IMG/VR virus record: IMGVR_UViG_3300032213_001151
Location: 1-60,484 of that record
DNA length: 60,484 bases
Source of the DNA: a virus
Taxonomy: Duplodnaviria; Caudoviricetes
Reading direction: 5' to 3' (one strand)
Shown: positions 1 to 60,484 of the stretch, in pieces
How the letters are laid out: every line of letters starts with the position of its first letter
Position numbering within the stretch: position 1 is the stretch's first letter
The notes under the pieces: model-generated
The model's database searches: none
What the model was told of the DNA's origin: nothing
What the model saw: the letters and a program-made list of their open reading frames with translations, nothing else
Position numbers and translations under genes: made by a program

Positions 1-123
1 CCTTGCGTATCTCGTCACTTGTCTTGCCCTTTACGCCTACAGTCACGTGACCCCCACAGCGTCTGTCAGCAGGGCTGTAGCGTGAGTCAATTATCTTCTC
101 AGCCTGCACGAACAAGTCATAGA
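1..123. repeat. Terminal direct repeat, copy 1 (circular assembly overlap)
   Basis: Identical to 60362-60484; the amidoligase ORF reads in frame through the join. Confidence 0.95.
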
Positions 124-475
124 CCTTGTTGCGCCATTTGCCTTCGGGCAGCAGGGGTAAGATGTGGGTCACTGCCTCGTATCCGCATGAGCCGTCACGT
201 TCAAACCCGCAGAACAGTGGGTATTCCTTCACAGCACCTCTGTGTAGTACGTTCTTCTCAACTTCAAAACCGATTGTGAACTTGCTCTCATGCACACCAC
301 CCTCGGTAAGGATTGCGTGCCTGCGCTGCATGGGCTTCAATCCAATCACGTCAACCGTGTAAGGGGTCTTGCTGTGATTCAATGGGCTTGGCTTGCCGTG
401 ATAACTCTGTACAGTGCCTCTTCTTTCGTCACCCGTGTTAGTGTAGGCGATTCCGTTTAAAAAATTGTTCGTCAT
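1..475 (-). CDS. Putative amidoligase (COOH-NH2 ligase, Amidoligase_2-like), 5' part; continues to 59823 across the join (~337 aa)
   Basis: Manual translation from ATG 475: MTNNFLNG...FTIGFEVE...FERDGSCGYEAVT...YDLFVQAEK, which joins ORF 59823..60476. Confidence 0.75.
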   Translation of the reverse strand, partial: MTNNFLNGIAYTNTGDERRGTVQSYHGKPSPLNHSKTPYTVDVIGLKPMQRRHAILTEGGVHESKFTIGFEVEKNVLHRGAVKEYPLFCGFERDGSCGYEAVTHILPLLPEGKWRNKVYDLFVQAEKIIDSRYSPADRRCGGHVTVGVKGKTSDEIRK

Positions 476-502
476 AGTGGTAGTGTTGGTTTAGTATGGG
501 TA

Positions 503-518
503 GTGTCCTCAAAGACAC
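503..518. repeat. 16-bp palindrome site 1 (GTGTCCTCAAAGACAC)
   Basis: Intergenic; extended by GGGTA/TACCC arms (498-523). Confidence 0.95.
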
Positions 519-536
519 TACCCGTGTTGTTGTTGG

Positions 537-1205
537 TTAATTTTCACCCCCTCTGTTGGCAAGTGCTGCCTTCAGGAACTCAAGTGCAAAGTTTAGCTCT
601 TCGTCACTGTTCTGCGTGGTCACAGTGCCGTTGGTGTCTACCCTCACAGCTACGTTTCTGCCAAGGTCCAAGTCAGCAGCCTTGAAAGACATTATGAAGA
701 CTGTCGCAGTGCGCACTTCCACTTCGGGGGTGCTGTCTTCGCCTTCCTCATTTCCACTGCCTTCACCCTCACCTTTTCCGCTGCCTGCGGTCTCTGCTGC
801 TGCACGTGCAAACTTCAATAAGCCCTCAAGTGTTCTGTTAGGCTCTTGCCCTTCTGCCTCTGCCTCGTCACACTTGGTGTTGAACAAGTTAATTGTTTCT
901 TGTGGCAGTTTGCCTGCCTTCAACACTTTGTAGAAGTAGCTTTTTTGCCACCCGAAAACTTTCTTTCCAAACTCTTCGTTGGACCAAGAAACGCCTTCCT
1001 CGCGGAAAACTGCCTTGCCTTCGTCAGACGAAAACCATTCGTGTGCCTTCAACACCAACTTGCTCAAGGCAATTGTGTTGGTGAACTTGCTCTTTTGTGC
1101 GTTGGTGAGAGTGCGCTGCACCTTGCGAATCTCTGTGATGTTCAAACCTGCCTTCACTTGTGGTAAGGCTAAAAGTGCGGTCTCGATTGTTAGTAACTGT
1201 GTCAT
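537..1205 (-). CDS. Early protein with possible helix-turn-helix and an acidic Gly-rich linker
   Basis: 222-aa ORF; segment WSNEEFGKKVFGWQKSYFYKVLK looks HTH-like; follows a TAnnTTTG element. Confidence 0.7.
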   Translation of the reverse strand: MTQLLTIETALLALPQVKAGLNITEIRKVQRTLTNAQKSKFTNTIALSKLVLKAHEWFSSDEGKAVFREEGVSWSNEEFGKKVFGWQKSYFYKVLKAGKLPQETINLFNTKCDEAEAEGQEPNRTLEGLLKFARAAAETAGSGKGEGEGSGNEEGEDSTPEVEVRTATVFIMSFKAADLDLGRNVAVRVDTNGTVTTQNSDEELNFALEFLKAALANRGGEN

Positions 1206-1257
1206 ATTTAATTAGTTAAGTGGTTTTTTCGTGTTGCCGCCTCGTTCATTGGCGGTA

Positions 1258-1265
1258 CAAACATA
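1258..1265 (-). promoter_or_regulatory. Bacteroidota-type -7 promoter element (TATGTTTG)
   Basis: Matches TAnnTTTG upstream of the first - strand gene; context resembles 53561, 57404 and 58542. Confidence 0.65.
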
Positions 1266-1469
1266 GTATATAGTTTGTATATTACCATACATTGAGCAAA
1301 AATTTTTTAGTTTTTTTATTCATTGCCATATTCAGTGCGTCCGCTTTCCCTTGTCCCGCTTGCGTTTGCGCTTGGTACATTGCCCGTAAAAAAATTATAA
1401 AGTTTTTTTGTGGCACATGGGCTAAGCAAGGCTTACCCTTGTGTAGCAAGGGTTTGAGGCTCGTTTGTA

Positions 1470-1485
1470 GTGTCTTTGAGGACAC
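1470..1485. repeat. 16-bp palindrome site 2 (GTGTCTTTGAGGACAC)
   Basis: Non-coding; reverse complement of site 1. Confidence 0.95.
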
Positions 1486-1529
1486 AAAACGTATGCAGAC
1501 AGTGCGCATACTGTATGTATCAGGTATGA

Positions 1530-1643
1530 AAGGCAAGCAGGCAGGCAGCAAGGCAGGGCAAGCAAGCAGGCAAGGCAGGAACAAGGCAGCGCAAGCAGGT
1601 ATGCAAGGCAGGCATGAGCACTATGCAGGCAGGCAGGCAGGGC
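1530..1643. repeat. Low-complexity AGGC/AAGC/GCAG tandem array
   Basis: aggcaagcaggcaggcagcaaggcagggcaagcaagcaggcaaggcagg... Confidence 0.85.
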
Positions 1644-1787
1644 TGCCATAGAAAAAGCCAAAAAGTTTGCAGTGCGCAGCGCAAAGGGTGACCCCCACCC
1701 CTTGGGCAGGGGGGTGCTTCCGCAGGGGGGGCGCTTGGCGCAGGACGGGGGGGAACCCTAATAGTCAGCATATCTAATAAAAAGTTG

Positions 1788-1795
1788 TACCTTTG
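1788..1795 (+). promoter_or_regulatory. -7 promoter element TACCTTTG
   Basis: TAnnTTTG followed 4 nt later by ATG 1800. Confidence 0.65.
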
Positions 1796-1799
1796 TTAT

Positions 1800-2015
1800 A
1801 TGAAAAAGGGAATTGGAAAGATGAGCATAATGGGTCAGCCGGGGTTGACTGTAAGAAATGGTCGATTGATTAACAATCTTCCTGATGGCACGATGGGTAT
1901 TCAAGCAGCAGCAGATGCGAGGAAGTTGAGAAGGAAAGAGGAGAAGATTGAGATGATGGTTGAAGCTGATGTACGTGCGAGTATGAGAGAAAAGTTGCTT
2001 GGGTTGGAAAGTTAA
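1800..2015 (+). CDS. Hypothetical protein (71 aa)
   Basis: ORF 1785..2015 with start moved to ATG 1800; bounded by promoter and terminator. Confidence 0.7.
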   Translation: MKKGIGKMSIMGQPGLTVRNGRLINNLPDGTMGIQAAADARKLRRKEEKIEMMVEADVRASMREKLLGLES

Positions 2016-2046
2016 CCCGCTTCATATATTTTGTTGTTTGTTACAG

Positions 2047-2074
2047 AGAGGGTAGAGATACCCTCTTTTTTTTT
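2047..2074 (+). terminator. Intrinsic terminator
   Basis: AGAGGGTA-gaga-TACCCTCT followed by a T-run. Confidence 0.85.
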
Positions 2075-2368
2075 AGTGTCGTTTTAAAAATTCTTTTGTT
2101 AATGGTTGGCTATTAGATTGGTCTTTCTAAGAGTTTTAGTATTTGTATTATTAGTATCTATAAATATCTATTGATATTATTTTGTCATTAGAATGACTAT
2201 TTTAATGTCAATAATAAATAGATAAGTTATTGATTAATAATAGTTCTGTCGAAAATGTTAAAAATAAGAGAAGTTTCTAACTATAAAAAAAAATAATATA
2301 AAGGAGGAGAGAGAGAGAGAATAGGGGGAGATAAAAATCACACATTGCATATTTGGTGTTAAAGGATA

Positions 2369-2376
2369 TATCTTTG
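2369..2376 (+). promoter_or_regulatory. -7 promoter element TATCTTTG for groEL
   Basis: TAnnTTTG 22 nt before the groEL ATG. Confidence 0.65.
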
Positions 2377-2398
2377 CCACAATCAAATTAAATCAATC

Positions 2399-4018
2399 AT
2401 GATAGACAATGGCATGGGGTATTCCCCGAAGGACCTTCAGTTTGGAGAAGAGGGTCGTAAGAAACTAATCAGTGGTATTTCAAAAATTGCAACTGCAGTC
2501 AAGAGCACATTAGGACCGAGGGGTAACACTGTGTTGATTGAGTCGCCATCACACACGAGCAGTATAACTGTGACCAAGGATGGTGTGACGGTAGCCAAGT
2601 CAATTGACTTGATGGACCCTGTAGAGAACCTTGCGGTAAGGATGATGAAGGAGGCAGCAGACAAGACTGCCAACTCAGCGGGTGATGGTACGACAACTGC
2701 CATTGTGTTGACTGAGGCTATTGTCAAAGCGGGTGACGAGTTGATGGACAGTGACACGAACAGGACGCTTGTGTTGCGAGAGATTGTGGAGATGGGCAAC
2801 AAGATAGTGGAGAAGCTTGCGCAAAAGAACGTGAAGCTAACCGAGCACACCTTGTTGGATGTAGCTAAAATCTCTGCGAACAATGACAAGACTATTGGTG
2901 AGACCATTGCCAAGGTATACAAAGAGATTGGTGAGAATGGTATTGTGACAGTAGAGAAGTCGCAGACCACTGAGACATATGCTGAGTCAACGCACGGGTT
3001 CAAGGTACAGAGAGGGTACTACTCACCGCTGTTCATCAATGACCAAAAGAAGGACGAGTGCATCTATGAGGATGTGATGGTGCTAATCAGTGACGCTGAG
3101 ATACACAACTTGCTGCAGATTGAGCCGGTGCTGAAACCAATTATCCAAGAGGGTAAGAAGCTTCTGATTATTGCTCCGTGCTCAGTGAACGTGGTGAACA
3201 CATTGGCTGCGAATGTGGTGAAGAACAACCTGAAGGTATGTGCGATTGAGCCACCATCATTCGGGTATAAGAAGCATGAGCTGATGCAAGACATTGCCTT
3301 GGCTGTGGGTGCTAAGTATTTCTCAGAGAAGACAGGTGACGACTTGAGCCTAATCTCGTATGCTGACCTTGGTCATGCTGCAAAGATTATCATTGACTCG
3401 AAGAGCACTGTGATAATCAACTCTGAGTTCAGAACAGACTTTGAGGAGATTGACAACAGGGTTGCTCAGTTGTGGGAGGCGCACAAGGCTGCCAACAAGA
3501 AGCATGAGAAGGAGTTCATCCTCTCAAGGATAGCATCACTGACAGGTGGCGTTGGTGTCATCTACGTAGGTGGTACAACTGACATAGAGCAGAAGGAGCT
3601 GTATGACCGTGTCGATGACGCAGTGTGTGCAGTACGTTCAGCATTAGAGGAGGGCATCCTTCCCGGTGCAGGCAAAGCGTTATTCGAGGAGGCACTTGCT
3701 ATTGTTGGCGAGGCTAATGACAGCAAGGAGAGAACTATTGCCAAGAAGATTCTTCACACCGCACTTCAGATACCGCTGATGCAGATACTGCTGAACGCAG
3801 GCATGAACGGGCATGAGGTGTATGCTGATGCGAATATGCGTCAGTCAGGTCGTGGGTACAATGTGGTGACAGGGACCTATGGTGACCTGATTGAGATGGG
3901 TGTGATTGACCCGGTGAAGGTGACAAGGTCAGCCCTGCAGAATGCAATCAGTGTGGCAACAACAATCCTATCAACCAACGCCATCATCACAATGGCGAGA
4001 ACATACGATACAAAATGA
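2399..4018 (+). CDS. groEL: Chaperonin GroEL (Cpn60)
   Basis: TLGPRG, TKDGVTVA, AGDGTTTA, EEGILPGAG and GVIDPVKVTR motifs. Confidence 0.98.
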   Translation: MIDNGMGYSPKDLQFGEEGRKKLISGISKIATAVKSTLGPRGNTVLIESPSHTSSITVTKDGVTVAKSIDLMDPVENLAVRMMKEAADKTANSAGDGTTTAIVLTEAIVKAGDELMDSDTNRTLVLREIVEMGNKIVEKLAQKNVKLTEHTLLDVAKISANNDKTIGETIAKVYKEIGENGIVTVEKSQTTETYAESTHGFKVQRGYYSPLFINDQKKDECIYEDVMVLISDAEIHNLLQIEPVLKPIIQEGKKLLIIAPCSVNVVNTLAANVVKNNLKVCAIEPPSFGYKKHELMQDIALAVGAKYFSEKTGDDLSLISYADLGHAAKIIIDSKSTVIINSEFRTDFEEIDNRVAQLWEAHKAANKKHEKEFILSRIASLTGGVGVIYVGGTTDIEQKELYDRVDDAVCAVRSALEEGILPGAGKALFEEALAIVGEANDSKERTIAKKILHTALQIPLMQILLNAGMNGHEVYADANMRQSGRGYNVVTGTYGDLIEMGVIDPVKVTRSALQNAISVATTILSTNAIITMARTYDTK

Positions 4019-4290
4019 TAGCAATAGGCAAAAACATAATTGTCAACGACATTGACGAGGAGATTAAAACTGAGTCAGGGTTGTTGCTATCCGCAGAGGA
4101 TGCACGTGGGTTCAGATACAAGAAGGCAACTGTGGTTGTTCCGGGTACTGAGGTGTCTGTGATAAACGCAGGCGATGAGATATACTACGACAAGTCGCAC
4201 TCCTACACAATGGTGATAGGCGATAAGCCATACACGATTATTCAGGAACGTGATGTCGTTGTTGTTTCAGATAGGCATTCATCTCTTTGA
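4015..4290 (+). CDS. groES: Co-chaperonin GroES (Cpn10)
   Basis: 91 aa; KTESGLLL mobile loop, ATVVVPG, GDEIYY; coupled to groEL. Confidence 0.9.
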   Translation: MIAIGKNIIVNDIDEEIKTESGLLLSAEDARGFRYKKATVVVPGTEVSVINAGDEIYYDKSHSYTMVIGDKPYTIIQERDVVVVSDRHSSL

Positions 4291-4699
4291 TGAACTCTCT
4301 GTAACGCTTATCCATGTAAGATACATTCTTTGCGAAGATTGGATTATTTGACTGACTAACGGGGATTTCTTCCCCGTTTAGTTTTTTATACATGGATGAG
4401 ATTACACGCTTACCCTTGTATGAGATTTCATACAGAGCCTTCTGTTTCTTCTTTTGGTCATAGTCCCTGAACTTTGAAATCCAACCATCTCTCAAAAGTT
4501 TATCGAATCGGTTCTCATCCCAAGACATGAGCTTATTGAACTCATCGAACTTCTCCTTCGGGAAGTATTTCTCTGAGTAGAGGAACAGCAGCATATCAAG
4601 TTCACACTGAGTTAACCCATACTTGGCTTTCATGAAATACCTGATGACTCTCCAAAACTTTAGGTAGTCGCTTGTGGGGGTGTATCCGTTATATGACAT
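4238..4699 (-). CDS. Winged-helix (MarR-like) DNA-binding protein
   Basis: YGLTQCELDMLLFL...FDKLLRDGWI...YEISYKGK pattern; start set at ATG 4699. Confidence 0.7.
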   Translation of the reverse strand: MSYNGYTPTSDYLKFWRVIRYFMKAKYGLTQCELDMLLFLYSEKYFPKEKFDEFNKLMSWDENRFDKLLRDGWISKFRDYDQKKKQKALYEISYKGKRVISSMYKKLNGEEIPVSQSNNPIFAKNVSYMDKRYREFIKEMNAYLKQQRHHVPE

Positions 4700-4713
4700 T
4701 AGATTTAATTTAT

Positions 4714-4731
4714 TACTTTTGTACAAAGTTA
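4714..4731. promoter_or_regulatory. Face-to-face -7 elements (+ TACTTTTG 4714-4721; - TAACTTTG 4724-4731)
   Basis: Both match TAnnTTTG within the 37-bp gap between divergent genes. Confidence 0.55.
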
Positions 4732-4736
4732 CCATA

Positions 4737-5027
4737 ATGGCAGATAAAAGTAAAATGAAGTGTAACGTGCCCCGTACTTCTGACCGTGCAGGTAAGAAGA
4801 TGATGGTAAAGGCGTGTGCAGGTGGCAAAGAAAAGCTACTTCACTTCGGAGCCAAGGGTTATGGTCACAATTATTCCCCTGCTGCACGTAAAAGCTTCAA
4901 GGCTCGTCACAGTTGTGACACCGCAACCGATAAATTGACCCCAAGATATTGGGCTTGCAAGAAATTATGGGCAGGTCCGGGTGGCTCAACACAGTCATCA
5001 CCAAAAAGTAGGAGAGGAAAGTACTGA
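4737..5027 (+). CDS. Small basic protein (ARKSFKARHSC...YWAC..LW)
   Basis: Lys/Arg-rich, start at ATG 4737. Confidence 0.8.
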   Translation: MADKSKMKCNVPRTSDRAGKKMMVKACAGGKEKLLHFGAKGYGHNYSPAARKSFKARHSCDTATDKLTPRYWACKKLWAGPGGSTQSSPKSRRGKY

Positions 5028-5221
5028 TGAAGAAGGAAAATGTGTCTTGGAAGAGCAAAGGTCACTACCTAAAGGACGGAACAGAGTGGATGGGTGCACA
5101 ACACGCACACAAAAACAAAGTTATGACCGGGAAATCCCACACTGCTACAAGCAAACCGCTATTCCACTTCATGGAATTGGGTTCAGTTGCCAAGAAAAAG
5201 GTCTTATCTAAGAAAAAGTAA
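5027..5221 (+). CDS. Small basic His-rich protein
   Basis: 64-aa ORF coupled to the upstream stop. Confidence 0.75.
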   Translation: MKKENVSWKSKGHYLKDGTEWMGAQHAHKNKVMTGKSHTATSKPLFHFMELGSVAKKKVLSKKK

Positions 5222-5226
5222 CGACA

Positions 5227-5574
5227 ATGAAGGATGCCTGCTACAAAAAAGTGAAAGCACAGTACAATATATTCCCATCTGCACGTGCATCACAGGCTAT
5301 TGCCAAGTGTCGCAAGGAATCGGGCAGTGTTCGCAAGGGTGAGGCAGGCACATCACTGAAAAGATGGCAGAATGAGAAGTGGGTTGACACCAAATCAGGC
5401 AAACCATGTGGTGCAGGTGGCAAGAATGAGTACTGTCGTCCATCAAAGAGAGTGTCTTCAAAGACACCCGTGACGAAATCGGAGTTGAGTTCGTCAAAGC
5501 TTGCAGCAAAGAAAGCAGAGAAGTCAAGAGTGGGTATGGGAAATCGTGTCTCAAACATTAATAAAAAAAAATAG
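5227..5574 (+). CDS. Small basic protein (SLKRWQNEKWVD...CG...YCRP)
   Basis: 115-aa ORF in operon context. Confidence 0.8.
   Translation: MKDACYKKVKAQYNIFPSARASQAIAKCRKESGSVRKGEAGTSLKRWQNEKWVDTKSGKPCGAGGKNEYCRPSKRVSSKTPVTKSELSSSKLAAKKAEKSRVGMGNRVSNINKKK
5452..5467. repeat. 16-bp palindrome site 3 (GTGTCTTCAAAGACAC)
   Basis: Inside CDS, read as VSSKT. Confidence 0.95.
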
Positions 5575-5587
5575 ATAACTTTGCATC

Positions 5588-5761
5588 ATGGCTAAGGCAA
5601 GTAAGTTTGAAAAACTGAGCAACAAGATTGCAGAGAAGCAAGGTATATCAAAGAAAGCAGCAAATGCTATAACTGCTTCCATTGGTCGTAAGAAATACGG
5701 GAACGCTGCCTTCCAAAAAATGGCAGCCAAAGGAAAAGCAAAATCAAAAAACAAAAAATAA
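5588..5761 (+). CDS. Small basic protein (57 aa), not in ORF track
   Basis: MAKASKFEKL...ASIGRKKYGNAAFQKMAAKGK; ATG 4 nt after TAACTTTG (5576-5583). Confidence 0.75.
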   Translation: MAKASKFEKLSNKIAEKQGISKKAANAITASIGRKKYGNAAFQKMAAKGKAKSKNKK

Positions 5762-5762
5762 C

Positions 5763-5921
5763 ATGAAAAAGATGATGACCCCCGGTGTTATGAACTCAAT
5801 CAGTAACCCAAAGAAAGCAGCAGTTAAGAAAGCTGTAGTAAAAGCTGTGGCTAAGAAAGCTGTAGGCAAAGCAGTTGCTAAAAAAGCAATGGGCAAAGCT
5901 GCATCAAAGAAAATGTGCTAA
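5763..5921 (+). CDS. Histone H1-like Lys/Ala-rich protein (52 aa)
   Basis: KKAAVKKAVVKAVAKKAVGKAVAKKA repeats. Confidence 0.7.
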   Translation: MKKMMTPGVMNSISNPKKAAVKKAVVKAVAKKAVGKAVAKKAMGKAASKKMC

Positions 5922-5937
5922 TTCTAAATCATTAACA

Positions 5938-6123
5938 ATGATGAAGGTTAACGGCATTGGCGTGACTCTTAGCAAAGACATTGCTAAGAACAAGTCTAAC
6001 GTGATGAATAAGATGGGCAATAAGAAAGCCCTGATGAAGCGTTCAGATTGCAAAGGGTTGAATGACCCATGCATCATGAACGGAACTGTAGGAAAGCAGT
6101 TGAGCAAACTAATTTCTAAGTAA
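5938..6123 (+). CDS. Small basic protein
   Basis: MMKVNGIG..., A-rich start context. Confidence 0.65.
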   Translation: MMKVNGIGVTLSKDIAKNKSNVMNKMGNKKALMKRSDCKGLNDPCIMNGTVGKQLSKLISK

Positions 6124-6130
6124 ACAAAGT

Positions 6131-6301
6131 ATGAAGCTAAGCGAGGAAAGCCAAGGTCTTGGAGATACCATTGAGAAGATTACCACTGTAACAGGGGTAA
6201 AGAAAGTCGTTGACACTGTATCGAATGCAGTGAAGAAGGACTGTGGTTGCAAAGCAAGAAAGGATGCGCTTAATCGTATGTTTCCGTATCAGAAAAAATA
6301 A
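6131..6301 (+). CDS. Small protein (56 aa, GLGDTIEK...DCGCKARK), not in ORF track
   Basis: Manual translation; fills the operon gap. Confidence 0.75.
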   Translation: MKLSEESQGLGDTIEKITTVTGVKKVVDTVSNAVKKDCGCKARKDALNRMFPYQKK

Positions 6302-6315
6302 AACAAACAAAAGCA

Positions 6316-6582
6316 ATGGCGTATCAAAAACTTCAGGCGTATAGAGCTGCAGCAGTAACACCGAGCAACACGAATGACATACCGAGTGTTTCCAACCAAG
6401 ATGGTACGGGGAACAATGGTTGTGTTATTTATATTGGCGGTGCAGGTAACCTTGATGTTACAACTGCGGGTGGTGACCGTGTAACATTCACAGGATTGTT
6501 AGCCGGTCAATTCGTGCCTGTTCAAGTTGTAAGGGTTTGGGCATCAGGAACAACAGCAACTAACATTTTAGCTCTTTGGTAA
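6316..6582 (+). CDS. Small beta-rich virion protein (head spike/fibre base-like)
   Basis: AVTPS...IYIGGAGNL...VPVQVVRVWASGTTATNILALW. Confidence 0.7.
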   Translation: MAYQKLQAYRAAAVTPSNTNDIPSVSNQDGTGNNGCVIYIGGAGNLDVTTAGGDRVTFTGLLAGQFVPVQVVRVWASGTTATNILALW

Positions 6583-6583
6583 G

Positions 6584-6742
6584 ATGACAGGATTGCTTAT
6601 TTCTATAGGTAACCTTATCGGAGGTAGCATTATGGGGGGTGGTACTCCACCACCTGTTGTTACTTATTTCTTGCTTTGGAAGACACCAACCGATAGAATG
6701 TTGATTAGTGCATCAGGTTCAGACAAACTCGTTTGGAGATAA
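6584..6742 (+). CDS. Hypothetical protein (52 aa), not in ORF track
   Basis: MTGLLISIGNLIGG...KLVWR fills the gap. Confidence 0.6.
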   Translation: MTGLLISIGNLIGGSIMGGGTPPPVVTYFLLWKTPTDRMLISASGSDKLVWR

Positions 6743-6754
6743 AAATAAAAAAGA

Positions 6755-8428
6755 ATGGCAGATTTAACCATATTTCAACTCACGCAAATCCTTCCCGGTG
6801 CTGTAGACAGTGCTGCTGATTTAATTCCATTGTGGGATAATAGTGCGACTGAGACAAAGAAAATCACAATAGATGATTTAAAGACAGTCATAGGATTGCC
6901 TTCGCTAACAAGTGGACAGGTATGGGTAGGCTCTGCAACAAATGTAGCCACTGCACGTACTTTAACATTGAGTGCAACGGGTGGTGCATTTGCATTATCC
7001 AATACAGGTGTATTTACATTCCCTGATGCTAATGGTACAACACGTGGTTTGTTGACAGCAACAGATTGGACTACGTTCAATGGAAAGCAAAGTGCTATAA
7101 CATTAACAACAACAGGTACAAGTGGTGCTGCTACCTTTGTAGGTAATATACTAAATATTCCAAACTATGCAGGTGGAGCTACGAATTGGTCTGAGACATT
7201 TGCTTCAGGCACACAGGCTTCATCACAATGGACACCGAACAATGCAGCAGCTAACGTAAATGCTGTCATAACTCCAAAGGGAACAGGTGCTTTAGTGACT
7301 GACTTTCCTGATGGGACGGCTACAGGTGGTAATGCTCGTGGTGCATATGCAGTTGACCTACAGCATCAAAGAAGTGCTGCTACACAAATTGCATCAGCAG
7401 CTAACAGTGCTATACTTAGTGGATTGAATAACTCTTCACTATCAGCAAGAAGTGTAGTAGTTGGTGGTAGCACAAATACCATAATCGCAGGAGATAGTTC
7501 TGTTATTGTGGGTGGTGTATCTAATACTGTCAACTCAGGAGCAACAGGTCTATCATTCATTGGTGGTGGTACATTAAACTCAATGACAGGAACATATGGG
7601 TTTATTGGTGGTGGTGATTCAAATACTAACGCAGGAGTATATAATGCTATTGGTGGTGGTCAGCAAAACAGCATTATTGCAATTCAATGGGGCTTTATTG
7701 GCGGTGGATTCTCAAACACCATAACAGGTAATGGCAATATAGTTGTTGGTGGTTATGATAATACCGGTAATGGAACATATAGTTTTGTAGGTGGTGGTGA
7801 ACAAAATAGTATATCATCAGGGTCATATGCAGTTTTAGTTGGTGGTCAAACTAACTTGGTAAGTGCGAATTGGGGATTCCTTGGTGGAGGTTTATCAAAC
7901 CAACTGAATGAACAATTCACATCTATTGCAGGTGGTAGACAGGCAAATGCTTACCTATATGGTATGCAGGCATATTCAGCAGGTCAGTTCTCTGCACTTG
8001 CTGATGCACAGATGGCTACACTTCAAATGAGAGCAGCTATAACAGGTACAGCTATTGCTGACCTATGGCTTGATGGCTCAAGTGTAAGACCAATTCTTGC
8101 AGGAACGAATACATTATGGGCTGCAAGAGTTCAGCTTGTTGCTGTATGTACAGCAGCAGGTAATGGTACTACTGCTGTTGGTGCTATGTATGCTGCTGAA
8201 AGACAGCTTGCTATCAAGAGATTGAATACTACTACATCATTGGTTGGTGCTGTTGGTACAATTGGTGCTAACTTATCTGATACATCAATGAGTACTGCTG
8301 CTGTTACAATCACTGCTGATGATACAAACGAAGCTTTGAGAGTACAGTTCACTCCACCCTCAACTGCAGGAACAACAACAACATTCAGAGTCGTTGCTAC
8401 GATTCAATTAACACAAGTTAAATACTAA
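6755..8428 (+). CDS. Tail/head fibre protein with Gly-rich beta-helix repeats
   Basis: 557 aa; repeated (F/V)IGGG..N units. Confidence 0.8.
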   Translation: MADLTIFQLTQILPGAVDSAADLIPLWDNSATETKKITIDDLKTVIGLPSLTSGQVWVGSATNVATARTLTLSATGGAFALSNTGVFTFPDANGTTRGLLTATDWTTFNGKQSAITLTTTGTSGAATFVGNILNIPNYAGGATNWSETFASGTQASSQWTPNNAAANVNAVITPKGTGALVTDFPDGTATGGNARGAYAVDLQHQRSAATQIASAANSAILSGLNNSSLSARSVVVGGSTNTIIAGDSSVIVGGVSNTVNSGATGLSFIGGGTLNSMTGTYGFIGGGDSNTNAGVYNAIGGGQQNSIIAIQWGFIGGGFSNTITGNGNIVVGGYDNTGNGTYSFVGGGEQNSISSGSYAVLVGGQTNLVSANWGFLGGGLSNQLNEQFTSIAGGRQANAYLYGMQAYSAGQFSALADAQMATLQMRAAITGTAIADLWLDGSSVRPILAGTNTLWAARVQLVAVCTAAGNGTTAVGAMYAAERQLAIKRLNTTTSLVGAVGTIGANLSDTSMSTAAVTITADDTNEALRVQFTPPSTAGTTTTFRVVATIQLTQVKY

Positions 8429-8432
8429 GAAA

Positions 8433-8741
8433 ATGGCTATACAAATTAATGCAACTATAGAAACCGCTGAAGGTTTTAGCATTCAACCATTCTGCTATCT
8501 GTTGATTCAGATTTACTCACCCAATGATTCAAAGTCTGTGCTTCAGTACTATAAGTCTGAGCAAGACTATATTGATGGTAAGTCATCAATCAATCTTCCA
8601 ACACTACCATCTTTGGTAAACTTGGGGTTGACGGGTTCTGAGTTTTGGGGTCCTGATTTAGCAACACTAATTCACAACAAATGCATAACTGCTATTGAAG
8701 AAGTAACAGGTGCAGACACTTGTGACATAGCTACTCTTTAA
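8433..8741 (+). CDS. Hypothetical protein (possible fibre assembly factor)
   Basis: 102-aa ORF directly after the fibre gene. Confidence 0.65.
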   Translation: MAIQINATIETAEGFSIQPFCYLLIQIYSPNDSKSVLQYYKSEQDYIDGKSSINLPTLPSLVNLGLTGSEFWGPDLATLIHNKCITAIEEVTGADTCDIATL

Positions 8742-8745
8742 TGAG

Positions 8746-9051
8746 ATGAAAGATTTTCTAATTAGCATAGGTTTAAACGTAGGATTGGCAGTAAGCGGAT
8801 TCTTTGGCTCCCTACTTCTTGTAGGCAAGCAAAAGAACCACAGCTTGCGTGAGCAGATATTCTCCGTGATTGGTGGTACGATGAGTGCTAACTATCTCAC
8901 TCCTGTTGTTGTCAATATTATTGGCGTAAAGGAAGAGTCTCTGAGATATGGGTTTGCTTTCGTCATAGGCTTTGGAGGACTGAAGATAGTTGAGGTGCTT
9001 TATGAAAAGTATATCTCTAAATTAAAATCAGGAAAAAATGGTAATCCTTAA
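8746..9051 (+). CDS. Holin-like membrane protein
   Basis: Three hydrophobic segments, basic C-terminus, near the endolysin. Confidence 0.65.
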   Translation: MKDFLISIGLNVGLAVSGFFGSLLLVGKQKNHSLREQIFSVIGGTMSANYLTPVVVNIIGVKEESLRYGFAFVIGFGGLKIVEVLYEKYISKLKSGKNGNP

Positions 9052-9328
9052 TCTGATAGCCAATATCATACTGACATTGTCCGGTATGATTTTTCTTCTG
9101 CAGTTGTATGGAAGAGAATCTTCAGTAGTACATAGTTGGAGTTTGATTTCACATTGGAGTCTAAAGGGTGGATTGGCTGCTTTTGTTGCAGGTTCTCTAT
9201 TGAATGTGCTCACACTTTCACATCCATCATTTACTCAGGTGCTTTCTAATCTTGGGCTTGCTGCTATCTTCTCATGGGCAGTAATGTTCCACCATAAGAT
9301 ATTCTCAAGTCATGGCAAAGAAGAGTAA
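9038..9328 (+). CDS. Membrane protein (holin/antiholin candidate)
   Basis: Three hydrophobic segments. Confidence 0.6.
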   Translation: MVILNLIANIILTLSGMIFLLQLYGRESSVVHSWSLISHWSLKGGLAAFVAGSLLNVLTLSHPSFTQVLSNLGLAAIFSWAVMFHHKIFSSHGKEE

Positions 9329-9458
9329 AGTATCTGAGATTAATTCTTTCAAGGCAAAGCCTAAAAAGACTCGTAAAGGCGTTCACGCAAAAACAAAAAC
9401 AAGTAAAACAAAAGGTAGTGACAACTACAAGAAACCTTATAACAAGCAAGGAAAATGA
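9312..9458 (+). CDS. Small Lys-rich protein (48 aa), not in ORF track
   Basis: MAKKSK...KTRKGVHAKTK...YKKPYNKQGK; stop overlaps the endolysin ATG. Confidence 0.7.
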   Translation: MAKKSKVSEINSFKAKPKKTRKGVHAKTKTSKTKGSDNYKKPYNKQGK

Positions 9459-10183
9459 ACATTAAACAAGTAAGCTTCGGTGCTGCTCACTATTTCAATC
9501 AAGAGAAACCGAAAAGACAAATCTATTTGCACCACACTGCAGGTAATGACAATGCAGCGGGTGTGTTTAAATATTGGGAACAGACAACTGACCGTGTTGC
9601 AACCTGTGTTGTGATAGGCTCTAACGGAGAAATCGTTCAGGGATTCCCATCAAACAAGTGGGCTTATCACTTGGGTCTAAGTGTAAAGACCTTCAATGCT
9701 CATGGTTTGAAGTATCAGCCTTTGGACGAGATGTCAATCGGTATTGAGCTTTGCAGTTGGGGAGCTTTGACTGAAGTTGTTGATGGCGATGATGTGAAGT
9801 ATCTGAACTACGTAGGGCGTGAGGTTCCGTTGGACCAAGTAATAAAGTTAGATACCCCATACAAGGGCTATCAGTTTTGGCATAGCTACACTGATGCTCA
9901 GATTGAAGCAGTAAAAGAACTACTACTACTTTGGAATGACAAATATCAAATCCCCTTGGAATATAACGATGACATATGGTCAGTATGCTCTCGTGCCCTA
10001 TCTGCACAGCCCGGTGTGTACACTCACAATTCCGTTAGGAAAGACAAGACTGATGTATATCCTCATCCCAAATTGATTGAGATGTTGAAGTCATTGACTG
10101 CAAAGGAGCCTATTGTAGTTGGAGAGAAGAAGTCTCCTGCAAAGGAAACAAAGCCTAAGAGCAGTGAGAAAGCCAAAAAATAG
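9455..10183 (+). CDS. Endolysin, N-acetylmuramoyl-L-alanine amidase (Amidase_2)
   Basis: IYLHHTAG, WAYH, SIGIEL, YTH...KTD. Confidence 0.9.
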   Translation: MNIKQVSFGAAHYFNQEKPKRQIYLHHTAGNDNAAGVFKYWEQTTDRVATCVVIGSNGEIVQGFPSNKWAYHLGLSVKTFNAHGLKYQPLDEMSIGIELCSWGALTEVVDGDDVKYLNYVGREVPLDQVIKLDTPYKGYQFWHSYTDAQIEAVKELLLLWNDKYQIPLEYNDDIWSVCSRALSAQPGVYTHNSVRKDKTDVYPHPKLIEMLKSLTAKEPIVVGEKKSPAKETKPKSSEKAKK

Positions 10184-10736
10184 ATTACTGTTTTTTCTCA
10201 TCGGTTCGATTGCAACATGGTTCCTACTAAGGCAGTGTTCATCTCCTGTCCCCCCAACAGTTAAGTATGTTACGGGGGACTTGGTCCCATATGCTGTATT
10301 CAAAGGGGTCCCTACTCCTTATGCAGTTTATCGTACAGACACAATACCACCATATGATACTGTTTGGCAGGCAGGTGATACGCAGTATGTCTTAATGCCT
10401 ATTGATACTATGGCTATTTTGAGAGACTACTACTCTAAGGTAAAGTATATTGATACGGTGAAGAATGACAGCAGCGCATTGATTGTGCTTAACGAGACCA
10501 TCTTCAAGAATAGAATATCAAACCGAGAGGTTATCTTTCAGAACAGAGTACGAACTGCAATCATAGAAGAACGAACTAAAGCTGTGGTGTTGGGGATAGG
10601 TGGAACAGTCAATGGATTGGATGCATCGATAGGGTATAGGCAGGATAGAAACGTATTCAACCTGACCTATTCAAGTCTTGGATTCGGTGTCAGATACCAA
10701 CGAGAGATAGGTTGGAATAAATCATCAGAAAAATAA
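10119..10736 (+). CDS. Membrane-anchored protein, spanin candidate (start probably GTG 10164)
   Basis: N-terminal TM segment, C-terminal beta strands; follows endolysin. Confidence 0.55.
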   Translation: MERRSLLQRKQSLRAVRKPKNRLLFFLIGSIATWFLLRQCSSPVPPTVKYVTGDLVPYAVFKGVPTPYAVYRTDTIPPYDTVWQAGDTQYVLMPIDTMAILRDYYSKVKYIDTVKNDSSALIVLNETIFKNRISNREVIFQNRVRTAIIEERTKAVVLGIGGTVNGLDASIGYRQDRNVFNLTYSSLGFGVRYQREIGWNKSSEK

Positions 10737-10737
10737 T

Positions 10738-10745
10738 TACCTTTG
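10738..10745 (+). promoter_or_regulatory. -7 promoter element TACCTTTG
   Basis: Intergenic TAnnTTTG. Confidence 0.6.
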
Positions 10746-10769
10746 TAACACACATAATAATTAAATTCA

Positions 10770-11036
10770 ATGAAAACAGTAGAAATGTTTCCGGGAGGAA
10801 AAGAGTTTTTGGAACAAGAAGAGTTGACTAAGACTCAAGAAATGCACAATGAGTTCAACAAGTTGAAGGCTCATCTTGCTGATGTATCTTTACAGAAGCA
10901 CGGTATCCTGAAGCAGATTGATATGTTGCGTGACAGTTTTGCTGCATACGAGAACGGTCTAATATCCAAGTATGGTGTTGATGCTATCATCAATGTCCAA
11001 ACAGGAGAGATAACAAGAAAACAAAAAGATGGCTAA
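10770..11036 (+). CDS. Hypothetical coiled-coil protein
   Basis: 88-aa ORF. Confidence 0.75.
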   Translation: MKTVEMFPGGKEFLEQEELTKTQEMHNEFNKLKAHLADVSLQKHGILKQIDMLRDSFAAYENGLISKYGVDAIINVQTGEITRKQKDG

Positions 11037-11838
11037 GATTAGTACATACCCAAATGATACAAATGTCACCCTAAGCGATAGGCTGATTGGTACTGACAAC
11101 GAGAATAATAATGAGACCAAGAATTTTACCATTGGTTCATTATTGAGTCTTGCTAATGACCCAACTGTATTAACAGGTTTTGTTCCATATACAGGAGCTG
11201 ATGACAATGTTGACTTAGGTTCTAATACTCTTGAATCAGCAGGAGTTATACTTAATGGTCCATTGACAGAACCTGTGAATGGTGATGGAGTATTGAATCA
11301 AATTTTAACATCTCAAGGACCGGGAGTTGCACCAAAATGGTTGGCTCCTGCAGCAGTTCTTGATGCATACAAAGGTTCTTTTTACGATAGTATAACTCAG
11401 ACTCTAACCGGTGGTGCAAATGTAGCAGTACCTGTTATACTTAGACAAACAGATGTTGATGCTACTAATGGCATCTCTGTTGTCACTGATGGTACAAATC
11501 TGACAAGAATTACTGTAGCTCATACAGGTGTTTATAATCTATTATTCTCAGCTCAGTTGACAAACTCAGGTGGTACAGGTCAGACAGTTGATTTTTGGTT
11601 ACGTAAAAATGGCTCAACTGCTGCTCAAAATATTGCTGATACTAATGGTAAGGTTCATTTGCAAAGTAATGCTGCTTTTCTTATGGCTGCTTGGAATTAT
11701 TTTGTAAAATTGAATGCAGGTGATTATATTCAATTAATGTGGACCGCTACGTCTACCAATATTACTATGGTGTCAGAAGTTGCAAATGGAGTTCATCCTG
11801 CTACACCAAGTATTATTGTCACATTAAATAAAGTTTAA
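11029..11838 (+). CDS. Virion fibre-like protein with C-terminal C1q/TNF-like domain
   Basis: TGVYNLLFSAQL...LNAGDYIQL pattern. Confidence 0.65.
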   Translation: MAKISTYPNDTNVTLSDRLIGTDNENNNETKNFTIGSLLSLANDPTVLTGFVPYTGADDNVDLGSNTLESAGVILNGPLTEPVNGDGVLNQILTSQGPGVAPKWLAPAAVLDAYKGSFYDSITQTLTGGANVAVPVILRQTDVDATNGISVVTDGTNLTRITVAHTGVYNLLFSAQLTNSGGTGQTVDFWLRKNGSTAAQNIADTNGKVHLQSNAAFLMAAWNYFVKLNAGDYIQLMWTATSTNITMVSEVANGVHPATPSIIVTLNKV

Positions 11839-12065
11839 TGGATATTAGAAAGATTTCTGTTGGTCCCGACTACAAGAATGGGGCAATGCATTATATAGTT
11901 GGACAGAAGGTTCTTAACGAAACTCAAGAGATACATCTTATCAAGTACGATGATGTAAAAAAGTCTATCAAGATTTATATCATCAACGAAAAGGATGAGG
12001 TTGTTCTTTGGAAAGAGTTCAATGATACTGTTCCAATCTCTATTGAGTACAATATCAATATCTAA
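11838..12065 (+). CDS. Hypothetical protein
   Basis: 75 aa, translationally coupled. Confidence 0.75.
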   Translation: MDIRKISVGPDYKNGAMHYIVGQKVLNETQEIHLIKYDDVKKSIKIYIINEKDEVVLWKEFNDTVPISIEYNINI

Positions 12066-12628
12066 TGCAGTCTCCGTTCTACTTTATAGCAAGACCAATT
12101 GACGGCAAGAGATACGACAACACCAAGAAGATAGAAGGTATTGACATCATATTCAATACATCTGAAGAAGACCATCGTTTCTCGAACCGAAAAGCAGAGG
12201 TAATTGAATTGCCATTAGGGTATAGTGGTCCCATTGAAAAGGGAGATACTCTTCTTGTGCATCACAATACATTCAAGTTTTACAACGACATTAAGGGCAG
12301 GCGCAAGAGTGGTAAGAGCTTCTTCAAGGAAGACTTATTCTTTATTGAGGCTGACCAATTCTTTTTGTACAACAAGGGTGGTAATTGGAATGCATATGAT
12401 AGGTACTGCTTTGTGAAGCCTATCCCACCTGAAGAGTCATACGTAAAGAAGCCAACTACTCATGAGCCACTCATGGGGATTATGGTGTATCCAAATGAAA
12501 CGCTATTGTCGTATGGAGTAAACCCCGGAGACAAAGTGTGCTTTCAGCCTGAAAGCGAATATGAGTTTTATGTCGATGGAGAAAAGCTCTATCGTATGTT
12601 CGACCACCAAATAACAATCAAATTATGA
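12065..12628 (+). CDS. Possible tandem GroES-like protein
   Basis: Two segments resembling Cpn10 (AEVIELP...IEKGDTLL; VNPGDKVCF...EFYVDGEKLY). Confidence 0.5.
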   Translation: MQSPFYFIARPIDGKRYDNTKKIEGIDIIFNTSEEDHRFSNRKAEVIELPLGYSGPIEKGDTLLVHHNTFKFYNDIKGRRKSGKSFFKEDLFFIEADQFFLYNKGGNWNAYDRYCFVKPIPPEESYVKKPTTHEPLMGIMVYPNETLLSYGVNPGDKVCFQPESEYEFYVDGEKLYRMFDHQITIKL

Positions 12629-13122
12629 ATCTAATCGTATTGGACAATGTGTTGATAGACCCTTCAGGGTATGTGCGTGATGCATTGTCTTATGGCTTTG
12701 AAGAGGTCTTTGATTCTGACAAAGTATTCAAAGGCATACAGCCAAGGAGTGATGATGAGTTTCAGCACTTCATTGAAAACTACTTATCGTTTAAGTACGA
12801 GACAGTTTACAACTTCATCAGGCAGTCTCCTGAGAAACAGGACGAGCCAAACTTTGTGCACACTGATGAGAACATGGGCGACTTGCTTGCGCTATTGTAT
12901 CTAAATGAATCCCATCCTGATACTGACGGGACTATCATCTATGACAACGATGGTGGCAAGATGTGCTCAGTGCATATGAAATTCAATCGAGCAGTTATCT
13001 TTGGAACCCGGTTCCCACATTCTCGTGCGCTGTTTGAGAACTTTGGGAATGGTGATGACTCACGACTTGTTCAAGTGTTATTCTTAAAAGTTCGCAAAGA
13101 TGGACCCGAAGGAACTGCGTGA
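12625..13122 (+). CDS. 2OG-Fe(II) oxygenase-like protein
   Basis: HTD...LLYLN...GT...FNRAVIF...H...R motif. Confidence 0.8.
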   Translation: MNLIVLDNVLIDPSGYVRDALSYGFEEVFDSDKVFKGIQPRSDDEFQHFIENYLSFKYETVYNFIRQSPEKQDEPNFVHTDENMGDLLALLYLNESHPDTDGTIIYDNDGGKMCSVHMKFNRAVIFGTRFPHSRALFENFGNGDDSRLVQVLFLKVRKDGPEGTA

Positions 13123-13384
13123 GAAGATTATTGCTGCGGGATACGTGGCTGTTGAGCAACTGATAAAGGTTGCAAAGGAAGACATCATTAAAGGCGACTT
13201 AGATGAAGATATAGCTGCAGACAGATTGAAGAATGCTGCTGCAACAAAAAGGTTAGCTATCTTTGATGCTTTCGAGATTCTTACACGAATAGAAAACGAG
13301 AAGAATATTTTAGAAGGGAATGACGATGGAGATGGAAAGCCTCAACCAAAACAAGGGTTTGCAGAACGAAGGTCAAGAAAATAG
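13100..13384 (+). CDS. Terminase small subunit candidate
   Basis: Helical 94-aa protein directly upstream of the large subunit. Confidence 0.55.
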   Translation: MDPKELREKIIAAGYVAVEQLIKVAKEDIIKGDLDEDIAADRLKNAAATKRLAIFDAFEILTRIENEKNILEGNDDGDGKPQPKQGFAERRSRK

Positions 13385-15608
13385 TCTTTACTATGTAGTT
13401 GAGGACTATATTCCTAAGAAAACAATTTCGACTAAGAACCGCAATCGTAGTTGGGTATATGGATATGACCCACAGCACGATGTTGTCGTTATATCTAAGA
13501 CAGGTCAGATTGGAGATGTTCTGAATATCAGGGGTCTTCACATAGCATTACCTGCTGCTCCGGAAAAGTGTCTTCAAAGACACACTAAAGCATCTGAGCA
13601 ATATTGGGAAAGAGAAGAACTTCCTGTTCCTTTATCCAAAATCAATTCAATCTTTCAGTGGAATGAGATGCCCAATCAGTTTAAGAATAGTTGGGTGGAC
13701 TACATTGAGGAACAGTTTGATAGAAGAGAGCAAGGGCTATGGTTCATGAACAATGGACAGCCAACATATATCACGGGAGCACACTATATGTATCTGCAGT
13801 GGTCCAAGATTGATGTAGGATACCCTGACTTCAGAGAGGCAAATAGAATACTGTACATCTTTTGGGAAGCCTGTAAAGCTGACATTCGTTCTTTCGGAAT
13901 GATATATCTTAAGATAAGGCGTTCAGGATTCTCCTTTATGTCATCATCTGAATGCGTAAACATTGCAACCCTTGCAAGAGATGCTCGCATAGGTATATTG
14001 TCTAAGACGGGAGCAGACGCTAAGAAGATGTTCACCGACAAGGTGGTCCCTATCAGTACGAACCTTCCATTCTTTTTCAAGCCTGTGCAAGATGGTATGG
14101 ATAAGCCAAAGACAGAGTTGGCATATCGTGTACCTGCTTCTAAGATTACCAAGAAGAATATGTCTGAGACATCGAATGATGAGATGGATGGCTTGGATAC
14201 CACAATCGATTGGAAGAATACAGAGGACAACTCATATGATGGTGAGAAGCTATTGTTCTTAGCACATGATGAAAGTGGGAAGTGGGTGAAGCCCGTAAAC
14301 ATCCTGAACAATTGGCGTGTTACTAAAACGTGTCTGCGTCTTGGTAGCAAGATTATTGGTAAGTGCATGATGGGTTCAACATCAAACGCATTGTCAAAGG
14401 GTGGTGACAACTTCAAGAAGATGTATGAGGACTCACGTGTATCCTCAAGAAATGCCAACGGTCAAACAAAGTCAGGTCTATACGCACTGTTCATTCCTAT
14501 GGAGTGGAACATGGAAGGCTTTATAGATAGGTATGGTATGCCTGTGCTACGTAAGCCGACTCAGCCTGTTCGTGGAGTTGACGACAATTGGATTATGAAT
14601 GGGGCTATTGACTATTGGGAAGCTGAAGTAGAATCTCTGAAGTCTGATGCAGATGCATTGAACGAATTCTATCGTCAGTTCCCAAGAACAGAGTCCCATG
14701 CTTTCAGAGATGAGAGCAAAGCTGCACTATTCAATCTAACAAAGATTTATCAGCAGATAGATTATAATGACTCGTTGATTCAAGAGCACCACATGACTCG
14801 TGGTTCTTTCCATTGGAAAGATGGGATAAAGGACTCAAAGGTTATATGGTCCCCTGACTCACGTGGCAGGTTCTTGGTGTCTTGGATACCCGGAAAGAAT
14901 TATCAAAACAGAGTTATTGACCGCAATGGAATGAAGTTTCCCGGCAATGACCACATGGGCGCATTCGGTTGTGACTCATATGACATATCAGGTGTTGTTG
15001 TTGGCAAAGGTTCCAATGGTGCATTGCATGGATTGACAGGATACCATGTTGATGAGGGACCTATAAATACTTTCTTCCTTGAATACATTGCTCGTCCACA
15101 GACTGCAGAGATATTCTTTGAAGAAGTGTTGATGGCAATAGCATTTTATGGAATGCCTATCTTGGTGGAGAACAACAAGCCAAGACTTTTGTATCATTTA
15201 AAGAATAGAGGATACAGAGGGTTCTGTCTCAATCGTCCTGACAAGCCATACACCAAGCTGTCTAAGACTGAACGTGAGCTTGGTGGTATACCAAACTCAT
15301 CAGAAGATGTTAAGCAGGCACACGCAGCAGCGATTGAGTCTTACATTGAGAAGCATATCGGTCTTGACTTAGAAGGAAAGTATAGGGACCCTGAAGAGAT
15401 GGGCACTATGCCATTCGTGCGCACATTGGAAGATTGGGCTAAATTTGACATAAACAATCGTACAATGTTTGACGCATCTATCAGTTCGGGGTTGGCAATT
15501 ATGGCAACTCAAAAACATCTGTATCAACCTGAGAAAACACAATCAAAAATTAGCATTAACTTTGCTACATATAACAATAAGGGGACTATAAGCCAAATCA
15601 ATAGATGA
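13320..15608 (+). CDS. terL: Terminase large subunit (start uncertain)
   Basis: KIRRSGFS Walker A, LAHDESGKW Walker B, GST, GCDSYD nuclease motif. Confidence 0.9.
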   Translation: MTMEMESLNQNKGLQNEGQENSLYYVVEDYIPKKTISTKNRNRSWVYGYDPQHDVVVISKTGQIGDVLNIRGLHIALPAAPEKCLQRHTKASEQYWEREELPVPLSKINSIFQWNEMPNQFKNSWVDYIEEQFDRREQGLWFMNNGQPTYITGAHYMYLQWSKIDVGYPDFREANRILYIFWEACKADIRSFGMIYLKIRRSGFSFMSSSECVNIATLARDARIGILSKTGADAKKMFTDKVVPISTNLPFFFKPVQDGMDKPKTELAYRVPASKITKKNMSETSNDEMDGLDTTIDWKNTEDNSYDGEKLLFLAHDESGKWVKPVNILNNWRVTKTCLRLGSKIIGKCMMGSTSNALSKGGDNFKKMYEDSRVSSRNANGQTKSGLYALFIPMEWNMEGFIDRYGMPVLRKPTQPVRGVDDNWIMNGAIDYWEAEVESLKSDADALNEFYRQFPRTESHAFRDESKAALFNLTKIYQQIDYNDSLIQEHHMTRGSFHWKDGIKDSKVIWSPDSRGRFLVSWIPGKNYQNRVIDRNGMKFPGNDHMGAFGCDSYDISGVVVGKGSNGALHGLTGYHVDEGPINTFFLEYIARPQTAEIFFEEVLMAIAFYGMPILVENNKPRLLYHLKNRGYRGFCLNRPDKPYTKLSKTERELGGIPNSSEDVKQAHAAAIESYIEKHIGLDLEGKYRDPEEMGTMPFVRTLEDWAKFDINNRTMFDASISSGLAIMATQKHLYQPEKTQSKISINFATYNNKGTISQINR
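13568..13583. repeat. 16-bp palindrome site 4 (GTGTCTTCAAAGACAC)
   Basis: Inside terL, read as CLQRH. Confidence 0.95.
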
Positions 15609-18040
15609 AAGATGTCAAGATAGATATATCGTCTGTAGGATTCCCAAGTCAATTCGTGTCCGATGCCGAGAAGAACACGGAGCAATTCGGGCTACAGATA
15701 GGACAAGCCATTCAGTATGAGTGGTTTCGTAAAGATGGGAATCAATGCAGGTATTATAGTCAGTGGAGAGATTTCCATAGGCTACGTTTGTACGCACGAG
15801 GCGAGCAACCAACTCAGAAGTACAAGGATGAGCTTGCAATAAACGGAGACCTTTCATATCTAAACTTGGATTGGACACCTGTTCCTATCATACCCAAGTT
15901 CGTTGACATTGTGGTAAACGGTATGACTGACCGCTTGTTCAAGGTGAAGGCATATGCTCAAGATGCTATGTCTCAAGCCAAGAGAAGCAAGTATCAGGAT
16001 ATGGTGGAAGGACAGATGGTTGCCAAGGACCTTCTTCAAAACATTCAGGAGCAGACAGGTGTGAATCCATTCACAATGAATCCTGATGAACTACCAACTT
16101 CGGATGAGGAGTTGTCATTGTATATGCAGCTCAACTATAAGCCGGCAATTGAGATAGCAGAAGAGGAAGCAATCAATACCATTCTTGATGAGAATAACTA
16201 TGAGTACACCAAGCAGCAGTCAAACTATGACTTGATGACCATAGGTATATCTGTTCAGAAGCATGAGTTTCTTCCCGGTGCAGGCGTTCAAATATCATAT
16301 GTTGACCCTGCCAATGTTGTATACAGTTATACAGAGGACCCTTACTTCAGAGACTGTTTCTATTGGGGTGAGATTAAAACATTGCCAATGACTGAGCTTA
16401 TGAAGATTGACCAATCTCTTACTAAAGAGGACTTGGAAGAAATCTCTAAGTACAGTCAGAGTTGGTATGATTACTACAATGTAGCTCAATACTATGAGAA
16501 TAGCATTTTTTATCGTGATACTTGTACTCTCCTTTACTTTAACTATAAGACTACAAAGAAGATTGTCTACAAGAAGAAGATTTTAGACAATGGCGCAACT
16601 CGCATGGTGGAGAAAGATGATACTTTCAACCCACCTGTAGAGATGATGGAAGATGGTCGCTTTGAGAAAGTAGAGAAGACTATTGATGTATGGTACAATG
16701 GGATTATGGTTATGGGAACCAACATCCTATTGAAGTGGGAGTTGGCTGAGAACATGGTTCGTCCTAAGTCAGCATCACAACACGCATTGCCAAACTATGT
16801 AGCTGTGGCTCCAAGGATGTACAAGGGTGTGATTGAGTCATTGGTTAGAAGGATGATTCCTTTTGCTGACTTGATTCAGATGACCCATTTGAAACTGCAG
16901 CAGGTTATTGCAAGAGTTGTTCCTGATGGTGTATTCATCGATGCAGATGGGCTTAATGAGGTTGACTTGGGAACAGGCAACGCATATAACCCTGAAGATG
17001 CATTGAGGTTGTACTTCCAAACAGGTAGTGTTATTGGTAGGTCCTATACTCAGGACGGTGAGTTCAATAATGCCCGTGTTCCAATCACGGAGTTGAACAG
17101 TAGCTCAGGAGCATCTAAGGCACAAATGCTTATCAGTAACTACAACCATTACATGGATATGATTCGTTCCGTTACAGGATTGAATGAAGCTCGTGATGGT
17201 TCTGACCCGGACCCGCATTCTTTGGTTGGTGTTCAGAAGTTGGCTGCACTTAACTCTAATACCGCTACACGCCATATCCTTGATGGAAGTCTATTCCTGT
17301 ATAAGTCTATTGCAGAAGCATTGACATACAGAGTATCTGACATCCTTGAGTATGCTGACTTCAAAGATGACTTTGCTAATAAGATAGGCAAGTACAATGT
17401 GAGCATTTTGAATGACATAAAGGACTTGTACATCTATGACTTCGGAATCTTTATCGATATATCACCTGATGAAGAGCAGAAAGCACAGCTTGAGCAGAAC
17501 ATTCAGATTGCTTTGCAGAAGGGTGACATCAATCTTGAGGATGCAATTGACATACGTGAGTTGAAAAACATGAAGCTTGCTAATCAGTTGCTCAAGTTGA
17601 AGCGTGTCAAGAAGCAGGAACGTGAGGAGAAGATGATGATGCAGAAGCAAGCTATGACTGCTCAACAACAATTGAAGTCTCAAGAGATGGCTGCTCAATT
17701 GGCTGTTCAGAAAATCGAAATGGAGACCCGTCAGAAGATGCAGTTGAAGCAAGCAGAGATTGCATTCGAGATGGAGAAGATGAACAACGAAGCCAATCTG
17801 AAGAGCAAGCTTATGTCTGAGGAGTTCAACTACAACATTCAGTTAGCTAAGATGAATGGTGGCGAATTGTCAAGGAGAGAGATGGCGAAAGAAGAAGCCA
17901 AATCAAAACGCATAAGCCAACAAAACACTGAGCAGTCGCAGTTGATTAATCAGCGCAAGTTGAATTTGCCACCACAGAATTTCGAATCAAACGAGGATTC
18001 ACTTGATGGTTTTGACTTGGCTGAATTCTCTCCTCGATAA
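15605..18040 (+). CDS. Portal protein
   Basis: 811 aa after terL; VPIIPKFVDIVV, C-terminal Gln-rich coiled coil. Confidence 0.85.
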   Translation: MKDVKIDISSVGFPSQFVSDAEKNTEQFGLQIGQAIQYEWFRKDGNQCRYYSQWRDFHRLRLYARGEQPTQKYKDELAINGDLSYLNLDWTPVPIIPKFVDIVVNGMTDRLFKVKAYAQDAMSQAKRSKYQDMVEGQMVAKDLLQNIQEQTGVNPFTMNPDELPTSDEELSLYMQLNYKPAIEIAEEEAINTILDENNYEYTKQQSNYDLMTIGISVQKHEFLPGAGVQISYVDPANVVYSYTEDPYFRDCFYWGEIKTLPMTELMKIDQSLTKEDLEEISKYSQSWYDYYNVAQYYENSIFYRDTCTLLYFNYKTTKKIVYKKKILDNGATRMVEKDDTFNPPVEMMEDGRFEKVEKTIDVWYNGIMVMGTNILLKWELAENMVRPKSASQHALPNYVAVAPRMYKGVIESLVRRMIPFADLIQMTHLKLQQVIARVVPDGVFIDADGLNEVDLGTGNAYNPEDALRLYFQTGSVIGRSYTQDGEFNNARVPITELNSSSGASKAQMLISNYNHYMDMIRSVTGLNEARDGSDPDPHSLVGVQKLAALNSNTATRHILDGSLFLYKSIAEALTYRVSDILEYADFKDDFANKIGKYNVSILNDIKDLYIYDFGIFIDISPDEEQKAQLEQNIQIALQKGDINLEDAIDIRELKNMKLANQLLKLKRVKKQEREEKMMMQKQAMTAQQQLKSQEMAAQLAVQKIEMETRQKMQLKQAEIAFEMEKMNNEANLKSKLMSEEFNYNIQLAKMNGGELSRREMAKEEAKSKRISQQNTEQSQLINQRKLNLPPQNFESNEDSLDGFDLAEFSPR

Positions 18041-18059
18041 GTATAAAAAATTTTTCTAT

Positions 18060-18067
18060 TAACTTTG
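18060..18067 (+). promoter_or_regulatory. -7 promoter element TAACTTTG
   Basis: Intergenic, upstream of scaffold-capsid genes. Confidence 0.6.
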
Positions 18068-18084
18068 CATAAAAATCATATCAA

Positions 18085-19182
18085 ATGGAATTTAAAGTAA
18101 GAGAAGTAACCGGAGAAGAAAAGGGCATTGCTGAAAAAGAACAAGAGTTGCTCGACAAGCACGAGCAGAACTTGAACGGTAATGAAGGTAAAGCAGAAGA
18201 AGATGGTATTCAAGTTGAATTGCCACCTGCTGTAGAAACCGAAAAGCCTGCAAGCCTAAAGGAAGAGGACGTTCTTTCATATATTAAAGAGAGGTACAAC
18301 AAGGACATCAGCTCATTCGATGAGTTGATTGCTGCACGTAACAGCAACGAAGAGTTGCCTGAAGATGTGTCAGCATTCTTGAAGTACAAAAAAGAAACGG
18401 GTCGTGGAATCCAAGACTTCTTGAAATTGCAAGAGGACTTCGATACTATGGACCCTGACCAAATGCTAAAGCAGTATTTCTTGGCAACTGAGGATGGTCT
18501 TGATGAAGATGATATTGAGGCTATGATGGAAGACTTCAGTTACAATGAAGACTTGGATGACGAGTCAGATGTCAAGAGAGCTAAATTGGCGAAGAAAAAA
18601 GCTATTGCTAAGGCTAAGACTTATTTCACGGAGCAACAGGAAAAGTACAAACAACCCCTTGAGTCAAGAACGGTTGGTATCCCTGAAGCCGAGAAGGAAG
18701 AGTATGAGGCTTACAAGCAATATGTAAAACAGGCTAACACTGCAAGTGAGGAGCAAGAGAGAAAACGTGAGTGGTTCCAACAGAAAACTGACGAAGTATT
18801 CAGTCAAGAGTTCAAAGGTTTTGAGTTCGATGTAAATGACAGAAAACTTGTTTTTTCTCCCGGTGATGCCACTGAGTTGAAGAAGGTCCAATCAACTCCA
18901 ATGAACTTTATCAATAAGTACTTGGATGAGAGTGGTCTTATGAAAGACGCAGTAGGTTATCATAAGTCGTTAGCCATCGCAATGAACCCCGAAAAATTTG
19001 CCAAGTTCTTTTATGAGCAGGGCATGGCAGATGCCACAGAAGATGTGACACGTAAGATAAAGAATGTTAATATGTCGGAACGTAAAGCACCTGAAGCGGT
19101 AAATAAGGGGGGAGTGCAAATACGAGAAGTAAACGCAGGCTCAGGTCGTGGGTTGAAAATCAAAAGCGCAAAAAGAATATAA
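18085..19182 (+). CDS. Capsid scaffolding protein candidate
   Basis: Very acidic helical protein between portal and capsid. Confidence 0.7.
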   Translation: MEFKVREVTGEEKGIAEKEQELLDKHEQNLNGNEGKAEEDGIQVELPPAVETEKPASLKEEDVLSYIKERYNKDISSFDELIAARNSNEELPEDVSAFLKYKKETGRGIQDFLKLQEDFDTMDPDQMLKQYFLATEDGLDEDDIEAMMEDFSYNEDLDDESDVKRAKLAKKKAIAKAKTYFTEQQEKYKQPLESRTVGIPEAEKEEYEAYKQYVKQANTASEEQERKREWFQQKTDEVFSQEFKGFEFDVNDRKLVFSPGDATELKKVQSTPMNFINKYLDESGLMKDAVGYHKSLAIAMNPEKFAKFFYEQGMADATEDVTRKIKNVNMSERKAPEAVNKGGVQIREVNAGSGRGLKIKSAKRI

Positions 19183-19205
19183 ACCCTTAAAATAAACAAA
19201 AAACA

Positions 19206-20654
19206 ATGGCAGTTCTATCAACTCCCGGATTTCAGTTGCAGCCCTCAGCAGAGCAGGTTGCCTTGTCCACCAACTACATTACCAACTTCAACTTCTTGAA
19301 TCAGTATCTTCCTGATACCTATGAGAAAGAATTTGAACGCTATGGTAACCGCACCGTAGCATCCTTCCTTCGTATGGTAGGTGCTGAAATGCCTTCTAAC
19401 TCTGACCAAATCAAATGGGCAGAACAAGGTCGTCTTCACACCAAGTACGTGGATGTTACCACTACTGTTTTGACCAACGCAGACAGTGCCACTTTCACAG
19501 TCAATGACTTGAACGTATCAGGCATCGCAATTCGTCCCGGTCAGACCGTTATGATTACCCCTAACGTAGCAGGTCCTACTCAAAACAAAGGTATCGTTAC
19601 CGCAGTTAACACTACGGCTGATACTTTTGATGTAGCCTTCTACGAAGCAAGTGGTATCACCAACGCTTCAGCAGCAAACAAATTCACCGTATTCGTTTAC
19701 GGTTCTGAATTCAAAAAAGGTACTTCAGGAATGGTTGGCTCTTTGGAAGCAGAAGATGAAATCTTCAGCAACTCTCCAATCATCATCAAAGACAAGTATG
19801 CCGTATCAGGTTCTGACATGGCTCAGATTGGATGGGTTGAAGTAACCACCGAGAATGGTGCTACAGGTTACTTGTGGTACTTGAAGTCAGAGCACGAGAC
19901 TCGTCTTCGTTTCGAAGATTACCTTGAGACCGCTATGTTGGAAGCTGTTCCTGCAGAAACAGGTTCAGGTGTTGCTAACGCATCACTCAACCCAACCTAT
20001 GGTAACAAAGGTTCTGAGGGCGTATTCTACGTGGTTAACTCACGTGGTAACGTGTGGGGTGCAGGTAACCCAACTACCTTGGCTGACTTTGATACTATCG
20101 TTACTCGTCTTGACAAGCAGGGTGCTATCGAAGAGAATGTTCTTTTCGTTAACCGTGACTTCTCTTTCGACATTGACGATATGTTGGCTACCTTGAACGG
20201 CTTCAGCTCTTCAGGTTCTGCAAACGCAGCGTCATTCGGTTTGTTCGACAACGATACTGACATGGCTTTGAATCTTGGCTTCAGCGGATTCCGCAGAGGT
20301 TATGACTTCTACAAGTCTGATTGGAAGTATTTGAACGACCCAACTTTGCGTGGTGGTTTGACCCTGTCTACTTCAGGTGCTACTACCGCAAACGTAATTA
20401 CCGGTATGCTTGTTCCTGCAGGTTCAACTACTGTGTATGACCAAATCCTTGGTAAAAATGCGAAGCGTCCTTTCCTTCACGTGCGTTACCGTGCGTCTGA
20501 AACTGAGGACCGCAGATACAAAACTTGGATTACAGGTTCTGCAGGTGGTGCTCAGACAAGCGACCTTGATGCAATGGAAGTTCACTTCCTCTCTGAACGT
20601 GCCGTGTGCACATTGGGAGCTAACAACTTCTTCTTGTTCCGCTACGGAGCATAA
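19206..20654 (+). CDS. Major capsid protein
   Basis: 482 aa; gene position, codon bias typical of high expression, downstream terminator. Confidence 0.85.
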   Translation: MAVLSTPGFQLQPSAEQVALSTNYITNFNFLNQYLPDTYEKEFERYGNRTVASFLRMVGAEMPSNSDQIKWAEQGRLHTKYVDVTTTVLTNADSATFTVNDLNVSGIAIRPGQTVMITPNVAGPTQNKGIVTAVNTTADTFDVAFYEASGITNASAANKFTVFVYGSEFKKGTSGMVGSLEAEDEIFSNSPIIIKDKYAVSGSDMAQIGWVEVTTENGATGYLWYLKSEHETRLRFEDYLETAMLEAVPAETGSGVANASLNPTYGNKGSEGVFYVVNSRGNVWGAGNPTTLADFDTIVTRLDKQGAIEENVLFVNRDFSFDIDDMLATLNGFSSSGSANAASFGLFDNDTDMALNLGFSGFRRGYDFYKSDWKYLNDPTLRGGLTLSTSGATTANVITGMLVPAGSTTVYDQILGKNAKRPFLHVRYRASETEDRRYKTWITGSAGGAQTSDLDAMEVHFLSERAVCTLGANNFFLFRYGA

Positions 20655-20671
20655 TCGTAGAAAACTAAATT

Positions 20672-20703
20672 GGGGAGTGTCTTCAAAGACACTCCCCTAT
20701 TTT
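20672..20703 (+). terminator. Terminator hairpin built on palindrome site 5 (20677-20692)
   Basis: GGGGA-GTGTCTTCAAAGACAC-TCCCC then TATTTT. Confidence 0.85.
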
Positions 20704-20728
20704 AAATTCAAATTATATCTTATCAAAA

Positions 20729-21484
20729 ATGAAAAAAGTAAAATTAGAGCCGAAGGACAGGTACTACCGCCTTCGCAACGAACTCGCACCGCTATCTTAC
20801 ACAATTGCTACACGCAATTCCCGTAGATACCCTCTCCTTTGGTATGATGAAGAGAAGAACCAAAACCGTCCTCTTCGTTATGCAATCAACCAAAAGTCCC
20901 CATTCGAGGACGAGCAGGATGGCAATGCCATCATTGAGCCAATCACATTTGACAGAGGCTTCTTATTTGTTCCAAGAACTAACCCTGTACTTCAAGAGTT
21001 CCTGTATTACCATCCTCAAGCAAATGTGGTATTTGAAGAGGTTGACAGTGAACGTGACGCACAGCAAGTTGTTGAGGAGCTTACTGCAGAAGTAGATGCA
21101 TTGATTGCTGCACGTGAGATGACCATTGAGCAACTTGAGACAGTTGGTCGTGTGCTCTTCCAACGTGACACCACCAAAGTAACTACTGCTGAGTTGAAGC
21201 GTGACATCTTGGTGTATGCTCGCAACTATCCTAAGCAGTTCCTTGATGCTCTTGAGGACCCAATGCTGAAGCTTCAATCAAGTGTCCATATCTTCTTTGA
21301 TAAGGGCTTGTTGGGATTCCGCAACGGGAACAAAGAGGTGTGGTACAACACTCCAACCAACAAGAAGAAGATGCTTACAGTACCATATGGCGAAGACGCA
21401 TATGTGTTGGTAGCACTCTACTTGAAGTCTGATGAGGGAATCGAAGCTCTGAAGATGTTGGAATTCCACCTGAACGGAGAGTAA
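20729..21484 (+). CDS. Hypothetical protein
   Basis: 251-aa ORF after the capsid gene. Confidence 0.8.
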   Translation: MKKVKLEPKDRYYRLRNELAPLSYTIATRNSRRYPLLWYDEEKNQNRPLRYAINQKSPFEDEQDGNAIIEPITFDRGFLFVPRTNPVLQEFLYYHPQANVVFEEVDSERDAQQVVEELTAEVDALIAAREMTIEQLETVGRVLFQRDTTKVTTAELKRDILVYARNYPKQFLDALEDPMLKLQSSVHIFFDKGLLGFRNGNKEVWYNTPTNKKKMLTVPYGEDAYVLVALYLKSDEGIEALKMLEFHLNGE

Positions 21485-21505
21485 CCATAAACCATGTTAA
21501 ATAAG

Positions 21506-21532
21506 AGAGGGGAATTACCCCTCTTTTTTTTT
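21506..21532 (+). terminator. Intrinsic terminator, followed by TATCTTTG element (21536-21543)
   Basis: AGAGGGG-aatta-CCCCTCT plus T-run. Confidence 0.85.
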
Positions 21533-21558
21533 ACGTATCTTTGTAGAAAGAGAAAAGG

Positions 21559-22497
21559 ATGATTAATTCAGTTAGAAATACTGTGCTTTCCGTAGTTAAC
21601 AAGAACAACTTCGGGTATATATCTCCTTCAGATTTCAATCTGTACGCACAGCAGGCACAGATGGAATTGTTCGAGGGGTACTTTGAGGAGTACAATACGC
21701 TTGTAAATAAAGAGAATGCAAGAGTTTCAGGAACCGGCTATGCTGACTTGAAGCAAGCTGTAGAAGAAATGATTGATACGTTCTCTGTGACAAACTTCCT
21801 AAAACACAACGCATCAAATACATACTTCCTCCCATCATTGACAACTACAGGTGATGAGTACTTCACCATCAATAAGCTATTGTGCTATCCTGTGATACTT
21901 GCTCAGGGTCAGAGTACAAATAACTTGTTGTCTTCATTGGAAGATTCAACTGCAAACTTTATTGCTGATGGTGTAGCTGTTGGTGACATAGTTGCCAATA
22001 CCTCTACCGGGACGCAGGCTACTGTTGTTACAGTAGTATCTGCAACAGTGTTACTATTGTCTTCAAACATATTCACTGCATTCCCTGAAGACTATGCGGT
22101 GTATGACAAGAGTATAGTAAATCAAGTTGAGAAAGTAAGCCATAGCAAAATCACTTTGCTGAACAATTCATTGCTTACTGCTCCATCAAATACTTATCCT
22201 GCATACACTCAAGACGGGTTATCTCTTACGATATATCCTGAGACTGTTGCAAAGCAGGGTCAGATAGTGAGCCAATACATACGCTATCCTAAAGCTCCGA
22301 AGTGGACATATGTTACACTTACCAACGGTGAGCCATCATTTGACCAATCACAACCTGACTACCAAGACTTCGAGCTTCCACTTGAGGATGAGTTCAAGTT
22401 GGTGCACAAGATTCTTCAGTACGCAGGTATATCTATCCGTGAGACAGAGGTGTATCAGTTTGCAAAGGTTGAGGAAAGAGGAATGCCACAACAATAA
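21559..22497 (+). CDS. Structural protein (head-tail adaptor/ring candidate)
   Basis: GYISPSDFN...YIRYPKAPKW; position. Confidence 0.65.
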   Translation: MINSVRNTVLSVVNKNNFGYISPSDFNLYAQQAQMELFEGYFEEYNTLVNKENARVSGTGYADLKQAVEEMIDTFSVTNFLKHNASNTYFLPSLTTTGDEYFTINKLLCYPVILAQGQSTNNLLSSLEDSTANFIADGVAVGDIVANTSTGTQATVVTVVSATVLLLSSNIFTAFPEDYAVYDKSIVNQVEKVSHSKITLLNNSLLTAPSNTYPAYTQDGLSLTIYPETVAKQGQIVSQYIRYPKAPKWTYVTLTNGEPSFDQSQPDYQDFELPLEDEFKLVHKILQYAGISIRETEVYQFAKVEERGMPQQ

Positions 22498-22509
22498 TAA
22501 TAGACAACT

Positions 22510-23415
22510 ATGGCTTATATCTCACAGTTCGACTATTATGACAACCAAGATAATTGGGGGTCATATCAATACGTTAGCCTATATGACATCGTCAACAATT
22601 TCATGTTGATGTATGCCGGTAATCATTCTTTGATTAATAACGAGGAACGCTTCAAGATTTTATTCCATGCTAAGAGAGCTGTGCAGGAATTGAACTATGA
22701 CGCATTCAAAGAAGTTAAGATTTTAGAGTTGTCAGTTACTGACAGCCTGAGATTCATTCTCCCATCTGACTACGTGAATTGGGTTCGCATATCCTTGTAC
22801 AAGGATGGATACTTGCGTCCTCTTACTGAGAACATTCAGACACTATCCTCAGATGCATATCTTCAAGACAACAATGGTAACATTCTGTTTGACCAAAACG
22901 GTAATGTCCTGAAGCCACAGTATTCTGAGATTGACTATGACCGTATCAAAGGGACCAAGAAGAGCATCTACCTAAATGAAGGTAATCAGTATCATGGGCA
23001 GATGGGTTGGAATGTTGATGGGATGTGGTACTTCGACTATGCCATCGGTGCACGTTTTGGTTTGAACACTGAGACCGCAAACTTCAATCCTACTTTTAAC
23101 ATTGATAAGAAGGCAGGAGTGATTAACTTTGACTCGTCAATGTCAGGAGAGCTATGCATACTTGAGTACATATCTGATGGTATGGAGAATGGTGATGACT
23201 CTCGCATTTCTGTAAACAAGCTATTCGAGAAGTACGTGTATGCGTATATCGAATATGAAATCCTTAGCCACAAGCTTGGCGTTCAGGAATACATTATTGC
23301 TCGTGCAAGAAAAGAAAAGACAGCGTTGTTGCGCAATGCAAAAATTCGTTTGAGTAATATTCACCCCGGACGATTGTTGATGAATCTTCGTGGTAGAGAT
23401 AAGTGGATAAAGTAA
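22510..23415 (+). CDS. Structural protein (tail ring candidate)
   Basis: LPSDYVNWVRIS motif; position. Confidence 0.65.
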   Translation: MAYISQFDYYDNQDNWGSYQYVSLYDIVNNFMLMYAGNHSLINNEERFKILFHAKRAVQELNYDAFKEVKILELSVTDSLRFILPSDYVNWVRISLYKDGYLRPLTENIQTLSSDAYLQDNNGNILFDQNGNVLKPQYSEIDYDRIKGTKKSIYLNEGNQYHGQMGWNVDGMWYFDYAIGARFGLNTETANFNPTFNIDKKAGVINFDSSMSGELCILEYISDGMENGDDSRISVNKLFEKYVYAYIEYEILSHKLGVQEYIIARARKEKTALLRNAKIRLSNIHPGRLLMNLRGRDKWIK

Positions 23416-23416
23416 T

Positions 23417-26400
23417 ATGGCAAATATCTCAAGAAACTTTGTAGCAGGTAAAATGAATAAGGCTGTCGATGAACGCCTTATTCCTAATGGAGAATATATC
23501 GATGCACTTAACTGCAGATTGGGTTCAAGTGAAGAGTCTGAGATTGGTGCTATAGAGAATGCAAGGGGTAATCTTCCTTTGACATCTCTGTTGTATCCAC
23601 CAACAGGCACACTTCTTAGTGCAAGTGCTAAGTGTATTGGTGCTTATCAGGATGGAGCCAATGAGACTCTTTATTGGTTTGTGCATGACCCGAACTTCCC
23701 CGAAGGTGCTACAGGAAAGCTTGACCTGATTGTCTCTTTTAATACTGAGACAAACACATTGACATACCATGTTGTCAGCATAGATGTAGATGGCACAAAT
23801 ACTACGTTAAACTTCAATCCTCAGTATTTGATAACAGGTGTAAACCTTGTTGACTCAAATGAAGAGGGGTTGTTGTTTTGGACTGATGACTATAATCAGC
23901 CAAGATGTATAAATATCAGAAGAACATATCCTCAGCCATCAGGTTTTTTAGATGGATTTACCGAAGAGGAGATATTGGTAATTAAAAGACCACCTATTGA
24001 GCCAATTTTAGTTCAGCCATTGACTACAGGTGGTCAACAGAACTTTTTAGAAGAAAGGTTCCTTTGCTTTGCATATCGCTATCGTTATGCTGATGGTGAG
24101 TACTCTGCTACTTCTCAGTTCACTGCTCCTGTATTTGTACCAAATCCATTTGAGTTTAGCATTAATAGCTTTCTAAATGAGGGTATGGTTAACTTGGCTA
24201 ATTCTGTTCGACTCTCATTTTGGTCAGGTGGTTCACTTGTAAAAGGTATTGACTTATTATTCAAAGAGGCAGGCAGTAACACCATAAAGGTAATTGAGAA
24301 AATAGACAAAGCTATTTCAGGTGTTCCTGATGGAACGTATTACCCATATACGTTCACGAATAGTAAGATATTCACTGTGCTTCCTGAATCTGAGTTGCTC
24401 CGTCTTTATGACAATGTACCGCTACTTGCTAATGCGCAGACCATTATGGGGAATCGTCTTGTGTATGGTAACTATGTTGAAGGATACAATCTAATTGACA
24501 AGTTTGATAATCCACTTAGTCTTACATATGTTTCATCATTAGTATCAAATGAAATAAATAATGACGAATTAACAGATGATACTGATAGTGGTAGCTATAC
24601 AATAAATGGTTCTCAAACTATACCTCAAGCAACATTTACTGTTGACCTTGACTCTGTAGCGGGAGAGTTAAATGCAGGAGCACAATTAAACATAGCTATA
24701 CGTGTAACACACGCATTGTTTACAGGTAGTACTCCTGTTCCAACAGAACAGACTCAGAGTGTTCAAATTGATTGGTCATTTACTTTGCTGAATAGTTATG
24801 CATCTGTGTATGAGATGGCTACAAGTAATGAATTTATTGAGGCTGTTGGTACTGCTGCTAACATAAAACCTGTATATGACCCAACACCGGGTAACCCAAC
24901 TTCTTGTGATGGGTTTACTCTTACAGATATATTTAACTGTGCGCTTCCAAATACCTTAAATGGTTCTACACCTGTTACGAAATATGCAAGTGGTATATCT
25001 GCACCGGGTCAGCCATTTGTAATAGTAACAAGCCCTTCAAGTAATGTAATTGGATTCCAAGTCCCTGCAATGAACTATGTAGGTGACTTGAATAATCCTA
25101 CTGCATTTAGTGTTTATGAATACTACAACGTATCATATGGAGAGGCATTTTGGTCAGGCATAGCAACTCCAAAAAGCTTGCACAGTAACAGAGGTTATGA
25201 GGTTGGAATTGTATACATGGATGAGTATTTACGTGCATCAACTGCATTGGTTAGTACTAATAATGCAGTACACGTTCCATGTGAGTATTGTGATAGACAG
25301 AACCAAATTCGCATAACAATACCTACTACTCAACGTGCTCCGTATTGGGCTACAAGCTATAAGTTTGTAATTAAAGCGGATAGAGAGAACTACGAGACTG
25401 TATACGCAAGTATATTCTTCAGGGACCCTAATACCAATAATGTTTATATTCTATTGGAAGGGGAGAACTCTCGTAAGGTTGAGACGGGTGATAGGTTAAT
25501 TGTTAAGGCAGATACTGCAGGTCCTGCTAAAAGTTGCTTATACACTACAGTACTTGAGAAAGAATCAAAGCAGCGTGGCTTCTTAGAAATACCAAGTTCA
25601 TTAGACCCTAATGTGAACTTAGAGGTTCCTTCAGGAGTGTACATGAAAATAAACCCAAGCAACTTGACATTGGTTCAAGATGAGTTGTCATATATAACTG
25701 CTTCAGGCGAGGATATTGCAAGTGGCGCAGGTCGCTATCCAATAACAGAGGTATTGGTAAATAGATTCGATACTGCAACAAGTGCATATGTAGATTATGA
25801 TATTCCCGCAGGAAGTAGAGTATCATTAAACTTTGAATTCGAAAGAAGGGGTAGCGGTGATGGTAACAATGCTTGCGAAAAGCGTATCTATACATTAAAC
25901 AAAACTCTTATTGCATCTGCTGATTACAACAACTTTAAAGATTGGTTCGATGGTGACAATGTAGAAATTGTATTGAATCAAGGCATACAAGATGTAGGAG
26001 CAGGTGGATGTGATATTGGTAATGTATATAACCCAATATTGTTTTCAGGTTCAATGGCAGGTGCAGTTAATCCTGACTATTGTAATAACCAATATAGATT
26101 CAGAAGAAATGGATTTAATAATGCTCTGTATTTAGTTGCAAGTGGAACAAGAGCTTGTGGTACATCTCAGAATAAAAAATCTAAAGTAACATTAAAGATA
26201 GAGGTATTCCGTGCAGAAAGTACATTGATATTTGAGACTGAGCCACAGGATACACTTCCTGATGTTTTCTATGAAAACAATTTATTCTTGCCTATAGGTC
26301 CTGATGGGGAGCACTATGGTAACATACAGAATCAGGACTTTGCATTAAACCAATCAGCAATAATAGACACTGAGTTCTTCAACTGTTTTGCTTATGGCAA

Positions 26401-28075
26401 TGGGGCTGAGTCCTATAAAATTAGAGACTCTATTACGGGAAAGTCATTTAACTTGGGTAACCGGGTTACATCAGTTTCTACTCAAGACTATACTCAGGCT
26501 GATAGATTTGCTGACCTTACATATAGTGGTATCTATAATGATGAGAGCAATCTAAATAGACTCAACGAGTTTAATCTTGGTTTGCTAAACTTTAAAGCAC
26601 TTGAAGATTCATTCGGTCCAATCACTTTGATTGATGGTCGTGAGACTGACATACTTGTTCTACAAGAGGATAAAATATCATATGTATTGGCAGGCAAGAA
26701 TCTTTTGTCAGATTCCGCTGCGGGTGGTGCTATCACATCTGTGCCTGAAGTATTGGGTACTCAGATTGCACGTATTGAAAACTTTGGTAACAGCTTTCAT
26801 CCTGAGAGTTATGCTAAGTGGGGTGAGGACAAGTTCTTTACCGATGCAAAGCGTGGTGCTGTCATCCAATTAAAAGGTGACTCATATAGCAATGAGAGAT
26901 TAGGCGTTATATCTGAAGCAGGAATGCGTCCTTGGTTTAGGGACCTGTTCATAGAATCTTTGACTACTCAGAAGCTTGGTGGTTACGACCCATACATGAC
27001 TGAGTATGTTCTAACGAACAATGACATTCCAACTCCAATGCCTGAAGAATGTATTGGATGTGGAACACAACAGGTATTTACATTTACAGCAGTAACACCA
27101 ATCACATATTGCATTGATGTAGGGACCTTAGTTGGACCGTTTGATGTAATATGGAACCCTGAGTCTATCAATCCGGGAGATGGATTTATTGTTCAGGTGA
27201 CTTATGATGGGTCTACCACTTCTTCAGGAGTTGAATCAACAGCAGGAAGCTTAACAATACAAAAGAACTCTATAAGCCCAACCATAGCTTATATTGAGTT
27301 AATACCTATTGGTACTGAAATTACTCTTAGAGTTGAAGTTGCTTGTCCTGTTCCAAGTCCACTTGTAATAGTAGAGATTGTTATAAGCAATGATGCTGAT
27401 GGTGGTAAGTATACACACGCTGAGTATAAGTATACAGATACGCCATACATAAGCCCAACTACATCAAGATTGGTACAGCTATCTTCAGGAACAGCTAATC
27501 CATTGGTATCGTTCTACAATCAAGTATATGGCTATCAAGGTTCAGGAAGTTTCCCATTGAATGGAACTACTGTATCTATGATTTCAAATAAGATAGGGTT
27601 TGATGACTTTGACTTTGACCCTGCTTTCAATAAGTTCATGTGGTTGAGGACTGATTCATACTATGATGATGACCCAACGAATATAGCAACATTGCTATCA
27701 CTTGCTAATACTGCAACACCAATACTTGGTGCATCTCCAACATATATGGCAGATTTCACAATGCCAACATCAAACCAAGAGTATCTATACTTGATATGGA
27801 ATCTTAGAAAGCCTGTTGAAACTGAGCTATGCTACTCTGATGTTGATGTGTTTGATGCTTGCTGCGGATGTGAGCAATGTGCAGAGTTGTGTTCTTACTA
27901 CGACATATACTCCTCTACAGGTGGTGCTTTTGAATACACTGACTGCTACACTTCAGAGATTGTTGAGACAGATATTGGAATAGATGCAACAATAAGCGTG
28001 TGCTCATCAACTATTCCTGTTGTTTTGACAGGCACTGTAGATGTTACATTTAATCAGTGCGGATGCCCAACATAA
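23417..28075 (+). CDS. Tail stabilisation/nozzle protein with Cys-rich C-terminus
   Basis: 1552 aa; GKMNKAVDERLIPNGEYIDALN start, FAYRYRY, FTDAKRGAV. Confidence 0.75.
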   Translation: MANISRNFVAGKMNKAVDERLIPNGEYIDALNCRLGSSEESEIGAIENARGNLPLTSLLYPPTGTLLSASAKCIGAYQDGANETLYWFVHDPNFPEGATGKLDLIVSFNTETNTLTYHVVSIDVDGTNTTLNFNPQYLITGVNLVDSNEEGLLFWTDDYNQPRCINIRRTYPQPSGFLDGFTEEEILVIKRPPIEPILVQPLTTGGQQNFLEERFLCFAYRYRYADGEYSATSQFTAPVFVPNPFEFSINSFLNEGMVNLANSVRLSFWSGGSLVKGIDLLFKEAGSNTIKVIEKIDKAISGVPDGTYYPYTFTNSKIFTVLPESELLRLYDNVPLLANAQTIMGNRLVYGNYVEGYNLIDKFDNPLSLTYVSSLVSNEINNDELTDDTDSGSYTINGSQTIPQATFTVDLDSVAGELNAGAQLNIAIRVTHALFTGSTPVPTEQTQSVQIDWSFTLLNSYASVYEMATSNEFIEAVGTAANIKPVYDPTPGNPTSCDGFTLTDIFNCALPNTLNGSTPVTKYASGISAPGQPFVIVTSPSSNVIGFQVPAMNYVGDLNNPTAFSVYEYYNVSYGEAFWSGIATPKSLHSNRGYEVGIVYMDEYLRASTALVSTNNAVHVPCEYCDRQNQIRITIPTTQRAPYWATSYKFVIKADRENYETVYASIFFRDPNTNNVYILLEGENSRKVETGDRLIVKADTAGPAKSCLYTTVLEKESKQRGFLEIPSSLDPNVNLEVPSGVYMKINPSNLTLVQDELSYITASGEDIASGAGRYPITEVLVNRFDTATSAYVDYDIPAGSRVSLNFEFERRGSGDGNNACEKRIYTLNKTLIASADYNNFKDWFDGDNVEIVLNQGIQDVGAGGCDIGNVYNPILFSGSMAGAVNPDYCNNQYRFRRNGFNNALYLVASGTRACGTSQNKKSKVTLKIEVFRAESTLIFETEPQDTLPDVFYENNLFLPIGPDGEHYGNIQNQDFALNQSAIIDTEFFNCFAYGNGAESYKIRDSITGKSFNLGNRVTSVSTQDYTQADRFADLTYSGIYNDESNLNRLNEFNLGLLNFKALEDSFGPITLIDGRETDILVLQEDKISYVLAGKNLLSDSAAGGAITSVPEVLGTQIARIENFGNSFHPESYAKWGEDKFFTDAKRGAVIQLKGDSYSNERLGVISEAGMRPWFRDLFIESLTTQKLGGYDPYMTEYVLTNNDIPTPMPEECIGCGTQQVFTFTAVTPITYCIDVGTLVGPFDVIWNPESINPGDGFIVQVTYDGSTTSSGVESTAGSLTIQKNSISPTIAYIELIPIGTEITLRVEVACPVPSPLVIVEIVISNDADGGKYTHAEYKYTDTPYISPTTSRLVQLSSGTANPLVSFYNQVYGYQGSGSFPLNGTTVSMISNKIGFDDFDFDPAFNKFMWLRTDSYYDDDPTNIATLLSLANTATPILGASPTYMADFTMPTSNQEYLYLIWNLRKPVETELCYSDVDVFDACCGCEQCAELCSYYDIYSSTGGAFEYTDCYTSEIVETDIGIDATISVCSSTIPVVLTGTVDVTFNQCGCPT

Positions 28076-28084
28076 TACAAAACT

Positions 28085-29770
28085 ATGGCTACAAGCGGAA
28101 CATATTACTTAAACGGTCCTACACTATCAAGCTCAACAGCAGTATTCACTGATGATATATTGAGCACTTGTGCTCCTGATGGATTTTATTCTGAAGGCTC
28201 AATAGTTAGAGAGCAGGTAGACTGCGTACTATTGCCACCTGTTGTTTGTCCATCATGCGCTGCTCCTTGTAATACCCCAATATCAGGTACGGGCGGTCCG
28301 GGTGTGTATTATGTAGATACCAATACAGGTACAGCTACAGGTGCTATTATTGTTAAGTTCAATGCCTTCTCAGTACCTGACGGGATATTGGCTCAGCTTG
28401 GTCCAAGTCTATACAATGGTATGTCTTCACAATATTTTGGTTGGCTTGAGGGAACTTCAGGTCTACCAACTTATGTTGGAGAAGCAGCAAGTGACTGTGG
28501 ATTGGTAGCAGGCTCTCCGTATTCAGGTGTTATTGAGTATGAATATCAAAGTGGTGCTTTTGTTGATAGTGGGAATACTACGAGTGTTACTGTTATTTCA
28601 GGTCAATTAGATTTGACTACATCAAATGCAGGCGTGTGCACTATGGTGATACCAAAAACATCAAATGCATACAGCGTTCTAAGTACACAGATATTTAGTC
28701 TTTGCCCTGCTACAAGCTTTAGCATTGAGATAGAATGTCCTGAAGCACTTAGCACATGGACAGGAAGCGCATTGGCTGCTTCAGGCTCAGGAGCCTGCGT
28801 ATTGAATGCAGCTACTACATACTACTACGTTCACGTGAATGGTGTAGGTGGCGTTCTTGGACTATACGATATGGTGTTCTCAGATGCAAATGGCGAGTTC
28901 CCATTGGCAGCAGGATACTACAACACAGGCTCAATGAGTCCATCTTATGATTGGATTCAGGTAGATGCATATGGTGTTGTTATAAGCTTTGGTGTTTGTA
29001 CAGCTCCAATAAACTACATTGTAGAGAAGTGCTATACCAATGAGCAATTGATTGTAACTGTACCTGCATTGCTTTCACCCGGAGAACGTGTGTTGGTGGT
29101 TGGTCATCCCGGCTGTATTTGGGAAGTGGTAAGCAGCACAGTTTCACCATCTAACGCTACATTCCTTAGCATTACTACTGACCCATGCACAGCTCAGTGC
29201 TCATCTTGGATACTAACCAATTCATTGGCGATAGACATATCTTTTGATTTTGTGGATTGTGATGGAGCTACTGTGACATTCTCTTTGGGGGGTGGTCAGA
29301 CCATCACTCTATGTGCTCGTGAGATATTGACCACTCCAACAGGGCTTGGTGTTTCAATAGATGATTGTGAGTGCGAACCACAAACTGATGTTTGGGAACT
29401 AAACGGATGTTGCGCTAACGACACGGTGATTGCTATTTCAAACATACCTATCAATATCGGTGACCTTGTGAAAGTATCTGACACAAGCATTGATGATTGT
29501 TGGTATGAGGTAATTGGATTGAGTGGGTCAACGCCAACTACAACAATAATATTGAGCAACTTAGGTGCTTATGGATGTGATGCTGTTTGCTGTGATTATG
29601 AAGTGTGCAACCCTGATACAGTAAACCCACACTCTATTGACTACATAAACTGTGATGGCATACCAAGCAATCTCACTTTGCCACCATTGACTTGTGCTAA
29701 TGTTTGCGCAAGGTCAGGTAGCTTCGGACCTTCAGTATTGACAGTATCATTTAATAGTTGCACTTGCTAA
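28085..29770 (+). CDS. Cys-rich virion surface protein
   Basis: 561 aa, about 31 Cys by manual count, repeated modules. Confidence 0.7.
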   Translation: MATSGTYYLNGPTLSSSTAVFTDDILSTCAPDGFYSEGSIVREQVDCVLLPPVVCPSCAAPCNTPISGTGGPGVYYVDTNTGTATGAIIVKFNAFSVPDGILAQLGPSLYNGMSSQYFGWLEGTSGLPTYVGEAASDCGLVAGSPYSGVIEYEYQSGAFVDSGNTTSVTVISGQLDLTTSNAGVCTMVIPKTSNAYSVLSTQIFSLCPATSFSIEIECPEALSTWTGSALAASGSGACVLNAATTYYYVHVNGVGGVLGLYDMVFSDANGEFPLAAGYYNTGSMSPSYDWIQVDAYGVVISFGVCTAPINYIVEKCYTNEQLIVTVPALLSPGERVLVVGHPGCIWEVVSSTVSPSNATFLSITTDPCTAQCSSWILTNSLAIDISFDFVDCDGATVTFSLGGGQTITLCAREILTTPTGLGVSIDDCECEPQTDVWELNGCCANDTVIAISNIPINIGDLVKVSDTSIDDCWYEVIGLSGSTPTTTIILSNLGAYGCDAVCCDYEVCNPDTVNPHSIDYINCDGIPSNLTLPPLTCANVCARSGSFGPSVLTVSFNSCTC

Positions 29771-29776
29771 AAGTAT

Positions 29777-30583
29777 ATGGCTAATTACACACTAACATAT
29801 GATGATGGAGTAGCGGGATGGACATCCTTCTTCTCCTTTTATCCTGATTGGATGATAGGCATGAATCAGTTCTTCTACACCTTCAAGGGTGGGAACCTGT
29901 ATCGTCACAACGTGAACCCTGTCAGGAACAACTTCTATGGTGTTCAATACACATCTCGTATTCAGAGTGTGTTCAATGACGCACCGTTGGAGAATAAGCT
30001 GTTCAAGACTTTGAACTTAGAGGGGGACCATGCATGGGAAGCAGACATGGAGACGGACCTTCAGACTACAGGCTTCATCAATAAGACATGGTTTGAAAGG
30101 AAAGAGGCATCATGGTATGCGTTTGTCCGTAACTCAGGAACGACTCCTGCGACTCCCGGTCAAGAGTATCCACTAAGGTCTTTGAATGGTATAGGCAGAA
30201 GCTTGTCAATAAACACATCGGTCCCTGCAGCGGTGGTTATCAACTTCTCGATAAACCCACTAATCTCTATTGGTAATATTGTGAGTGTCGGTGACAATCT
30301 ATACAATGCGCCACCACCATACACCACTCCTGTGTTCATCGGTAAGATTGTGGATGTCGTGCAGAATTATCCTGCAGGTAGCAACTACATTGTCGTTGAC
30401 ACTACTGTTCCATCAGGTTCATTACCTACGATTGCAAATGCATACTACCTGTTTATAAAGAACTCGATTGCTGAATCTCATGGAGTATTGGGTCACTACT
30501 GTGTGTTCACACTTGAGAATGACAACACCAATAAAACAGAGCTATTTGCGGTGGAATCAGATGTGATGAAAAGTTATCCATAA
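29777..30583 (+). CDS. Tail protein (GWTSFFSFYPD)
   Basis: Resembles the C-terminal portion of nozzle-type proteins. Confidence 0.65.
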   Translation: MANYTLTYDDGVAGWTSFFSFYPDWMIGMNQFFYTFKGGNLYRHNVNPVRNNFYGVQYTSRIQSVFNDAPLENKLFKTLNLEGDHAWEADMETDLQTTGFINKTWFERKEASWYAFVRNSGTTPATPGQEYPLRSLNGIGRSLSINTSVPAAVVINFSINPLISIGNIVSVGDNLYNAPPPYTTPVFIGKIVDVVQNYPAGSNYIVVDTTVPSGSLPTIANAYYLFIKNSIAESHGVLGHYCVFTLENDNTNKTELFAVESDVMKSYP

Positions 30584-30607
30584 AAAAAACAAGTATCTTT
30601 GTAGTAC

Positions 30608-31018
30608 ATGGTATTCAGAATTGAGCCAATAAAAGAAACCGATTACGATGACTTTCTCGTAGGATGGTGGGAATCATGGGGGTGGGAGCCACCACACAGA
30701 GATTTCCTTCCTGATAATGGGACGGGTGGAGTTTGTGTCTTTGAAGACACTACTCCTATTTGTGCGGGATTTCTTTATACCACCAACAGTGGTGTAGCTT
30801 GGGTCGATTGGGTAGTGTCAAGTAAAGAGTACAGAAAGAAGCCACAACGCCAACAGGCAATTGGCTTACTTGTTGAGACTCTTACAAACATTGCAAAGAG
30901 AACCGGACATAAATACACTTATGCCCTGATAAAGCATAGAGGTCTTATTGAGACATATAAATCTCTTGGCTACATCGAGGGTGATAAGTACACAACAGAA
31001 ATGATAAAAGTATTTTAA
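30608..31018 (+). CDS. GNAT-fold acetyltransferase-like protein
   Basis: VVSSKEYRKK...YKSLGY pattern; TATCTTTG at 30594-30601. Confidence 0.7.
   Translation: MVFRIEPIKETDYDDFLVGWWESWGWEPPHRDFLPDNGTGGVCVFEDTTPICAGFLYTTNSGVAWVDWVVSSKEYRKKPQRQQAIGLLVETLTNIAKRTGHKYTYALIKHRGLIETYKSLGYIEGDKYTTEMIKVF
30735..30750. repeat. 16-bp palindrome site 6 (GTGTCTTTGAAGACAC)
   Basis: Inside CDS, read as VFEDT. Confidence 0.95.
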
Positions 31019-31019
31019 A

Positions 31020-31952
31020 ATGGCAGCATTTACAACTATAGCAGCAGGGGTGGGATTAGCAACAACCGCTGCAACAACAGGGATGTCTTTTGCTCAGGCT
31101 CGTAAGCAAAGAAAGCTACAGCAGCAAGCAGAGGATAAAGCGTCAGAGATGATGGCTGAGGCTCGTAAGAAGCTTGAGGTGAACTTCTATGACCAATTGG
31201 CTATACAGAAGGAGCCATATGAGTTGGAACGTGAGGCTTTGATAGCTGCCGGGGCACAAGCCATTGAGGCAGGTAAAGAGAGTGAACGTGGTGCAGCAGC
31301 AGTTGCAGGTCGTGTTCAGATGGCACAGCAACAAGGTCAGCGTGAGATTGCAACAGCGATGGGGCAAGAGATGATGGGTCTTGAGAAGTTGTCTGCACAA
31401 GAAGATGCAAGGTTGCGTGATTCTTTGGTGCAGTTAGACTTGGGTGAAATAGAGGGTGCTCAATTAGCAGCAGCGCAAGCAGCAGAAGCTAAGAATATAG
31501 CTACACAGCAGGGCATACAAGGTGTTATTAGTTTAGTAGGACAAGGAGCATCATTGGTCCCATTATACCAAAAGCAAAAAGGCATTGACCCGCTGACAGG
31601 ATTACCTATTGTACCTGCCACTACAACTGCTCCAACTGTAACTAACACTCCGCTTAGCACTAATCAAGTTGGTCAAATGAATCCTCAAGATATGACTAAG
31701 CTATTCCCGAACTTGACCACTGAGCAGAAGATGCAGTTGTTCAATGACCCTAAGTTTATGGCACAGTTTCAAGGTATGTCTAAGATGCCTCAAGGTAATT
31801 TATCTCAAATTGGGAGTGACTACCTGAAGCTTGGTGGTATTGATAATGGCAAGTCATATGTTAACCCATACAATTTAAGTGCAGACCAACGAGCAAAATT
31901 ATTTGGCATCCAAAACATAGATGCAAATTTCATGAACCCTTTCTCTTTCTAA
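31020..31952 (+). CDS. Internal virion/ejection protein candidate
   Basis: Ala/Gly-rich hydrophobic N-terminus, Gln/Ala coiled coil. Confidence 0.65.
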   Translation: MAAFTTIAAGVGLATTAATTGMSFAQARKQRKLQQQAEDKASEMMAEARKKLEVNFYDQLAIQKEPYELEREALIAAGAQAIEAGKESERGAAAVAGRVQMAQQQGQREIATAMGQEMMGLEKLSAQEDARLRDSLVQLDLGEIEGAQLAAAQAAEAKNIATQQGIQGVISLVGQGASLVPLYQKQKGIDPLTGLPIVPATTTAPTVTNTPLSTNQVGQMNPQDMTKLFPNLTTEQKMQLFNDPKFMAQFQGMSKMPQGNLSQIGSDYLKLGGIDNGKSYVNPYNLSADQRAKLFGIQNIDANFMNPFSF

Positions 31953-31955
31953 GGC

Positions 31956-33842
31956 ATGGCAACATACTATAAATACGCTGAACGGAATATAGACTCTCAG
32001 ATAAATTGGTCTGAGGTTGGGAAGAACATGGTCGATATGCTCCGTGAAGAGGATAGACTACGTGAAGAAAAGAAAGATGCAATTGATAAAGCATCGAGAG
32101 AGTTTGGTGAAACATTGGCTAATGCGCCTACCGGTGATTTCAAATCTGCAAATGAATGGATATTGGGATATGCAGCAGATGCATCTCAAGCTCGATTGCT
32201 ACAGGATAGATTGCTGAAAAGCGGTATGCTTAAATTAAAAGACTACACCATTGCTCGTCAGAACTTGAACGATGGGACCAATCAAATGTTCCAAGTTGCA
32301 AAAGAGTATCAGGATAAGGCAGGTGAAGCTATGCAGCGATACCAATCAGGACAGTCTCAGGATACTGAGGCTTGGTTGATGGAACAGGTTCAGGGCTTGA
32401 GTAATTTCAAGGATACCAAGGCGTATATCAACCCAACCAATTATACTGTGAGCCTTGCGCCAATGATAAAGAAAGTCGTTGACGGTAAAGAGGTGATGGT
32501 TATGGACCCTAACCCTGACAAGTATCTTACCACAAACCAACTCAGAAACAGAATGAATGTTCGGTTGGATAGGTTTGACTATGTGGGTTCTGTTGATAGA
32601 GAGGTAAGCGCATTGGGTGAATTCCAAACTGCATCAATATCAAAAGTAAAAGGGCTGTACAAGATGGCAAATATTACTGAGGCATTGGACCCAACACAAA
32701 GAGGACGGCTATCAGATGAGGATAATAAGACTATTACTGCTTATCAAGAGTGGGAGAAGAATTCTATAAATGCCCAACTGTCAAACCCATATAATCAGTT
32801 GAGTATATTGACTGATGCTATTGACAAGGTTCCGGGTACTCAGGACTTCTATGAGCCTACATTTGACCCTGAGTTAGCAAAGACAAATTCTAAATATATA
32901 TTGTTAACAGATGATGGCTCAGGTATGCCAAGACCTGAGTTTACAGAGGAGCAAAACAAAGCAGCTACTGAGTTCCTACGTTCTCAAACACGTAATGCCC
33001 TTGATAGAAAGACCAACATTCAAGTAACTCAAGAGGCGCAAATGCAATATGCTCCTCAATATGTTTACGAGGCAGGACAAAGCAAAACCAAAGATGTTGG
33101 TGCTGCTAACATGATTGGTGCTTTGTACTATGGTAATGAAGCAGAAATAGAATCTGCTCTTCAGTATTTCCGTGACACTGTTCCTGATTTAAAAAGTATA
33201 TCAAGAGGGAATGATTTTGTACAACTCACATTTAATGATGGAACTCAAAGAAAGCTTTCATTAAGAGAAAACTCATATGGCGTAAATACTGAGGTTGGAT
33301 TAGAAACATTTATAAAGGGGGCATCACCATTATTAGCAAATATATCTGATATTAATACAGCATTAAAGAGTGGTGGGTTTAAGAAAAATAAGGAATTGTA
33401 TACTATCGAAAATACAATAGTTAAAGATGTAAAGTCTGCAACCGAACCAACAAAAAAAGAAACACCTATTAAGCAAGCATCAAATTATGTGAACTCAAAA
33501 CTTAATTCAAGTATGCTTAAACAAGAACAAAGTGTAGCTGTGCCTCAAATTAGTTCTATTGTGCAGAGGCTTGGATTTGTTGCTGAAGCAACAGGGGGTG
33601 GTTTAGTTGGAAGCTTTGTGACGCTAACTGCTCCTGATGGTAAAACTAAAAAAGAATTCTCATTGAATGATTCAGATGAAGAAGTAAAAGCAACATTAGT
33701 AGATATGAAGGCTTTTATTGATGGGAATTTAGATGCTACAAAAGCTGCCAATGCAGTAGCTGCAGGAACTATAGCGTTGGATGTTGAGTCTGCTCCTACG
33801 CCTAAACCTAAAACTACCCCCGGTAAAGGTAAATATGATTGA
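31956..33842 (+). CDS. Internal virion/ejection protein candidate
   Basis: 628 aa, between the other two ejection-type genes. Confidence 0.6.
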   Translation: MATYYKYAERNIDSQINWSEVGKNMVDMLREEDRLREEKKDAIDKASREFGETLANAPTGDFKSANEWILGYAADASQARLLQDRLLKSGMLKLKDYTIARQNLNDGTNQMFQVAKEYQDKAGEAMQRYQSGQSQDTEAWLMEQVQGLSNFKDTKAYINPTNYTVSLAPMIKKVVDGKEVMVMDPNPDKYLTTNQLRNRMNVRLDRFDYVGSVDREVSALGEFQTASISKVKGLYKMANITEALDPTQRGRLSDEDNKTITAYQEWEKNSINAQLSNPYNQLSILTDAIDKVPGTQDFYEPTFDPELAKTNSKYILLTDDGSGMPRPEFTEEQNKAATEFLRSQTRNALDRKTNIQVTQEAQMQYAPQYVYEAGQSKTKDVGAANMIGALYYGNEAEIESALQYFRDTVPDLKSISRGNDFVQLTFNDGTQRKLSLRENSYGVNTEVGLETFIKGASPLLANISDINTALKSGGFKKNKELYTIENTIVKDVKSATEPTKKETPIKQASNYVNSKLNSSMLKQEQSVAVPQISSIVQRLGFVAEATGGGLVGSFVTLTAPDGKTKKEFSLNDSDEEVKATLVDMKAFIDGNLDATKAANAVAAGTIALDVESAPTPKPKTTPGKGKYD

Positions 33843-33867
33843 TAAATAAAATCCATAACTTTGTGGT

Positions 33868-36800
33868 ATGGATGAATTGAAGAAGCTGTATGATGGTCTT
33901 GTAGAAGATGGAAGTTATACGAAGACTTTCGAGGAATTTCAAAAACAATTCCAAGACGCATCATATCGTGATAGACTATACAATGGTCTTGTGACGGATG
34001 GGCTGTATACAAAATCAAAAGATGAATTTCTTAGAAAGTATGCGGTTGGTCCATCTAAGTCAATCATCGAACCTGTAAAAAAAAAAGAGACTCCGGCTCC
34101 CATTTCAGGGTCGGAATTCTTATCGGGAATTGGTTCATCGGAATCATCAGACACAGAAGCGTATAAGTTTAATCCTGCAGCTAAGCCTGCAGCTAAGCCC
34201 CCTGTAACACCTGCAGAGGATTTCATTTCATCAAGAGCACCTAAGCCTACTAAGGATTATGTGTATACACCTACCATTACTCTTCCTGAAGGATATGTCC
34301 CGGCTCCTGAAACTCCTGAAGTAGTTGCACGTGATAATACACGTATCGTTGCTACTGATTTTGGTGCACCACAAGCTTTAGAAAAGCATGAGGCTTTTAT
34401 TGCTGAGACAAATAAACTCAAAGAGCAAGCTAAAAAAATAGAGAGAGCAAAGGCTCAGGAAGAAGAGCAGCTTATAAAAAGCAGAAATGCTGCTGCTAAT
34501 CAAGATGCTCAGTTTCAAGAATACCTACAAGGCATAGATGCAAATCTAATTGATAAGGTAGAAGAAGATGTTGTACCTGAACTAAATAAAAAATTCAACC
34601 CATATGGCTTCCATTTTGAAGAAGCTGTAGCAGGTGGGGATGCAATGTATGTTCGTACTGCTGATGGCAAGCATGAGCTTCTGATTCCACTTGACCCATT
34701 TACCACATCTCAGGAAGTAGCTACATCTAAACAGTTGCGTGACTTCCTTACACAATATGCTCAAGGTCGTGAAGAGGTGAAGTCTGAGGACTACATAAAT
34801 AAAGCTCTTCGTGCTCAGAACATGAGAGATGTTGGTATGCGCAATGATGACGGCACATATTCAACTGTAAAGTTCACATCATTCGAAGAGAATGGTAAGT
34901 ACTTTGTGGTCCCTACATTGTTTCCGAAAGACCCCAATGCTACCTATACTACCAACAAGAGTGATTGGATAGAGCTTCCATTCGAGCAGGCTGTAGCTGA
35001 GGCACGTAAGCGTGGAGAGATATTCCAATTCGATAGCGACCAAGAGGCAAAGGGATTTGCTCAAGGAGATTGGAAAGGCATTAATGCATTTGATGTTGAA
35101 GGTCAGGCGTTCTATAAAGAAAAGGGCTTAGACTATTACGCTGAGAAAAAGAAGTACGAAAACTACACCAAGCTGCAAGATGAGCTTGACTTTCTTGATA
35201 ATATACTTGGCGGTGGTATTACACCACAACAGGATAAGATAGACAATCCTGAATACTTTGCACCGGATGGAAGAGGGCTATATACCAAAGAAGAACTTGA
35301 GCAAAAAAGAGCAGAGGTATTAAAGAAGAAAGACAGCCTTCTTGAGCAGGTATATGATATAGAGGTAATGGGCGTTGGTGATGGACCCGTTCAAAAAACG
35401 CGTGAAGACTTTGATGTAGTACTGAATAAGCGTCAGAATGAGATTGCAGGTGAAGCTATAAAGATGAATGCTGCAGCCACTGATGAATACAAAGCTTTGG
35501 ATGAGACATCTATGGCATTGTATAATGTGCCTATTGAGAAGATTGGAACTATCATCCCAAAGACTGCGAAGGATGCAGAGAACATCAAGAATCTTACTGC
35601 TCAATTGGTAAAAGTAAATGCTGCTAAAAAAGATGCAGCATTAAGATTTGAGACAGCAAAGACATACTACGATGCCAAGTGGAACAAGGCTGCAAGCTCT
35701 GAGTATGAGGAGAATTGGGCAGGATTCACAACATCAGTTGCCGATGCATGGAACAATGGTCAAGCAGCAGAGCAGATTATGCTTTTGACATTGGGTGTAA
35801 AAAATGCAGAGGATATAAAAGATAGACAAGAAGCTGCAAGAATTATAGCAGAGAATCTTCTTGATGTATCAGGCAAACAATCAAGAGCACTTACAAGACT
35901 AAACTTAGCTCGTGATGGTGAATGGTCTAAAACATTATTAGCAGACCCATTTGAGGCAACAGCAACATTTGTTGCATCAAGTCTTACTCAGATGCTTCCA
36001 TATGCATCATACATTGTCCCAAGTGCAACAGCAGCAGGAGCTGCAACGGGAGCTGTAGCAGGTTTAATGGGTGGTCCATTTGCTGAAGTAACTGTTCCGG
36101 GTGGTGCTATTGCAGGAGCTACACAAGGTTTAAGACTTGGTATGACTGCAGTTTCATTTGGTACTGAATATACCAACTCAATACTTGATGTAATGAGAGA
36201 GAAGGGTTATGACTTATTGGACCCTAAGCAAGTAGAAGCTGCTCTCTCTGATGAATCTGTATGGGCAGAAGGTAGCCAATTGGGTATATCAAGGGGCATA
36301 CCTATTGCTGTAGTAGATTATTTGTCATCAGGTCTTGCAGGTAGAGTATTCAAAACAAGCAAGCTTGCATCAATGCCCGTGAAGCTTGGTGCTATGGCTG
36401 CTGAACGTGCTGTGTTTGACCCTGCAGCAGAAGCGTTAGGCGAATATGCAGCGCAAACAGTAGCAGGTCAGGACATAAATTTTAAAGAAATTGCTTATGA
36501 GGCATTGGGTGGTTTGGGGAATAATACGTCTCATATGGCTGTCAACCTATATCGTGAGGCTCGTAATAACTCTAATGCGGATTTGGCTTATGAGTTAACA
36601 GACATCAATACTGTAGCTAATGAAAGAGTTAGTGATGAAAAAATTTCATCATGGGCTAACAATATGCATAAGCTTGGAAAGATTGATGCTGATGTGAACC
36701 AACGTATACAGGAGAACGTAGGTCTTAGAAGAGAAGCACGTGACCTTACATCAGTTGGAACCACAAGTAGATTGATTGGTGATGGCAAGAAAGTAGAAGC

Positions 36801-39800
36801 ACGTGTAATGCAATTGCTATCTGCAAGGAATGAGTTGTCTTCTACACAGAACAGAAAAGAGATAAATGGTGATAAGATACGTGCAATCAACAAAGAGATT
36901 GCAACTATCTCCGAGACCAAGAAACTTCTTCCTGATAACAAAGATGTTGCCGGTGATGGTGTAACCACTGCTGTGAATCTTGACGCAATTATTGGAACAG
37001 AAAGGCAAGGTGTATCACTGTATAAGATAGGTGGTAAGACATTCACCCGTGAACAATTCTTGAGTGAATTGGACAAAATGAAAAACAGAAGGCTTCTTCG
37101 TGCTCGTGTGGATATAAAGAACGATGAGGAAGCTATAAAGATTTACAATAATAAATTAAACAATGCCATTCAAAAGCAAAGCCCAAGTGCGATTTCTATT
37201 CAGTCAGAAACCGGAGTTAGCAAAACGGTGGAGGAAGGAAAACCCCAAACAGAACTTGAAGTCACTACCGAAGAAACTCAAGTCACAGTCCCAAAAGAAG
37301 AAGTAGCAAAAGCAGAAGAAGATTTAGTGTCTTCAAAGACACGGCTTGATGAGCTTGCTGATGCTATACCACAGCGTATTGACTACACTGAGGATGACCT
37401 AACAAACTTTGATGCATTAGAGCAGCAGAAAGCTGATGGTGTTATAACCGCATTGGCTGAGAAAGTTGCTGAAGGGACCAAGCTATCAACTACTGAGAAG
37501 CAGGTGTATAATGCGAACAAAGAAAAGGTTGATGGCGTATCCCAATTGGTTGCAGAGAAAACTTCAATCGAGGAAGAGGTTGCTGACCTTGAGGCTATGC
37601 TAAAGCCAAGAGCAGAGTTCCGTGCTGAAGAAAGAGTTGTTCCTGCTAAGATTGAAAATGCTATAACTGAAGATGGAGAGGTTGATTTCGAAGCAGAAGA
37701 CCAAGTCCGTAAAATTGCAAATGAAAGGAACATCGGTATTACAAGAGACCGTGAGATTGCTTATGTGGCACGTGATGAACAAGGCAATGTAGTCGGTGGT
37801 GCTTTTACTTCATATGACAATCAGACAGGAAAATATACTTTTGATGTAGTTGTAACCAAAGAAGCTGAGGGAAAAGGCATAGGCAGCAAGCTATTGGATG
37901 CTGTTCAAAATATCCCTTCAGATATAGCTGAAATGAATCCCGATGCTACTGTAGAGGTTGATGTCGTAAACCCACAGATGCAGCGTATGTTGTCTAAAAG
38001 AGGGTTTGAAGTTTCTGAAAAAATAGGAGAGGAACGTGTACTTATGGTTCCCGGAAAGAAATCAAAGACAGAGTTCCGTGCTGAAGAGACAACTGCAGAA
38101 GCACCTATCGATGAAGTCGAGGCAATAACTGATGCCATCAATCAGATTGTATCAGGTAATGTATCAACTGAGCTTGCACCTGAATCTACTGAAGGGACCG
38201 TTGATGTTACTGACCTTAGTAAAAGAACAGGTCAAGCTGTACCAACTGTTAGCTTTAAAATTGTAGAAGGTGTTCCGGTTATCTTCACCATCTCTGACCA
38301 ACTTACCACAGGAGAGATTGTAAATCCACAAACAGGAAGAGCTATAGGTAACTTGATGGGTGGTATAGGATTCAACTTCATGAATCAAAATGCTGCTTGG
38401 GCATATACCACTGAGAAGAAAGCATCAGAATCCTTAAAAAAAGCCAAAAAAGTTTACAAAGAGAATAAGCAAACAATAGAGGAGTTTTGGAAAAACAATC
38501 CCGAATACAATGGTCTTGTTCCAATGATGGTTGTGAAGATGGGAGAAGGCTCAATACTATCAAATGAAGCTACAGCCCGTGTCCTTTCAGACAACATACA
38601 AGAATTTCCTGAAGCTAATCGAAAAAGAGCATTAGCTGTTCTTCAGAAAGAACTTACTAATGAGATAAAGTCTCTTACTAAAAGAGCAGATGCTGCAAAA
38701 AGCGTACTTACAAAAAGGAACTATCAAAAAGAAGCAAGTGGGTATCAGAATATTCTTGACCTTATAGCCAAGAACAATATTCAAACGATTGAGCAATTGC
38801 TTGCTCCTGAAGTTTTCACTCAGATAGAGAACCTTAATGCACGTAAGGATATTGTGAATATGATTGGCTATGGCAAACCTAATCTTCCTCGTGAGAAGAA
38901 GGCAATGTCAAAGCCAACCAAGAACTCATTGGTTGCTCGTGCTATCATTGGCATACCGGCTAATCAAGAGGTGAAAGACATTAATCCAAACAAGAGATAT
39001 GAGCTTTTAAACTTAGGAGAAGTAACCAATACGATTACTGAGTCAACAATTGCCGACATATCTAATCGCAGTATCGTGAGCATAGTGGGTGTAGATGTAT
39101 TGAATCCTCGTATTTTGAATACAGAGAATGGTGATTTCAACCATCCAAACTATCAGTATGGATTGGCAGGAAAGTCAATAGGTATTCTACAGGAGCCAAT
39201 TTCAATCGTGAAAGCATACCCTGAAGCGTATAATCTTGCGCTGAAAGGTCTAATAAAAGAAGAATCAAAATTTGTAAAACCAATAAAAGATGGCAAAAAA
39301 ATTGTTAAGCCCGGCAACAGACTCTTCAATCAGTCTATCCCGGAAGCTTCGGAAATTGCGGATAGATATTATGAAAGAACCTATGGGCGAAAGCGTCCTC
39401 GGTACTATGGCTCAAGGTCAATCGACAAAGCAAGAGCCAAAAGAATAGCGGATTCATTCGCTAAGATGGCAGACAATCCGACTGCCCCTGATGTGAAAAA
39501 AGCTTATGAGGCTATGGCACGAGAAACCCTTGAGCAGTATAAATATATGCTTGATGCGGGTTATGTTGTTGAGATAAACAACAATGAGCCATATGGCAAT
39601 TCACGTGAGATGGTTGATGACTTGCGTAATAACAAGCGCATGAAAATCTTCTCTACTGAATCAGGGTTTGGAGATGAAAAGATTACACCTGAACAACGAG
39701 AAAAGAATGTACTACTTCGTGAATCAGGATTCTACGATATTAACGGTGAGACATTGTTGGTTAATGATGTATTCCGTGCTGTCCATGATTTCTTTGGTCA

Positions 39801-42800
39801 TTCTGAATTAGGTAATTCTTTTGGTGCAATAGGAGAAGAGAATGCTTGGAATGTACACGCACGTATGTATAGCCCATTGGCACGACAAGCAATGACTACT
39901 GAGACACGTGGTCAAAACTCATATGTTAACTTCTCAGGAGTCAATGAGAGAGTTGATGCTATGCGTCAAGAAGCTGCTGTGTTGAGAGACCAAGGTAAAA
40001 TAAAAGAAGCAGAGGCTATTGTCAATAAGATATATGAAGAAATATCTTTTGCAGAGCAGAAGCAAGGTATTCTTCCAAAAGAATTTTCTGATGTTGACCT
40101 TAATGATACAGGAGACAAAGAGTTTCAACCTGCATCTGTTGAGTCAATACTAACAAAAGCTGTTGGTGTTCAGAATGGATTAACACAAGGCGAGTTCATT
40201 GCTGCTGTAGCTGAGGGAGATATATCAAATGCAACAAAACTTGCAAACTTCCTGAGCCTTTCATTCCCAAGTGTAACTGTTTCTACAGATAAGGTTTCGT
40301 TTAACAATGTGATGTCTCAGGTTGGAACTGAGGCGTATATGGTTGGGGACCAAATCATCTATGGTGTAACTGTTGATGGTGACATATACATCAATCCTGA
40401 TGTGCACAATACAGAGTCATCACTATTCAATACCACTATCCATGAGTTTGGACACGTATGGACTGATTATCTTCAGACATCAAAGAAGGGTAAGCAGTTG
40501 TATGAACGTGGCGTACAGTTGGTTGAGGAAGGAATAGCAAATGATGCCAAGGTAAAAGAGATATTCGATGCTCAGATGAAGAAGTATCCGGGAGACCGGG
40601 CACGAGCTATCAATGAGACGATGGCTATTCTTATTGGCAACAAAGGTGAGGTGATTACCAATGCAGCAATCAAATCAAAGTTCAAGGAATGGTTGCTTGG
40701 AATGTGGAGATATGTTAAGGAAACATTCAAGATGTCAAAAGACTTGTCTGTTGAAGAGATTCAGAATCTTACCCTTGACCAATTCATAGGAACAGCATTG
40801 GCTGATATATTCAGTGGAGAGGAAATAAAACTTTCTGAAGCTCAGCAAAAGCAACTGAAGAATCCTGATGCCATGTTCAGTAGCACACAGTCTATGCAGT
40901 CGATTATCCAACAGGCGAGAGCTAATGGATTCTCTGATGCTGCCATCAAGCAAGTGTTGTTGAATCGTGGATTTAAAGCATCTGATATAAACAATGCTCT
41001 TGTTATTCCCATAGATGTAGATACAAATCTTCCAAGAGAGTTTGCAGATATTGACGGTGGTGTACAGAAAGGGCTTCAGCTATTCAATGATGTGCGCATT
41101 GAATTGCAGAGGTTTGCTCATATGGGACCTCGTGGTGGTATTCGTAAAGAGGTAACAAAAACAATGGCTCAGATTCGTGAGAAGGCTATAGAGCTATTGA
41201 AATCTCATCCGATATATCAAGCACAGTCTGATACCGTTCAGATGGAATTGATAAGCGCATTTGACAGAACCCTTGGAACTGCAGCAAATGCTAATGTTAC
41301 CCGTCAGATAACAGCAATAAGAAACAACTTGCGTCAGCGCAAGATTGGAGCAAGAGAATTACAGCAGGCTAAGATTGCGGTAAAGAACATGATACGTTCT
41401 GTTCTTCCTAAGTCTGATACATATTCTCAGGCTCAGATAAATAGGCTTATCTCTATCATCGCTAATTCTACAGAGGATACCATCCTTGCTGATACTGACA
41501 AGGTGATGAAGATAGTTGAGCAGCAGAGGGCAAAGATGAAGACATCCGTTCTTAAACAGATGTTGGAGTTAGTTAATAAAAAAGCCAAGGCTGCTATGAC
41601 TACCACCGGTAAGCGTAGAAGCAAAGGTCTCGACCCTGAAGGTCAGGCATTCTTTGCTCAAGTGAAACCAATCCTAAGAGCAGTCATCAATAATGACATT
41701 GAGTTCATGATTAAGTTGGCTGATGAATTGGCAAAGGCTGATGCTGATGGTTCAATCAATGATGCTCTTATAAAGCAGAATCGTGGAGAACAGTTGACTG
41801 TTCAAGAACAAGCATTGCTAAATAAGGCATATGCGTTTGATACGTTTGGTGACTTGATGAGCATGGAATTAGAGGATGTACAGCAATTGCTTGACGAACT
41901 CGTAGATGCTCGTGCAGAATCAATCAAGAGACTGAATACACGTAGAGAAGTACGTGCATTAAAGTATGCAGCATTGAATGCAGAGGCTTCTGCTCAGGTA
42001 TCTGAGTTGAACCCTGAGTTATTTGTCGAAGAGATTGATGCAAACGGAAACGTAACTGTTAGACCAAAGACCCGTAATGAACTTGTACAAGACCGTGCTG
42101 CTATCCGAAAAGCTTTTCAAGGCGGTAAGATATGGTCAGGGTTTAAACAGTTGGTAGCTCGTTGGGACTATACTACTATCACAGGCATAAAAGACTTCAT
42201 GCGTAAGCGCATCCTTCACTTGGGTTCATTGATGAATCTATTTGATAACGATGCAAAAGGCATGGCATTTTTTAGGGACAATATCTATAGACCTCTTAAT
42301 AGAATGGATGAGAAGTCTAAGCTTGGGTATTTCCTTGAGATGCAGAACTTAGACTCTATTGCTAACAGTATCCCCGGAATAACAAAAGGGTACAAGCAAA
42401 TCCGTAATATGCTTCAGACGGGTATCCATGAGTTCACTATCAATGGCAAGACTGATATATATAATGCAGACAAACTGCTAAGAATATATGCATTGTCTCT
42501 CAACGATGTTCAGCGTGAGAAGCTCAGAAAGATGGGTTGGGATGATGCTCAGATACAGAAGATTAAAGACATCGTTGGTCCTGAGCCGATAGCTTTTGCT
42601 GAGAAGTTGGTTGACTATTTTAGCAATGATTACTATGAATCAGTAAACAATGTATACTCAAATGTAAATGATGTAAACCTTGGGTATGTACCTAACTACT
42701 TCCCAACTATTACTCAGGCTCAGAAAGTAGGCTCAAAGCTTTTAGAAGATGGAGACTTTAATGGAATCTTCAATGCTGAGACAGCTCCTGCACTGAAAGA

Positions 42801-44430
42801 ACGTACTGATGTATTGGGTGAAATTGAATTGAACTATGATTTCTCAGATGTAGTCGAGAGTCATTTCGTTACAATGGAGAAGTACAAAGCATATGCAGCA
42901 GGTGTTAAAGAGCTTAATGCTATATTCCAAAATCCTGCATTCAATGTTCTTCTTGAAGAGTCAGGGCTGAAGTCAGTTGTAAAGCGTTCAGTAAACTTTG
43001 CGATTACGCCAAATGCAGGACAGCAAGAAGAGCAAACCGCACTTGGTAAACTGATGACTAAGTTCACAGGGTTTGCCCTTGCGTTTAAAGCCATTCAGAT
43101 TGTAAAGCAAGCAACTTCTTTCATCAACGCATATGAGGATTACAGCTACTTCCCTGCTGACTCTAAGCTACCGGGGATTGTAAAGGGACCTGTTGACTTA
43201 ATGATGTTCATGGTTGATAGCGCAAAAGTTATTGCCACTCTTCCAAAGCAAATTCGCAAAGCATATGGTATGTCTGCTAACGTAAGAGACCGTATGCTAA
43301 AAGGTATTGAGGGGGATGTATATGGTCTTGAGTCAGGCTCAAGCGTATTCTCTTCTATAGATAAGCGAACAGATATATGGGCACGTGCAGTACGTGCGTT
43401 TAAGACGGGAGCTGCGGGACCAACTGTGCTTGGTGACATACTCGGTGTTATGGGATACATGGTTAACTATAACCGTAACATTGCAAATGGCATGAGTCCT
43501 GATGCTGCATTAGAAGCGTTCAACAACTACAACGCAACAGCACAAAGCCGAAGGGGTACAGAGAAGTCATCCATTCAGCAGAACAGTTCTGAGTTGGCAC
43601 GTGCATTCACAATGTTCGGAAGCACAACATTCCTACAGATAAATAAAGTTCTCGAAGCACAGACAAATATATTCCGTGCATTGAAGGAAGGCAAGATGCC
43701 AAATGCAAAAGACATTCGTGCTTTCGCTATTAACCTTGGTCTCACCAACGCATTGTTCGTTGGCACTGCAAACATTGCTAAGTTCATTAAGGGTGATGAT
43801 GATGACCGTGAAGAAGCATTGAGACAAATGAAGAGGGCGTTGGTTGGTCTTAACCTAATTGAGTCTATACCTTTAGTTGGAGCAGCAGTTGAGACAGCTC
43901 TTGCTCACATTGAAGGAGAGAAGAAGAGAGGTGGAGATGCTGTTGTAAATCCATATATGCAGGTATACAATAAGATTCGCAAAGCATCAGAGGATGGTAT
44001 TGGATTCAAATCATTACAGCCAATAGCTGAGATAGTTATAGGTGCTCAGCTTGACCCATTCATAGGTTTGTATAATGGTGTTGCAGATGGGTTTGATGAA
44101 GAGGCAGTATATGACCTTCTCGGTATCAGCAAATCATATCGTCCAACAGAGGAGAAAGACACCAAGTCAAGTGCTCCAAAGGATATGACCAAGGAAGATA
44201 TGAAGCGATACTTCCCTGAGATGTACGAGCAAATGTATGGTCCCGGCTCTCCACTATATGATTATGAGCAGGAGATGAGAGACATGGAGAAGATGGAAAG
44301 AGAGCAGCTACAGCAGGAGAAAGACTTGATATATGGCTACGATGAAGATGCATCCAAATCAGATGGCACTGTATGGAGCAAGAAGAAGTCAACCAATAAG
44401 AAAGAATCAGGTACAGTTTGGGGTAAATAA
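33868..44430 (+). CDS. Giant multidomain (polyvalent-type) virion protein with GNAT and zincin-like motifs
   Basis: 3520 aa; EGKGIGSKLL GNAT motif A, FRAVHDFFGH, IHEFGH; TAACTTTG at 33856-33863. Confidence 0.8.
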   Translation: MDELKKLYDGLVEDGSYTKTFEEFQKQFQDASYRDRLYNGLVTDGLYTKSKDEFLRKYAVGPSKSIIEPVKKKETPAPISGSEFLSGIGSSESSDTEAYKFNPAAKPAAKPPVTPAEDFISSRAPKPTKDYVYTPTITLPEGYVPAPETPEVVARDNTRIVATDFGAPQALEKHEAFIAETNKLKEQAKKIERAKAQEEEQLIKSRNAAANQDAQFQEYLQGIDANLIDKVEEDVVPELNKKFNPYGFHFEEAVAGGDAMYVRTADGKHELLIPLDPFTTSQEVATSKQLRDFLTQYAQGREEVKSEDYINKALRAQNMRDVGMRNDDGTYSTVKFTSFEENGKYFVVPTLFPKDPNATYTTNKSDWIELPFEQAVAEARKRGEIFQFDSDQEAKGFAQGDWKGINAFDVEGQAFYKEKGLDYYAEKKKYENYTKLQDELDFLDNILGGGITPQQDKIDNPEYFAPDGRGLYTKEELEQKRAEVLKKKDSLLEQVYDIEVMGVGDGPVQKTREDFDVVLNKRQNEIAGEAIKMNAAATDEYKALDETSMALYNVPIEKIGTIIPKTAKDAENIKNLTAQLVKVNAAKKDAALRFETAKTYYDAKWNKAASSEYEENWAGFTTSVADAWNNGQAAEQIMLLTLGVKNAEDIKDRQEAARIIAENLLDVSGKQSRALTRLNLARDGEWSKTLLADPFEATATFVASSLTQMLPYASYIVPSATAAGAATGAVAGLMGGPFAEVTVPGGAIAGATQGLRLGMTAVSFGTEYTNSILDVMREKGYDLLDPKQVEAALSDESVWAEGSQLGISRGIPIAVVDYLSSGLAGRVFKTSKLASMPVKLGAMAAERAVFDPAAEALGEYAAQTVAGQDINFKEIAYEALGGLGNNTSHMAVNLYREARNNSNADLAYELTDINTVANERVSDEKISSWANNMHKLGKIDADVNQRIQENVGLRREARDLTSVGTTSRLIGDGKKVEARVMQLLSARNELSSTQNRKEINGDKIRAINKEIATISETKKLLPDNKDVAGDGVTTAVNLDAIIGTERQGVSLYKIGGKTFTREQFLSELDKMKNRRLLRARVDIKNDEEAIKIYNNKLNNAIQKQSPSAISIQSETGVSKTVEEGKPQTELEVTTEETQVTVPKEEVAKAEEDLVSSKTRLDELADAIPQRIDYTEDDLTNFDALEQQKADGVITALAEKVAEGTKLSTTEKQVYNANKEKVDGVSQLVAEKTSIEEEVADLEAMLKPRAEFRAEERVVPAKIENAITEDGEVDFEAEDQVRKIANERNIGITRDREIAYVARDEQGNVVGGAFTSYDNQTGKYTFDVVVTKEAEGKGIGSKLLDAVQNIPSDIAEMNPDATVEVDVVNPQMQRMLSKRGFEVSEKIGEERVLMVPGKKSKTEFRAEETTAEAPIDEVEAITDAINQIVSGNVSTELAPESTEGTVDVTDLSKRTGQAVPTVSFKIVEGVPVIFTISDQLTTGEIVNPQTGRAIGNLMGGIGFNFMNQNAAWAYTTEKKASESLKKAKKVYKENKQTIEEFWKNNPEYNGLVPMMVVKMGEGSILSNEATARVLSDNIQEFPEANRKRALAVLQKELTNEIKSLTKRADAAKSVLTKRNYQKEASGYQNILDLIAKNNIQTIEQLLAPEVFTQIENLNARKDIVNMIGYGKPNLPREKKAMSKPTKNSLVARAIIGIPANQEVKDINPNKRYELLNLGEVTNTITESTIADISNRSIVSIVGVDVLNPRILNTENGDFNHPNYQYGLAGKSIGILQEPISIVKAYPEAYNLALKGLIKEESKFVKPIKDGKKIVKPGNRLFNQSIPEASEIADRYYERTYGRKRPRYYGSRSIDKARAKRIADSFAKMADNPTAPDVKKAYEAMARETLEQYKYMLDAGYVVEINNNEPYGNSREMVDDLRNNKRMKIFSTESGFGDEKITPEQREKNVLLRESGFYDINGETLLVNDVFRAVHDFFGHSELGNSFGAIGEENAWNVHARMYSPLARQAMTTETRGQNSYVNFSGVNERVDAMRQEAAVLRDQGKIKEAEAIVNKIYEEISFAEQKQGILPKEFSDVDLNDTGDKEFQPASVESILTKAVGVQNGLTQGEFIAAVAEGDISNATKLANFLSLSFPSVTVSTDKVSFNNVMSQVGTEAYMVGDQIIYGVTVDGDIYINPDVHNTESSLFNTTIHEFGHVWTDYLQTSKKGKQLYERGVQLVEEGIANDAKVKEIFDAQMKKYPGDRARAINETMAILIGNKGEVITNAAIKSKFKEWLLGMWRYVKETFKMSKDLSVEEIQNLTLDQFIGTALADIFSGEEIKLSEAQQKQLKNPDAMFSSTQSMQSIIQQARANGFSDAAIKQVLLNRGFKASDINNALVIPIDVDTNLPREFADIDGGVQKGLQLFNDVRIELQRFAHMGPRGGIRKEVTKTMAQIREKAIELLKSHPIYQAQSDTVQMELISAFDRTLGTAANANVTRQITAIRNNLRQRKIGARELQQAKIAVKNMIRSVLPKSDTYSQAQINRLISIIANSTEDTILADTDKVMKIVEQQRAKMKTSVLKQMLELVNKKAKAAMTTTGKRRSKGLDPEGQAFFAQVKPILRAVINNDIEFMIKLADELAKADADGSINDALIKQNRGEQLTVQEQALLNKAYAFDTFGDLMSMELEDVQQLLDELVDARAESIKRLNTRREVRALKYAALNAEASAQVSELNPELFVEEIDANGNVTVRPKTRNELVQDRAAIRKAFQGGKIWSGFKQLVARWDYTTITGIKDFMRKRILHLGSLMNLFDNDAKGMAFFRDNIYRPLNRMDEKSKLGYFLEMQNLDSIANSIPGITKGYKQIRNMLQTGIHEFTINGKTDIYNADKLLRIYALSLNDVQREKLRKMGWDDAQIQKIKDIVGPEPIAFAEKLVDYFSNDYYESVNNVYSNVNDVNLGYVPNYFPTITQAQKVGSKLLEDGDFNGIFNAETAPALKERTDVLGEIELNYDFSDVVESHFVTMEKYKAYAAGVKELNAIFQNPAFNVLLEESGLKSVVKRSVNFAITPNAGQQEEQTALGKLMTKFTGFALAFKAIQIVKQATSFINAYEDYSYFPADSKLPGIVKGPVDLMMFMVDSAKVIATLPKQIRKAYGMSANVRDRMLKGIEGDVYGLESGSSVFSSIDKRTDIWARAVRAFKTGAAGPTVLGDILGVMGYMVNYNRNIANGMSPDAALEAFNNYNATAQSRRGTEKSSIQQNSSELARAFTMFGSTTFLQINKVLEAQTNIFRALKEGKMPNAKDIRAFAINLGLTNALFVGTANIAKFIKGDDDDREEALRQMKRALVGLNLIESIPLVGAAVETALAHIEGEKKRGGDAVVNPYMQVYNKIRKASEDGIGFKSLQPIAEIVIGAQLDPFIGLYNGVADGFDEEAVYDLLGISKSYRPTEEKDTKSSAPKDMTKEDMKRYFPEMYEQMYGPGSPLYDYEQEMRDMEKMEREQLQQEKDLIYGYDEDASKSDGTVWSKKKSTNKKESGTVWGK
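37163..37306 (+). CDS. Nested +1-frame small basic protein (47 aa)
   Basis: MPFKSKAQVRFLFSQKPELAKRWRKENPKQNLKSLPKKLKSQSQKKK with an A-rich initiation region. Confidence 0.6.
   Translation: MPFKSKAQVRFLFSQKPELAKRWRKENPKQNLKSLPKKLKSQSQKKK
37327..37342. repeat. 16-bp palindrome site 7 (GTGTCTTCAAAGACAC)
   Basis: Inside the giant gene, read as VSSKT. Confidence 0.95.
37613..38087 (+). repeat. 19-bp direct repeat CAGAGTTCCGTGCTGAAGA (37613-37631; 38069-38087)
   Basis: Exact copies 456 nt apart flanking the GNAT domain. Confidence 0.85.
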
Positions 44431-44433
44431 AAA

Positions 44434-44457
44434 GTGAGTGTCTTTGAGGACACTCAC
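44434..44457. terminator. Hairpin at the convergence of both transcription units, built on palindrome site 8 (44438-44453)
   Basis: GTGA-GTGTCTTTGAGGACAC-TCAC; T-run follows on the - strand. Confidence 0.75.
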
Positions 44458-44876
44458 ACATACCTTATATACTTCAAGGCTTTCTGCTTATCGTAATATA
44501 CCATTAGCTCTACATCATAGAGTGCTCCTTCTCGTGGGGTACGACCACCTACTCTCAGAGTTCCTTGTAAATCTTTTAGCTTACCATAGATGATGCCATC
44601 ATCACAAGCCCATATCACTGTTGGGTTCAGCATCTTGCTCCAAAGTTTGAATACTTTCTGTACCGATATGGGTAGAGGGTAGGCTTGAGCCATGTTCTTG
44701 AGCCTACCCTTTACCTCAACGTATGCGATTAATGTATTGTCCTTGTCGAATATCCTGAAGTCTATGTCATCAGGGCTGAGCTTCTCAAACCTGCATTTGA
44801 ATACTGATGTGAATCTTTCAATGGCTTTCCTCTCACGGATTAAATCCTGCTCTGTCTCAAAACTTTTTGTCTCCAT
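44454..44876 (-). CDS. PD-(D/E)XK-type nuclease-like protein
   Basis: IDF...YVEVKGR. Confidence 0.7.
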   Translation of the reverse strand: METKSFETEQDLIRERKAIERFTSVFKCRFEKLSPDDIDFRIFDKDNTLIAYVEVKGRLKNMAQAYPLPISVQKVFKLWSKMLNPTVIWACDDGIIYGKLKDLQGTLRVGGRTPREGALYDVELMVYYDKQKALKYIRYV

Positions 44877-45105
44877 TGTCTCTTAATGATTCAAGATATT
44901 CAATTGCTGTATCGACCTCATCCTTGAAGTCTTGGTATTCCCTATCGACAAGGTGCTCATAGATATTGTTAACGCATTGATGAATCCTATTCGTATACGC
45001 CAATATGTCGCCTGCACGTTTCACTTCTCGTGCTCTTGACTCTGATTCCGGAACGCTTGTTACGAAAACCAATATCAACTGATTCGGATTCTTTTTAGCT
45101 TTCAC
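44857..45105 (-). CDS. Hypothetical protein
   Basis: 82 aa, coupled to neighbours. Confidence 0.65.
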   Translation of the reverse strand: MKAKKNPNQLILVFVTSVPESESRAREVKRAGDILAYTNRIHQCVNNIYEHLVDREYQDFKDEVDTAIEYLESLRDNGDKKF

Positions 45106-45341
45106 CCTCGATGAACATCAACTTTAACCCCATGATTTTCGATTTCCATAATACGGTATTTTTGTAGAGGAGAGAGCTTTCCCTTCTCAGACTTCACTTC
45201 TATGAATAGAACATCAGAGTCTTTCGGGATAGCTATTAAGTCAGGGATTCCGTTCTTGTTGGTCTTCGTCAGTTTGATAACGTAGTAGCCTTGGTCCTCA
45301 AGCTCCTTAATCTTCTTGGATTGTATCTGCTGTTCAGTCAT
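45102..45341 (-). CDS. VRR-NUC / Holliday-junction resolvase-like nuclease
   Basis: E..IQ, GIPDL, FIEVK, GKLSPLQ. Confidence 0.9.
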   Translation of the reverse strand: MTEQQIQSKKIKELEDQGYYVIKLTKTNKNGIPDLIAIPKDSDVLFIEVKSEKGKLSPLQKYRIMEIENHGVKVDVHRG

Positions 45342-45357
45342 GATAGTTGAGAACCGA

Positions 45358-46836
45358 TTACAATATTAGCAAATCTCTTTTAAAGTGAGAAACAGTGTAG
45401 TCCTTTTTCTTGGACACAGCCTTATGTATCAGGTCCTCAATGCCACCGTTTGAGAATATCCAATACACCTCATTCTCAAGCCTGTCCTTGGTTGTCATCC
45501 TATCACGGCTCTGCCAATAGCTCGTGGCACTGAAGTCAATGTTGTAGTACACGAGACACTCAGCCTTCTTCAATGATATACCTTCTCTGCCTGAGACAAT
45601 CTGCAATGCTATGCTCTTGTCGGTGTCTTCAAAGACACTTAGCTCGGTGGTCAATGAGTCTCCGAATACCTGCTGCAATGCATTGAGTTCTTCTTTGAAC
45701 TTGTAGAAGATACCAATCTTGCGGTACTTGAACCGTTCCTTTATGTACTTTGCTTTGCTCAGGTCAACCACCATTGACTTACCACTCTCAAACTTTATGG
45801 TCCCGCTGTACAGTTGGTGAAGCTTGCTCATGAGTTTCACCGGTGTATCACCCAATATCACCTCTGACTTACCACTGATGACCAAGTCCTTCTTCAATCT
45901 TGAAATCAACTTATAGGTTGATTCCTCTAAGTCTACCCGCAGAATCTCCTCGGTTGTCTTTACTACAAACCCTGAGTCCTGCTGCGACCACCTGATTGTG
46001 TATGGAAGCATCGCATCAATGATGGTCTGATGCCCATTTGAGTAGTCGTTCACAATCATCCCGTTTATTTTCTTCTGCGTTTTATTAACGTAGTCATCAG
46101 CAAAACGGTAGAAGTTGCTGTACTTCTTAAATGGATTACTTCCAATGCCATAGACTTGATGAAACATTTGAGAGTATGACTCAGGGGTTGGTGTACCTGA
46201 CAGCAGTATCACTCTGCTGTTTGAGTCTCTCACCAAGTCTCTAACTTGCATAGCTCTAAGACTTGGCTTTGGGAAAGCTCCCATGCTGTGCGCCTCATCG
46301 CATATGATGACATCCCACTTTACTTGAGGCAGCTTGTGTATGCTCTCGTAGTTCATAACGAACAATGCATATGACGGGCATAGCTTGTCTGCGTCTTGTG
46401 TGATTGAGCTGATGGCTTTCTTCTTGGTCAGGAACAGAACGTGCTCTACGTTTGGTAGGTTGTCGCAGATGCTAAGGCTCGTCAAAGTCTTACCTGTTCT
46501 GACTTCCATCGCAAGGTATACAAATCCATGTTCGTTAATTATTTCTGATGCTTTTGAGACGATACTCTTTTGGTAGTCTCTTAATTCAATTTGATTATTC
46601 ATTTCGTGTTCGTGTAATTTTTTATAGTACTCTATACTTCTCTCCAATCTATCTACTACATCTTTGGCTACATTATGCTTTAGGACCCTCTCTGTTAAAC
46701 TTTTATTACCCCTGCGTACCTTCACCTCTCTCGTGTCCATAATAATGCCGTAGAGGACCTCGCATCGCTTTAGCATATCAAGGTTAGAGTACGCAGGGAT
46801 TCTTTCAATAAGGTCCATGCCTTTGTAGTCCATCAT
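45358..46836 (-). CDS. SF2 (SNF2-like) helicase
   Basis: RTGKT, DEAH, SGTP, GREGISL, QSRDR. Confidence 0.9.
   Translation of the reverse strand: MMDYKGMDLIERIPAYSNLDMLKRCEVLYGIIMDTREVKVRRGNKSLTERVLKHNVAKDVVDRLERSIEYYKKLHEHEMNNQIELRDYQKSIVSKASEIINEHGFVYLAMEVRTGKTLTSLSICDNLPNVEHVLFLTKKKAISSITQDADKLCPSYALFVMNYESIHKLPQVKWDVIICDEAHSMGAFPKPSLRAMQVRDLVRDSNSRVILLSGTPTPESYSQMFHQVYGIGSNPFKKYSNFYRFADDYVNKTQKKINGMIVNDYSNGHQTIIDAMLPYTIRWSQQDSGFVVKTTEEILRVDLEESTYKLISRLKKDLVISGKSEVILGDTPVKLMSKLHQLYSGTIKFESGKSMVVDLSKAKYIKERFKYRKIGIFYKFKEELNALQQVFGDSLTTELSVFEDTDKSIALQIVSGREGISLKKAECLVYYNIDFSATSYWQSRDRMTTKDRLENEVYWIFSNGGIEDLIHKAVSKKKDYTVSHFKRDLLIL
45623..45638. repeat. 16-bp palindrome site 9 (GTGTCTTCAAAGACAC)
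   Basis: Inside the helicase gene, read as VFEDT. Confidence 0.95.
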
Positions 46837-49253
46837 ATGTCAATGGTCTGTTGGTAGTCCAACTCTGTTCTTCTGCGGATACGAATCCATCTTCCTTGTT
46901 GGTCTCGTCCCTCTTCAGGTGGTACACCTTCCTTGAACATTGCATATGATATGAGCCATTTGTAGAATCGGGTACGGCTGATGGTCATCTTAGCCTTTGG
47001 TCCGTAGTCAGGATACTCAGTGATGAACTCCATGTAAAGGTCCTGCTTGTACCTTCTTTCCCCCGGCTCAAGCATACGGTTAGGCTCAGCGTTGTCTACC
47101 AATCCACACCATTCAATAAAGTCATGGCAAGTCTCTGCGGATAGTTGGCGAATCTTCAGGTTCACGAACTTAGACTTCACAAGACCTGTGTTCAGGTATC
47201 CTTGCAGGCAACCAATCATGTAGTTGTCGAACTGACACCACTCCTCATCATCCCAATCACCGAACATCAACTTACCAAACTCATCCAATGGCGTGAAGTT
47301 CTTGGAGTAGTATTGGTGTAGCTCAAGCTCCCACTTCCTACGTGCGAATGAATTACCTGCACCCTTGATAGCATAGTTGGTGGTGATGGCAATCTTCGGT
47401 GACTTACTGAATGGTATCTTGATTGCGTCCTTGTTCTTCTTCTCAAGAGTAAGACCCTCAGTAACCACACTGAACAATCGTTCAAAGTCAAAGTGCTTCT
47501 TCACATCATCGAAGACAAGTATCTGTGTATCGGCACTAACCAATTGGTATGCGAATGACCTCTCAAAAGTGAATGACTTACCGTCAATTGTAACGACCTT
47601 TTTCATTTGGCTCAGTGCATTCATGAACAGACCTTTACCCGTACCGCCTTCAGGGTTGTCGCTGATTACCTCATCATTGAGTATCACTGCGGGGCAGTAG
47701 GACAAGTTCTTGTGTGCGTGTAGCAGGAACCCAATCGTTGACTCCATCGAGTGCACACGTGTCATGTCACCACCACATACGTTCTTCACGAATACTCTGA
47801 AGTTACATCTGTCGGTCACTGTGCATCCCGTGAAGTTCCTATCTATCACGTGGTCTTTCCACACGTAACCACCAAGGTCAAGGTAGTCGATTGGTGTTAT
47901 CTCATCCTTGCTAATCTTCACCGCACAGTTTCTGTAGTACAGATAGGACGAGTTCTTTGTATCCTCGATGAAGTAAATATCGATTGTGTTCAGCATCGAT
48001 AGGAACTCTTCTTTGAAGAACCTTGTGTTGTCAGCGAAGTAGTTGTACACTGAAGGGTCATCCAACTCCATCAGGTGACTCAGGACGAAGTCCTTGATTT
48101 CTTTCTCTGATGTATGGTCTATCAGGTTATTGGTAACCTTAACGAACACGTAGTTCTTACCACCTTCAGGGCAGTACTTGTAGAAGCCATTGTCTTCTAA
48201 GAAGTGCTTGAAGAGTATGTGCTCAACCTTTACGACACCCTTATCGTTCTTTGTCCAAAAGGTTTTCTTTGCATTGTCCTCTTCGATTTTATTCAGGACC
48301 GCTTCAATTGTATCGGAATCCAAGTCTGAGTCCTGCAACTGACTCCGAACTTCCTTTTTTGATACGCCTCTTCTGAGCTTTGCTCTTATCGAATTCACAC
48401 GTTCCTCGTCCTCATAGTACTTGGTCCCGAAGTTGTGTGTTCTTGAGTAGGCTGAGTCAATCGTTCTCTGTATCTCGGTGAGTGAGAAGTCATCGCTTAC
48501 GTACTGATTGAGTATGTATGCAGCAAGGCTCTTGTTCACACCGAAGTCATTGAATGCAGATGCAAGAATGAATACGTTTGCATTGCGTTGACCATCTACC
48601 ATTGGGTACTTCTTTGTCCACCACCTTACAAGAATCTCCACTATCTTATTCTCGTCTGTGATTGGAATCGTAGGTGAGTCTCTGTGTTTAACCACCTCAT
48701 TGTACTCTGCCTCTTCAATGGTGTCCCATACTGATGAGTTCTCGTTGATGTAAATCAGTGGGTCAAATGATTCGTAGCACACCCGGCTGATGTTCTTTGA
48801 TGTCTTGTCAAAGTATGGTGAGTTGAAGTACTTATCAAGGCTGTTGAAATAGTTGGTGTGCCCATCTATATCTTCGGGTATCTTTACCAATACCTTTAGC
48901 CCATTGCCCGAAGGGCTGATGAATACTGAGTACACATACTTGTTCTTGGTGAGCATCTCTTTGTCTTGAAGCAATTCCTTTTGGCGTTCATAGCCATCAA
49001 AGTCTAAGCATATCAAACCTGAGTGCTCGATGATTGCATTGTCTGCTCTCTTGTTGAATGTCCCACTAAAGCAAATAGCAGGCAGGTCTTTCTTCAGTTC
49101 GTTCCTTTCTTGCTTACGCTTCTCAGAACGAATCTTCTTTACAAGGTCTTTGGACGCACCGTCCTTAATCCTCTCAAGGATTTTGATTACTTCACGATGG
49201 AAGGGAGTACTTGTCTCCTTAATGTTTTGGAATATTGTTATTTTGTTTGGCAT
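46833..49253 (-). CDS. Primase-helicase (VirE_N/BT4734-like primase, PriCT, P-loop helicase)
   Basis: HSGLICLDFD, SPSGNGLK, GQRN, GGTGKG, LVFDD, TTNY; start set at MPNK. Confidence 0.85.
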   Translation of the reverse strand: MPNKITIFQNIKETSTPFHREVIKILERIKDGASKDLVKKIRSEKRKQERNELKKDLPAICFSGTFNKRADNAIIEHSGLICLDFDGYERQKELLQDKEMLTKNKYVYSVFISPSGNGLKVLVKIPEDIDGHTNYFNSLDKYFNSPYFDKTSKNISRVCYESFDPLIYINENSSVWDTIEEAEYNEVVKHRDSPTIPITDENKIVEILVRWWTKKYPMVDGQRNANVFILASAFNDFGVNKSLAAYILNQYVSDDFSLTEIQRTIDSAYSRTHNFGTKYYEDEERVNSIRAKLRRGVSKKEVRSQLQDSDLDSDTIEAVLNKIEEDNAKKTFWTKNDKGVVKVEHILFKHFLEDNGFYKYCPEGGKNYVFVKVTNNLIDHTSEKEIKDFVLSHLMELDDPSVYNYFADNTRFFKEEFLSMLNTIDIYFIEDTKNSSYLYYRNCAVKISKDEITPIDYLDLGGYVWKDHVIDRNFTGCTVTDRCNFRVFVKNVCGGDMTRVHSMESTIGFLLHAHKNLSYCPAVILNDEVISDNPEGGTGKGLFMNALSQMKKVVTIDGKSFTFERSFAYQLVSADTQILVFDDVKKHFDFERLFSVVTEGLTLEKKNKDAIKIPFSKSPKIAITTNYAIKGAGNSFARRKWELELHQYYSKNFTPLDEFGKLMFGDWDDEEWCQFDNYMIGCLQGYLNTGLVKSKFVNLKIRQLSAETCHDFIEWCGLVDNAEPNRMLEPGERRYKQDLYMEFITEYPDYGPKAKMTISRTRFYKWLISYAMFKEGVPPEEGRDQQGRWIRIRRRTELDYQQTIDI

Positions 49254-49429
49254 ATCTGTGTCGTTTTGTTGTCGATTTAAGCTTCGCAAGCTACTGATAA
49301 ATAAGGACTGTGTCAATTATGTCAATTATTTTTTTCTCTTATAATAAATAAAAAAATAATAATAATAGAATATATATATATATATAGATAGGGGGATATT
49401 CAATTGTCATTCTGTCACAGTTAGATGGT

Positions 49430-49467
49430 AAAAAAAGGGGAGCACGTACTCCCCTTTCATTTACGCA
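49430..49467 (-). terminator. Intrinsic terminator after SSB
   Basis: AAAGGGGAG/CTCCCCTTT stem with T-run on the - strand. Confidence 0.8.
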
Positions 49468-49476
49468 GATGTTTTC

Positions 49477-49767
49477 TTAGAATGGTATGTCATCATTATC
49501 CGCAGCTTTCGGTGGCTGAGGAGCAGATTGAGGAGCATTGCTGCTGTTACCATTCTTTGGTTCATAGGTATCCAACTCCATGTATGGATTGCCTGAACGA
49601 CCATAGAGAATGTTTAGGTTTACCCAACCGGCTTTCTCGTAGGTCTTTAAGAAGGTGATGGCTTCATCTACCTTGATTGACATTCTGCCCACTACAAACT
49701 CAGGGGCGTTTTCTCTCCGTTCAAAACGGAAACCTTCAGCGAAGATTTTTTCTTTTTGATTTGACAT
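49477..49767 (-). CDS. Single-stranded DNA-binding protein candidate
   Basis: C-terminal DNDDIPF tail; start set at MSNQ. Confidence 0.75.
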   Translation of the reverse strand: MSNQKEKIFAEGFRFERRENAPEFVVGRMSIKVDEAITFLKTYEKAGWVNLNILYGRSGNPYMELDTYEPKNGNSSNAPQSAPQPPKAADNDDIPF

Positions 49768-49786
49768 ATGTTTTTTGTTTAGGGTT

Positions 49787-50095
49787 TTATTCTTGTTCAA
49801 GTATATCCAACATCTTACGCAGGCATCCAAGTTGTGCTTTTTCTTGTGAGCTAAACTCTTCAACTTCCAAAGAGAACTCATAGAACGGAGTCATCATATC
49901 TCGTCCATAGATTCTATAGGTCCAATGTGTCTCGTCATCTATGAATACAACCATGCATATCAAGCCATGATTTTTCAGTATCCAATTGAATGCTTGCTGA
50001 TACAGTGGTCTGTGGTAGTATGGTATCAATGGACCATCGTACTTCAGCAGCACGAGCCTTGCATACTCTTTCTTAGGTACAAAGTATTCATTCAT
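49787..50095 (-). CDS. Hypothetical protein
   Basis: 102 aa; PLYQQAFNW. Confidence 0.7.
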   Translation of the reverse strand: MNEYFVPKKEYARLVLLKYDGPLIPYYHRPLYQQAFNWILKNHGLICMVVFIDDETHWTYRIYGRDMMTPFYEFSLEVEEFSSQEKAQLGCLRKMLDILEQE

Positions 50096-51135
50096 TTCGG
50101 TAGGTCCCCTTTGTATGGTGCTACTTTAGAGCAGAACAATGTGCTCATATGAATTTTATTGTGTCCTATGCGCCTGATTTCAAATGGGAACTTTACCATA
50201 GTACCACTATGAAACTTCACGAAGTTGCACAGCAGCCACCCCATGTGCTCATTGTAGGCAAGGATGGTTTCACCCTCGTGTGGCATATATACAGGCTTAC
50301 TAATGTCATACTGTTGAGGCTTGTGAAACAATGATGGAGCATCATCAACGTAATTGTATCTGCCATCTTTCATGAATGCTTTGTTCTGTTCACCGATTGT
50401 GCACTTGATAGGATATAAGTCATCAGTTATAGCACGTATTGTACCTATTCCACCGAATGCAAATACCTCTTGCCCTACTTCGAATCCCATGTCACAGTTC
50501 TTGGTCCACTGTGTTGATGATTGCTTGTTGTCTTCTTTTGGTTTCATATCGTTTTGTGTTTCTTGTTTAGCTTGCCATTTAGCACCTTTTATAAAATGAT
50601 TTTTTTTATCAACCTCTACATTACCTATACCACCTAAAGCAAATGGATATAATCTTTCAGCAGCTTCTTCTAATGTTTCTTGTTTAGCTTGCACTTGTGG
50701 TATTAGGATTTTGTATTGGTTAATAATCTCATAATAGTTACCTCCTGTTATTTCATCTACATAAACTTCATTAGTTTTTTTGAAAGTATCTACTTTTTCA
50801 ATCTTAACTTCATCGCACGTTGGGTTATTGACAAACCATTCCAAGAAGCTATGACCAATACCTTGAACACCATCTTTGATTAAGTCTTGGTCTGTGGTTA
50901 GAATGATTTTCTTGCAAAAATGAAATCCATTATTATCTGTTCCAATAACTTTAGATTTATACACTTCTTTATGCTTTGTTAAATACCAATCTCCTTGTCT
51001 AATCTGTTCGTCAGAAGTAATGTAAATATGATAGCTCCTGAAGTTTTTTTGTGAAATTGGGTGATAGTGGTATTGACCACCAAATTCATACAGCACACTT
51101 AGCTTGGAAGTTATTAATAAATGTAGGTTCTTCAT
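50092..51135 (-). CDS. Hypothetical mosaic protein
   Basis: Start set at MKNLHLL; QETLEEAAE...FIKGAKWQ module; AT-rich middle. Confidence 0.7.
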   Translation of the reverse strand: MKNLHLLITSKLSVLYEFGGQYHYHPISQKNFRSYHIYITSDEQIRQGDWYLTKHKEVYKSKVIGTDNNGFHFCKKIILTTDQDLIKDGVQGIGHSFLEWFVNNPTCDEVKIEKVDTFKKTNEVYVDEITGGNYYEIINQYKILIPQVQAKQETLEEAAERLYPFALGGIGNVEVDKKNHFIKGAKWQAKQETQNDMKPKEDNKQSSTQWTKNCDMGFEVGQEVFAFGGIGTIRAITDDLYPIKCTIGEQNKAFMKDGRYNYVDDAPSLFHKPQQYDISKPVYMPHEGETILAYNEHMGWLLCNFVKFHSGTMVKFPFEIRRIGHNKIHMSTLFCSKVAPYKGDLPK

Positions 51136-51152
51136 GTTGTTGTTTGTTTCTA

Positions 51153-51331
51153 CCACCGCAACCCCGCACAAACTGAATTGTACGGGGTGGGTGGACTTGT
51201 CTTTCCAAGCTGTCACTATTTTTTTACGCTTCCTTCAGTTATTGTTTAACCGAGTTCGACCCGTAGCGTATGGGTTTGGCAACCACCGGTGCAACCTTGC
51301 CAACACTTCTGATGCTGCACTTGGTACGGTC
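51153..51331 (-). ncRNA. Candidate structured non-coding RNA
   Basis: At least six complementary pairings with G-U pairs favouring the - strand; includes GUGACAGCUUGGAAAGACAAGU. Confidence 0.6.
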
Positions 51332-51338
51332 TTGATGA

Positions 51339-51617
51339 TTATTTGGTATCGCTTATGTCTTGGTACTTCTCTATGATAATCAAGCAAGTGTCACCAACCT
51401 TCCATCTGCCATCGTATTCAAATGGTATTGAGACTTCTCTTGTATGCTTAGCTGTTTGCACCCATATCTTAGGAAGAGTTCTGTACCTTGAGCCTATATA
51501 TCCACTTTGTGTTGCTGAGATTTTACCATCGATAACTTCCATGCCAATGTACTGTAGATTGTCAGAACATGACAGCAGAAAGATTGATAGGAACAGTGTC
51601 TTCAAAGACACACTCAT
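51339..51617 (-). CDS. Putative lipoprotein (92 aa)
   Basis: MSVSLKTLFLSIFLLSC signal with lipobox-like LLSC. Confidence 0.65.
   Translation of the reverse strand: MSVSLKTLFLSIFLLSCSDNLQYIGMEVIDGKISATQSGYIGSRYRTLPKIWVQTAKHTREVSIPFEYDGRWKVGDTCLIIIEKYQDISDTK
51596..51611. repeat. 16-bp palindrome site 10 (GTGTCTTCAAAGACAC)
   Basis: First codons of the lipoprotein gene (VSLKT). Confidence 0.95.
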
Positions 51618-51618
51618 G

Positions 51619-52359
51619 TTACAAAAGCACCTCATCGATGTAGTGGTTTTCAATATCCTCTGTAGGATTCGGACCAAAGTACTTGTTCCATACCTGCAAT
51701 GCACGTTCAACCTTATCTCTACCACCCATGATGAATGGCTCTGATGGACGGAAGATACCGAGCTGCCCTGTCGCTTTGTCAATTACGTAGAACACCAATG
51801 GTTTGTTGAACAAGGTTTGGTAGATGTAACACTGCGAGTCGTAGTTGTACTTCTTAGCTGAGTACCTGAATCCATTGATGTCTGATGTTGTCTTCAGGTC
51901 AATCAATATATCTATACCATCGCTGACAATGTCTGCCTTGCCTTTGAATTTGTGACCAAGAATATCACCCACCATTGGAACCTCATACTTATTCCCATTC
52001 ATGTAGATGTCGTCATAGAACTGAATATTACCACTCATGCGCTTGGTCAATTCTTTTATGTCCTCTACCTCTTTGGTGAGCAGGCAGAACGATAGACCAT
52101 TGTCATCAAGGAAGTCCTTGTAGATTTTGGTAGTGCGAGTAGATGCATCTACACTCAGCACATCCTTTGCTTTGTCCGGCTCAAGGAGTAGCTGATGGAA
52201 TAGTCTTCCCTCAGCTAACGCCTTGTCGTCCTCACGAACTTTGCCATAGTCCTTCGGGTTGTTAAGCAGTACCCCAATGTCTGAATTGGATAGATACTTT
52301 CTGCCTTCACCACGATAGTACTCATCATCATTCTTCAGGAGTTCAATTATGTCTGACAT
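51619..52359 (-). CDS. RecE/ExoVIII-like PD-(D/E)XK exonuclease
   Basis: LSNS, GRLFH..LLEP, KGKAD, IDLKTT, Y..Q...Y. Confidence 0.85.
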   Translation of the reverse strand: MSDIIELLKNDDEYYRGEGRKYLSNSDIGVLLNNPKDYGKVREDDKALAEGRLFHQLLLEPDKAKDVLSVDASTRTTKIYKDFLDDNGLSFCLLTKEVEDIKELTKRMSGNIQFYDDIYMNGNKYEVPMVGDILGHKFKGKADIVSDGIDILIDLKTTSDINGFRYSAKKYNYDSQCYIYQTLFNKPLVFYVIDKATGQLGIFRPSEPFIMGGRDKVERALQVWNKYFGPNPTEDIENHYIDEVLL

Positions 52360-53021
52360 TATTCTTCCTCCTTAATGATAGCAGCAATCTCTTTCTTCAA
52401 CTCAGGGCTGATGGAATACTTTCTCACCAACTGAACGCCAATCTTTTCTATGCCCAATCCCTTGTTGGCTTTGACATATTTTATAACGGCTTCCCAATTA
52501 GAATCACCCTTCACAAGTTCAACAAGCCCGTCACCTTCTGCCTTCTTAGAGGCTGCTTTCTTTGTTGTAGCAGGTGTCTCAGTAGTTGCTGTTGTCTGCT
52601 CAGGCAAGTCCTCTCCTGCATAGATGTAGATACCCAATCCGAACATCGCCAAGTTCTTTACCAAGCAGCGCATGATTGTCTTGTTGATGTCGAATGTAGT
52701 GGCAGCCTCAACTTGCTTGTCACCGTATCGTGTGGCATAGCTGTAAGCTACCTTCTTCATTGACTTGTTCTTGCCATCCATCACGGGCAACCACATCTCC
52801 AATGTCTCGCCTTCAATTGTTACGGTGGTGTGGCACATGAAGCCAAGTGCCTCATCGTACTCTGTCTCCAAGATTTTGTACGTAGCATCGGGGCAAGCTC
52901 TCTTTGTCTCTGACCAAGCCCAAGCCCAAGATAGGTACGTTAGATTGTCTTTCTTTTCAACGTGCTCGTTTACGTTGATTGCTGATAGTCTTTCGAAGAC
53001 TGTTTGTTTTTGATTTGTCAT
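52359..53021 (-). CDS. sak: Sak (Rad52-like, DUF1071) single-strand annealing protein
   Basis: LTYLSWAWAW, MWLPVMD, INKTIMRCLVKNLAMFGLGIYIYAGEDLP. Confidence 0.9.
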   Translation of the reverse strand: MTNQKQTVFERLSAINVNEHVEKKDNLTYLSWAWAWSETKRACPDATYKILETEYDEALGFMCHTTVTIEGETLEMWLPVMDGKNKSMKKVAYSYATRYGDKQVEAATTFDINKTIMRCLVKNLAMFGLGIYIYAGEDLPEQTTATTETPATTKKAASKKAEGDGLVELVKGDSNWEAVIKYVKANKGLGIEKIGVQLVRKYSISPELKKEIAAIIKEEE

Positions 53022-53031
53022 TTGTATTTGA

Positions 53032-53340
53032 TTAGATTTTTACTGATTTGTTTAGCTCTTCTACGATTTTGCGATAGTCAGGGTCATCGCTGATGCGCTT
53101 GGTCACGACCTTGACACCATGAATAATTGGTGGGTGCTGTGTCTCATAGCCCTCTTCCTTCAGGAACTTCTGTATGTAGACTAACTTCATTGGTCTTGTG
53201 CTGCACATATAGTACAGCAAGTGCCTTGCGTCTACGATAGTTCTCTCTCTTGTCTTAGTCTTTACGAATAGGTCTTCTACACGTATACCAAACATTGCTG
53301 CGATTTTCTCTGCGTACTGATTGAATACTTCTTTTTTCAT
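53032..53340 (-). CDS. DnaA C-terminal-like HTH protein
   Basis: FGIRVEDLF...IVDARHLLYY...HPPIIHG. Confidence 0.7.
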   Translation of the reverse strand: MKKEVFNQYAEKIAAMFGIRVEDLFVKTKTRERTIVDARHLLYYMCSTRPMKLVYIQKFLKEEGYETQHPPIIHGVKVVTKRISDDPDYRKIVEELNKSVKI

Positions 53341-53341
53341 T

Positions 53342-53530
53342 TTAGTGGATTGGTTTGTCGAGAACTTCAGGGCGCATGATAGCACCAAGTTCTTCGAATA
53401 GATTGTTGAATGTGGCAGGCTTGCCTTGGCTGACTTCGTACTCGTGTTCAGTAGTGTCTTTGAAGACACGGTAGTCTACATCATCATGAGACTCCTGCTC
53501 ACGAATAGCTATGAATAATCTTTTTGACAT
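53342..53530 (-). CDS. Hypothetical protein
   Basis: 62 aa, first gene after the promoter. Confidence 0.65.
   Translation of the reverse strand: MSKRLFIAIREQESHDDVDYRVFKDTTEHEYEVSQGKPATFNNLFEELGAIMRPEVLDKPIH
53454..53469. repeat. 16-bp palindrome site 11 (GTGTCTTTGAAGACAC)
   Basis: Inside CDS, read as VFKDT. Confidence 0.95.
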
Positions 53531-53560
53531 TTGATTTAATTAGATTTGATTTGATGGGTA

Positions 53561-53592
53561 CAAATATACTATACGTACATGAATCGTCCAAA
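53561..53592 (-). promoter_or_regulatory. Bacteroidota primary-sigma promoter TTTG-N20-TATATTTG
   Basis: Full -33/-7 consensus. Confidence 0.8.
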
Positions 53593-53605
53593 TAATGTTC
53601 AATAA

Positions 53606-53992
53606 TTATTTGATTAATTTTTGAACGTAGTTGCTCCAAATTTTTTCCTCTATCTCTTTCACATCTTTGGATATGTACTTGGTGCTCACCTCGTCTGACT
53701 CATGCGCATCGTTGGTGTCGAACATCCAATCACCTGATGGTAGAACCTGAATGCAGTACCCACCTGCGTAACGCATCACGTCCTTCACATCATGCATGAA
53801 GTAGTTGTGGTTTACGAACTCTTTCAGGTAGTACTCTTTGCTCATGAATCTGCCGGTGTTGACGAACTCTTCCTTGGTCATGTGCTCTTTGTCCATTAGC
53901 ATTTGTATGGACTGAATGAAGTGCTTGTCAGGGTTGGGACGCATCTTCTGAATTAGGATTTCTGTTGATAGGAAATTTGATAGTTTAGTCAT
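53606..53992 (-). CDS. Hypothetical protein (start may be downstream)
   Basis: ORF in dense operon. Confidence 0.65.
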   Translation of the reverse strand: MTKLSNFLSTEILIQKMRPNPDKHFIQSIQMLMDKEHMTKEEFVNTGRFMSKEYYLKEFVNHNYFMHDVKDVMRYAGGYCIQVLPSGDWMFDTNDAHESDEVSTKYISKDVKEIEEKIWSNYVQKLIK

Positions 53993-54383
53993 TGTGTTTT
54001 GTTTCGTGTTTGATTAATTGATGAACGGTCATTCCTGCCATTACTGTTAACAGCAGCCAAATACCAAAGATGCTTATGCGGGTTGGTGTAGGTATCTCAC
54101 TATCTACATCTACCATAAACTTTACCATTATGATTGGAGTAATTGCTGCGTACAGTACGTAGACTAAGCACACTATGATAAGTGGCAGTGACATCTTCTT
54201 TATGATAGCCTCAGCAGGCTTCTCTCTCTTTGGCACTGCCCATTTCCACTCACTCTCCATGATGGTGTAGTCACAGTTGGTGCAGTTGTGTACGTACAAC
54301 CACCAAGGCTCTGTGTGTCTTACTTCTGCGTCTTGTTCTGCCTCACATACGGGGCAAACTATTTTTTCGATATGCGATTCCAT
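53985..54383 (-). CDS. Zn-ribbon plus two-TM membrane protein
   Basis: CPVC...CTNC and two hydrophobic segments. Confidence 0.7.
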   Translation of the reverse strand: MESHIEKIVCPVCEAEQDAEVRHTEPWWLYVHNCTNCDYTIMESEWKWAVPKREKPAEAIIKKMSLPLIIVCLVYVLYAAITPIIMVKFMVDVDSEIPTPTRISIFGIWLLLTVMAGMTVHQLIKHETKHND

Positions 54384-54398
54384 TTTGTTTTGATTTAA

Positions 54399-54686
54399 TT
54401 AATAGTCATCGTCCAACATTTCACCCGCATCAAGGTAGTCATAGTACGAATCCTTTCGGTATGGATAGTTGTTCTCATAACAGCTATCACACCAATAGCC
54501 CGTACTAAAACCGTATGCATCCTCTCTCTCGCAGGTATCCTCTGATTGGCATCCCTTGCATGGCACAATCTCTTGCACTGAGTAGATGTCTCTGTCGGCT
54601 ACTGACTCCAAGAACTCTTCAAGCTCATCCTCTGTATAGAACTCTATCTGTTCTTTGGTTTTGATGTGTGTTACTTTGTAGTACAT
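54399..54686 (-). CDS. Acidic Zn-finger protein
   Basis: CKGC...CDSC. Confidence 0.7.
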   Translation of the reverse strand: MYYKVTHIKTKEQIEFYTEDELEEFLESVADRDIYSVQEIVPCKGCQSEDTCEREDAYGFSTGYWCDSCYENNYPYRKDSYYDYLDAGEMLDDDY

Positions 54687-54694
54687 AGTGTGTT

Positions 54695-55024
54695 TTACTT
54701 ACAGAATACAAGGTCTTTAAATCTCACATAGATATTACCCTCATGGGTTATCTTATCTGCTGCTGTCCAAGAGTCCTGAGTAACGAAGCCAAGACTGATG
54801 CTCTCTGATACTCTGCCTGCATATATGCATACACTTTTGTTGGTATTCAATGCATGGTTGAGACCTTCTTGTCCCTCAATCGGTGCTCTCATAAGCACAT
54901 CTTCCTCGTTATCCTTTCCCCATACTGCTTGAAGGTTGAATAGTCCCGCATCCAATACAGCTTGTGCTTTGTCGGTGACATCTATCCACAGATGCCCGTC
55001 TTGTGACTTGATTAGCTTTTCCAT
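54695..55024 (-). CDS. Hypothetical protein
   Basis: 109-aa ORF. Confidence 0.7.
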   Translation of the reverse strand: MEKLIKSQDGHLWIDVTDKAQAVLDAGLFNLQAVWGKDNEEDVLMRAPIEGQEGLNHALNTNKSVCIYAGRVSESISLGFVTQDSWTAADKITHEGNIYVRFKDLVFCK

Positions 55025-55043
55025 ATGGTTTCAAATTTAATTT

Positions 55044-55592
55044 TTATCCGTAAACTAATTCTCCTAAAGCAAGATATTGGAACACTGTGTCGCTTGTTGC
55101 TGCGTCACCATTCTCATCCAACTCCTTCAGCAAACTGTCTGAGGATTCACTCATGCACTTGTTAATCCTATATTGGAATGTCTTAATGCTAAGTTCTCCG
55201 ATAGGCTCATCGTCCTCGTTCTCTACATCATAGATTGGAACCACTACTCCCTTGTCATACACCGCCTCGAACACTCTCTCTGAGAATGCTTTGTCACCGT
55301 TTCTTGGGACAGCTTTATCTATGATGTCTATAGACTTTGCATTCATGTAGTACCAATAATTGCTACCTCCCTCAAGTGCAGTGATGAATATATTCTCCAA
55401 CACCTCTCTTGATACATCTAAACTTACTGTGATTTTCATTTTGTCTGTGTTAATTAGTTTGATTAATTGTTGTGCCCACTCTTCTGTTGAGAATCTACCT
55501 ACGACCTCACCGTTCAGGTAAACCCTCCACTCTTTTATGCCTGACACGGTGGCTTGCGTCAGATTTATTATATGCCCTTTCATTTGCTGCAT
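55044..55592 (-). CDS. Hypothetical protein (TALEGGSNYW...GELVYG)
   Basis: 182-aa ORF. Confidence 0.7.
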   Translation of the reverse strand: MQQMKGHIINLTQATVSGIKEWRVYLNGEVVGRFSTEEWAQQLIKLINTDKMKITVSLDVSREVLENIFITALEGGSNYWYYMNAKSIDIIDKAVPRNGDKAFSERVFEAVYDKGVVVPIYDVENEDDEPIGELSIKTFQYRINKCMSESSDSLLKELDENGDAATSDTVFQYLALGELVYG

Positions 55593-55801
55593 ACTTTGAT
55601 TGATGAGTAGTAGCAGATGTCCTCAAGTATTGCGTCCTTGGTCTGCTCATCCCGGCTCTCGTAGTATTCATTCTTGAGGCTGCTGTAGAACCCCTTTAGC
55701 TCGTCAGCATCTAACTCGTTCAGGACATAAGCAGCCTGCTCATGCAAGCCCTGACTCTTGAACACCTTGATTGCATTGAATCTTTGCTCAGTGGTTGCCA
55801 T
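55580..55801 (-). CDS. Hypothetical protein
   Basis: 73-aa ORF. Confidence 0.65.
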   Translation of the reverse strand: MATTEQRFNAIKVFKSQGLHEQAAYVLNELDADELKGFYSSLKNEYYESRDEQTKDAILEDICYYSSIKVCSK

Positions 55802-55802
55802 C

Positions 55803-56072
55803 TTAGTTGTTCTTCTTTAGGTAGTCGAGGAATGCTTCAGCCATAACTTCAGGACTCAGGTAGGTCTCGTACAGTTGGTGGGTTGCCAACAGTAGAATCT
55901 CGTTGTCGGTTAGCTTCTCCTGAATTAAATCTCCAAGCTTGCTTAGCTTCTTGTCTTCACCATCAGATAGGAATGCTTGAATGACTTCGAATACTTTTTT
56001 CTCCATGTCTTCTTTGTGGCATCCGAATGCTTTGATTGTTTCTTTTGCGGTGTGGTTTAATTGTAATTCCAT
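55803..56072 (-). CDS. Hypothetical protein
   Basis: 89-aa ORF. Confidence 0.7.
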   Translation of the reverse strand: MELQLNHTAKETIKAFGCHKEDMEKKVFEVIQAFLSDGEDKKLSKLGDLIQEKLTDNEILLLATHQLYETYLSPEVMAEAFLDYLKKNN

Positions 56073-56092
56073 TTTGTTATTTGTTTAAGGGT

Positions 56093-56136
56093 TGGCAGGC
56101 GTGGGAGGAATCGAACCCCCCAATAACCATTCGCCT
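56093..56136 (-). ncRNA. tRNA-like minihelix (44 nt) ending GCCA
   Basis: AGGCG-AATGGTTAT-TGGGGGG-TTCGATT-CCTCCCA-CGCCT-G-CCA. Confidence 0.65.
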
Positions 56137-56137
56137 T

Positions 56138-56153
56138 GTGTCTTTGAAGACAC
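56138..56153. repeat. 16-bp palindrome site 12 (GTGTCTTTGAAGACAC)
   Basis: Between the GATase-GGCT stop and the minihelix. Confidence 0.95.
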
Positions 56154-56155
56154 TG

Positions 56156-57250
56156 TTACAGTAGGTTGTCTACATCATTCTGAGTATACCACTCGTTGCA
56201 TCCAACACAGCAGTAGTTCCCGAACCCGTCATGCTCAAGGTCTCTGTAGCATGAAGTGCAGTATGGTGTGTCAACTATCTCCTCGTCACACTCTTCCTCT
56301 ATGTCAGCAGGATAGTTGTCAAACTTGTCGAATGAACTGAAGTCAAGTTGCTTGTATGTGCTTGACGCAGTTGGCTCGAATGGGTGTGGGCGATATGGCT
56401 TCTGCTCGAAAGACTCATGCAGCGTATCAAAACTACTCACTCGCTTGGTTGGGTTGAAGTATATCCAAGCATTGACTACGTTGCCCCTTGCTGTCACGAT
56501 TGGAATCTTCTTACGGCAATACCAATTGGGGTGTCCCTCAAGTTGGTCTAACTTGGCAAGCACTGTGTCACTCACCTTGAACAAGTCAACCTTGACATTG
56601 TGCCCCACTCCCTTCTGTTCTATCATGTATGGTATGCCTTCAACGAGCATGGGATACTTGTCTTCTGTTTTGCCTGAGCCAATGTATCTTGAGTCGGTAA
56701 GGTATCTGTAGTAGTTGTTGTTGCCCTTCTTCAGTGTGCCATACACAGCGACAAGATTGTTCTGCAACACGTTGTCCTTTGAGTACCACACACCATCCTT
56801 GAAAGTCCAAAGGTCACGGTTGTATAGTTGGAATGTGCGGGTGCGCACGTTGATAGTGATGAACCTTACAAGTCTGTTCTTCTCCAAGGTATCCTTCCAC
56901 TTGTGCCTTGGCACTGAGTCCAATGACTCAGCTAATACCTTTGAGTCGCACGTGTTGTTGTCACCAAGCCCATGAATAGTACCGTTCATCATCAGGTACT
57001 CGTGACTGTTTGCACCACACCTGAATGGGTGTGTGTTTGACTTACCGACCTTGCCTACTGTGGCGTATCGGAAGTGTGCAATGAAAGGACGGTCAGTGTC
57101 GAGCACCTTCCACTGCTTTGATGTGTGATAGCTCACCTCAAATGTGTCGAGCCAAACTACACCTAACCCGTGTGGGTTGATGCGTGATGAGTTCTTGAGA
57201 ACCTCTTTAGGAATCTCAATGTTGCGTTGCTTTACGATTATGATACACAT
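56156..57250 (-). CDS. Class II glutamine amidotransferase fused to gamma-glutamylcyclotransferase and a Zn ribbon
   Basis: Cys2, NPHGLG, AHFRYAT, NTHPF, NG; VAVYGTLKKG...LDQLEG; CTSC/CVGC. Confidence 0.85.
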   Translation of the reverse strand: MCIIIVKQRNIEIPKEVLKNSSRINPHGLGVVWLDTFEVSYHTSKQWKVLDTDRPFIAHFRYATVGKVGKSNTHPFRCGANSHEYLMMNGTIHGLGDNNTCDSKVLAESLDSVPRHKWKDTLEKNRLVRFITINVRTRTFQLYNRDLWTFKDGVWYSKDNVLQNNLVAVYGTLKKGNNNYYRYLTDSRYIGSGKTEDKYPMLVEGIPYMIEQKGVGHNVKVDLFKVSDTVLAKLDQLEGHPNWYCRKKIPIVTARGNVVNAWIYFNPTKRVSSFDTLHESFEQKPYRPHPFEPTASSTYKQLDFSSFDKFDNYPADIEEECDEEIVDTPYCTSCYRDLEHDGFGNYCCVGCNEWYTQNDVDNLL

Positions 57251-57272
57251 ATATTTGATTTGATTTTGGGCA

Positions 57273-57288
57273 GTGTCTTTGAAGACAC
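57273..57288. repeat. 16-bp palindrome site 13 (GTGTCTTTGAAGACAC)
   Basis: Between the tRNA-like CCA end and the GATase start. Confidence 0.95.
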
Positions 57289-57298
57289 AGAACCCGAT

Positions 57299-57372
57299 TG
57301 GCAGTCAGGGCAGGATTCGAACCTACACAATAGGGCATCGCCCATAGCGTTTACCAATTTCGCCACCTGACT
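57299..57372 (-). tRNA. Atypical tRNA-like RNA (74 nt), isotype undetermined
   Basis: AGTCAGG/CCTGACT acceptor, GCGAAATTGGTAAACGC D arm, GTAGG-TTCGAAT-CCTGC T arm, G-CCA; short aberrant anticodon region. Confidence 0.7.
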
Positions 57373-57403
57373 ATTTGTATTACTATTGTGTACTGAACTG
57401 CTA

Positions 57404-57435
57404 CAAAGGTAATACATATTGTGAACATCACCAAA
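57404..57435 (-). promoter_or_regulatory. Promoter TTTG-N20-TACCTTTG
   Basis: Full -33/-7 consensus upstream of the tRNA-like RNA. Confidence 0.8.
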
Positions 57436-57583
57436 CTTTTTTTGCAATTAATTTTGCTCTGTCATGCTGCCAATTAGTTTGGTGCATGGCTCTCTCAATT
57501 GCCTCCCACTTTGTGCCTGCTGACACCCTCGCTACCACCATGCCCTTGTGATATACGTTCCACAGATAGTTGCTCTCCATCAT
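57428..57583 (-). CDS. Hypothetical protein (51 aa), not in ORF track
   Basis: MMESNYLWNVYHKG...KKVW. Confidence 0.6.
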   Translation of the reverse strand: MMESNYLWNVYHKGMVVARVSAGTKWEAIERAMHQTNWQHDRAKLIAKKVW

Positions 57584-57597
57584 GTTACTTGTTATTT

Positions 57598-58233
57598 TCA
57601 GGTGTAAAGTAGGTTTGTTTGTACTGTCTCAACGTGTGAACTCACAATGTCTCTTGCCTTCTGAATATCTTTCGGACGCACGATAAGGTAATGATGCACA
57701 CAGAACACATTGCTTGACTCGCAGGTCATAAGCTTGGTCTGTATCTTTGCCTTGCTTAGTGCCTTCTTGACTGCTGTCAATTCAGCCTCAGCTATGTCGG
57801 ACCTGCATGGTGAATCGTCCCACATACCCGTGTCATTGGCTCCGCACACTGCATATGCAGGCTGCTCATATCCTCGCATCCCGTCAGTGCTTACCCATGA
57901 CTTGCTCATGTTCCATATATTGCCTGCTGCTTCCTCGTCCACAGTAGGTGGTGTTGATGTGTTTACTTTGGTCCATGTCCCATCCCACTCGTTGCCATTG
58001 AGGAACCATTTCCCCTTGCTTACTCTTATGTCAACTCCACGCAGTCCATTTAGCCTGTCTTTTGTGGTCTTGCTGAACCACCCTGCGTTGGTGATATACA
58101 GCCCTTCTGCACGGTGCTCTGCTATCAGGTTGTCGAAAAGATACAGTGCCTTACCATCAGTAAAACTGTTGGATTTACGTAGTGGTGTGCCACTCTGAAA
58201 TGCCTCAATGATTTCGCTTGTTATCTGTCTCAT
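57598..58233 (-). CDS. Hypothetical protein
   Basis: 211 aa; AGWFSKTTKDRLN. Confidence 0.75.
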   Translation of the reverse strand: MRQITSEIIEAFQSGTPLRKSNSFTDGKALYLFDNLIAEHRAEGLYITNAGWFSKTTKDRLNGLRGVDIRVSKGKWFLNGNEWDGTWTKVNTSTPPTVDEEAAGNIWNMSKSWVSTDGMRGYEQPAYAVCGANDTGMWDDSPCRSDIAEAELTAVKKALSKAKIQTKLMTCESSNVFCVHHYLIVRPKDIQKARDIVSSHVETVQTNLLYT

Positions 58234-58234
58234 G

Positions 58235-58513
58235 TTACTTGTAATTAAAGTACCTCTTTAGCTCGGTGATTTGGTCTTGCAGTTCACCGTTCTCTGCATC
58301 GTAGTAGAAGGTCTCTTCTACCCATCTGAAGAAGGCAGCCATCTGCCCTTGCATCCCCTCGGACAGCACATTGAACAGCTCCCTTGCCTGCGTGTGCTGC
58401 CCGTTGGCTCTGCTCTCCATGATGTACATGAAGAACTCCTCAACACTGTTGAATTCCAATTCAACGATTTTGTTTCTCAACTCTAAGTCCTTGTGCTCTG
58501 TTATTTGTATCAT
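58235..58513 (-). CDS. Hypothetical protein
   Basis: Start set at MIQIT, downstream of the promoter. Confidence 0.7.
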   Translation of the reverse strand: MIQITEHKDLELRNKIVELEFNSVEEFFMYIMESRANGQHTQARELFNVLSEGMQGQMAAFFRWVEETFYYDAENGELQDQITELKRYFNYK

Positions 58514-58541
58514 ATTGTTTGTTGTTTGTTTGTTTCGGGTA

Positions 58542-58573
58542 CAAAGGTAGTACATAGTTTGTATATATGCAAA
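58542..58573 (-). promoter_or_regulatory. Promoter TTTG-N20-TACCTTTG
   Basis: Full -33/-7 consensus. Confidence 0.8.
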
Positions 58574-58783
58574 TTATTTTTCAACTTTTTTTTCATCGCT
58601 GTGAATCCTTACTGCGAGGACGGTTACGTTCTTTGCTGACACCTGACCCCACCCCGCTGAACCTTTGCGTATGTAGAACAGTCTGCCATCATGGCTAAGG
58701 CTTGCCCACTGCTCATATAGATGCAGTGGGAGCCTTGCTATTGGCTTGTCTATCCTTATCAGGTACACGTTTGTCTTTATCAT
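58574..58783 (-). CDS. Hypothetical protein
   Basis: 69 aa, coupled to the upstream gene. Confidence 0.6.
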   Translation of the reverse strand: MIKTNVYLIRIDKPIARLPLHLYEQWASLSHDGRLFYIRKGSAGWGQVSAKNVTVLAVRIHSDEKKVEK

Positions 58784-59061
58784 CTGCCACCCCCCTGCAA
58801 TAAGGTCTTGAACCCATTGTACACGTTGCGTTTGTACGCCTGACTTTGGTAGTCAAATTTGTTCGACATCAGTATGCTCGTGATGCTGCAAAATCTTATC
58901 TCAATTTGATGCAGCACCTCTTCGAAGGTCTTGCCGTCCATGAGATTCTTAATCACCTCATCACGTGTGCTCACGATAGGGTTGTCGAATGTGCCGTTGG
59001 CTTTTGCGTTGATGTGCGCATCAGCAATGGCTTTTACTTGTTTTGAAATGCGTGTTGTCAT
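58780..59061 (-). CDS. Hypothetical protein
   Basis: 93 aa, directly after hammerhead A. Confidence 0.7.
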   Translation of the reverse strand: MTTRISKQVKAIADAHINAKANGTFDNPIVSTRDEVIKNLMDGKTFEEVLHQIEIRFCSITSILMSNKFDYQSQAYKRNVYNGFKTLLQGGGR

Positions 59062-59086
59062 ATCTGTTTTTTGTTATTGGTTGTTT

Positions 59087-59135
59087 GTGTTTCGTCCTTT
59101 CGGACTCATCAGCCTGAGCACTCACTCAGGGACAC
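59087..59135 (-). ncRNA. Type III hammerhead ribozyme A
   Basis: GUGUC^CCUGAG-UGAGUG-CUCAGG-CUGAUGA-GUCC-GAAA-GGAC-GAA-ACAC. Confidence 0.95.
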
Positions 59136-59141
59136 GGGGCA

Positions 59142-59157
59142 GTGTCTTTGAAGACAC
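59142..59157. repeat. 16-bp palindrome site 14 (GTGTCTTTGAAGACAC)
   Basis: Apex of a GGGGUG...UGCCCC hairpin abutting hammerhead A. Confidence 0.95.
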
Positions 59158-59183
59158 CACCCCTACTCACTACCACATGAGTA

Positions 59184-59501
59184 TTATCTTTCAGGGAACA
59201 CGTGTGCCCATATTGAGTTGTCACTTACCCACTCATCAGCAGGAACGCGTGGTGCAAGCCAATTCAGTGCGTCAATTATCACCTGACTTGTTGTCGGGTC
59301 ACCCTCCCAATCGTTCATGTAGGTCTTGTCCTCAGACAGTTCGTCCCATATGTAGTTGTTCAGGTCGCAGTCATTGAGATTGCGTTGGTAGTACGTGGTG
59401 ATGTAGTGTTCACCGTTGTGGTGTAGGCTCGCTACTCCACCGTCTTCGGTAATGATGTCCAATGACTCATCAACTTGGCTTTGGATTACTCTGTATTTCA
59501 T
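59184..59501 (-). CDS. Acidic hypothetical protein
   Basis: 105 aa between the hammerheads. Confidence 0.7.
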   Translation of the reverse strand: MKYRVIQSQVDESLDIITEDGGVASLHHNGEHYITTYYQRNLNDCDLNNYIWDELSEDKTYMNDWEGDPTTSQVIIDALNWLAPRVPADEWVSDNSIWAHVFPER

Positions 59502-59701
59502 GCTGTTAGGTATGGTGTTGGGTTAATGTTGTAGGTCTTGCATAGGTTAACGATAACAGATGCTTGTTGTGTGTAGATGACAGCGTCAAACCTTTCGGCA
59601 GCCACTTCTATCCATTTTTGTGCGGTCTCATAGGTGTTGAACATCTTGATGTGAATCGTGTCCTCGTCTTGGTCAACGCAGGCGGTCCAATGTGTTGTCA
59701 T
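59498..59701 (-). CDS. Hypothetical protein
   Basis: 67 aa between the hammerheads. Confidence 0.7.
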   Translation of the reverse strand: MTTHWTACVDQDEDTIHIKMFNTYETAQKWIEVAAERFDAVIYTQQASVIVNLCKTYNINPTPYLTA

Positions 59702-59732
59702 ATTTGTGTGTTGTTTGTTGGTTTAGTCGGTT

Positions 59733-59783
59733 GCTGTTTCGTCCTTTTGGACTCGTCAGGGACAGTGCTCACTGTCCGACAGC
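59733..59783 (-). ncRNA. Type III hammerhead ribozyme B
   Basis: GCUGUC^GGACAG-UGAGCA-CUGUCC-CUGACGA-GUCC-AAAA-GGAC-GAA-ACAGC. Confidence 0.95.
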
Positions 59784-59791
59784 GGGGGGAA

Positions 59792-59807
59792 GTGTCCTTG
59801 AAGACAC
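59792..59807. repeat. 16-bp palindrome site 15 (GTGTCCTTGAAGACAC)
   Basis: Apex of a G/C-rich hairpin abutting hammerhead B. Confidence 0.95.
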
Positions 59808-59822
59808 CCCCACCCCCTTGGT

Positions 59823-60484
59823 TTAAAATGGTGTTTCTCTGTCGTGGTTGTAGTGCCCCACCACTCGACCCCCCGTTACCTGCACTGTGTGCATCTCAGG
59901 GTGTCTGAAGTTCGGGTCAAGGAAGTGCGCCACCTCTTCGTCAATTTTCCCGTCCATTATGAACTTGCGATAGTGGCGTGCCTTCTGTAGCTTCTCTTCA
60001 GTCTTGGCTACATCACCCCCGTACATCGATAGAACTATAGGTCTGATGTGGGCAAGGAACTTCTCGTGTGTTACACCTGACACGTTGAATGCGAAGTCAA
60101 GCATGGCATAGAATAGCTCGTATCTGCGCATGGTTTGCTTCACTGACTCAAACTTGCTTGGGATACGGAACTCAACCACATACTCATTGTAGCCCACCTG
60201 CTTTAGAAGTGCCATTTTGTACCTGCTGCCACCTCTGTTGTTCGGTCCGTCAAAGTGGCTTCTCTCGGTCTCAGGCTGCATACGCAAGTTCCCGTTGCAG
60301 TACCCGTTTGAGATGCGACTCTCGTACAGGGCAAGTAGAATCCCACTCAGCGGACGCAAAGCCTTGCGTATCTCGTCACTTGTCTTGCCCTTTACGCCTA
60401 CAGTCACGTGACCCCCACAGCGTCTGTCAGCAGGGCTGTAGCGTGAGTCAATTATCTTCTCAGCCTGCACGAACAAGTCATAGA
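59823..60484 (-). CDS. Putative amidoligase, 3' part (begins at 475)
   Basis: CGGHV, SRY and VVEFR motifs of the COOH-NH2 ligase fold. Confidence 0.75.
   Translation of the reverse strand, partial: YDLFVQAEKIIDSRYSPADRRCGGHVTVGVKGKTSDEIRKALRPLSGILLALYESRISNGYCNGNLRMQPETERSHFDGPNNRGGSRYKMALLKQVGYNEYVVEFRIPSKFESVKQTMRRYELFYAMLDFAFNVSGVTHEKFLAHIRPIVLSMYGGDVAKTEEKLQKARHYRKFIMDGKIDEEVAHFLDPNFRHPEMHTVQVTGGRVVGHYNHDRETPF
60362..60484. repeat. Terminal direct repeat, copy 2
   Basis: Identical to 1-123. Confidence 0.95.

Follow-up and report, generated by a model that had tools for sequence, protein, structure and literature searches.

What a 16-bp palindrome that recurs throughout a phage genome does, and what reads it, is the question raised by the stretch of DNA analyzed here (the window, 60,484 nt), which comprises a complete, circularly closed phage genome of 60,361 bp plus a 123-bp end repeat. 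A pattern search across the window returned exactly 15 matches to GTGTCYTYRARGACAC, recovering all the copies reported in the initial annotation, versus 0 in 100 dinucleotide-preserving shuffles; allowing up to three mismatches added just two weak sites, at 27924 and 29967. The core reads GTGTCTT-CA/TG-AAGACAC. Four copies (503, 1470, 44438, and 59792) carry one transition each, and the half-site rule GTGTCTTY, with the dyad running through the center, covers all four centers seen (CA, TG, TA, and CG). The palindrome was not found in the published literature, in agreement with the earlier remark that it was not recognized as a described motif. The copies and their associated elements are as follows.

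503..518: motif copy, variant GTGTCCTCAAAGACAC on the plus strand; intergenic, with the gpA stop codon 18 nt before it and the start of gpX, the gene spanning the genome ends, 27 nt after it
537..1205, minus strand: gpA, first gene of the leftward early operon; orphan family, candidate motif reader
1470..1485: motif copy, variant with one transition; within non-coding, repeat-rich DNA that separates the leftward early operon from the rightward genes
5452..5467: motif copy; within the DUF5872 gene 5227-5574(+), read as VSSKT
13568..13583: motif copy; within the large terminase gene 13320-15608(+), read as (K)CLQRH with frozen codons
20677..20692, plus strand: motif copy; tip of a terminator-like hairpin, 22 nt past the capsid-like gene 19206-20654
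30735..30750: motif copy; within gene 30608-31018(+), read as VFEDT
37327..37342: motif copy; within the giant gene 33868-44430(+), virion-type, 3520 aa, read as VSSKT
44438..44453: motif copy, variant; where convergent genes meet, 7 nt past the stop of the giant gene and abutting that of 44454-44876(-)
45623..45638: motif copy; within the helicase gene 45358-46836(-), read as VFEDT
51596..51611: motif copy, core only, without stem extension; follows the exonuclease gene 51619-52359(-), 7 nt past its stop
53454..53469: motif copy; in the gap separating 53606-53992(-) from 53032-53340(-), core only
56093..56137, minus strand: tRNA-like minihelix; acceptor-type stem, T-arm, and CCA-like end, without D or anticodon arm
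56138..56153, minus strand: motif copy; 2 nt past the stop of the amidotransferase/GGCT gene 56156-57250(-), with the minihelix 2 nt on
57273..57288, minus strand: motif copy; 10 nt past the tRNA-like gene and 22 nt ahead of the start of 56156-57250(-)
57299..57372, minus strand: tRNA-like gene; aberrant short anticodon loop, no anticodon by ARAGORN, Rfam tRNA 44.8 bits
59084..59138, minus strand: hammerhead type III-like ribozyme; its 41.4 bits (E 1.3e-5) fall short of the Rfam gathering score, 48.5
59142..59157, minus strand: motif copy; tip of an extended hairpin, with the hammerhead starting 3 nt downstream
59731..59785, minus strand: hammerhead type III-like ribozyme; its 41.6 bits (E 1.1e-5) likewise fall short of the gathering score
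59792..59807, minus strand: motif copy, variant with sense-strand U-G; capping a G/C-rich hairpin

Because the record is circularly closed, copies 503 and 1470 share the leftward early region with copy 59792, which follows the gpX stop by 15 nt and precedes a hammerhead by 6 nt. Roughly 265 nt separate copy 1470 from the gpA start codon downstream of it; the copy lies past a candidate Bacteroidota -7 box (1258-1265, minus strand) and has a counterpart upstream of gpA in the related genomes G001 to G004; the only candidate early promoter found lies between the gpA start and this copy. Supported genes contain five copies (5452, 13568, 30735, 37327, and 45623, spanning three reading phases) rather than the seven initially counted, and copies 1470, 51596, and 53454 fall inside small unsupported ORFs only. 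Late-region spacing is 6.6 to 10.1 kb, as had been claimed, but the tighter early-region spacing is broken by one gap of 5,973 bp (45623 to 51596). The center is indeed found in either orientation with respect to transcription, with CA on the sense strand at nine and TG at four of 13 copies (the copy at the convergent junction, 44438, and copy 1470 were left out). Genes for a Sak-type annealing protein and for an exonuclease are also present.

The same motif, as GTGTCTTYRAAGACAC, occurs at syntenic places in four related phages of ~60 kb, with 8 to 13 copies each: GTGTC-N6-GACAC was counted 11, 11, 13, and 8 times in G001 through G004 and 0 times in G005, and the reversed pattern, serving as a control, 0 times in each of the five. 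All four fetched relatives have the terminase, DUF5872, helicase, and post-capsid sites; the giant-gene region holds one copy per fetched relative (a same-region match, not position-matched to 37327), and copy 30735 has no equivalent at that place in any of the four. With at least 119 stretches bearing the motif in a scan of viral contigs, it is common to related phages. It does not appear to be a host repeat: the genome-scan matches listed are scattered single copies in unrelated taxa, with the exception of one contig of 56,458 bp in a Cytophagales MAG bin; it has five copies and is probably a phage of the window's family.

Between lineages the palindrome is switched as a set, and other lineages carry a different palindrome or none. 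MW202828, the closest relative by terminase in the phage collection (77.6% amino acid identity), has 14 copies of GTGTCGTTAACGACAC, all within 11.4 kb of early genes; G006 has five copies of TGTCTCTTCGAAGAGACA, all within 5 kb; and G007 has three copies of AGTCTGTT-SG-AACAGACT. The terminase and DUF5872 sites were lost jointly in L077, L087, and G008. The G003 terminase is closer to that of G005 (85%) than to that of the window (78%); G003 nevertheless carries gpA as well as the motif at its terminase site, and G005 lacks both.

The palindrome is genuine and syntenic, and selection on it acts on nucleotides. CLQRH is encoded by 29 of 77 distinct 180-nt terminase stretches, in 28 cases with the codons TGT CTT CAA AGA CAC; where the preceding residue is Lys (16/29), its codon is AAG in every case, versus two to five codons at the conserved residues flanking the site. 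At the helicase and DUF5872 sites, lineages without the motif retain similar peptides by other codons, as with SVFEET in the G006 helicase. These frozen codons, together with the recoding of similar peptides in motif-free lineages, indicate selection on the nucleic acid rather than the peptide, as the initial annotation had proposed.

The motif sites are located at transcript boundaries, namely, in terminator tips, in hairpins just 5' of hammerheads, at tRNA-like elements, 2 to 26 nt past stop codons, and ~20 nt before start codons. At many intergenic sites, the motif is the invariant tip of a longer sense-strand hairpin. At copy 20677, the stem is extended by GGGGA/TCCCC and followed by a T run; at copy 503, it is lengthened by five flanking base pairs; at copy 57273, the flanks GGGTTCT/TGCCC are kept in relatives; and at copy 44438, with its stem extension GTGA/TCAC, a T run on the minus strand gives the element the look of a leftward-operon terminator. 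A motif copy lies 0 to 22 nt 5' of the hammerhead in 7/8 matches in relatives and 2/2 in the window, and it is placed 5' of the ribozyme in every case. The post-capsid terminator is present in 11/11 compared genomes, with the motif tip only in window-type lineages and G007, and G002 has one ribozyme whose upstream hairpin is without the motif; hence, the hairpins pre-exist the motif. In 20 hairpin-plus-ribozyme elements, 97.5% of cells are paired overall (matched by 0/500 shuffles), and 13 pairs in the three ribozyme helices have changed on both sides, whereas five of the six core pairs of the motif helix are invariant and the sixth deviates once, as U-G. Free covariation in the ribozyme helices, against none in the motif helix, means that selection acts on the sequence itself and not on pairing alone.

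We regard it as quite possible, if somewhat short of probable, that the palindrome is the recognition site of one phage-encoded factor, a homodimer of gpA on duplex DNA, which would tag transcript boundaries; the existence of a reader, its identity as gpA, its recognition of DNA instead of RNA, and its blocking of elongation are all steps that we infer. The product of this first early gene would bind the dyad as a homodimer and halt or slow host RNA polymerase at motif sites, and a roadblock-type regulon of this kind, comparable to that of the Cluster A mycobacteriophage stoperators, would set the timing of early and late operons or silence them. Sites would be lodged in the tips of the post-capsid terminator, the leftward-operon terminator, and the hairpins preceding hammerheads and tRNA-like signals, presumably because a hairpin that is already there can take a palindrome into its tip at no cost, and, where intergenic room is absent, in a few permissive codon runs. 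Against this model, an elongation roadblock within essential genes of a lytic phage would need a relief mechanism. The ORFs scanned include no integrase or clear repressor, such that a lysogeny-type silencing role is unsupported.

Motif copies lie on both sides of gpA, and the central dyad and the gpA homodimer model together suggest that the palindrome may be a duplex DNA site for a dimeric protein. The median score of this model is 0.46 (best control, 0.00), a mark reached by 20/30 proteins solved as one-chain pairs and 1/23 solved as single chains, with partner pLDDT of at least 80 and contacts agreeing at ≥96% between runs. Residues 76 to 98 form a putative helix-turn-helix-like segment, read from the model's helices alone, that is almost wholly outside the modeled interface. 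The gene is present in 10/10 complete or near-complete window-type genomes (the window, G001 to G004, and G016 to G020, the last five each with at least one documented motif copy) and absent from the motif-free complete genome G005 and from fragments G021, G022, and G024; it is also absent from G023, a 66%-complete fragment with five motif copies. Two variant-motif genomes have a counterpart with 28 to 29% identity and a different helix-turn-helix-like helix. This correlation is confounded, in that gpA is inside the early region holding most copies and the motif-free set has one complete genome. Pfam gave no match for the window's gpA, a best E value of 0.026 over the 41 members of A2, and a best of 0.0038 over 10 of the 150 library matches listed; Foldseek against the PDB gave no structural match and BFVD no named match, and the sole lead, from the ESM-Atlas, is a neighbor cluster with DUF3102 in 29% of its members.

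Less likely, in our judgment, though still a serious contender, is that the functional form is a sense-strand RNA hairpin with a 6-bp stem (often 10 to 12 bp) and a UYRA loop, the invariant tip of which would be bound by a phage RNA-binding protein or nuclease, possibly still gpA. Binding could cap the 3' ends that remain after termination, self-cleavage by hammerheads, and RNase P/Z cuts at tRNA-like elements and so protect processed mRNA, or it could modulate termination or the translation of the next gene ~20 nt downstream. The placement of hammerheads just 3' of the motif speaks for this, as do the contexts of 108 unique intergenic sites, 47 with T-run terminators, 17 with a hammerhead directly downstream, and two adjacent to tRNA-like elements; in MW202828, moreover, most intergenic copies are directly past a stop codon and 16 to 23 nt ahead of a start codon. 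Stem extensions covary and prefer G-U on the sense strand: standard pairs make up 73% of flank pairs in the terminator class and 65% in the ribozyme class, and G-U exceeds A-C by 41:3 and 13:6, respectively, although shuffled partners give 14% G-U and 9.5% A-C, so that flank composition alone accounts for part of the excess. The sense-strand center is CA rather than TG at 66 versus 17 intergenic sites (CA 43, TA 15, TG 5, and CG 1 in the terminator and ribozyme classes; CA 14, TA 3, and TG 0 beside ribozymes), but shared descent of homologous sites may explain much of this bias, and in L140 the centers CA, TG, and CG all share one gene-proximal context. Intergenic one-mismatch variants (n = 5) comprise four G-U, no A-C, and one other on the sense strand, whereas those of coding copies give A-C or mismatches, and ribosomes would unwind coding copies in any case. 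Two hairpins are stable as RNA (−23.6 kcal/mol, z −6.4, for copy 20677, and −15.9 kcal/mol, z −4.8), and whole-stretch folds at two coding sites reach −9.5 and −9.8 kcal/mol (z −2.2 and −1.5); stem extension is absent at 105 coding and 42 "other" intergenic copies, such that 147 of 213 oriented unique sites are core-only and would make weak hairpins. Also against RNA, a loop needs no self-complementarity, yet positions 7 to 10 follow the dyad (T, Y, R, A); A-form stems are seldom read in a sequence-specific way; and the copy 5' of gpA, in repeat-rich non-coding DNA, lies upstream of the candidate promoter.

We consider three further explanations improbable to different degrees. T4-type phages have promoter/stem-loop cassettes, and REP elements are also known; the palindrome copies would resemble either if, as is improbable, they had no dedicated reader and were boundary cassettes kept alike by recombination or copying, serving as generic hairpins and short homologies for early-gene shuffling. 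The early region is indeed hypervariable, with most small early ORFs lacking a counterpart in relatives, MW202828 and L140 have copies at almost every early gene junction with flanks alike past the core, and the annealing protein and exonuclease are compatible with such copying. Coding copies, however, arose in place by substitution without length change, with codons frozen over 29 terminase sequences; hammerhead helices a few bases away drift freely, which argues against local homogenization; conversion of 16 bp would hardly keep late sites 7 to 10 kb apart alike; and the ORFs scanned include no RAYT or HUH-type transposase. Even less probable is the parS/matS-like, genome-organizing, self-marking, or nicking site that the initial annotation had preferred to a simple operator, whether for organization, segregation, packaging, or condensation or for specific nicking or base modification. 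Dyad symmetry, the possibly dimeric binder, intragenic copies where intergenic room is absent, and the fairly even late-region spacing in the window would suit it, but this spacing is not preserved in relatives (gaps of 15 to 16 kb, with copy 30735 unique to the window), the contexts are all transcript boundaries, no feature suggests segregation, packaging, or nicks, a palindrome would be nicked on both strands, and a non-exhaustive scan of the ORFs found no ParB- or MatP-type domain. The confinement of all 14 MW202828 copies to ~11 kb of early genes, like that of 5/5 in G006, is a poor fit to a genome-wide organizer. Least probable of all is that a host regulator, termination factor, or nuclease reads the site and that lineage differences are host differences: set-wise switching is also expected from host change, and the motif sits in terminators that the host polymerase uses, but no host genome among the genome-scan matches listed has many copies, and motif state differs between phages with near-identical structural genes.

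The palindrome GTGTCYTYRARGACAC has exactly 15 matches in the window and none in 100 dinucleotide-preserving shuffles, and a search with three mismatches allowed adds only two weak sites; the 15 copies of the initial annotation are thus recovered exactly, positions included. The core of the motif, GTGTCTT-CA/TG-AAGACAC, is a 7+2+7 dyad. The window is an entire IMG/VR virus record whose ends are direct repeats of 123 bp, so that the genome is 60,361 bp in length and one gene (gpX) crosses the record ends. Rightward genes occupy ~2.4 to 44.4 kb (GroEL, large terminase, portal, capsid-like, and giant protein), and leftward genes run from 44.45 kb through the record end to ~1.2 kb, including a helicase, a primase-helicase, an exonuclease, a Sak-type annealing protein, and many small ORFs. 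The genes to which we refer by coordinate are as follows:

2399-4018, + strand: GroEL (PHROG 5725, E = 2.6e-132)
4015-4290, + strand: ORF after GroEL, whose counterpart in phage MW202828 is annotated as a 10-kDa co-chaperonin
13320-15608, + strand: large terminase
19206-20654, rightward: capsid-like gene
33868-44430, + strand: giant gene (3520 aa), with only a GNAT acetyltransferase domain (~residues 1286 to 1381) and one unknown PHROG
537-1205, − strand: gpA
2-475 plus 59823-60482, − strand: gpX, one gene of ~336 aa split by the record ends

The giant protein is poorly kept among relatives (31 to 42% over short stretches), and its gene has no megablast match in phage records. The cumulative GC skew of the window turns at ~44 kb.

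With ORFs taken as simple longest-ORF calls, 5 of the 15 copies lie in supported genes, where they encode VSSKT (twice), CLQRH (once), and VFEDT (twice) in three phases; the other 10 are intergenic or in unsupported small ORFs. Seven genic copies in different frames had been reported: the different frames stand, but the number in supported genes is five.

A terminase search of viral contigs gave more than 600 relatives. The closest named phage is MW202828.1 (77.6% amino-acid identity), followed, at no more than 44% identity, by phages of Flavobacterium, Cellulophaga, Tenacibaculum, and Maribacter. The pattern GTGTC-N6-GACAC occurs 11, 11, 13, and 8 times in four relatives (G001 to G004) and 0 times in a fifth (G005), and the reversed pattern, used as a control, occurs 0 times throughout the same genomes. 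Nearly all of the relatives' copies read GTGTCTT-YR-AAGACAC, with CA, TG, TA, or CG at the center. Copies in the terminase (codons ~84 to 88), in the DUF5872 gene, in the helicase, and at a post-capsid site are syntenic in all four motif-bearing relatives, in which gpA, gpX, and the amidotransferase/GGCT gene also have copies beside them; the expectation that close relatives would hold a comparable dispersed motif is therefore borne out. At least 119 stretches with the motif were found in a scan of viral contigs. Among the matches listed from 185,579 species genomes, there are scattered single copies in unrelated taxa and no known host repeat, an origin that would have removed the novelty claimed for the motif at the outset. 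The exception among these matches is WTJX01000555.1 (56,458 bp, Cytophagales MAG bin), which has five copies and matches these phages in size; it probably derives from a member of the window's family, and its binning is a weak hint as to the host group.

Three lineages carry variant palindromes. In MW202828, GTGTCGTTAACGACAC occurs 14 times without a mismatch, always within 43.7 to 55.2 kb and mostly directly 3′ of a stop codon and 16 to 23 nt 5′ of the next ATG. G006 has five copies of TGTCTCTTCGAAGAGACA in its early region, and G007 has three copies of AGTCTGTT-SG-AACAGACT, one of which forms the tip of the post-capsid terminator. When aligned on their centers, the variants depart from the window motif in one to three positions of the half-site (−2, −3, and −5, plus −8 in G006), and every half-site change is mirrored on the opposite arm. 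The first 50 kb of an Elemo-type Flavobacterium phage hold no comparable motif. In line with the initial view that the motif is not a described one, the three motif strings occur nowhere in the literature searched, and a search of it on palindromes of phage early regions likewise brought up nothing about this system.

The coding copies allow selection on DNA or RNA within coding sequence to be read directly from frozen codons, which is a rare case. At the terminase site, 29 of the 77 distinct 180-nt stretches encode CLQRH, and 28 of these 29 use the codons TGT CTT CAA AGA CAC; a Lys precedes the peptide in 16 of the 29, always as AAG (16/16), whereas the invariant flanking residues use two to five codons each. 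Motif-less lineages have C-[YFH]-x-R-[SH] at this site, with varied codons. At the helicase site, G006 keeps the peptide SVFEET with different codons, and at the DUF5872 site, four relatives (L161, L087, L077, and G008) have similar peptides without the motif. These observations uphold the proposal that selection acts on the nucleic acid rather than on the peptide. In three of the four (L077, L087, and G008), the terminase copy is missing too; gain or loss thus affects the sites as a set. As read from the sequence, the coding copies are products of substitution, not insertion: existing codons are replaced with the length unchanged, and we reject a mobile palindromic insertion on this ground.

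Across relatives, 213 unique sites from 131 sources were oriented by neighboring ORFs (sense strands being assigned from ORF content), giving 108 intergenic and 105 coding sites, many of which are homologous, so that these counts are not of independent events. A T run follows 47 of the intergenic sites, a hammerhead core follows 17, and a tRNA-like element adjoins 2; the remaining 42 have none of these. Flanks of the T-run class form standard pairs in 73% of cases, with 41 G-U and 3 A-C oppositions on the sense strand; the hammerhead class gives 65% (13 G-U and 6 A-C), and the class with no neighboring element gives 33% (19 G-U and 17 A-C). Shuffled partners yield 40% standard pairs, 14% G-U, and 9.5% A-C. 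Because its flank pairing falls below the shuffled-partner value, the last class consists of core-only sites, and because shuffled partners already give more G-U than A-C, part of the G-U excess reflects base composition.

A G/C-rich hairpin with a U run directly 3′ of a gene, the mark of an intrinsic terminator, is found at copies 20677 and 44438 (− strand) and at the 47 T-run sites among the 108 in relatives; the five coding copies and the core-only intergenic copies lack it. The T runs, in which this reading predicts 3′ ends, lie past 20697 and ahead of 44434. Predicted RNA folds give −23.6 kcal/mol (z = −6.4) for 20677 and −15.9 kcal/mol (z = −4.8) for 44438, versus −9.5 and −9.8 kcal/mol (z = −2.2 and −1.5) for two coding copies folded over the whole stretch. 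The post-capsid terminator is present in 11 of 11 genomes, and its tip is the motif only in the window-type lineages and, in variant form, in G007. Terminator stems normally drift with compensation; here, in contrast, the top 16 nt are constant across phages, and the motif recurs where there is no T run, coding sequence included.

Toward the end of the record, four copies adjoin structured RNA elements:

59084-59138, − strand: type III-like hammerhead (full-length RF00008 match, 41.4 bits), 3 nt downstream of copy 59142
59731-59785, − strand: type III-like hammerhead (full-length RF00008 match, 41.6 bits), 6 nt downstream of copy 59792
57299-57372, − strand: tRNA-like gene (Rfam tRNA, 44.8 bits), ending 10 nt before copy 57273
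56093-56137, − strand: acceptor-stem plus T-arm minihelix, starting 2 nt after copy 56138

Both hammerheads come from a permissive Rfam scan (E ~1e-5) and, like all eight matches in relatives, score under the Rfam gathering threshold of 48.5; both contain the hammerhead core (CUGAUGA, GAAA, and a cleavage triplet) and three covarying helices. Seven of the eight matches in relatives are sited 0 to 22 nt downstream of a motif copy. The eighth (L092; G002 34243-34357, − strand) follows a G/C-rich hairpin with a tip other than the motif, which implies that the hairpin-plus-ribozyme module exists without the tag. When 20 composite elements are aligned, 97.5% of cells are paired (as good in 0 of 500 shuffles), and 13 pairs of the ribozyme helices have had both partners replaced; of the six core pairs in the motif helix, five are invariant and the sixth departs once, as U-G. 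The ribozyme is constrained by structure alone and the motif by sequence, and this is the key internal control of the analysis. The two window hammerheads lie on the same strand in the early intergenic region, where they bracket two small ORFs (59498-59701 and 59184-59501); from their positions, cleavage at both, predicted to fall behind the GUC at ~59131 and ~59778, would release an RNA of ~650 nt with 5′-OH and 2′,3′-cyclic-phosphate ends.

The tRNA-like gene has too short an anticodon loop, and ARAGORN assigns it no anticodon. Its role may be in processing and not in decoding. A Bacteroidota-type −7 box (TACCTTTG, 57404-57411) is located just upstream of it. The minihelix, located between two genes, has a CCA-like end and is without D and anticodon arms; it may serve as an RNase P-type cut mark or be what is left of an attachment site. 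In G006 (~40095-40200; L109:95-200), two copies of that phage's own 18-bp palindrome flank a T-arm/acceptor element, and in the minimum-energy fold they pair together into a duplex of ~21 bp, by its modeled length a candidate RNase III-type substrate.

Hammerheads in phages and prophages, several of them intergenic and flanking single genes or short blocks, have been reported before, with the proposal that they cut long phage transcripts into gene-length mRNAs (Perreault et al. 2011, PMC3088659). An invariant palindromic hairpin fused upstream is the feature of the present elements that the sections of that report on which we draw do not describe (PMC3088659). A ribozyme adjoins only 2 of the 15 window copies, and the finding here, as distinct from that report (PMC3088659), is the palindrome.

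Two genes, gpA and gpX, are common to all window-type genomes and missing from the motif-free G005. The first, gpA, opens the early operon and has motif copies on either side. Its family is an orphan one, with at least 305 clusters at 50% identity: there is no Pfam match (41 members gave no E value better than 0.026, and 10 distant hits gave a best value of 0.0038, under every cutoff), a sequence profile search of the PDB returned nothing, Foldseek found nothing in the PDB at E ≤ 0.001, and BFVD held unnamed homologues only. An ESM-Atlas lead to DUF3102 (29% share) has no backing from Pfam. In the structural model (pLDDT 81), an acidic Gly/Glu linker joins an N-terminal helical domain to a small C-terminal one; residues 76 to 98 are helix-turn-helix-like and almost wholly outside the dimer interface. 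Modeled as a homodimer, gpA has a median score of 0.46 (best control, 0.00), a mark that 20 of 30 proteins solved as same-chain pairs attain, as does 1 of 23 solved as single chains; the partner pLDDT is at least 80, and contact agreement between runs is at least 96%. By model confidence, gpA is predicted to be a homodimer.

The distribution of gpA follows that of the motif. All 10 window-type genomes that are complete or nearly so have it, and G005 and three motif-free fragments do not; five motif-less fragments also lack it but are only 33 to 51% complete, and one fragment with five copies (G023) has no gpA but is only 66% complete. The terminase of G003 is closer to that of G005 (85%) than to that of the window (78%); nevertheless, motif and gpA are common to G003 and the window. 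The gpA proteins of MW202828 and G006 are 28 to 29% identical to that of the window and differ from it in the putative recognition helix; used as queries, the former finds no relatives and the latter only itself. As for gpX, its model (pLDDT 69.9) has weak Foldseek matches (E of 0.3 to 1.3) to PafA, YbdK, and glutamine synthetases, all carboxylate-amine ligases. With no Pfam or PHROG family and with that likeness as a lead only, gpX is unlikely to be the reader. It lies near the amidotransferase/GGCT gene (56156-57250), and together the two presumably recall the amidoligase modules of phages.

Since the motif is invariant per genome, its set of sites switches, its codons are frozen, and the helices nearby drift, we infer a single sequence-specific reader. 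The palindrome is probably a boundary tag with such a dedicated reader, a conclusion common to the DNA and RNA readings of the site. That the reader sees the duplex motif and stops the polymerase there is a serious candidate, to which we give somewhat less than an even chance; gpA, modeled as a dimer, would recognize the dyad in duplex DNA. An RNA hairpin as the object recognized is rather doubtful: many copies are in terminator and ribozyme contexts, flank pairing favors the sense strand, and the sense-strand center is biased to CA in those two classes, but the dyad runs through the center, with a single half-site rule covering all four centers, the majority of sites are core-only, some copies lie within coding sequence, a conserved copy is found upstream of gpA in a non-coding stretch rich in repeats, and the model of the candidate reader is a dimer. 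A larger scheme, improbable as a whole, joins mitochondria-like punctuation of transcripts, an RNA-read self tag, and dosage setting. By this analogy, self-cleaving hammerheads and decoding-incompetent tRNA-like elements would be cut marks in polycistronic transcripts, each cut would be given a sequence-invariant hairpin tag read on RNA by a phage protein, the ends of phage mRNAs would by this tag be known as self and be protected or preferred, unlike host RNA, and the genic palindromes, as DNA or RNA, would set the dosage of the low-copy terminase, helicase, and giant virion protein. A literature search on hammerhead and tRNA-like punctuation in phages gave nothing on this system.

The other readings fare worse. 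REP elements and T4-type promoter-stem-loop cassettes are extragenic palindromes that recur at operon junctions and can stabilize upstream mRNA and promote gene shuffling. The motif is likewise a repeated palindrome at operon junctions, but it consists of 16-bp exact copies that are partly intragenic and arose in place by substitution; a cassette with no reader is quite improbable. With five intragenic copies made by substitution and no RAYT-type (HUH Y1 transposase) gene among the ORFs scanned, we do not assign the motif to the REP/RAYT elements. The parS/matS-like organizer favored by the initial annotation, or a nicking site, is very unlikely: the variant lineages hold all of their copies within a few kilobases of early genes. 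There is no ParB domain in the ORFs scanned, and the sites are dispersed or, in MW202828, between early genes, which argues against a parS/ParB centromere. The host protein MatP reads matS, a 13-bp site of the terminus domain only; the palindrome differs in length and sequence, its copies are not confined to one domain, and host genomes show no motif enrichment among the matches listed from the species-genome scan. That a host factor is the reader seems extremely improbable. An N4-like hairpin promoter for a phage RNA polymerase was also rejected: no RNA polymerase signature or domain was found in the 3520-aa protein, and the G-U bias places the hairpin on the sense, non-template strand. The arm GTGTC resembles a T7 primase recognition site, a likeness that we treat as coincidence.

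The nearest known systems to a genome-wide roadblock are the stoperators of Cluster A mycobacteriophages (L5, Bxb1, and relatives), short sites in many copies throughout the genome that are read by one phage protein, which halts elongating polymerase, and, as these accounts have it, site and reader diverge together by lineage (PMC9283540, PMC6550527). Stoperators are described as asymmetric and bound by a monomeric repressor (PMC9283540), whereas the motif is a 16-bp dyad and its candidate reader is modeled as a homodimer. As with stoperators, copies occur far beyond promoters (15 in the window and 8 to 13 in four relatives), and a single phage reader acting as a roadblock to elongation is predicted here. 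Stoperators number two to three dozen per genome, and the phages that carry them are temperate; for the window phage, neither an integrase nor a recognizable repressor was found among the ORFs scanned, a part of the window's total. A further difference from stoperators is that many copies are RNA hairpin tips beside ribozymes or tRNA-like elements and that five are genic with frozen codons. The conserved inverted repeats (CIRs) of the Streptomyces phage phiC31 offer another comparison: a repressor-bound palindrome of ~17 bp that recurs considerably more than a dozen times in a genome of 41 kb, with many of its copies at the ends of genes and not at promoters, and that could fold as hairpins once transcribed. 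Unlike the motif of the window phage, they belong to the repressor system of a temperate phage with an actinobacterial host, and we know of no ribozyme or tRNA-like link for them.

We regard the motif as a regulon-like tag in a large uncultured freshwater phage family with genomes of ~60 kb, in which terminators, hammerhead ribozymes, and tRNA-like elements are all linked with one palindrome. The orphan early protein gpA, set against three natural site variants, provides a handle that makes specificity swaps feasible. If the reader is confirmed, the gpA family would gain a function, and stoperator-type genome-wide control, known from temperate actinobacteriophages, would reach apparently lytic phages related to those of Bacteroidota. 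The non-coding stretch between the divergent operons (1300-1770), which may be a replication origin or control region, contains short repeats of the GCAGG/CAAGG type (~1520-1650) and a G-rich block (~1680-1760).

Follow-up and report, generated by a model that had tools for sequence, protein, structure and literature searches.

The window analysed here, a complete virus record of 60,484 bp with 123-bp terminal repeats, carries its plausible genes on the minus strand from ~44.4 kb to the end, the sole exception being a plus-strand ORF of 132 codons that is still open at the window's end. Minus-strand genes of this region include a Sak annealing protein, a PDDEXK exonuclease and a BT4734-type primase-helicase. 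A 3520-codon ORF on the plus strand (33868–44430) has as its only Pfam match a GNAT acetyltransferase domain at residues ~1286–1381.

The RNA described below occupies a gap between the stop codon (51341–39) of a doubtful 67-codon gene and the ATG (51135) of a 347-codon ORF. We could assign no family to the 67-codon ORF (51339–51542, minus strand, ATG at 51542), in which near-relative substitutions fell 6, 2 and 6 times on codon positions 1, 2 and 3 (hand count), and thus without clear third-position excess. The 347-codon ORF (50092–51135, minus strand), directly 3′ of the RNA, has no Pfam or PADLOC family and matches one PHROG family, itself of unknown function; in the protein atlas it matched only viral hypotheticals and unnamed viral clusters, at <0.9. 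A search of viral and metagenome contigs confirmed no relatives of its protein. Near relatives have only about the first 45 codons in common with the window, homology to the gene stopping near 51000.

We compared the region with the three closest loci (L002–L004) by blastn. Homology breaks at 51585 and restarts at 49788, and the spacing between the two flanks is only ~75 nt in L003 and L004 and ~245 nt in L002. Since the flanks are nearly joined in these relatives, the RNA and the 67-, 347- and 102-codon ORFs constitute one insertion, an accessory block of ~1.8 kb (49788–51585, minus strand). Five close relatives, of which two are ≥99% complete, also lacked the 206-nt element and its hairpin pattern throughout their records. 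Exonuclease relatives numbered 243 in viral contigs, and 80 loci were kept for comparison; blastn and nhmmer searches of these 80 with the 206 nt gave a match confined to 20–30 nt around the GGAAAGAC hairpin.

A scan around the element yielded promoter and terminator counts not above those of shuffled sequence, and it identified no recognisable promoter or canonical terminator at the element. Across the genome, a palindromic hairpin (GTGTCTT, a 2–4-nt centre, AAGACAC) occurs in at least 12 copies, for example at 497–522, 1464–1489, 13562–13586, 20671–20696, 30729–30754 and 44432–44457, and further at 51590–51615, 53448–53473, 56136–56154, 57267–57292, 59136–59161 and 59786–59811. Several of these lie at gene ends, such as just past the exonuclease stop and just past the 3520-codon ORF, and the hairpin is probably a bidirectional terminator or a processing hairpin of the phage. 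The sole tRNA of the window, on the minus strand, is placed at 57302–57372 by Rfam (44.8 bits) and at 57299–57372 by ARAGORN, which names no anticodon for it ('tRNA-???', with a two-letter anticodon). ARAGORN called no gene at the element, and no tRNA-clan Rfam match lies there.

Fold and homologues of the RNA module

All helices named in the initial annotation are present on the minus strand of the intergenic stretch 51331–51153. They are GACCGUA/UACGGGUC (51331–25/51265–58); stem 1, GUGCAGC/GUUGCAC (51320–14/51295–89); pseudoknot stem 2, in which the loop UUGGCAA (51303–297) faces UUGCCAA (51282–76); UACGCU/AGCGUA (51270–65/51230–25); UCGGUUA/UAACUGA (51253–47/51241–35); GCUUG-GAAAGA-CAAGU (51210–195); and ACCCCGUACAA/UUGUGCGGGGU, inside a hairpin at 51194–51153. 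The 5′ pseudoknot is of the H type, with linkers of 10, 1 and 6 nt. On the minus strand the minimum free energy was −59.4 kcal/mol (z = −2.0), with an equal or better fold in 8 of 200 shuffles, compared with z = −0.7 and 44 of 200 for the plus strand. By folding energy itself the stretch is only marginally unusual; what makes it more than chance is covariation in five sequences, together with a 3′ hairpin that recurs in hundreds of unrelated contigs. The proposed strand is supported by the G–U pairs and by a C–G to U–G change in near relatives, which fit the minus strand alone.

The stretch had been described as one structured intergenic RNA of ~180 nt. Structured and intergenic it is, but not a single unit: because homology to three viral contigs (L328, L329 and L330) ends at the GAAAGA hairpin, we separate a folded module of ~137 nt (51195–51332, minus strand) from a strong hairpin that follows it (51153–51194; 17 pairs and two bulges in the minimum free energy fold, without a U tract). 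This second hairpin lies between the module and the next gene, and the terminator scan did not class it as intrinsic. The module consists of a 5′ domain with stems 1 and 2 (51276–51331), a central domain (51225–51275), an A-rich linker and a constant 3′ hairpin (51194–51215).

Homologues of the module were found in viral contigs with a gapped pattern taken from its central part. L329 has the whole module, from ~51330 to the hairpin; L328 and L330 have the 3′ two-thirds, that is, the central domain and the hairpin, and their 5′ domains differ. A looser pattern gave 16 stretches, among which only the same three were real, the other 13 being GC-rich and alike in pattern only. A covariance model (R1) built from the window and these three contigs scored its four source sequences at 95.8–105.6 bits, by construction. 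Applied to 198 viral loci, it gave 32.7 bits for L130 and 24.4 bits for L134, two more distant homologues outside the model in which the outer stem, an inner hairpin with an identical loop, the A-rich linker and the constant hairpin are all retained. The resulting subfamily, with the window, L328, L329 and L330 as members and L130 and L134 as distant ones, is recognised by the stems P1 and P2, an AACAA-type loop on P2, a CCY/RGG pairing, the A-rich linker and the constant hairpin.

The collection of homologues, a check suggested by the initial annotation, revealed covariation. In alignment A2 (five sequences), 11 of 22 pairs have changed on both sides and are still paired, a count reached in 0 of 500 shuffles; the double changes include 3 of 7 pairs in P2, 3 of 5 in P1 and 1 of 3 in CCY/RGG. 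The same alignment has 92.7% of its cells paired, as against 28–43% with the partners slid, a figure that favours pairing in that A2 was aligned to the model's structure. The central domain so defined comprises CCC/GGG (51274–72/51262–60), P1 (51269–65/51230–26), two further base pairs (51259–58/51232–31) and P2 with its AACAA loop, which is the UCGGUUA/UAACUGA helix given above. One helix of the earlier fold gives way here: in the five sequences GGG at 51262–60 pairs locally with CCC or CCU at 51274–72, so that long-range pairing of GACCGUA with UACGGGUC is no longer the preferred interpretation. By this comparison the far 5′ GACCGUA is not necessarily the partner of that GGG.

For the 5′ pseudoknot the comparison is with one homologue. 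In the 5′ domain L329 differs from the window in linkers L1, L2 and L3 and by one G–U to G–C change in stem 1, both stems staying intact. Sterically the pseudoknot is plausible, and these differences (p about 0.04, a rough estimate) are consistent with it but are not proof; with no double change among them, they favour it weakly.

Infernal cmscan against Rfam, also suggested at the outset, found no family covering the stretch. At gathering scores, Rfam 15 gave the tRNA as its only match in the whole window, and at E ≤ 10 the 601 nt from 50950 to 51550 returned only SNORD53_SNORD92 (E 3.2) and fiv_FSE (E 6.7), both irrelevant. The suggested likeness of the 3′ part to Flavo-1 and Acido-Lenti-1 motifs found no match of any score in this search of the 601 nt around the element, and hence neither these motifs nor ribozymes or riboswitches are supported. 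The remark that the 5′ pseudoknot matches no ribozyme or riboswitch held: Rfam gave no match to either class, and nothing else points to one. Other searches were similarly empty. A 701-nt query had no match in the phage GenBank collection, a 181-nt query from L206 gave nothing at E ≤ 0.01 against phages and E. coli, and a 20-mer of the pseudoknot had 0 matches in viral contigs. A 20-mer of the hairpin and its 3′ flank had three matches in metagenome contigs, all in one coding sequence and due to chance.

An Rfam tRNA starts 0–6 nt past the hairpin in L329, L330 and L130, and no gene resembling the 347-codon ORF is found there, which speaks for a module independent of that gene. These homologues bear on the idea that all 180 nt form a leader that controls the 347-codon gene by sensing a ligand or cleaving itself, as a riboswitch or ribozyme. 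The dense fold directly upstream of a gene, with a strong hairpin in between, would suit a leader, as would the stronger constraint on the module than on its flanks in near relatives (below). Yet the homologues precede tRNAs and no related gene, 5′ domains are interchangeable, Rfam offers no matching ribozyme or riboswitch even at E ≤ 10, and, as read from the sequence, the module and the downstream hairpin have no alternative pairing between them. We consider a leader of this kind extremely improbable.

Positions 51000–51700 are covered by contigs from four DNA sequencing runs of freshwater or lake origin; the runs that contain the stretch are DNA runs only, with no RNA run among them. In one near relative (X2 record 5), 51196–51332 differs from the window by one substitution and one gap, compared with 18 substitutions over 51341–51700, which amounts to 1 substitution for the module (137 nt) and 18, or ~5%, for the 360-nt upstream flank. 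Contigs of three of the four runs (X2, X3 and X6) have 239 extra letters between 51332 and 51341, a mosaic junction that coincides exactly with the module's 5′ boundary. With homology ending near 51000 on the other side, the module thus lies between two mosaic junctions.

The 51194–51153 hairpin stays paired through three substitutions of the X3/X6 lineage (G–U to A–U, C–G to U–G, and one in a bulge), the C–G to U–G change being tolerated on the minus strand only. In the constant stem of this lineage the two outer pairs have changed, one broken and one improved. Short contigs less than 90% alike, covering 51199/51220–51275, have the hairpin with a different, compensated stem. In run X6, a 101-nt contig with a depth of 174 versus 27 spans only the region of the 51194–51153 hairpin (51148–51192). 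Hence a further genome of higher abundance may carry this hairpin as well.

Distribution and context of the constant hairpin

The 3′ end of the module is the sole part of the element with wide relatives. This part, GUGACAG...GGAAAGAC, is a constant hairpin of 22 nt made up of UGACR, a 5-bp stem, a GAAAGA loop closed by G–C, and a following A. The window copy (51215–51194, with UGACA at 51215–11, the stem at 51210–06/51199–95 and the loop at 51205–00) belongs to the family and agrees with the consensus at 21 of 22 positions, G–U replacing the outer G–C; the base after its stem is C, not A.

These features of the window copy weigh on the view that it has no function of its own, being the decaying relic of a tRNA-array RNA that travelled with the inserted block. 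No tRNA adjoins the window copy, and the phage's closest relatives do without the element, as would be expected of a remnant. Against decay, every helix is intact, the module of the one near-relative contig has changed far less than its flank, and the hairpin fits the consensus nearly throughout. We regard a remnant as very unlikely.

A 17-mer pattern of the hairpin has one copy in the window and matched at least 118 viral and at least 120 genome stretches. Of the 17 positions in the pattern, 15 were fixed and the other two could each be either of two letters, and the apparent invariance of loop and stem in copies collected by it is therefore partly built in. Evidence independent of the pattern comes from the downstream strand of the stem, the A that follows it and the unconserved flanks. 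Among the matches listed, the stem is completed in 118 of 122 viral and 66 of 121 bacterial-genome matches, and it is completed in all nine matches of the exonuclease loci; we estimate chance completion at ~6%. By the genome figure, roughly half of the genome matches listed are chance. Stem-completing matches, among those listed, carry the labels Flavobacterium, Riemerella, Sphingobacterium, Providencia, Proteus, Yersinia, Acinetobacter, Gilliamella, Snodgrassella, Clostridia, Treponema and an Oscillatoriales cyanobacterium, among others. In E. coli only 2 of 5426 complete genomes have a plausible copy.

An ungapped profile of 155 non-redundant copies (among the matches listed) carried information at ~22 positions only. 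The commonest stems among the matches listed were GCUC/GAGC (73 copies) and GCUU/AAGC (39 copies). Wobble stems, GCTC/GGGC in 16 copies, GCTC/GAGT in 8 and GCTT/AGGC in 5, pair on this strand only, and L329, L328 and Ralstonia phage Adzire have quite different, compensated stems. By eye, we recognised the hairpin in four deposited records. Three belong to cultured phages with DNA genomes, namely Vibrio phage 1.012.O, Ralstonia phage Adzire, with three copies in one 540-nt gap, and Bacillus phage 035JT001. In the fourth, a copy with a completed stem lies in the 3′ untranslated region of the single-stranded RNA phage Esthiorhiza.2_44 (L322, 601–622), 33 nt past the replicase stop; this could reflect use at the RNA level or a chimeric assembly end. 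L162 carries the same sequence as this copy.

The hairpin is largely intergenic, with 140 of 164 non-redundant copies among the matches listed outside ORFs of at least 90 codons, and the median ORF-free gap around these 164 extends 406 nt upstream and 249 nt downstream. Neighbouring ORFs, again among the matches listed, are mostly co-directional with it (86 versus 28 opposed upstream, 99 versus 26 downstream), and they are typical early, recombination or head genes. No protein travels with the hairpin: the largest cluster of neighbours covers 13 loci of the 194 copies listed. L114 is the only other locus with both the hairpin (9968–9984, minus strand) and a relative of the 347-codon protein (5232–5666, minus strand; 38% over 152 residues), the two lying 4.3 kb apart on the same strand.

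Near-identity across phyla, sporadic occurrence, a position at mosaic junctions, and a TG start with a CA end might suggest that the 22-mer acts as DNA, as a recombination, nicking or priming site or as the footprint left by a tiny mobile element, the surrounding folds being incidental. We find this highly improbable. Wobble variants of the stem pair on one strand only, differing stems are compensated, the orientation of the hairpin is tied to that of neighbouring genes, and the adjoining central domain covaries as RNA; no recombinase, nuclease or other protein family co-travels with it among the matches listed. Readings of the 22-mer as a sigma-70, sigma-54, ECF or T7-like promoter were rejected by hand because tRNA 5′ ends follow it by 3–7 nt, no −10 element stands at the right spacing and a genome has one copy.

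Among the matches listed, a tRNA 5′ end lies 3–12 nt past the hairpin in 21 of 194 copies, a second hairpin with a T run follows within 90 nt downstream in 17 of 127, and a T run stands after the stem of the constant hairpin itself in 22 of 127. Control windows on the same strand contained a hairpin and T run in 2, 1 and 2 of 127 cases, and the same downstream stretch read on the opposite strand in 7 of 127. The terminator-like sites mostly begin 17–24 nt past the constant hairpin. Tandem copies spaced 19–78 nt apart occur in L089, L266, L304 and L232. In L089, a viral contig of 322 kb, the array (4140–4520, minus strand) has about five tandem 78-nt units that each open with the constant hairpin, then an intrinsic terminator and a hydrophobic ORF of ~44 codons, a layout like that of RNA-antitoxin arrays.

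Some copies sit within long untranslated stretches. In Bacillus phage 035JT001 the hairpin lies ~250 nt into a non-coding unit of ~850 nt, bounded by a sigma-A-like promoter (by eye) and a terminator-like hairpin with a T run. The copy of an E. coli prophage is found past a cI-like gene and its terminator, ~350 nt into an untranslated stretch of ~0.9 kb ahead of the next genes. Non-coding units of ~0.85–1 kb with the hairpin are found at 1736–2625 of L323 (035JT001), 2600–3585 of L345 (the E. coli prophage) and 1960–2950 of L320 (1.012.O), and Rfam recognises no family in them besides tRNAs. In L087 a Proteo-phage-1 RNA (337–415, minus strand; 73 bits) precedes the constant hairpin and a terminator by ~95 nt, and all three may be on one transcript. 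Among 29 loci with the constant hairpin, no Rfam family overlaps the hairpin itself.

This context is the ground for the main competing explanation, in which the constant hairpin is a cis-acting transcription signal resembling the nut and put antitermination sites: as part of the nascent RNA, it would make RNA polymerase resist terminators or Rho ahead, in tRNA arrays and long leaders, and in the window it would let transcription pass the 51194–51153 hairpin into the 347-codon gene. The enrichment of terminator-like sites downstream among the matches listed (17 of 127 versus 1–2 of 127 in same-strand controls), the co-directional genes that follow and the placement in untranslated RNA, where Rho threatens, all agree with such a signal. 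The position in the E. coli prophage matches the place of nutL in lambdoid phages, and direct contact with conserved parts of RNA polymerase would fit constancy across phyla. Other observations fit poorly. The tandem copies have no obvious use, an RNase P cut 3–7 nt behind the hairpin would sever its link to the polymerase, and a terminator is pointless if every transcript reaching it carries the signal, no regulator being seen. One copy stands in the 3′ untranslated region of a single-stranded RNA phage record, and the window's downstream hairpin lacks a U tract. On balance we consider a cis-acting signal rather unlikely.

Proposed role and comparison with known systems

The comparisons show an element conserved as RNA, specific to one strand, modular, widely distributed in its hairpin and dispensable. 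The explanation we prefer, at a probability of roughly 0.5, is an accessory small RNA that a freshwater tailed phage encodes on the minus strand and that ends in a constant recognition hairpin. It would be released as a separate RNA and act in trans on a binding partner. Its parts are a swappable 5′ pseudoknot domain, the conserved, irregular central hairpin, the A-rich linker and the constant 22 nt. Where the module directly precedes a tRNA, as in its relatives, an RNase P cut at the 5′ end of that tRNA would make the constant hairpin the 3′ terminus of the upstream product; elsewhere, a terminator or the hairpin's own U run past it again puts the hairpin near the 3′ end. The 3′ end would accordingly be set by RNase P in tRNA-linked copies and by termination in others. 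Such placement is not universal, since the 035JT001 and E. coli prophage copies sit inside long non-coding units. In the window no tRNA is next to the RNA, which stands 60 nt before a gene in the manner of a leader. The constant hairpin may act as a handle, recognised by its sequence, for some factor that widely differing hosts have in common or that is distributed among them, and the variable body would supply whatever is specific.

These results correct the annotation of the gap, which contains an RNA gene-like module within a 1.8-kb accessory block and no leader of a known class. Freshwater phages and the prophages of enterobacteria, Firmicutes, Bacteroidota and cyanobacteria all have the 22-nt hairpin in near-constant form. 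Constant yet dispensable, and patchy like an accessory gene, it points to a common, transferable and so far undescribed interaction.

A more specific role for the hairpin, which we think quite unlikely, would be that of a counter-measure or hijacking device universal to phages, working as a mimicry decoy that combines the 23S A2058–A2062 loop with the adjacent helix-93 strand, or of a minimal, protein-free antiterminator that reprograms RNA polymerase. As a decoy it would target a ribosome-directed factor, for example a defence toxin or an rRNA-modifying enzyme. Either role, if true, would explain why 22 nt stay unchanged in phages of many bacterial phyla.

The resemblance behind the decoy idea is that the loop and closing pair, GGAAAGAC, are identical to E. 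coli 23S rRNA 2056–2063, and the preceding GACAGCUCGG differs at one position from 2599–2608. We take the first stretch to be the central loop of domain V, with A2058 as the macrolide and Erm site, and the second to be the 3′ strand of helix 93, both flanking helix 73. The likeness was found post hoc, and 1179 of 20000 shuffled 8-mers also occur in 23S rRNA; the 206-nt element has ~20 other stretches of 8–11 nt in common with a 4.2-kb rrn segment (16S 3′ end to dkgB). Unlike the rRNA, the element holds GAAAGA in a closed hairpin loop, with a different topology, and a third of the hairpin copies among the matches listed have G where A2602 would fall. The joint chance is perhaps 1 in 1000, by rough estimate. 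We treat the likeness as a lead only.

Among known RNAs, Flavo-1 and Acido-Lenti-1 motifs have no verifiable likeness to the element. GOLLD and ROOL, reported as orphan phage RNAs beside tRNA genes (PMC12286853), are likewise structured RNAs of phage non-coding regions, often near tRNAs; they differ in being several hundred nucleotides long and represented in Rfam, and the element matches neither. Literal-string searches of papers and preprints with six 16–17-nt versions of the constant hairpin gave no occurrence, and word searches of the literature found no description of it. Absent from Rfam 15, it may be among the 8495 candidate structured RNAs of an IMG/VR survey (PMC10690425).

With the nut (boxB) and put sites the constant hairpin shares a 5-bp stem, a purine-rich loop of the GA type, a probable place in nascent phage RNA upstream of terminators, and co-directional genes. 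The lambda nut and HK022 put sites are lineage-specific and are not known to be constant across phyla. The constant hairpin differs from both in having no identified N-like protein and no visible boxA-like partner, and in its tandem copies and copies that abut tRNAs.

The nearest working analogue, though not a relative, is the abiF motif or RCd22 antitoxin RNA (RF03085; bioRxiv 10.1101/2025.04.15.648962). That preprint describes the motif as a short conserved hairpin, sometimes in tandem, in a phage or prophage non-coding RNA; a terminator follows, and the RNA acts by direct binding to a protein. The abiF motifs are given there as 33–35 nt long, whereas the constant hairpin has 22 nt and a different loop; no Abi_2 or other defence gene adjoins the constant hairpin, and it has no Rfam match. 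The window in particular has no Rfam match to abiF or type III toxin–antitoxin RNA, a single copy of the hairpin, and neighbouring ORFs without PADLOC or Pfam family. Conserved RNA elements common to phages of unrelated hosts are rare, and each kind that is understood, such as tRNAs, RNA antitoxins and antitermination sites, has shown a way in which phages deal with a piece of host machinery.

What the first reader, a model, noticed from the sequence alone, without database searches (positions are those of the whole stretch)
56093..57435. Symmetric cassette: promoter, tRNA-like RNA, palindrome, GATase-GGCT, palindrome, minihelix
Seen: the enzyme gene is bounded by identical, same-orientation 16-mers and, outside them, two tRNA-like elements that share A1-U72 and G-CCA. 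Inference: tRNA punctuation could release a monocistronic mRNA with hairpin-protected ends. Alternatively the 16-mers act as cassette exchange sites, or the RNAs are substrates of the amide-bond enzymes.
Basis: partly seen in the sequence, partly recalled or inferred. Interest (0 to 1): 0.72.

Follow-up and report, generated by a model that had tools for sequence, protein, structure and literature searches.

The report
Phage mRNA punctuation by tRNA-like RNAs
A phage enzyme gene is flanked by a repeated hairpin and two stripped-down tRNA look-alikes that most likely mark where the host's tRNA-trimming enzymes cut the phage message, the same job that self-cutting hammerhead RNAs do at the same spots in related phages.

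Summary
It is not a special symmetric cassette.

**The 16-mer.** It is a dispersed palindrome with 15 sites in this complete 60.5-kb phage genome, against 0.05 matches expected. Five sites lie inside reading frames. The motif is conserved across a large clade of ~60-kb uncultured phages.

**The two RNAs.**
- One is a 74-nt tRNA look-alike whose anticodon loop has only 5 nt.
- The other is a 44-nt acceptor/T-arm minihelix. In the 7 clade copies found by the model built from four of them, 10 of its 12 pairs show compensatory changes.

**The decisive comparison.** The window also holds two type III hammerhead ribozymes, each 3-6 nt after a copy of the palindrome.
- Downstream of the enzyme gene, four genomes have the minihelix and two have a hammerhead.
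- Downstream of a second gene the pattern is reversed.

**Best reading (0.6).** This is RNA-processing punctuation of an early operon. RNase P/Z substrates and self-cleaving ribozymes are interchangeable cutters placed beside a hairpin.

**What is not supported.** Cassette exchange at the 16-mers, and the RNAs as substrates of the enzyme.

**Limits.** No RNA data were available. The palindrome's own role is unresolved. Earlier agents of this scan noted the same hammerhead/minihelix interchange in other phages. I found no paper describing it.

The parts
57404..57435 (-). Promoter-like site of Bacteroidota type: TTTG (57435-57432), 20 nt, TAccTTTG (57411-57404). The start site is not mapped.
   Evidence: Sequence. 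Exact 14-mer. The -7 box is conserved after the stop codon of the upstream gene in L006-L008. The consensus TAnnTTTG/-33 TTTG is quoted in PMC7366714 (passage).
57299..57372 (-). 74-nt tRNA-like RNA. It has acceptor, D and T arms and G73-CCA, but an anticodon arm of 3-4 G-C pairs with a 5-nt (or 3-nt) loop. It is not a decoding tRNA.
   Evidence: ARAGORN 'tRNA-???'. Rfam tRNA 44.8 bits. Fold. Homologues with the same acceptor sit in other slots: L012 6444, L009 6393.
57273..57288 (.). Palindromic 16-mer (PAL) in the 5' leader, 22 nt before the ATG.
   Evidence: It sits in the same position in L007-L010.
56156..57250 (-). Gene for a 364-aa protein. It has a weak N-terminal class-II GATase-like region (starts MC...), a GGACT/AIG2-like domain (aa 167-268) and a Cys-rich tail.
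   Evidence: Pfam. PHROG 2520 'gamma-glutamyl cyclotransferase'. PDB AIG2-like chains.
56138..56153 (.). PAL 16-mer, 2 nt after the stop codon and 1 nt before the minihelix.
   Evidence: Same position in L006-L010.
56093..56136 (-). 44-nt acceptor/T-arm minihelix. A UGG-containing linker replaces the D and anticodon arms. It ends in G-CCA, 20 nt before the next ATG (56072).
   Evidence: Fold. Model R1 gives 62.4 bits. In 7 copies, 10 of 12 pairs change on both sides.
59792..59807 (.). PAL (1 mismatch) inside an extended G/C stem, downstream of gene F7.
59731..59785 (-). Type III hammerhead ribozyme with core CUGACGA...GAAA and cleavage triplet GUC.
   Evidence: Rfam RF00008, 41.6 bits, E 1.1e-5, below the gathering score of 48.5. 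Stem covariation.
59142..59157 (.). PAL inside an extended stem.
59084..59138 (-). Type III hammerhead ribozyme with core CUGAUGA...GAAA and cleavage triplet GUC.
   Evidence: Rfam RF00008, 41.4 bits, E 1.3e-5..
58540..58553 (-). Second promoter-like -7 box, 1 mismatch to the 14-mer.
503..518 (.). PAL (1 mismatch) with a 5-bp stem extension, 28 nt before the ATG of gene F7 (475).
1470..1485 (.). PAL (1 mismatch) in the region between the divergent gene blocks.
5452..5467 (.). PAL inside ORF 5227-5574.
13568..13583 (.). PAL inside ORF 13320-15608.
20677..20692 (.). Intergenic PAL with a 5-bp extension and a T-rich tail, terminator-like.
30735..30750 (.). PAL inside ORF 30608-31018.
37327..37342 (.). 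PAL inside the 3520-aa ORF.
44438..44453 (.). PAL (1 mismatch) at the convergent junction of the + and - gene blocks.
45623..45638 (.). PAL inside the SNF2-type helicase gene (45358-46836, -).
51596..51611 (.). PAL 7 nt after the stop of gene 51619-52359 (-).
53454..53469 (.). PAL in the short conserved ORF/spacer 'F16'.

Best explanation
The stretch is one transcription unit of the early (- strand) operon of a complete ~60.4-kb uncultured phage, probably of Bacteroidota. The enzyme gene has its own host-type promoter. Its message is delimited by RNA-processing punctuation, not by recombination sites.

**Proposed mechanism (inferred).**
- Host RNase P cuts at the 5' side of the two tRNA-like elements.
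- RNase Z or exonucleases trim their 3' side.
- This leaves the upstream RNA ending 1 nt after the palindromic hairpin.
- It leaves the downstream RNA starting with, or just after, a compact structure.

**What is shown.**
- The elements are real and under structural selection.
- They keep only the parts of a tRNA that these enzymes read: a 12-layer acceptor/T stack, the T loop, and a GG-bearing linker.
- At two gene boundaries the minihelix and a self-cleaving type III hammerhead replace each other between related phages.
- In the fetched loci every hammerhead sits directly after the same hairpin.

**What is not shown.** Cleavage itself, the enzymes involved and the resulting ends are inferred.

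**The 16-mer.** It is a separate, clade-wide palindrome (GTGTCTT-YR-AAGACAC). In intergenic copies it is lengthened into a stable hairpin. It also occurs bare inside genes, so it is probably recognised as a sequence by an unknown phage factor. End protection is at most one of its uses.
For: **1. Hammerheads in the window.** Two type III hammerheads lie 3-6 nt after PAL copies.
- 11 clade hammerhead-like sequences show 96.4% paired cells against 31-45% with slid partners.
- 10 of 15 pairs change on both sides, and the CUGANGA and GAAA cores are invariant.

**2. Slot after the enzyme gene.** The next gene, F6, is the same in all six genomes.
- Minihelix in WIN, L006, L007 and L008.
- Rfam-supported hammerhead in L009 and L010 (44.4 and 48.4 bits).

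**3. Slot after gene F7: the reverse pattern.**
- Hammerhead in WIN and L011.
- Minihelix in L009, L010 and L013.

**4. Minihelix structure.**
- Model R1, built from 4 orthologues, also finds L013, L011 and L009.
- On the 7 sequences, 92.6% of cells pair against 54-60% when slid.
- 10 of 12 pairs have compensatory changes, and 0 of 500 shuffles reach this.

**5. The class is widespread.** A pattern that does not include the acceptor stem gave 90 distinct hits in viral contigs.
- 58 of 90 have at least 5 contiguous acceptor pairs, against 8 and 7 of 90 in slid controls.
- The modal stack is 12 bp.
- Only 5 of 90 are ARAGORN tRNAs.

**6. A reduction series.** tRNA-like elements sharing one acceptor are 91 nt (L012), 74 nt (WIN) and 53 nt (L009). 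The middle shrinks while the acceptor and T arms stay.

**7. PAL and modules in the early region.** Of 33 PAL sites in 8 early-region loci:
- 11 are followed by a hammerhead-like sequence;
- 9 by a tRNA-like element;
- 9 sit at most 30 nt before a start codon (classed by eye).

**8. Strand of the hairpin.** PAL flank stems carry 13 G.U against 4 A.C on the sense strand.

**9. Published precedent.** Hammerheads flanking genes in prophages have been proposed to cut long phage transcripts (PMC3088659, passages).
Against: - **No RNA data.** No RNA run was listed, so no end is mapped.
- **Hammerhead scores.** Both window hammerheads score below Rfam's gathering score (41.4 and 41.6 against 48.5).
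- **Variant hammerheads.** 3 of the 11 hammerhead-like sequences (L008, and two in L012) have a U.U next to the core. Rfam did not report them.
- **CCA is not conserved.** Only 5 of 14 tRNA-like elements in the clade end in CCA (by eye).
- **Short leader.** The gap between hairpin and minihelix is 1 nt in 6 of 9 cases. This may be poor for the leader-binding protein of bacterial RNase P.
- **Few events.** The swaps may reflect as few as two evolutionary events.
- **Upstream element is not general.** The tRNA-like element is in that slot only in this genome. L012 has an unrelated one there.
- **PAL is mostly alone.** In a broad sample, only 10 of 141 distinct PAL sites lie next to a hammerhead or T loop.
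- **PAL is often intragenic.** 55 of 126 sites lie inside open frames of at least 150 codons. The hairpin's main role may therefore have nothing to do with RNA ends.
- **Weak general rule.** In unrelated phages a hairpin upstream of minihelices is only weakly enriched: z below -2 in 8 of 58 against 4 of 58.
Confidence: 0.6

Rival explanations
1. The tRNA-like elements stay attached and act as tRNA mimics rather than cutting signals. For example, they could form a 3'-terminal tRNA-like structure that is CCA-repaired or bound by elongation factor and stabilises or boosts translation of the upstream message. Alternatively they could be decoys for tRNA-binding host factors.
For: - The minihelix follows the stop codon by 19 nt and ends in G-CCA.
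- The 1-nt spacing from the hairpin could disfavour RNase P.
- The acceptor/T stack and the GG linker are also what CCA-adding enzyme and EF-Tu read (established knowledge, recalled).
Against: - CCA is present in only 5 of 14 clade elements.
- The same slots hold hammerheads, which share with the tRNA-like elements only the capacity to yield a cleaved RNA.
- Elements also sit in leaders directly after promoters: WIN 57372, L012 2881.
Confidence: 0.14
2. The 16-mer is first of all a binding site for a phage protein, such as a global regulator or roadblock, on DNA or on the hairpin. Its presence on both sides of the gene merely reflects its density in the early region. This is compatible with the best explanation for the tRNA-like elements and rivals only the 'end-protecting hairpin' role.
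For: - The exact sequence is kept at 15 sites here, at 16, 8 and 13 sites in relatives, and in at least 119 stretches of viral contigs.
- All 7 G003 sites tested are syntenic with window sites, in flanks that are only 69-87% identical.
- The five intragenic sites are read in three different frames.
- 55 of 126 sites in a broad sample lie inside long open frames.
- One lineage (L011) has a compensated variant, GTCTCTT..AAGAGAC.
Against: - No candidate binding protein was identified.
- Intergenic copies are lengthened by non-conserved complementary flanks: 28 of 35 extended copies lie outside long ORFs.
- Those flanks show more G.U than A.C on the sense strand, 13 against 4. This points to an RNA hairpin.
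Confidence: 0.4
3. The two tRNA-like elements are decaying tRNA genes with no present function, and the palindromes are ordinary terminators.
For: - The anticodon arm of the 74-nt element is defective.
- Presence of the elements varies among relatives.
- The PAL at 20677 looks like an intrinsic terminator.
Against: - The minihelix stems keep pairing through compensatory changes.
- The T loop is invariant across all four orthologues.
- Hammerheads take the same slots.
- The terminator scan did not call the two PALs that flank the gene, which lack a T run.
- PAL also lies inside genes.
Confidence: 0.08
4. The identical 16-mers are exchange sites at which the enzyme gene moves as a cassette.
For: - In L011 and L012 the gene has different neighbours on both sides. 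A PAL sits at both junctions in L011, and at the downstream junction only in L012, whose upstream slot holds a tRNA-like element.
- Shared 16-mers could serve as microhomology (inference).
Against: - There are 15 sites genome-wide, five of them inside genes at conserved positions.
- Among WIN, L006, L007 and L008, most gene gains and losses (families F19, F21, F24, F14/F15 and several singletons) lie at junctions without a PAL.
- L013 and L014 carry the gene without any PAL.
- No recombinase was seen in the genes scanned.
Confidence: 0.05
5. The tRNA-like RNAs are substrates or cofactors of the GATase/GGACT enzyme, through aminoacyl-tRNA-like chemistry.
For: - The RNAs are adjacent to the gene.
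- Both share A1-U72, G73 and CCA.
Against: - Orthologues of the gene have a hammerhead (L009, L010), only PALs (L011) or nothing (L013, L014) in these slots.
- tRNA-like elements flank unrelated genes (after F7, F26, F1, F33).
- CCA is not conserved.
Confidence: 0.03

Closest known systems
Hammerhead ribozymes flanking genes in prophages (Perreault et al. 2011, PMC3088659; passages read)
   Same: - Several hammerheads sit in one orientation between genes of a phage transcript.
- Processing into gene-length mRNAs was proposed.
- Cleavage was shown in vitro for three arrangements.
   Different: - Here the ribozymes are type III and are always preceded by one conserved palindrome.
- At the same boundaries in relatives they are replaced by tRNA-like minihelices.
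- The passages I read do not mention such a replacement.
tRNA punctuation and t-elements of mitochondrial transcripts (Forner et al. 2007, PMC1920247; title and start of abstract seen in listing; the punctuation model itself is recalled)
   Same: tRNA-like structures without a decoding role serve as RNase P/Z entry points that create mRNA 5' and 3' ends.
   Different: - The setting is a bacteriophage using host bacterial enzymes.
- The elements are reduced to the acceptor/T stack.
- They are coupled to a sequence-conserved hairpin and are interchangeable with ribozymes.
MALAT1/mascRNA 3'-end formation (recalled, no call)
   Same: RNase P cuts 5' of a tRNA-like element. The upstream RNA end is protected by a structure immediately before the cut.
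   Different: - That is a eukaryotic nuclear lncRNA protected by a triple helix.
- Here it is a phage mRNA with a simple hairpin.
Acceptor/T-arm minihelix model substrates of bacterial RNase P (recalled; 'minihelix' and RNase P co-occur in PMC6614837, listing only)
   Same: A 12-bp coaxial acceptor/T stack with T loop and 3' RCCA, as in the window's 44-nt element.
   Different: - Those are laboratory constructs.
- Here it is a natural, conserved element with a GG linker that could mimic the D loop.
- CCA is often absent in relatives.
Theta (HDV-like) ribozymes next to phage tRNAs (PMC10879173; title and start of abstract in listing)
   Same: Small ribozymes and tRNA-shaped RNAs are combined in phage genomes for RNA 3'-end processing.
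   Different: - Theta ribozymes process functional suppressor tRNAs.
- Here the tRNA-like RNAs cannot decode and stand in for the ribozyme.
Stoperators of mycobacteriophage L5 (recalled, no call)
   Same: A short motif is repeated some tens of times across a phage genome, in intergenic and some intragenic places.
   Different: - Stoperators are asymmetric and orientation-dependent, and a known repressor binds them.
- The motif here is palindromic and no binder is known.

Membership tests
tRNA (Rfam RF00005), 74-nt element | Score at or above the family's gathering score | tested here: met
   44.8 bits against 29.
tRNA (decoding) | 5-bp anticodon stem with a 7-nt loop bearing an anticodon | tested here: not met
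   - ARAGORN reports 'tRNA-???' with a 2-letter 'anticodon'.
- The Rfam alignment has 4 instead of 6 loop positions and two non-canonical stem pairs.
- The fold gives GGGC-GAU-GCCC.
Hammerhead ribozyme type III (RF00008), 59785-59731 and 59138-59084 | Catalytic core CUGANGA, GAAA and an NUH cleavage triplet | tested here: met
   The cores are CUGACGA and CUGAUGA, with CGAAAC and GUC in both. The core columns are invariant in 11 clade sequences.
Hammerhead ribozyme type III (RF00008) | Three stems supported by covariation | tested here: met
   96.4% of cells pair, 10 of 15 pairs change on both sides, and all 6 pairs of stem I covary.
Hammerhead ribozyme type III (RF00008) | Rfam gathering score | tested here: not met
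   41.6 and 41.4 bits against 48.5, E about 1e-5.
Hammerhead ribozyme type III (RF00008) | Self-cleavage | not testable with these tools
   Needs in vitro transcription.
RNase P/Z minihelix-type substrate (t-element-like), 56136-56093 | Coaxial acceptor/T stack of about 12 layers with a 7-nt T loop | tested here: met
   - In the window element: 5 pairs plus 1 mismatch plus 6 pairs.
- Covariation.
- The modal stack is 12 in 90 viral hits.
RNase P/Z minihelix-type substrate | 3' RCCA after the discriminator | tested here: inconclusive
   It is present in both window elements, but in only 5 of 14 clade elements (by eye).
RNase P/Z minihelix-type substrate | Cleavage by RNase P at position +1 | not testable with these tools
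   No RNA run was listed. An enzyme assay is needed.
Gene cassette with exchange sites | Gain/loss end points coincide with the repeat, and a cognate recombinase is present | tested here: not met
   - Most differences among WIN, L006, L007 and L008 lie at junctions without a 16-mer.
- No recombinase was found among the 17 proteins scanned with Pfam. The remaining genes were not scanned.
Intrinsic terminator (for the two 16-mers flanking the gene) | G+C-rich hairpin followed by a T run | tested here: not met
   The consensus scan of 55500-58000 lists neither PAL. Their tails are not T-rich.
GGACT/AIG2-like gamma-glutamyl(amine) cyclotransferase (PF06094) | Pfam score above the cut-off | tested here: met
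   81.3 bits against 22.8, aa 167-268. PHROG 2520. PDB AIG2-like chains at E 3.5e-7.
Class-II (Ntn) glutamine amidotransferase | Pfam score above the cut-off and an N-terminal Cys nucleophile | tested here: inconclusive
   - GATase_6 scores 20.2 against 27 and GATase_4 scores 18.6 against 23.
- The protein starts Met-Cys.
- That Cys2 is the nucleophile is recalled knowledge.

The most novel reading that the evidence does not exclude
Phage early operons use a modular RNA-punctuation grammar. At a gene boundary, often right after a lineage-specific hairpin, any one of several cutting devices can be plugged in. The device can be a self-cleaving hammerhead or a stripped-down tRNA that recruits host RNase P/Z.

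The acceptor/T-arm minihelix would then be an unrecognised, widespread class of phage RNA. One narrow pattern alone gave at least 57 distinct examples in viral contigs.

This would also answer what hammerheads in phages are for: plain mRNA cutting, since a protein/RNP-dependent cutter can replace them.
Probability: 0.45. Interest if true: 0.78.

Novelty: new variant of a known kind. Interest (0 to 1): 0.6.

Why it matters
The biological purpose of hammerhead ribozymes in phage genomes has stayed open since they were found flanking prophage genes. A natural swap between a ribozyme and a host-RNase substrate at the same gene boundary argues that the selected function is simply a cut in the transcript. 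It also makes that idea directly testable.

The finding points to a large set of unannotated tRNA-like minihelices in uncultured phages. Gene callers and tRNA finders miss these or mislabel them.

The conserved 16-mer, kept even inside genes, is a separate lead to an unknown sequence-specific factor in a large clade of ~60-kb phages.

Tried and rejected
- **RNA evidence.** No RNA holder was listed for 55000-60400.
- **Known phages.** Only 3 weak DNA matches were found. The best is a 60.9-kb uncultured podovirus whose GGCT gene has no PAL, hammerhead or minihelix nearby.
- **Sigma-70 promoter and terminator scan.** It was no better than shuffles and called neither PAL.
- **The 14-mer promoter box as a family.** There were 11 matches with at most 3 mismatches, against 6.5 expected. 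This is not significant, and only the two best were used.
- **Ribozymes near unrelated minihelices.** An Rfam gathering scan of 11 of the 100 pattern-hit loci (138.6 kb) found only tRNAs and one tmRNA. This is uninformative, because the clade's own hammerheads also fall below the gathering score.
- **'Hairpin before minihelix' as a general rule.** The effect is weak: 8 of 58 against 4 of 58 with z below -2, Mann-Whitney p 0.016.
- **PAL as a partner of cutting modules in general.** Only 10 of 141 sites in the broad sample are adjacent to one, so the tie holds mainly in early regions.
- **PAL as an N4-type hairpin promoter.** I considered this because of the 3520-aa ORF. Pfam sees only a GNAT domain there, and PAL sites lie in both orientations inside late genes. 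I dropped the idea without further test.
- **F7 as an amidoligase.** This was a lead from earlier notes. Pfam gave no hit for two orthologues and the window's N-terminal part, so it is not confirmed here.
- **Literature.** Five full-text searches found no paper describing tRNA-like minihelices as phage mRNA punctuation. Supplements were not seen.
- **Coverage of the relatives.** Model R1 and Rfam were run on the 7-kb loci, not on whole relatives. The exception is the hammerhead and PAL searches through handles.
Full report
**What the window is**

The window is a whole virus record of 60,484 bases, rated 100% complete.
- The 'terminal repeat' is a 123-nt overlap of the two ends. One gene, called F7 here, runs across it.
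- Genes on the + strand fill 2.4-44.4 kb. They include a chaperonin-like gene and a 3520-aa ORF.
- Genes on the - strand fill 44.5-60.5 kb and continue into 1-1.2 kb. They include an SNF2-type helicase, a primase with a BT4734-like domain, a Sak annealing protein and many small ORFs.
- The finding lies in this second, early-type block.

Read on the - strand, the region contains the following elements.
- **Promoter-like site.** TTTG and TAccTTTG lie 20 nt apart at 57435-57404. This fits the Bacteroidota sigma-A consensus quoted in PMC7366714 (passage). The -7 box lies after the stop codon of the upstream gene and is kept in L006-L008.
- **A 74-nt tRNA-like RNA at 57372-57299** (ARAGORN; Rfam 44.8 bits).
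- **The first 16-mer at 57288-57273.**
- **A 364-aa gene.** It has a solid GGACT/AIG2-like domain and a sub-threshold class-II amidotransferase-like N-terminus.
- **The second, identical 16-mer at 56153-56138.**
- **A 44-nt minihelix at 56136-56093**.

Both RNAs have A1-U72, G73 and CCA.

**The 16-mer is not a cassette boundary**

- GTGTCTTTGAAGACAC, allowing up to 2 mismatches, gives 26 strand matches. These are 15 sites: 11 exact and 4 with one mismatch. The expectation is 0.05.
- Eleven sites lie in the early block or between the blocks. Four lie inside late ORFs and one inside the helicase gene.
- The five intragenic copies are read in three different frames.
- Relatives carry 16, 8 and 13 copies. 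One relative has a compensated variant and one has none.
- All seven sites tested in relative G003 are syntenic with window sites, in flanks only 69-87% identical.
- In that broad sample, 55 of 126 sites lie inside open frames of at least 150 codons, against 80 of 126 control positions.
- Of the 35 copies with complementary flanks, 28 lie outside such frames.
- The motif is therefore GTGTCTT-YR-AAGACAC. It is kept as a sequence, and lengthened into a real hairpin where it is intergenic.
- In those longer stems the sense strand carries 13 G.U against 4 A.C. This is suggestive of RNA pairing but weak.
- 'Same orientation' refers only to the central dinucleotide, and the two copies differ in it in L008.

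**The key result: hammerheads in the same places**

- A permissive Rfam scan found two type III hammerheads on the - strand, at 59785-59731 and 59138-59084. Each lies 3-6 nt after a PAL copy.
- Their scores (41.6 and 41.4 bits) are below the gathering score of 48.5, but the cores are canonical.
- Eleven hammerhead-like sequences from the clade align without gaps.
  - 96.4% of cells pair, against 31-45% with slid partners.
  - 10 of 15 pairs change on both sides.
  - Three of the eleven (L008, and two in L012) have a U.U beside the core and were not reported by Rfam. They may be weak or dead.
- Whole-record searches found 1-3 hammerheads in six relatives and none in four.

**Swaps at two gene boundaries**

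Nine relatives of the enzyme gene were fetched, at 46-74% identity.

| Gene boundary | Minihelix | Hammerhead | Other |
|---|---|---|---|
| After the enzyme gene (next gene F6 in the six genomes with a module) | WIN, L006, L007, L008, placed 1 nt after PAL | L009, L010 (Rfam-supported) | L011: PAL only; L013, L014: nothing |
| After gene F7 | L009, L010, L013 | WIN, L011 | – |

These rows rest.
- The two devices share no sequence. Their one common property is that each leads to a cleaved RNA, by self-cleavage or, as proposed here, by a host enzyme.
- The number of independent events may be as low as two.

**The minihelix is a selected structure**

- A covariance model built from the four orthologues also found copies in L013, L011 and L009.
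- On the seven sequences, 92.6% of cells pair, against 54-60% when slid.
- 10 of 12 pairs change on both sides, and 0 of 500 shuffles reach this. The alignment is fitted to the model, so it leans towards the structure.
- An independent check used a DNA pattern covering only the linker and the T arm.
  - Of 90 distinct hits, 58 have at least 5 contiguous acceptor pairs, against 8 and 7 in slid controls.
  - The stack peaks at 12 layers, and only 5 of the 90 are ARAGORN tRNAs.
  - The 57 minihelix-like hits have 49 different acceptor sequences.
  - 53 of 58 have an ORF starting within 80 nt downstream on the same strand, against 34 of 58 on the other strand.

**The 74-nt element**

- Its anticodon arm is three or four G-C pairs closing a 5-nt or 3-nt loop, so it cannot decode.
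- It is absent from this slot in L006-L010. There the promoter is followed directly by PAL and the start codon.
- Elements with the same acceptor occur in other slots: 91 nt in L012 and 53 nt in L009.
- L012 has an unrelated tRNA-like element in the promoter-to-gene slot.
- Across 14 tRNA-like elements in the clade, the acceptor stem, T arm and a GG in the linker persist. The middle is free to shrink, and CCA is present in only 5 (by eye).

**How it most likely works**

- The gene is transcribed from its own promoter, and probably also by read-through from upstream.
- RNase P would cut at A57372 and at A56136. RNase Z or exonucleases would trim the 3' sides.
- The products would be a message that begins near the leader hairpin and ends 1 nt after the second hairpin.
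- The hammerheads give the same geometry, with cleavage 5-14 nt after the hairpin.
- Gene F7 is framed in the same way: PAL at 518-503, then PAL plus a hammerhead at 59807-59731. The 'symmetry' is therefore the operon's general style.
- All cleavage steps are inferred.

**What argues against this reading**

- There are no RNA data.
- The hammerhead scores are sub-threshold.
- The leader before the minihelix is very short.
- CCA is not conserved.
- In the broad sample only 10 of 141 PAL sites adjoin a hammerhead or T loop, against 0 of 141 control positions. The palindrome must therefore have a role of its own, possibly as a protein site.

- *Cassette exchange.* Most gene differences among the four closest genomes lie at junctions without a PAL. 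The gene also exists without PALs in L013 and L014.
- *RNAs as substrates of the enzyme.* The gene occurs with hammerheads or with nothing, and tRNA-like elements flank unrelated genes.

**Comparison with what is known**

- Hammerheads flanking prophage genes, with processing proposed, are in print (PMC3088659).
- tRNA-like processing signals are known from organelles: t-elements (PMC1920247, listing only) and the tRNA punctuation model (recalled).
- MALAT1/mascRNA is a further parallel (recalled).
- Five full-text searches found no description of minihelix punctuation in phages, or of its exchange with ribozymes.
- Earlier agents of this scan reported the same idea in four other phage genomes. 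They also reported the enzyme pair with hammerheads in two related genomes. I reached the reading, before opening those notes. The notes are not independent evidence.

**Verdict**

- The cassette framing is wrong.
- The lead inference is the best-supported one.
- I rate this a new variant of a known kind, with interest 0.6.

Noticed in passing
window 1-123 and 60362-60484; 2-475 (-) and 59823-60476 (-): The record's 'direct terminal repeat' is a 123-nt end overlap. One gene (F7, about 317 aa in relatives) runs across it, so the record is probably a circular or permuted assembly. Earlier notes call F7 a divergent amidoligase, but Pfam gave no hit.
   Followed up: partly
window 5452, 13568, 30735, 37327, 45623: The 16-mer lies inside ORFs, read in three different frames (VSSKT, CLQRH, VFEDT), at positions conserved in relative G003. 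No explanation so far accounts for this selection on the sequence itself.
   Followed up: partly
window 33868-44430 (+): A 3520-aa ORF whose only Pfam hit is a GNAT acetyltransferase domain at aa 1286-1381. No polymerase domain was seen.
   Followed up: no
window 2399-4018 (+): A phage-encoded Cpn60/GroEL-type chaperonin (197.9 bits).
   Followed up: no
L012 6444-6534, window 57299-57372, L009 6393-6445: A size series of tRNA-like elements (91, 74 and 53 nt) sharing one acceptor stem. It looks like stepwise loss of the anticodon and variable region.
   Followed up: partly
L008 328-391; L012 2314-2376 and 4121-4183: Hammerhead-like sequences with a U.U mispair next to the core (positions 10.1/11.1). 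Rfam did not report them, so they may be inactive or variant ribozymes.
   Followed up: no
L015-L114 (viral contigs): At least 57 distinct acceptor/T-arm minihelices occur in unrelated viral contigs. 14 are followed by ACGA rather than CCA. One locus (L052) has three in tandem about 110-120 nt apart.
   Followed up: partly
L009 6370-6392 and L010 6880-6903: A different small hairpin (GAAGGGT-AAC-ACCTTC) precedes a tRNA-like element where other slots have the 16-mer.
   Followed up: no
window 55044-55801 and 58235-58555 (-): Three small ORFs of this region fall into one family (F1) by BLASTP clustering, which suggests paralogous early genes.
   Followed up: no
window 1986-2079 (+): A weak 'L20 leader' Rfam hit (E 1.5). 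It is just a G+C-rich hairpin followed by a T run, that is, a terminator-like site before the + strand block.
   Followed up: no
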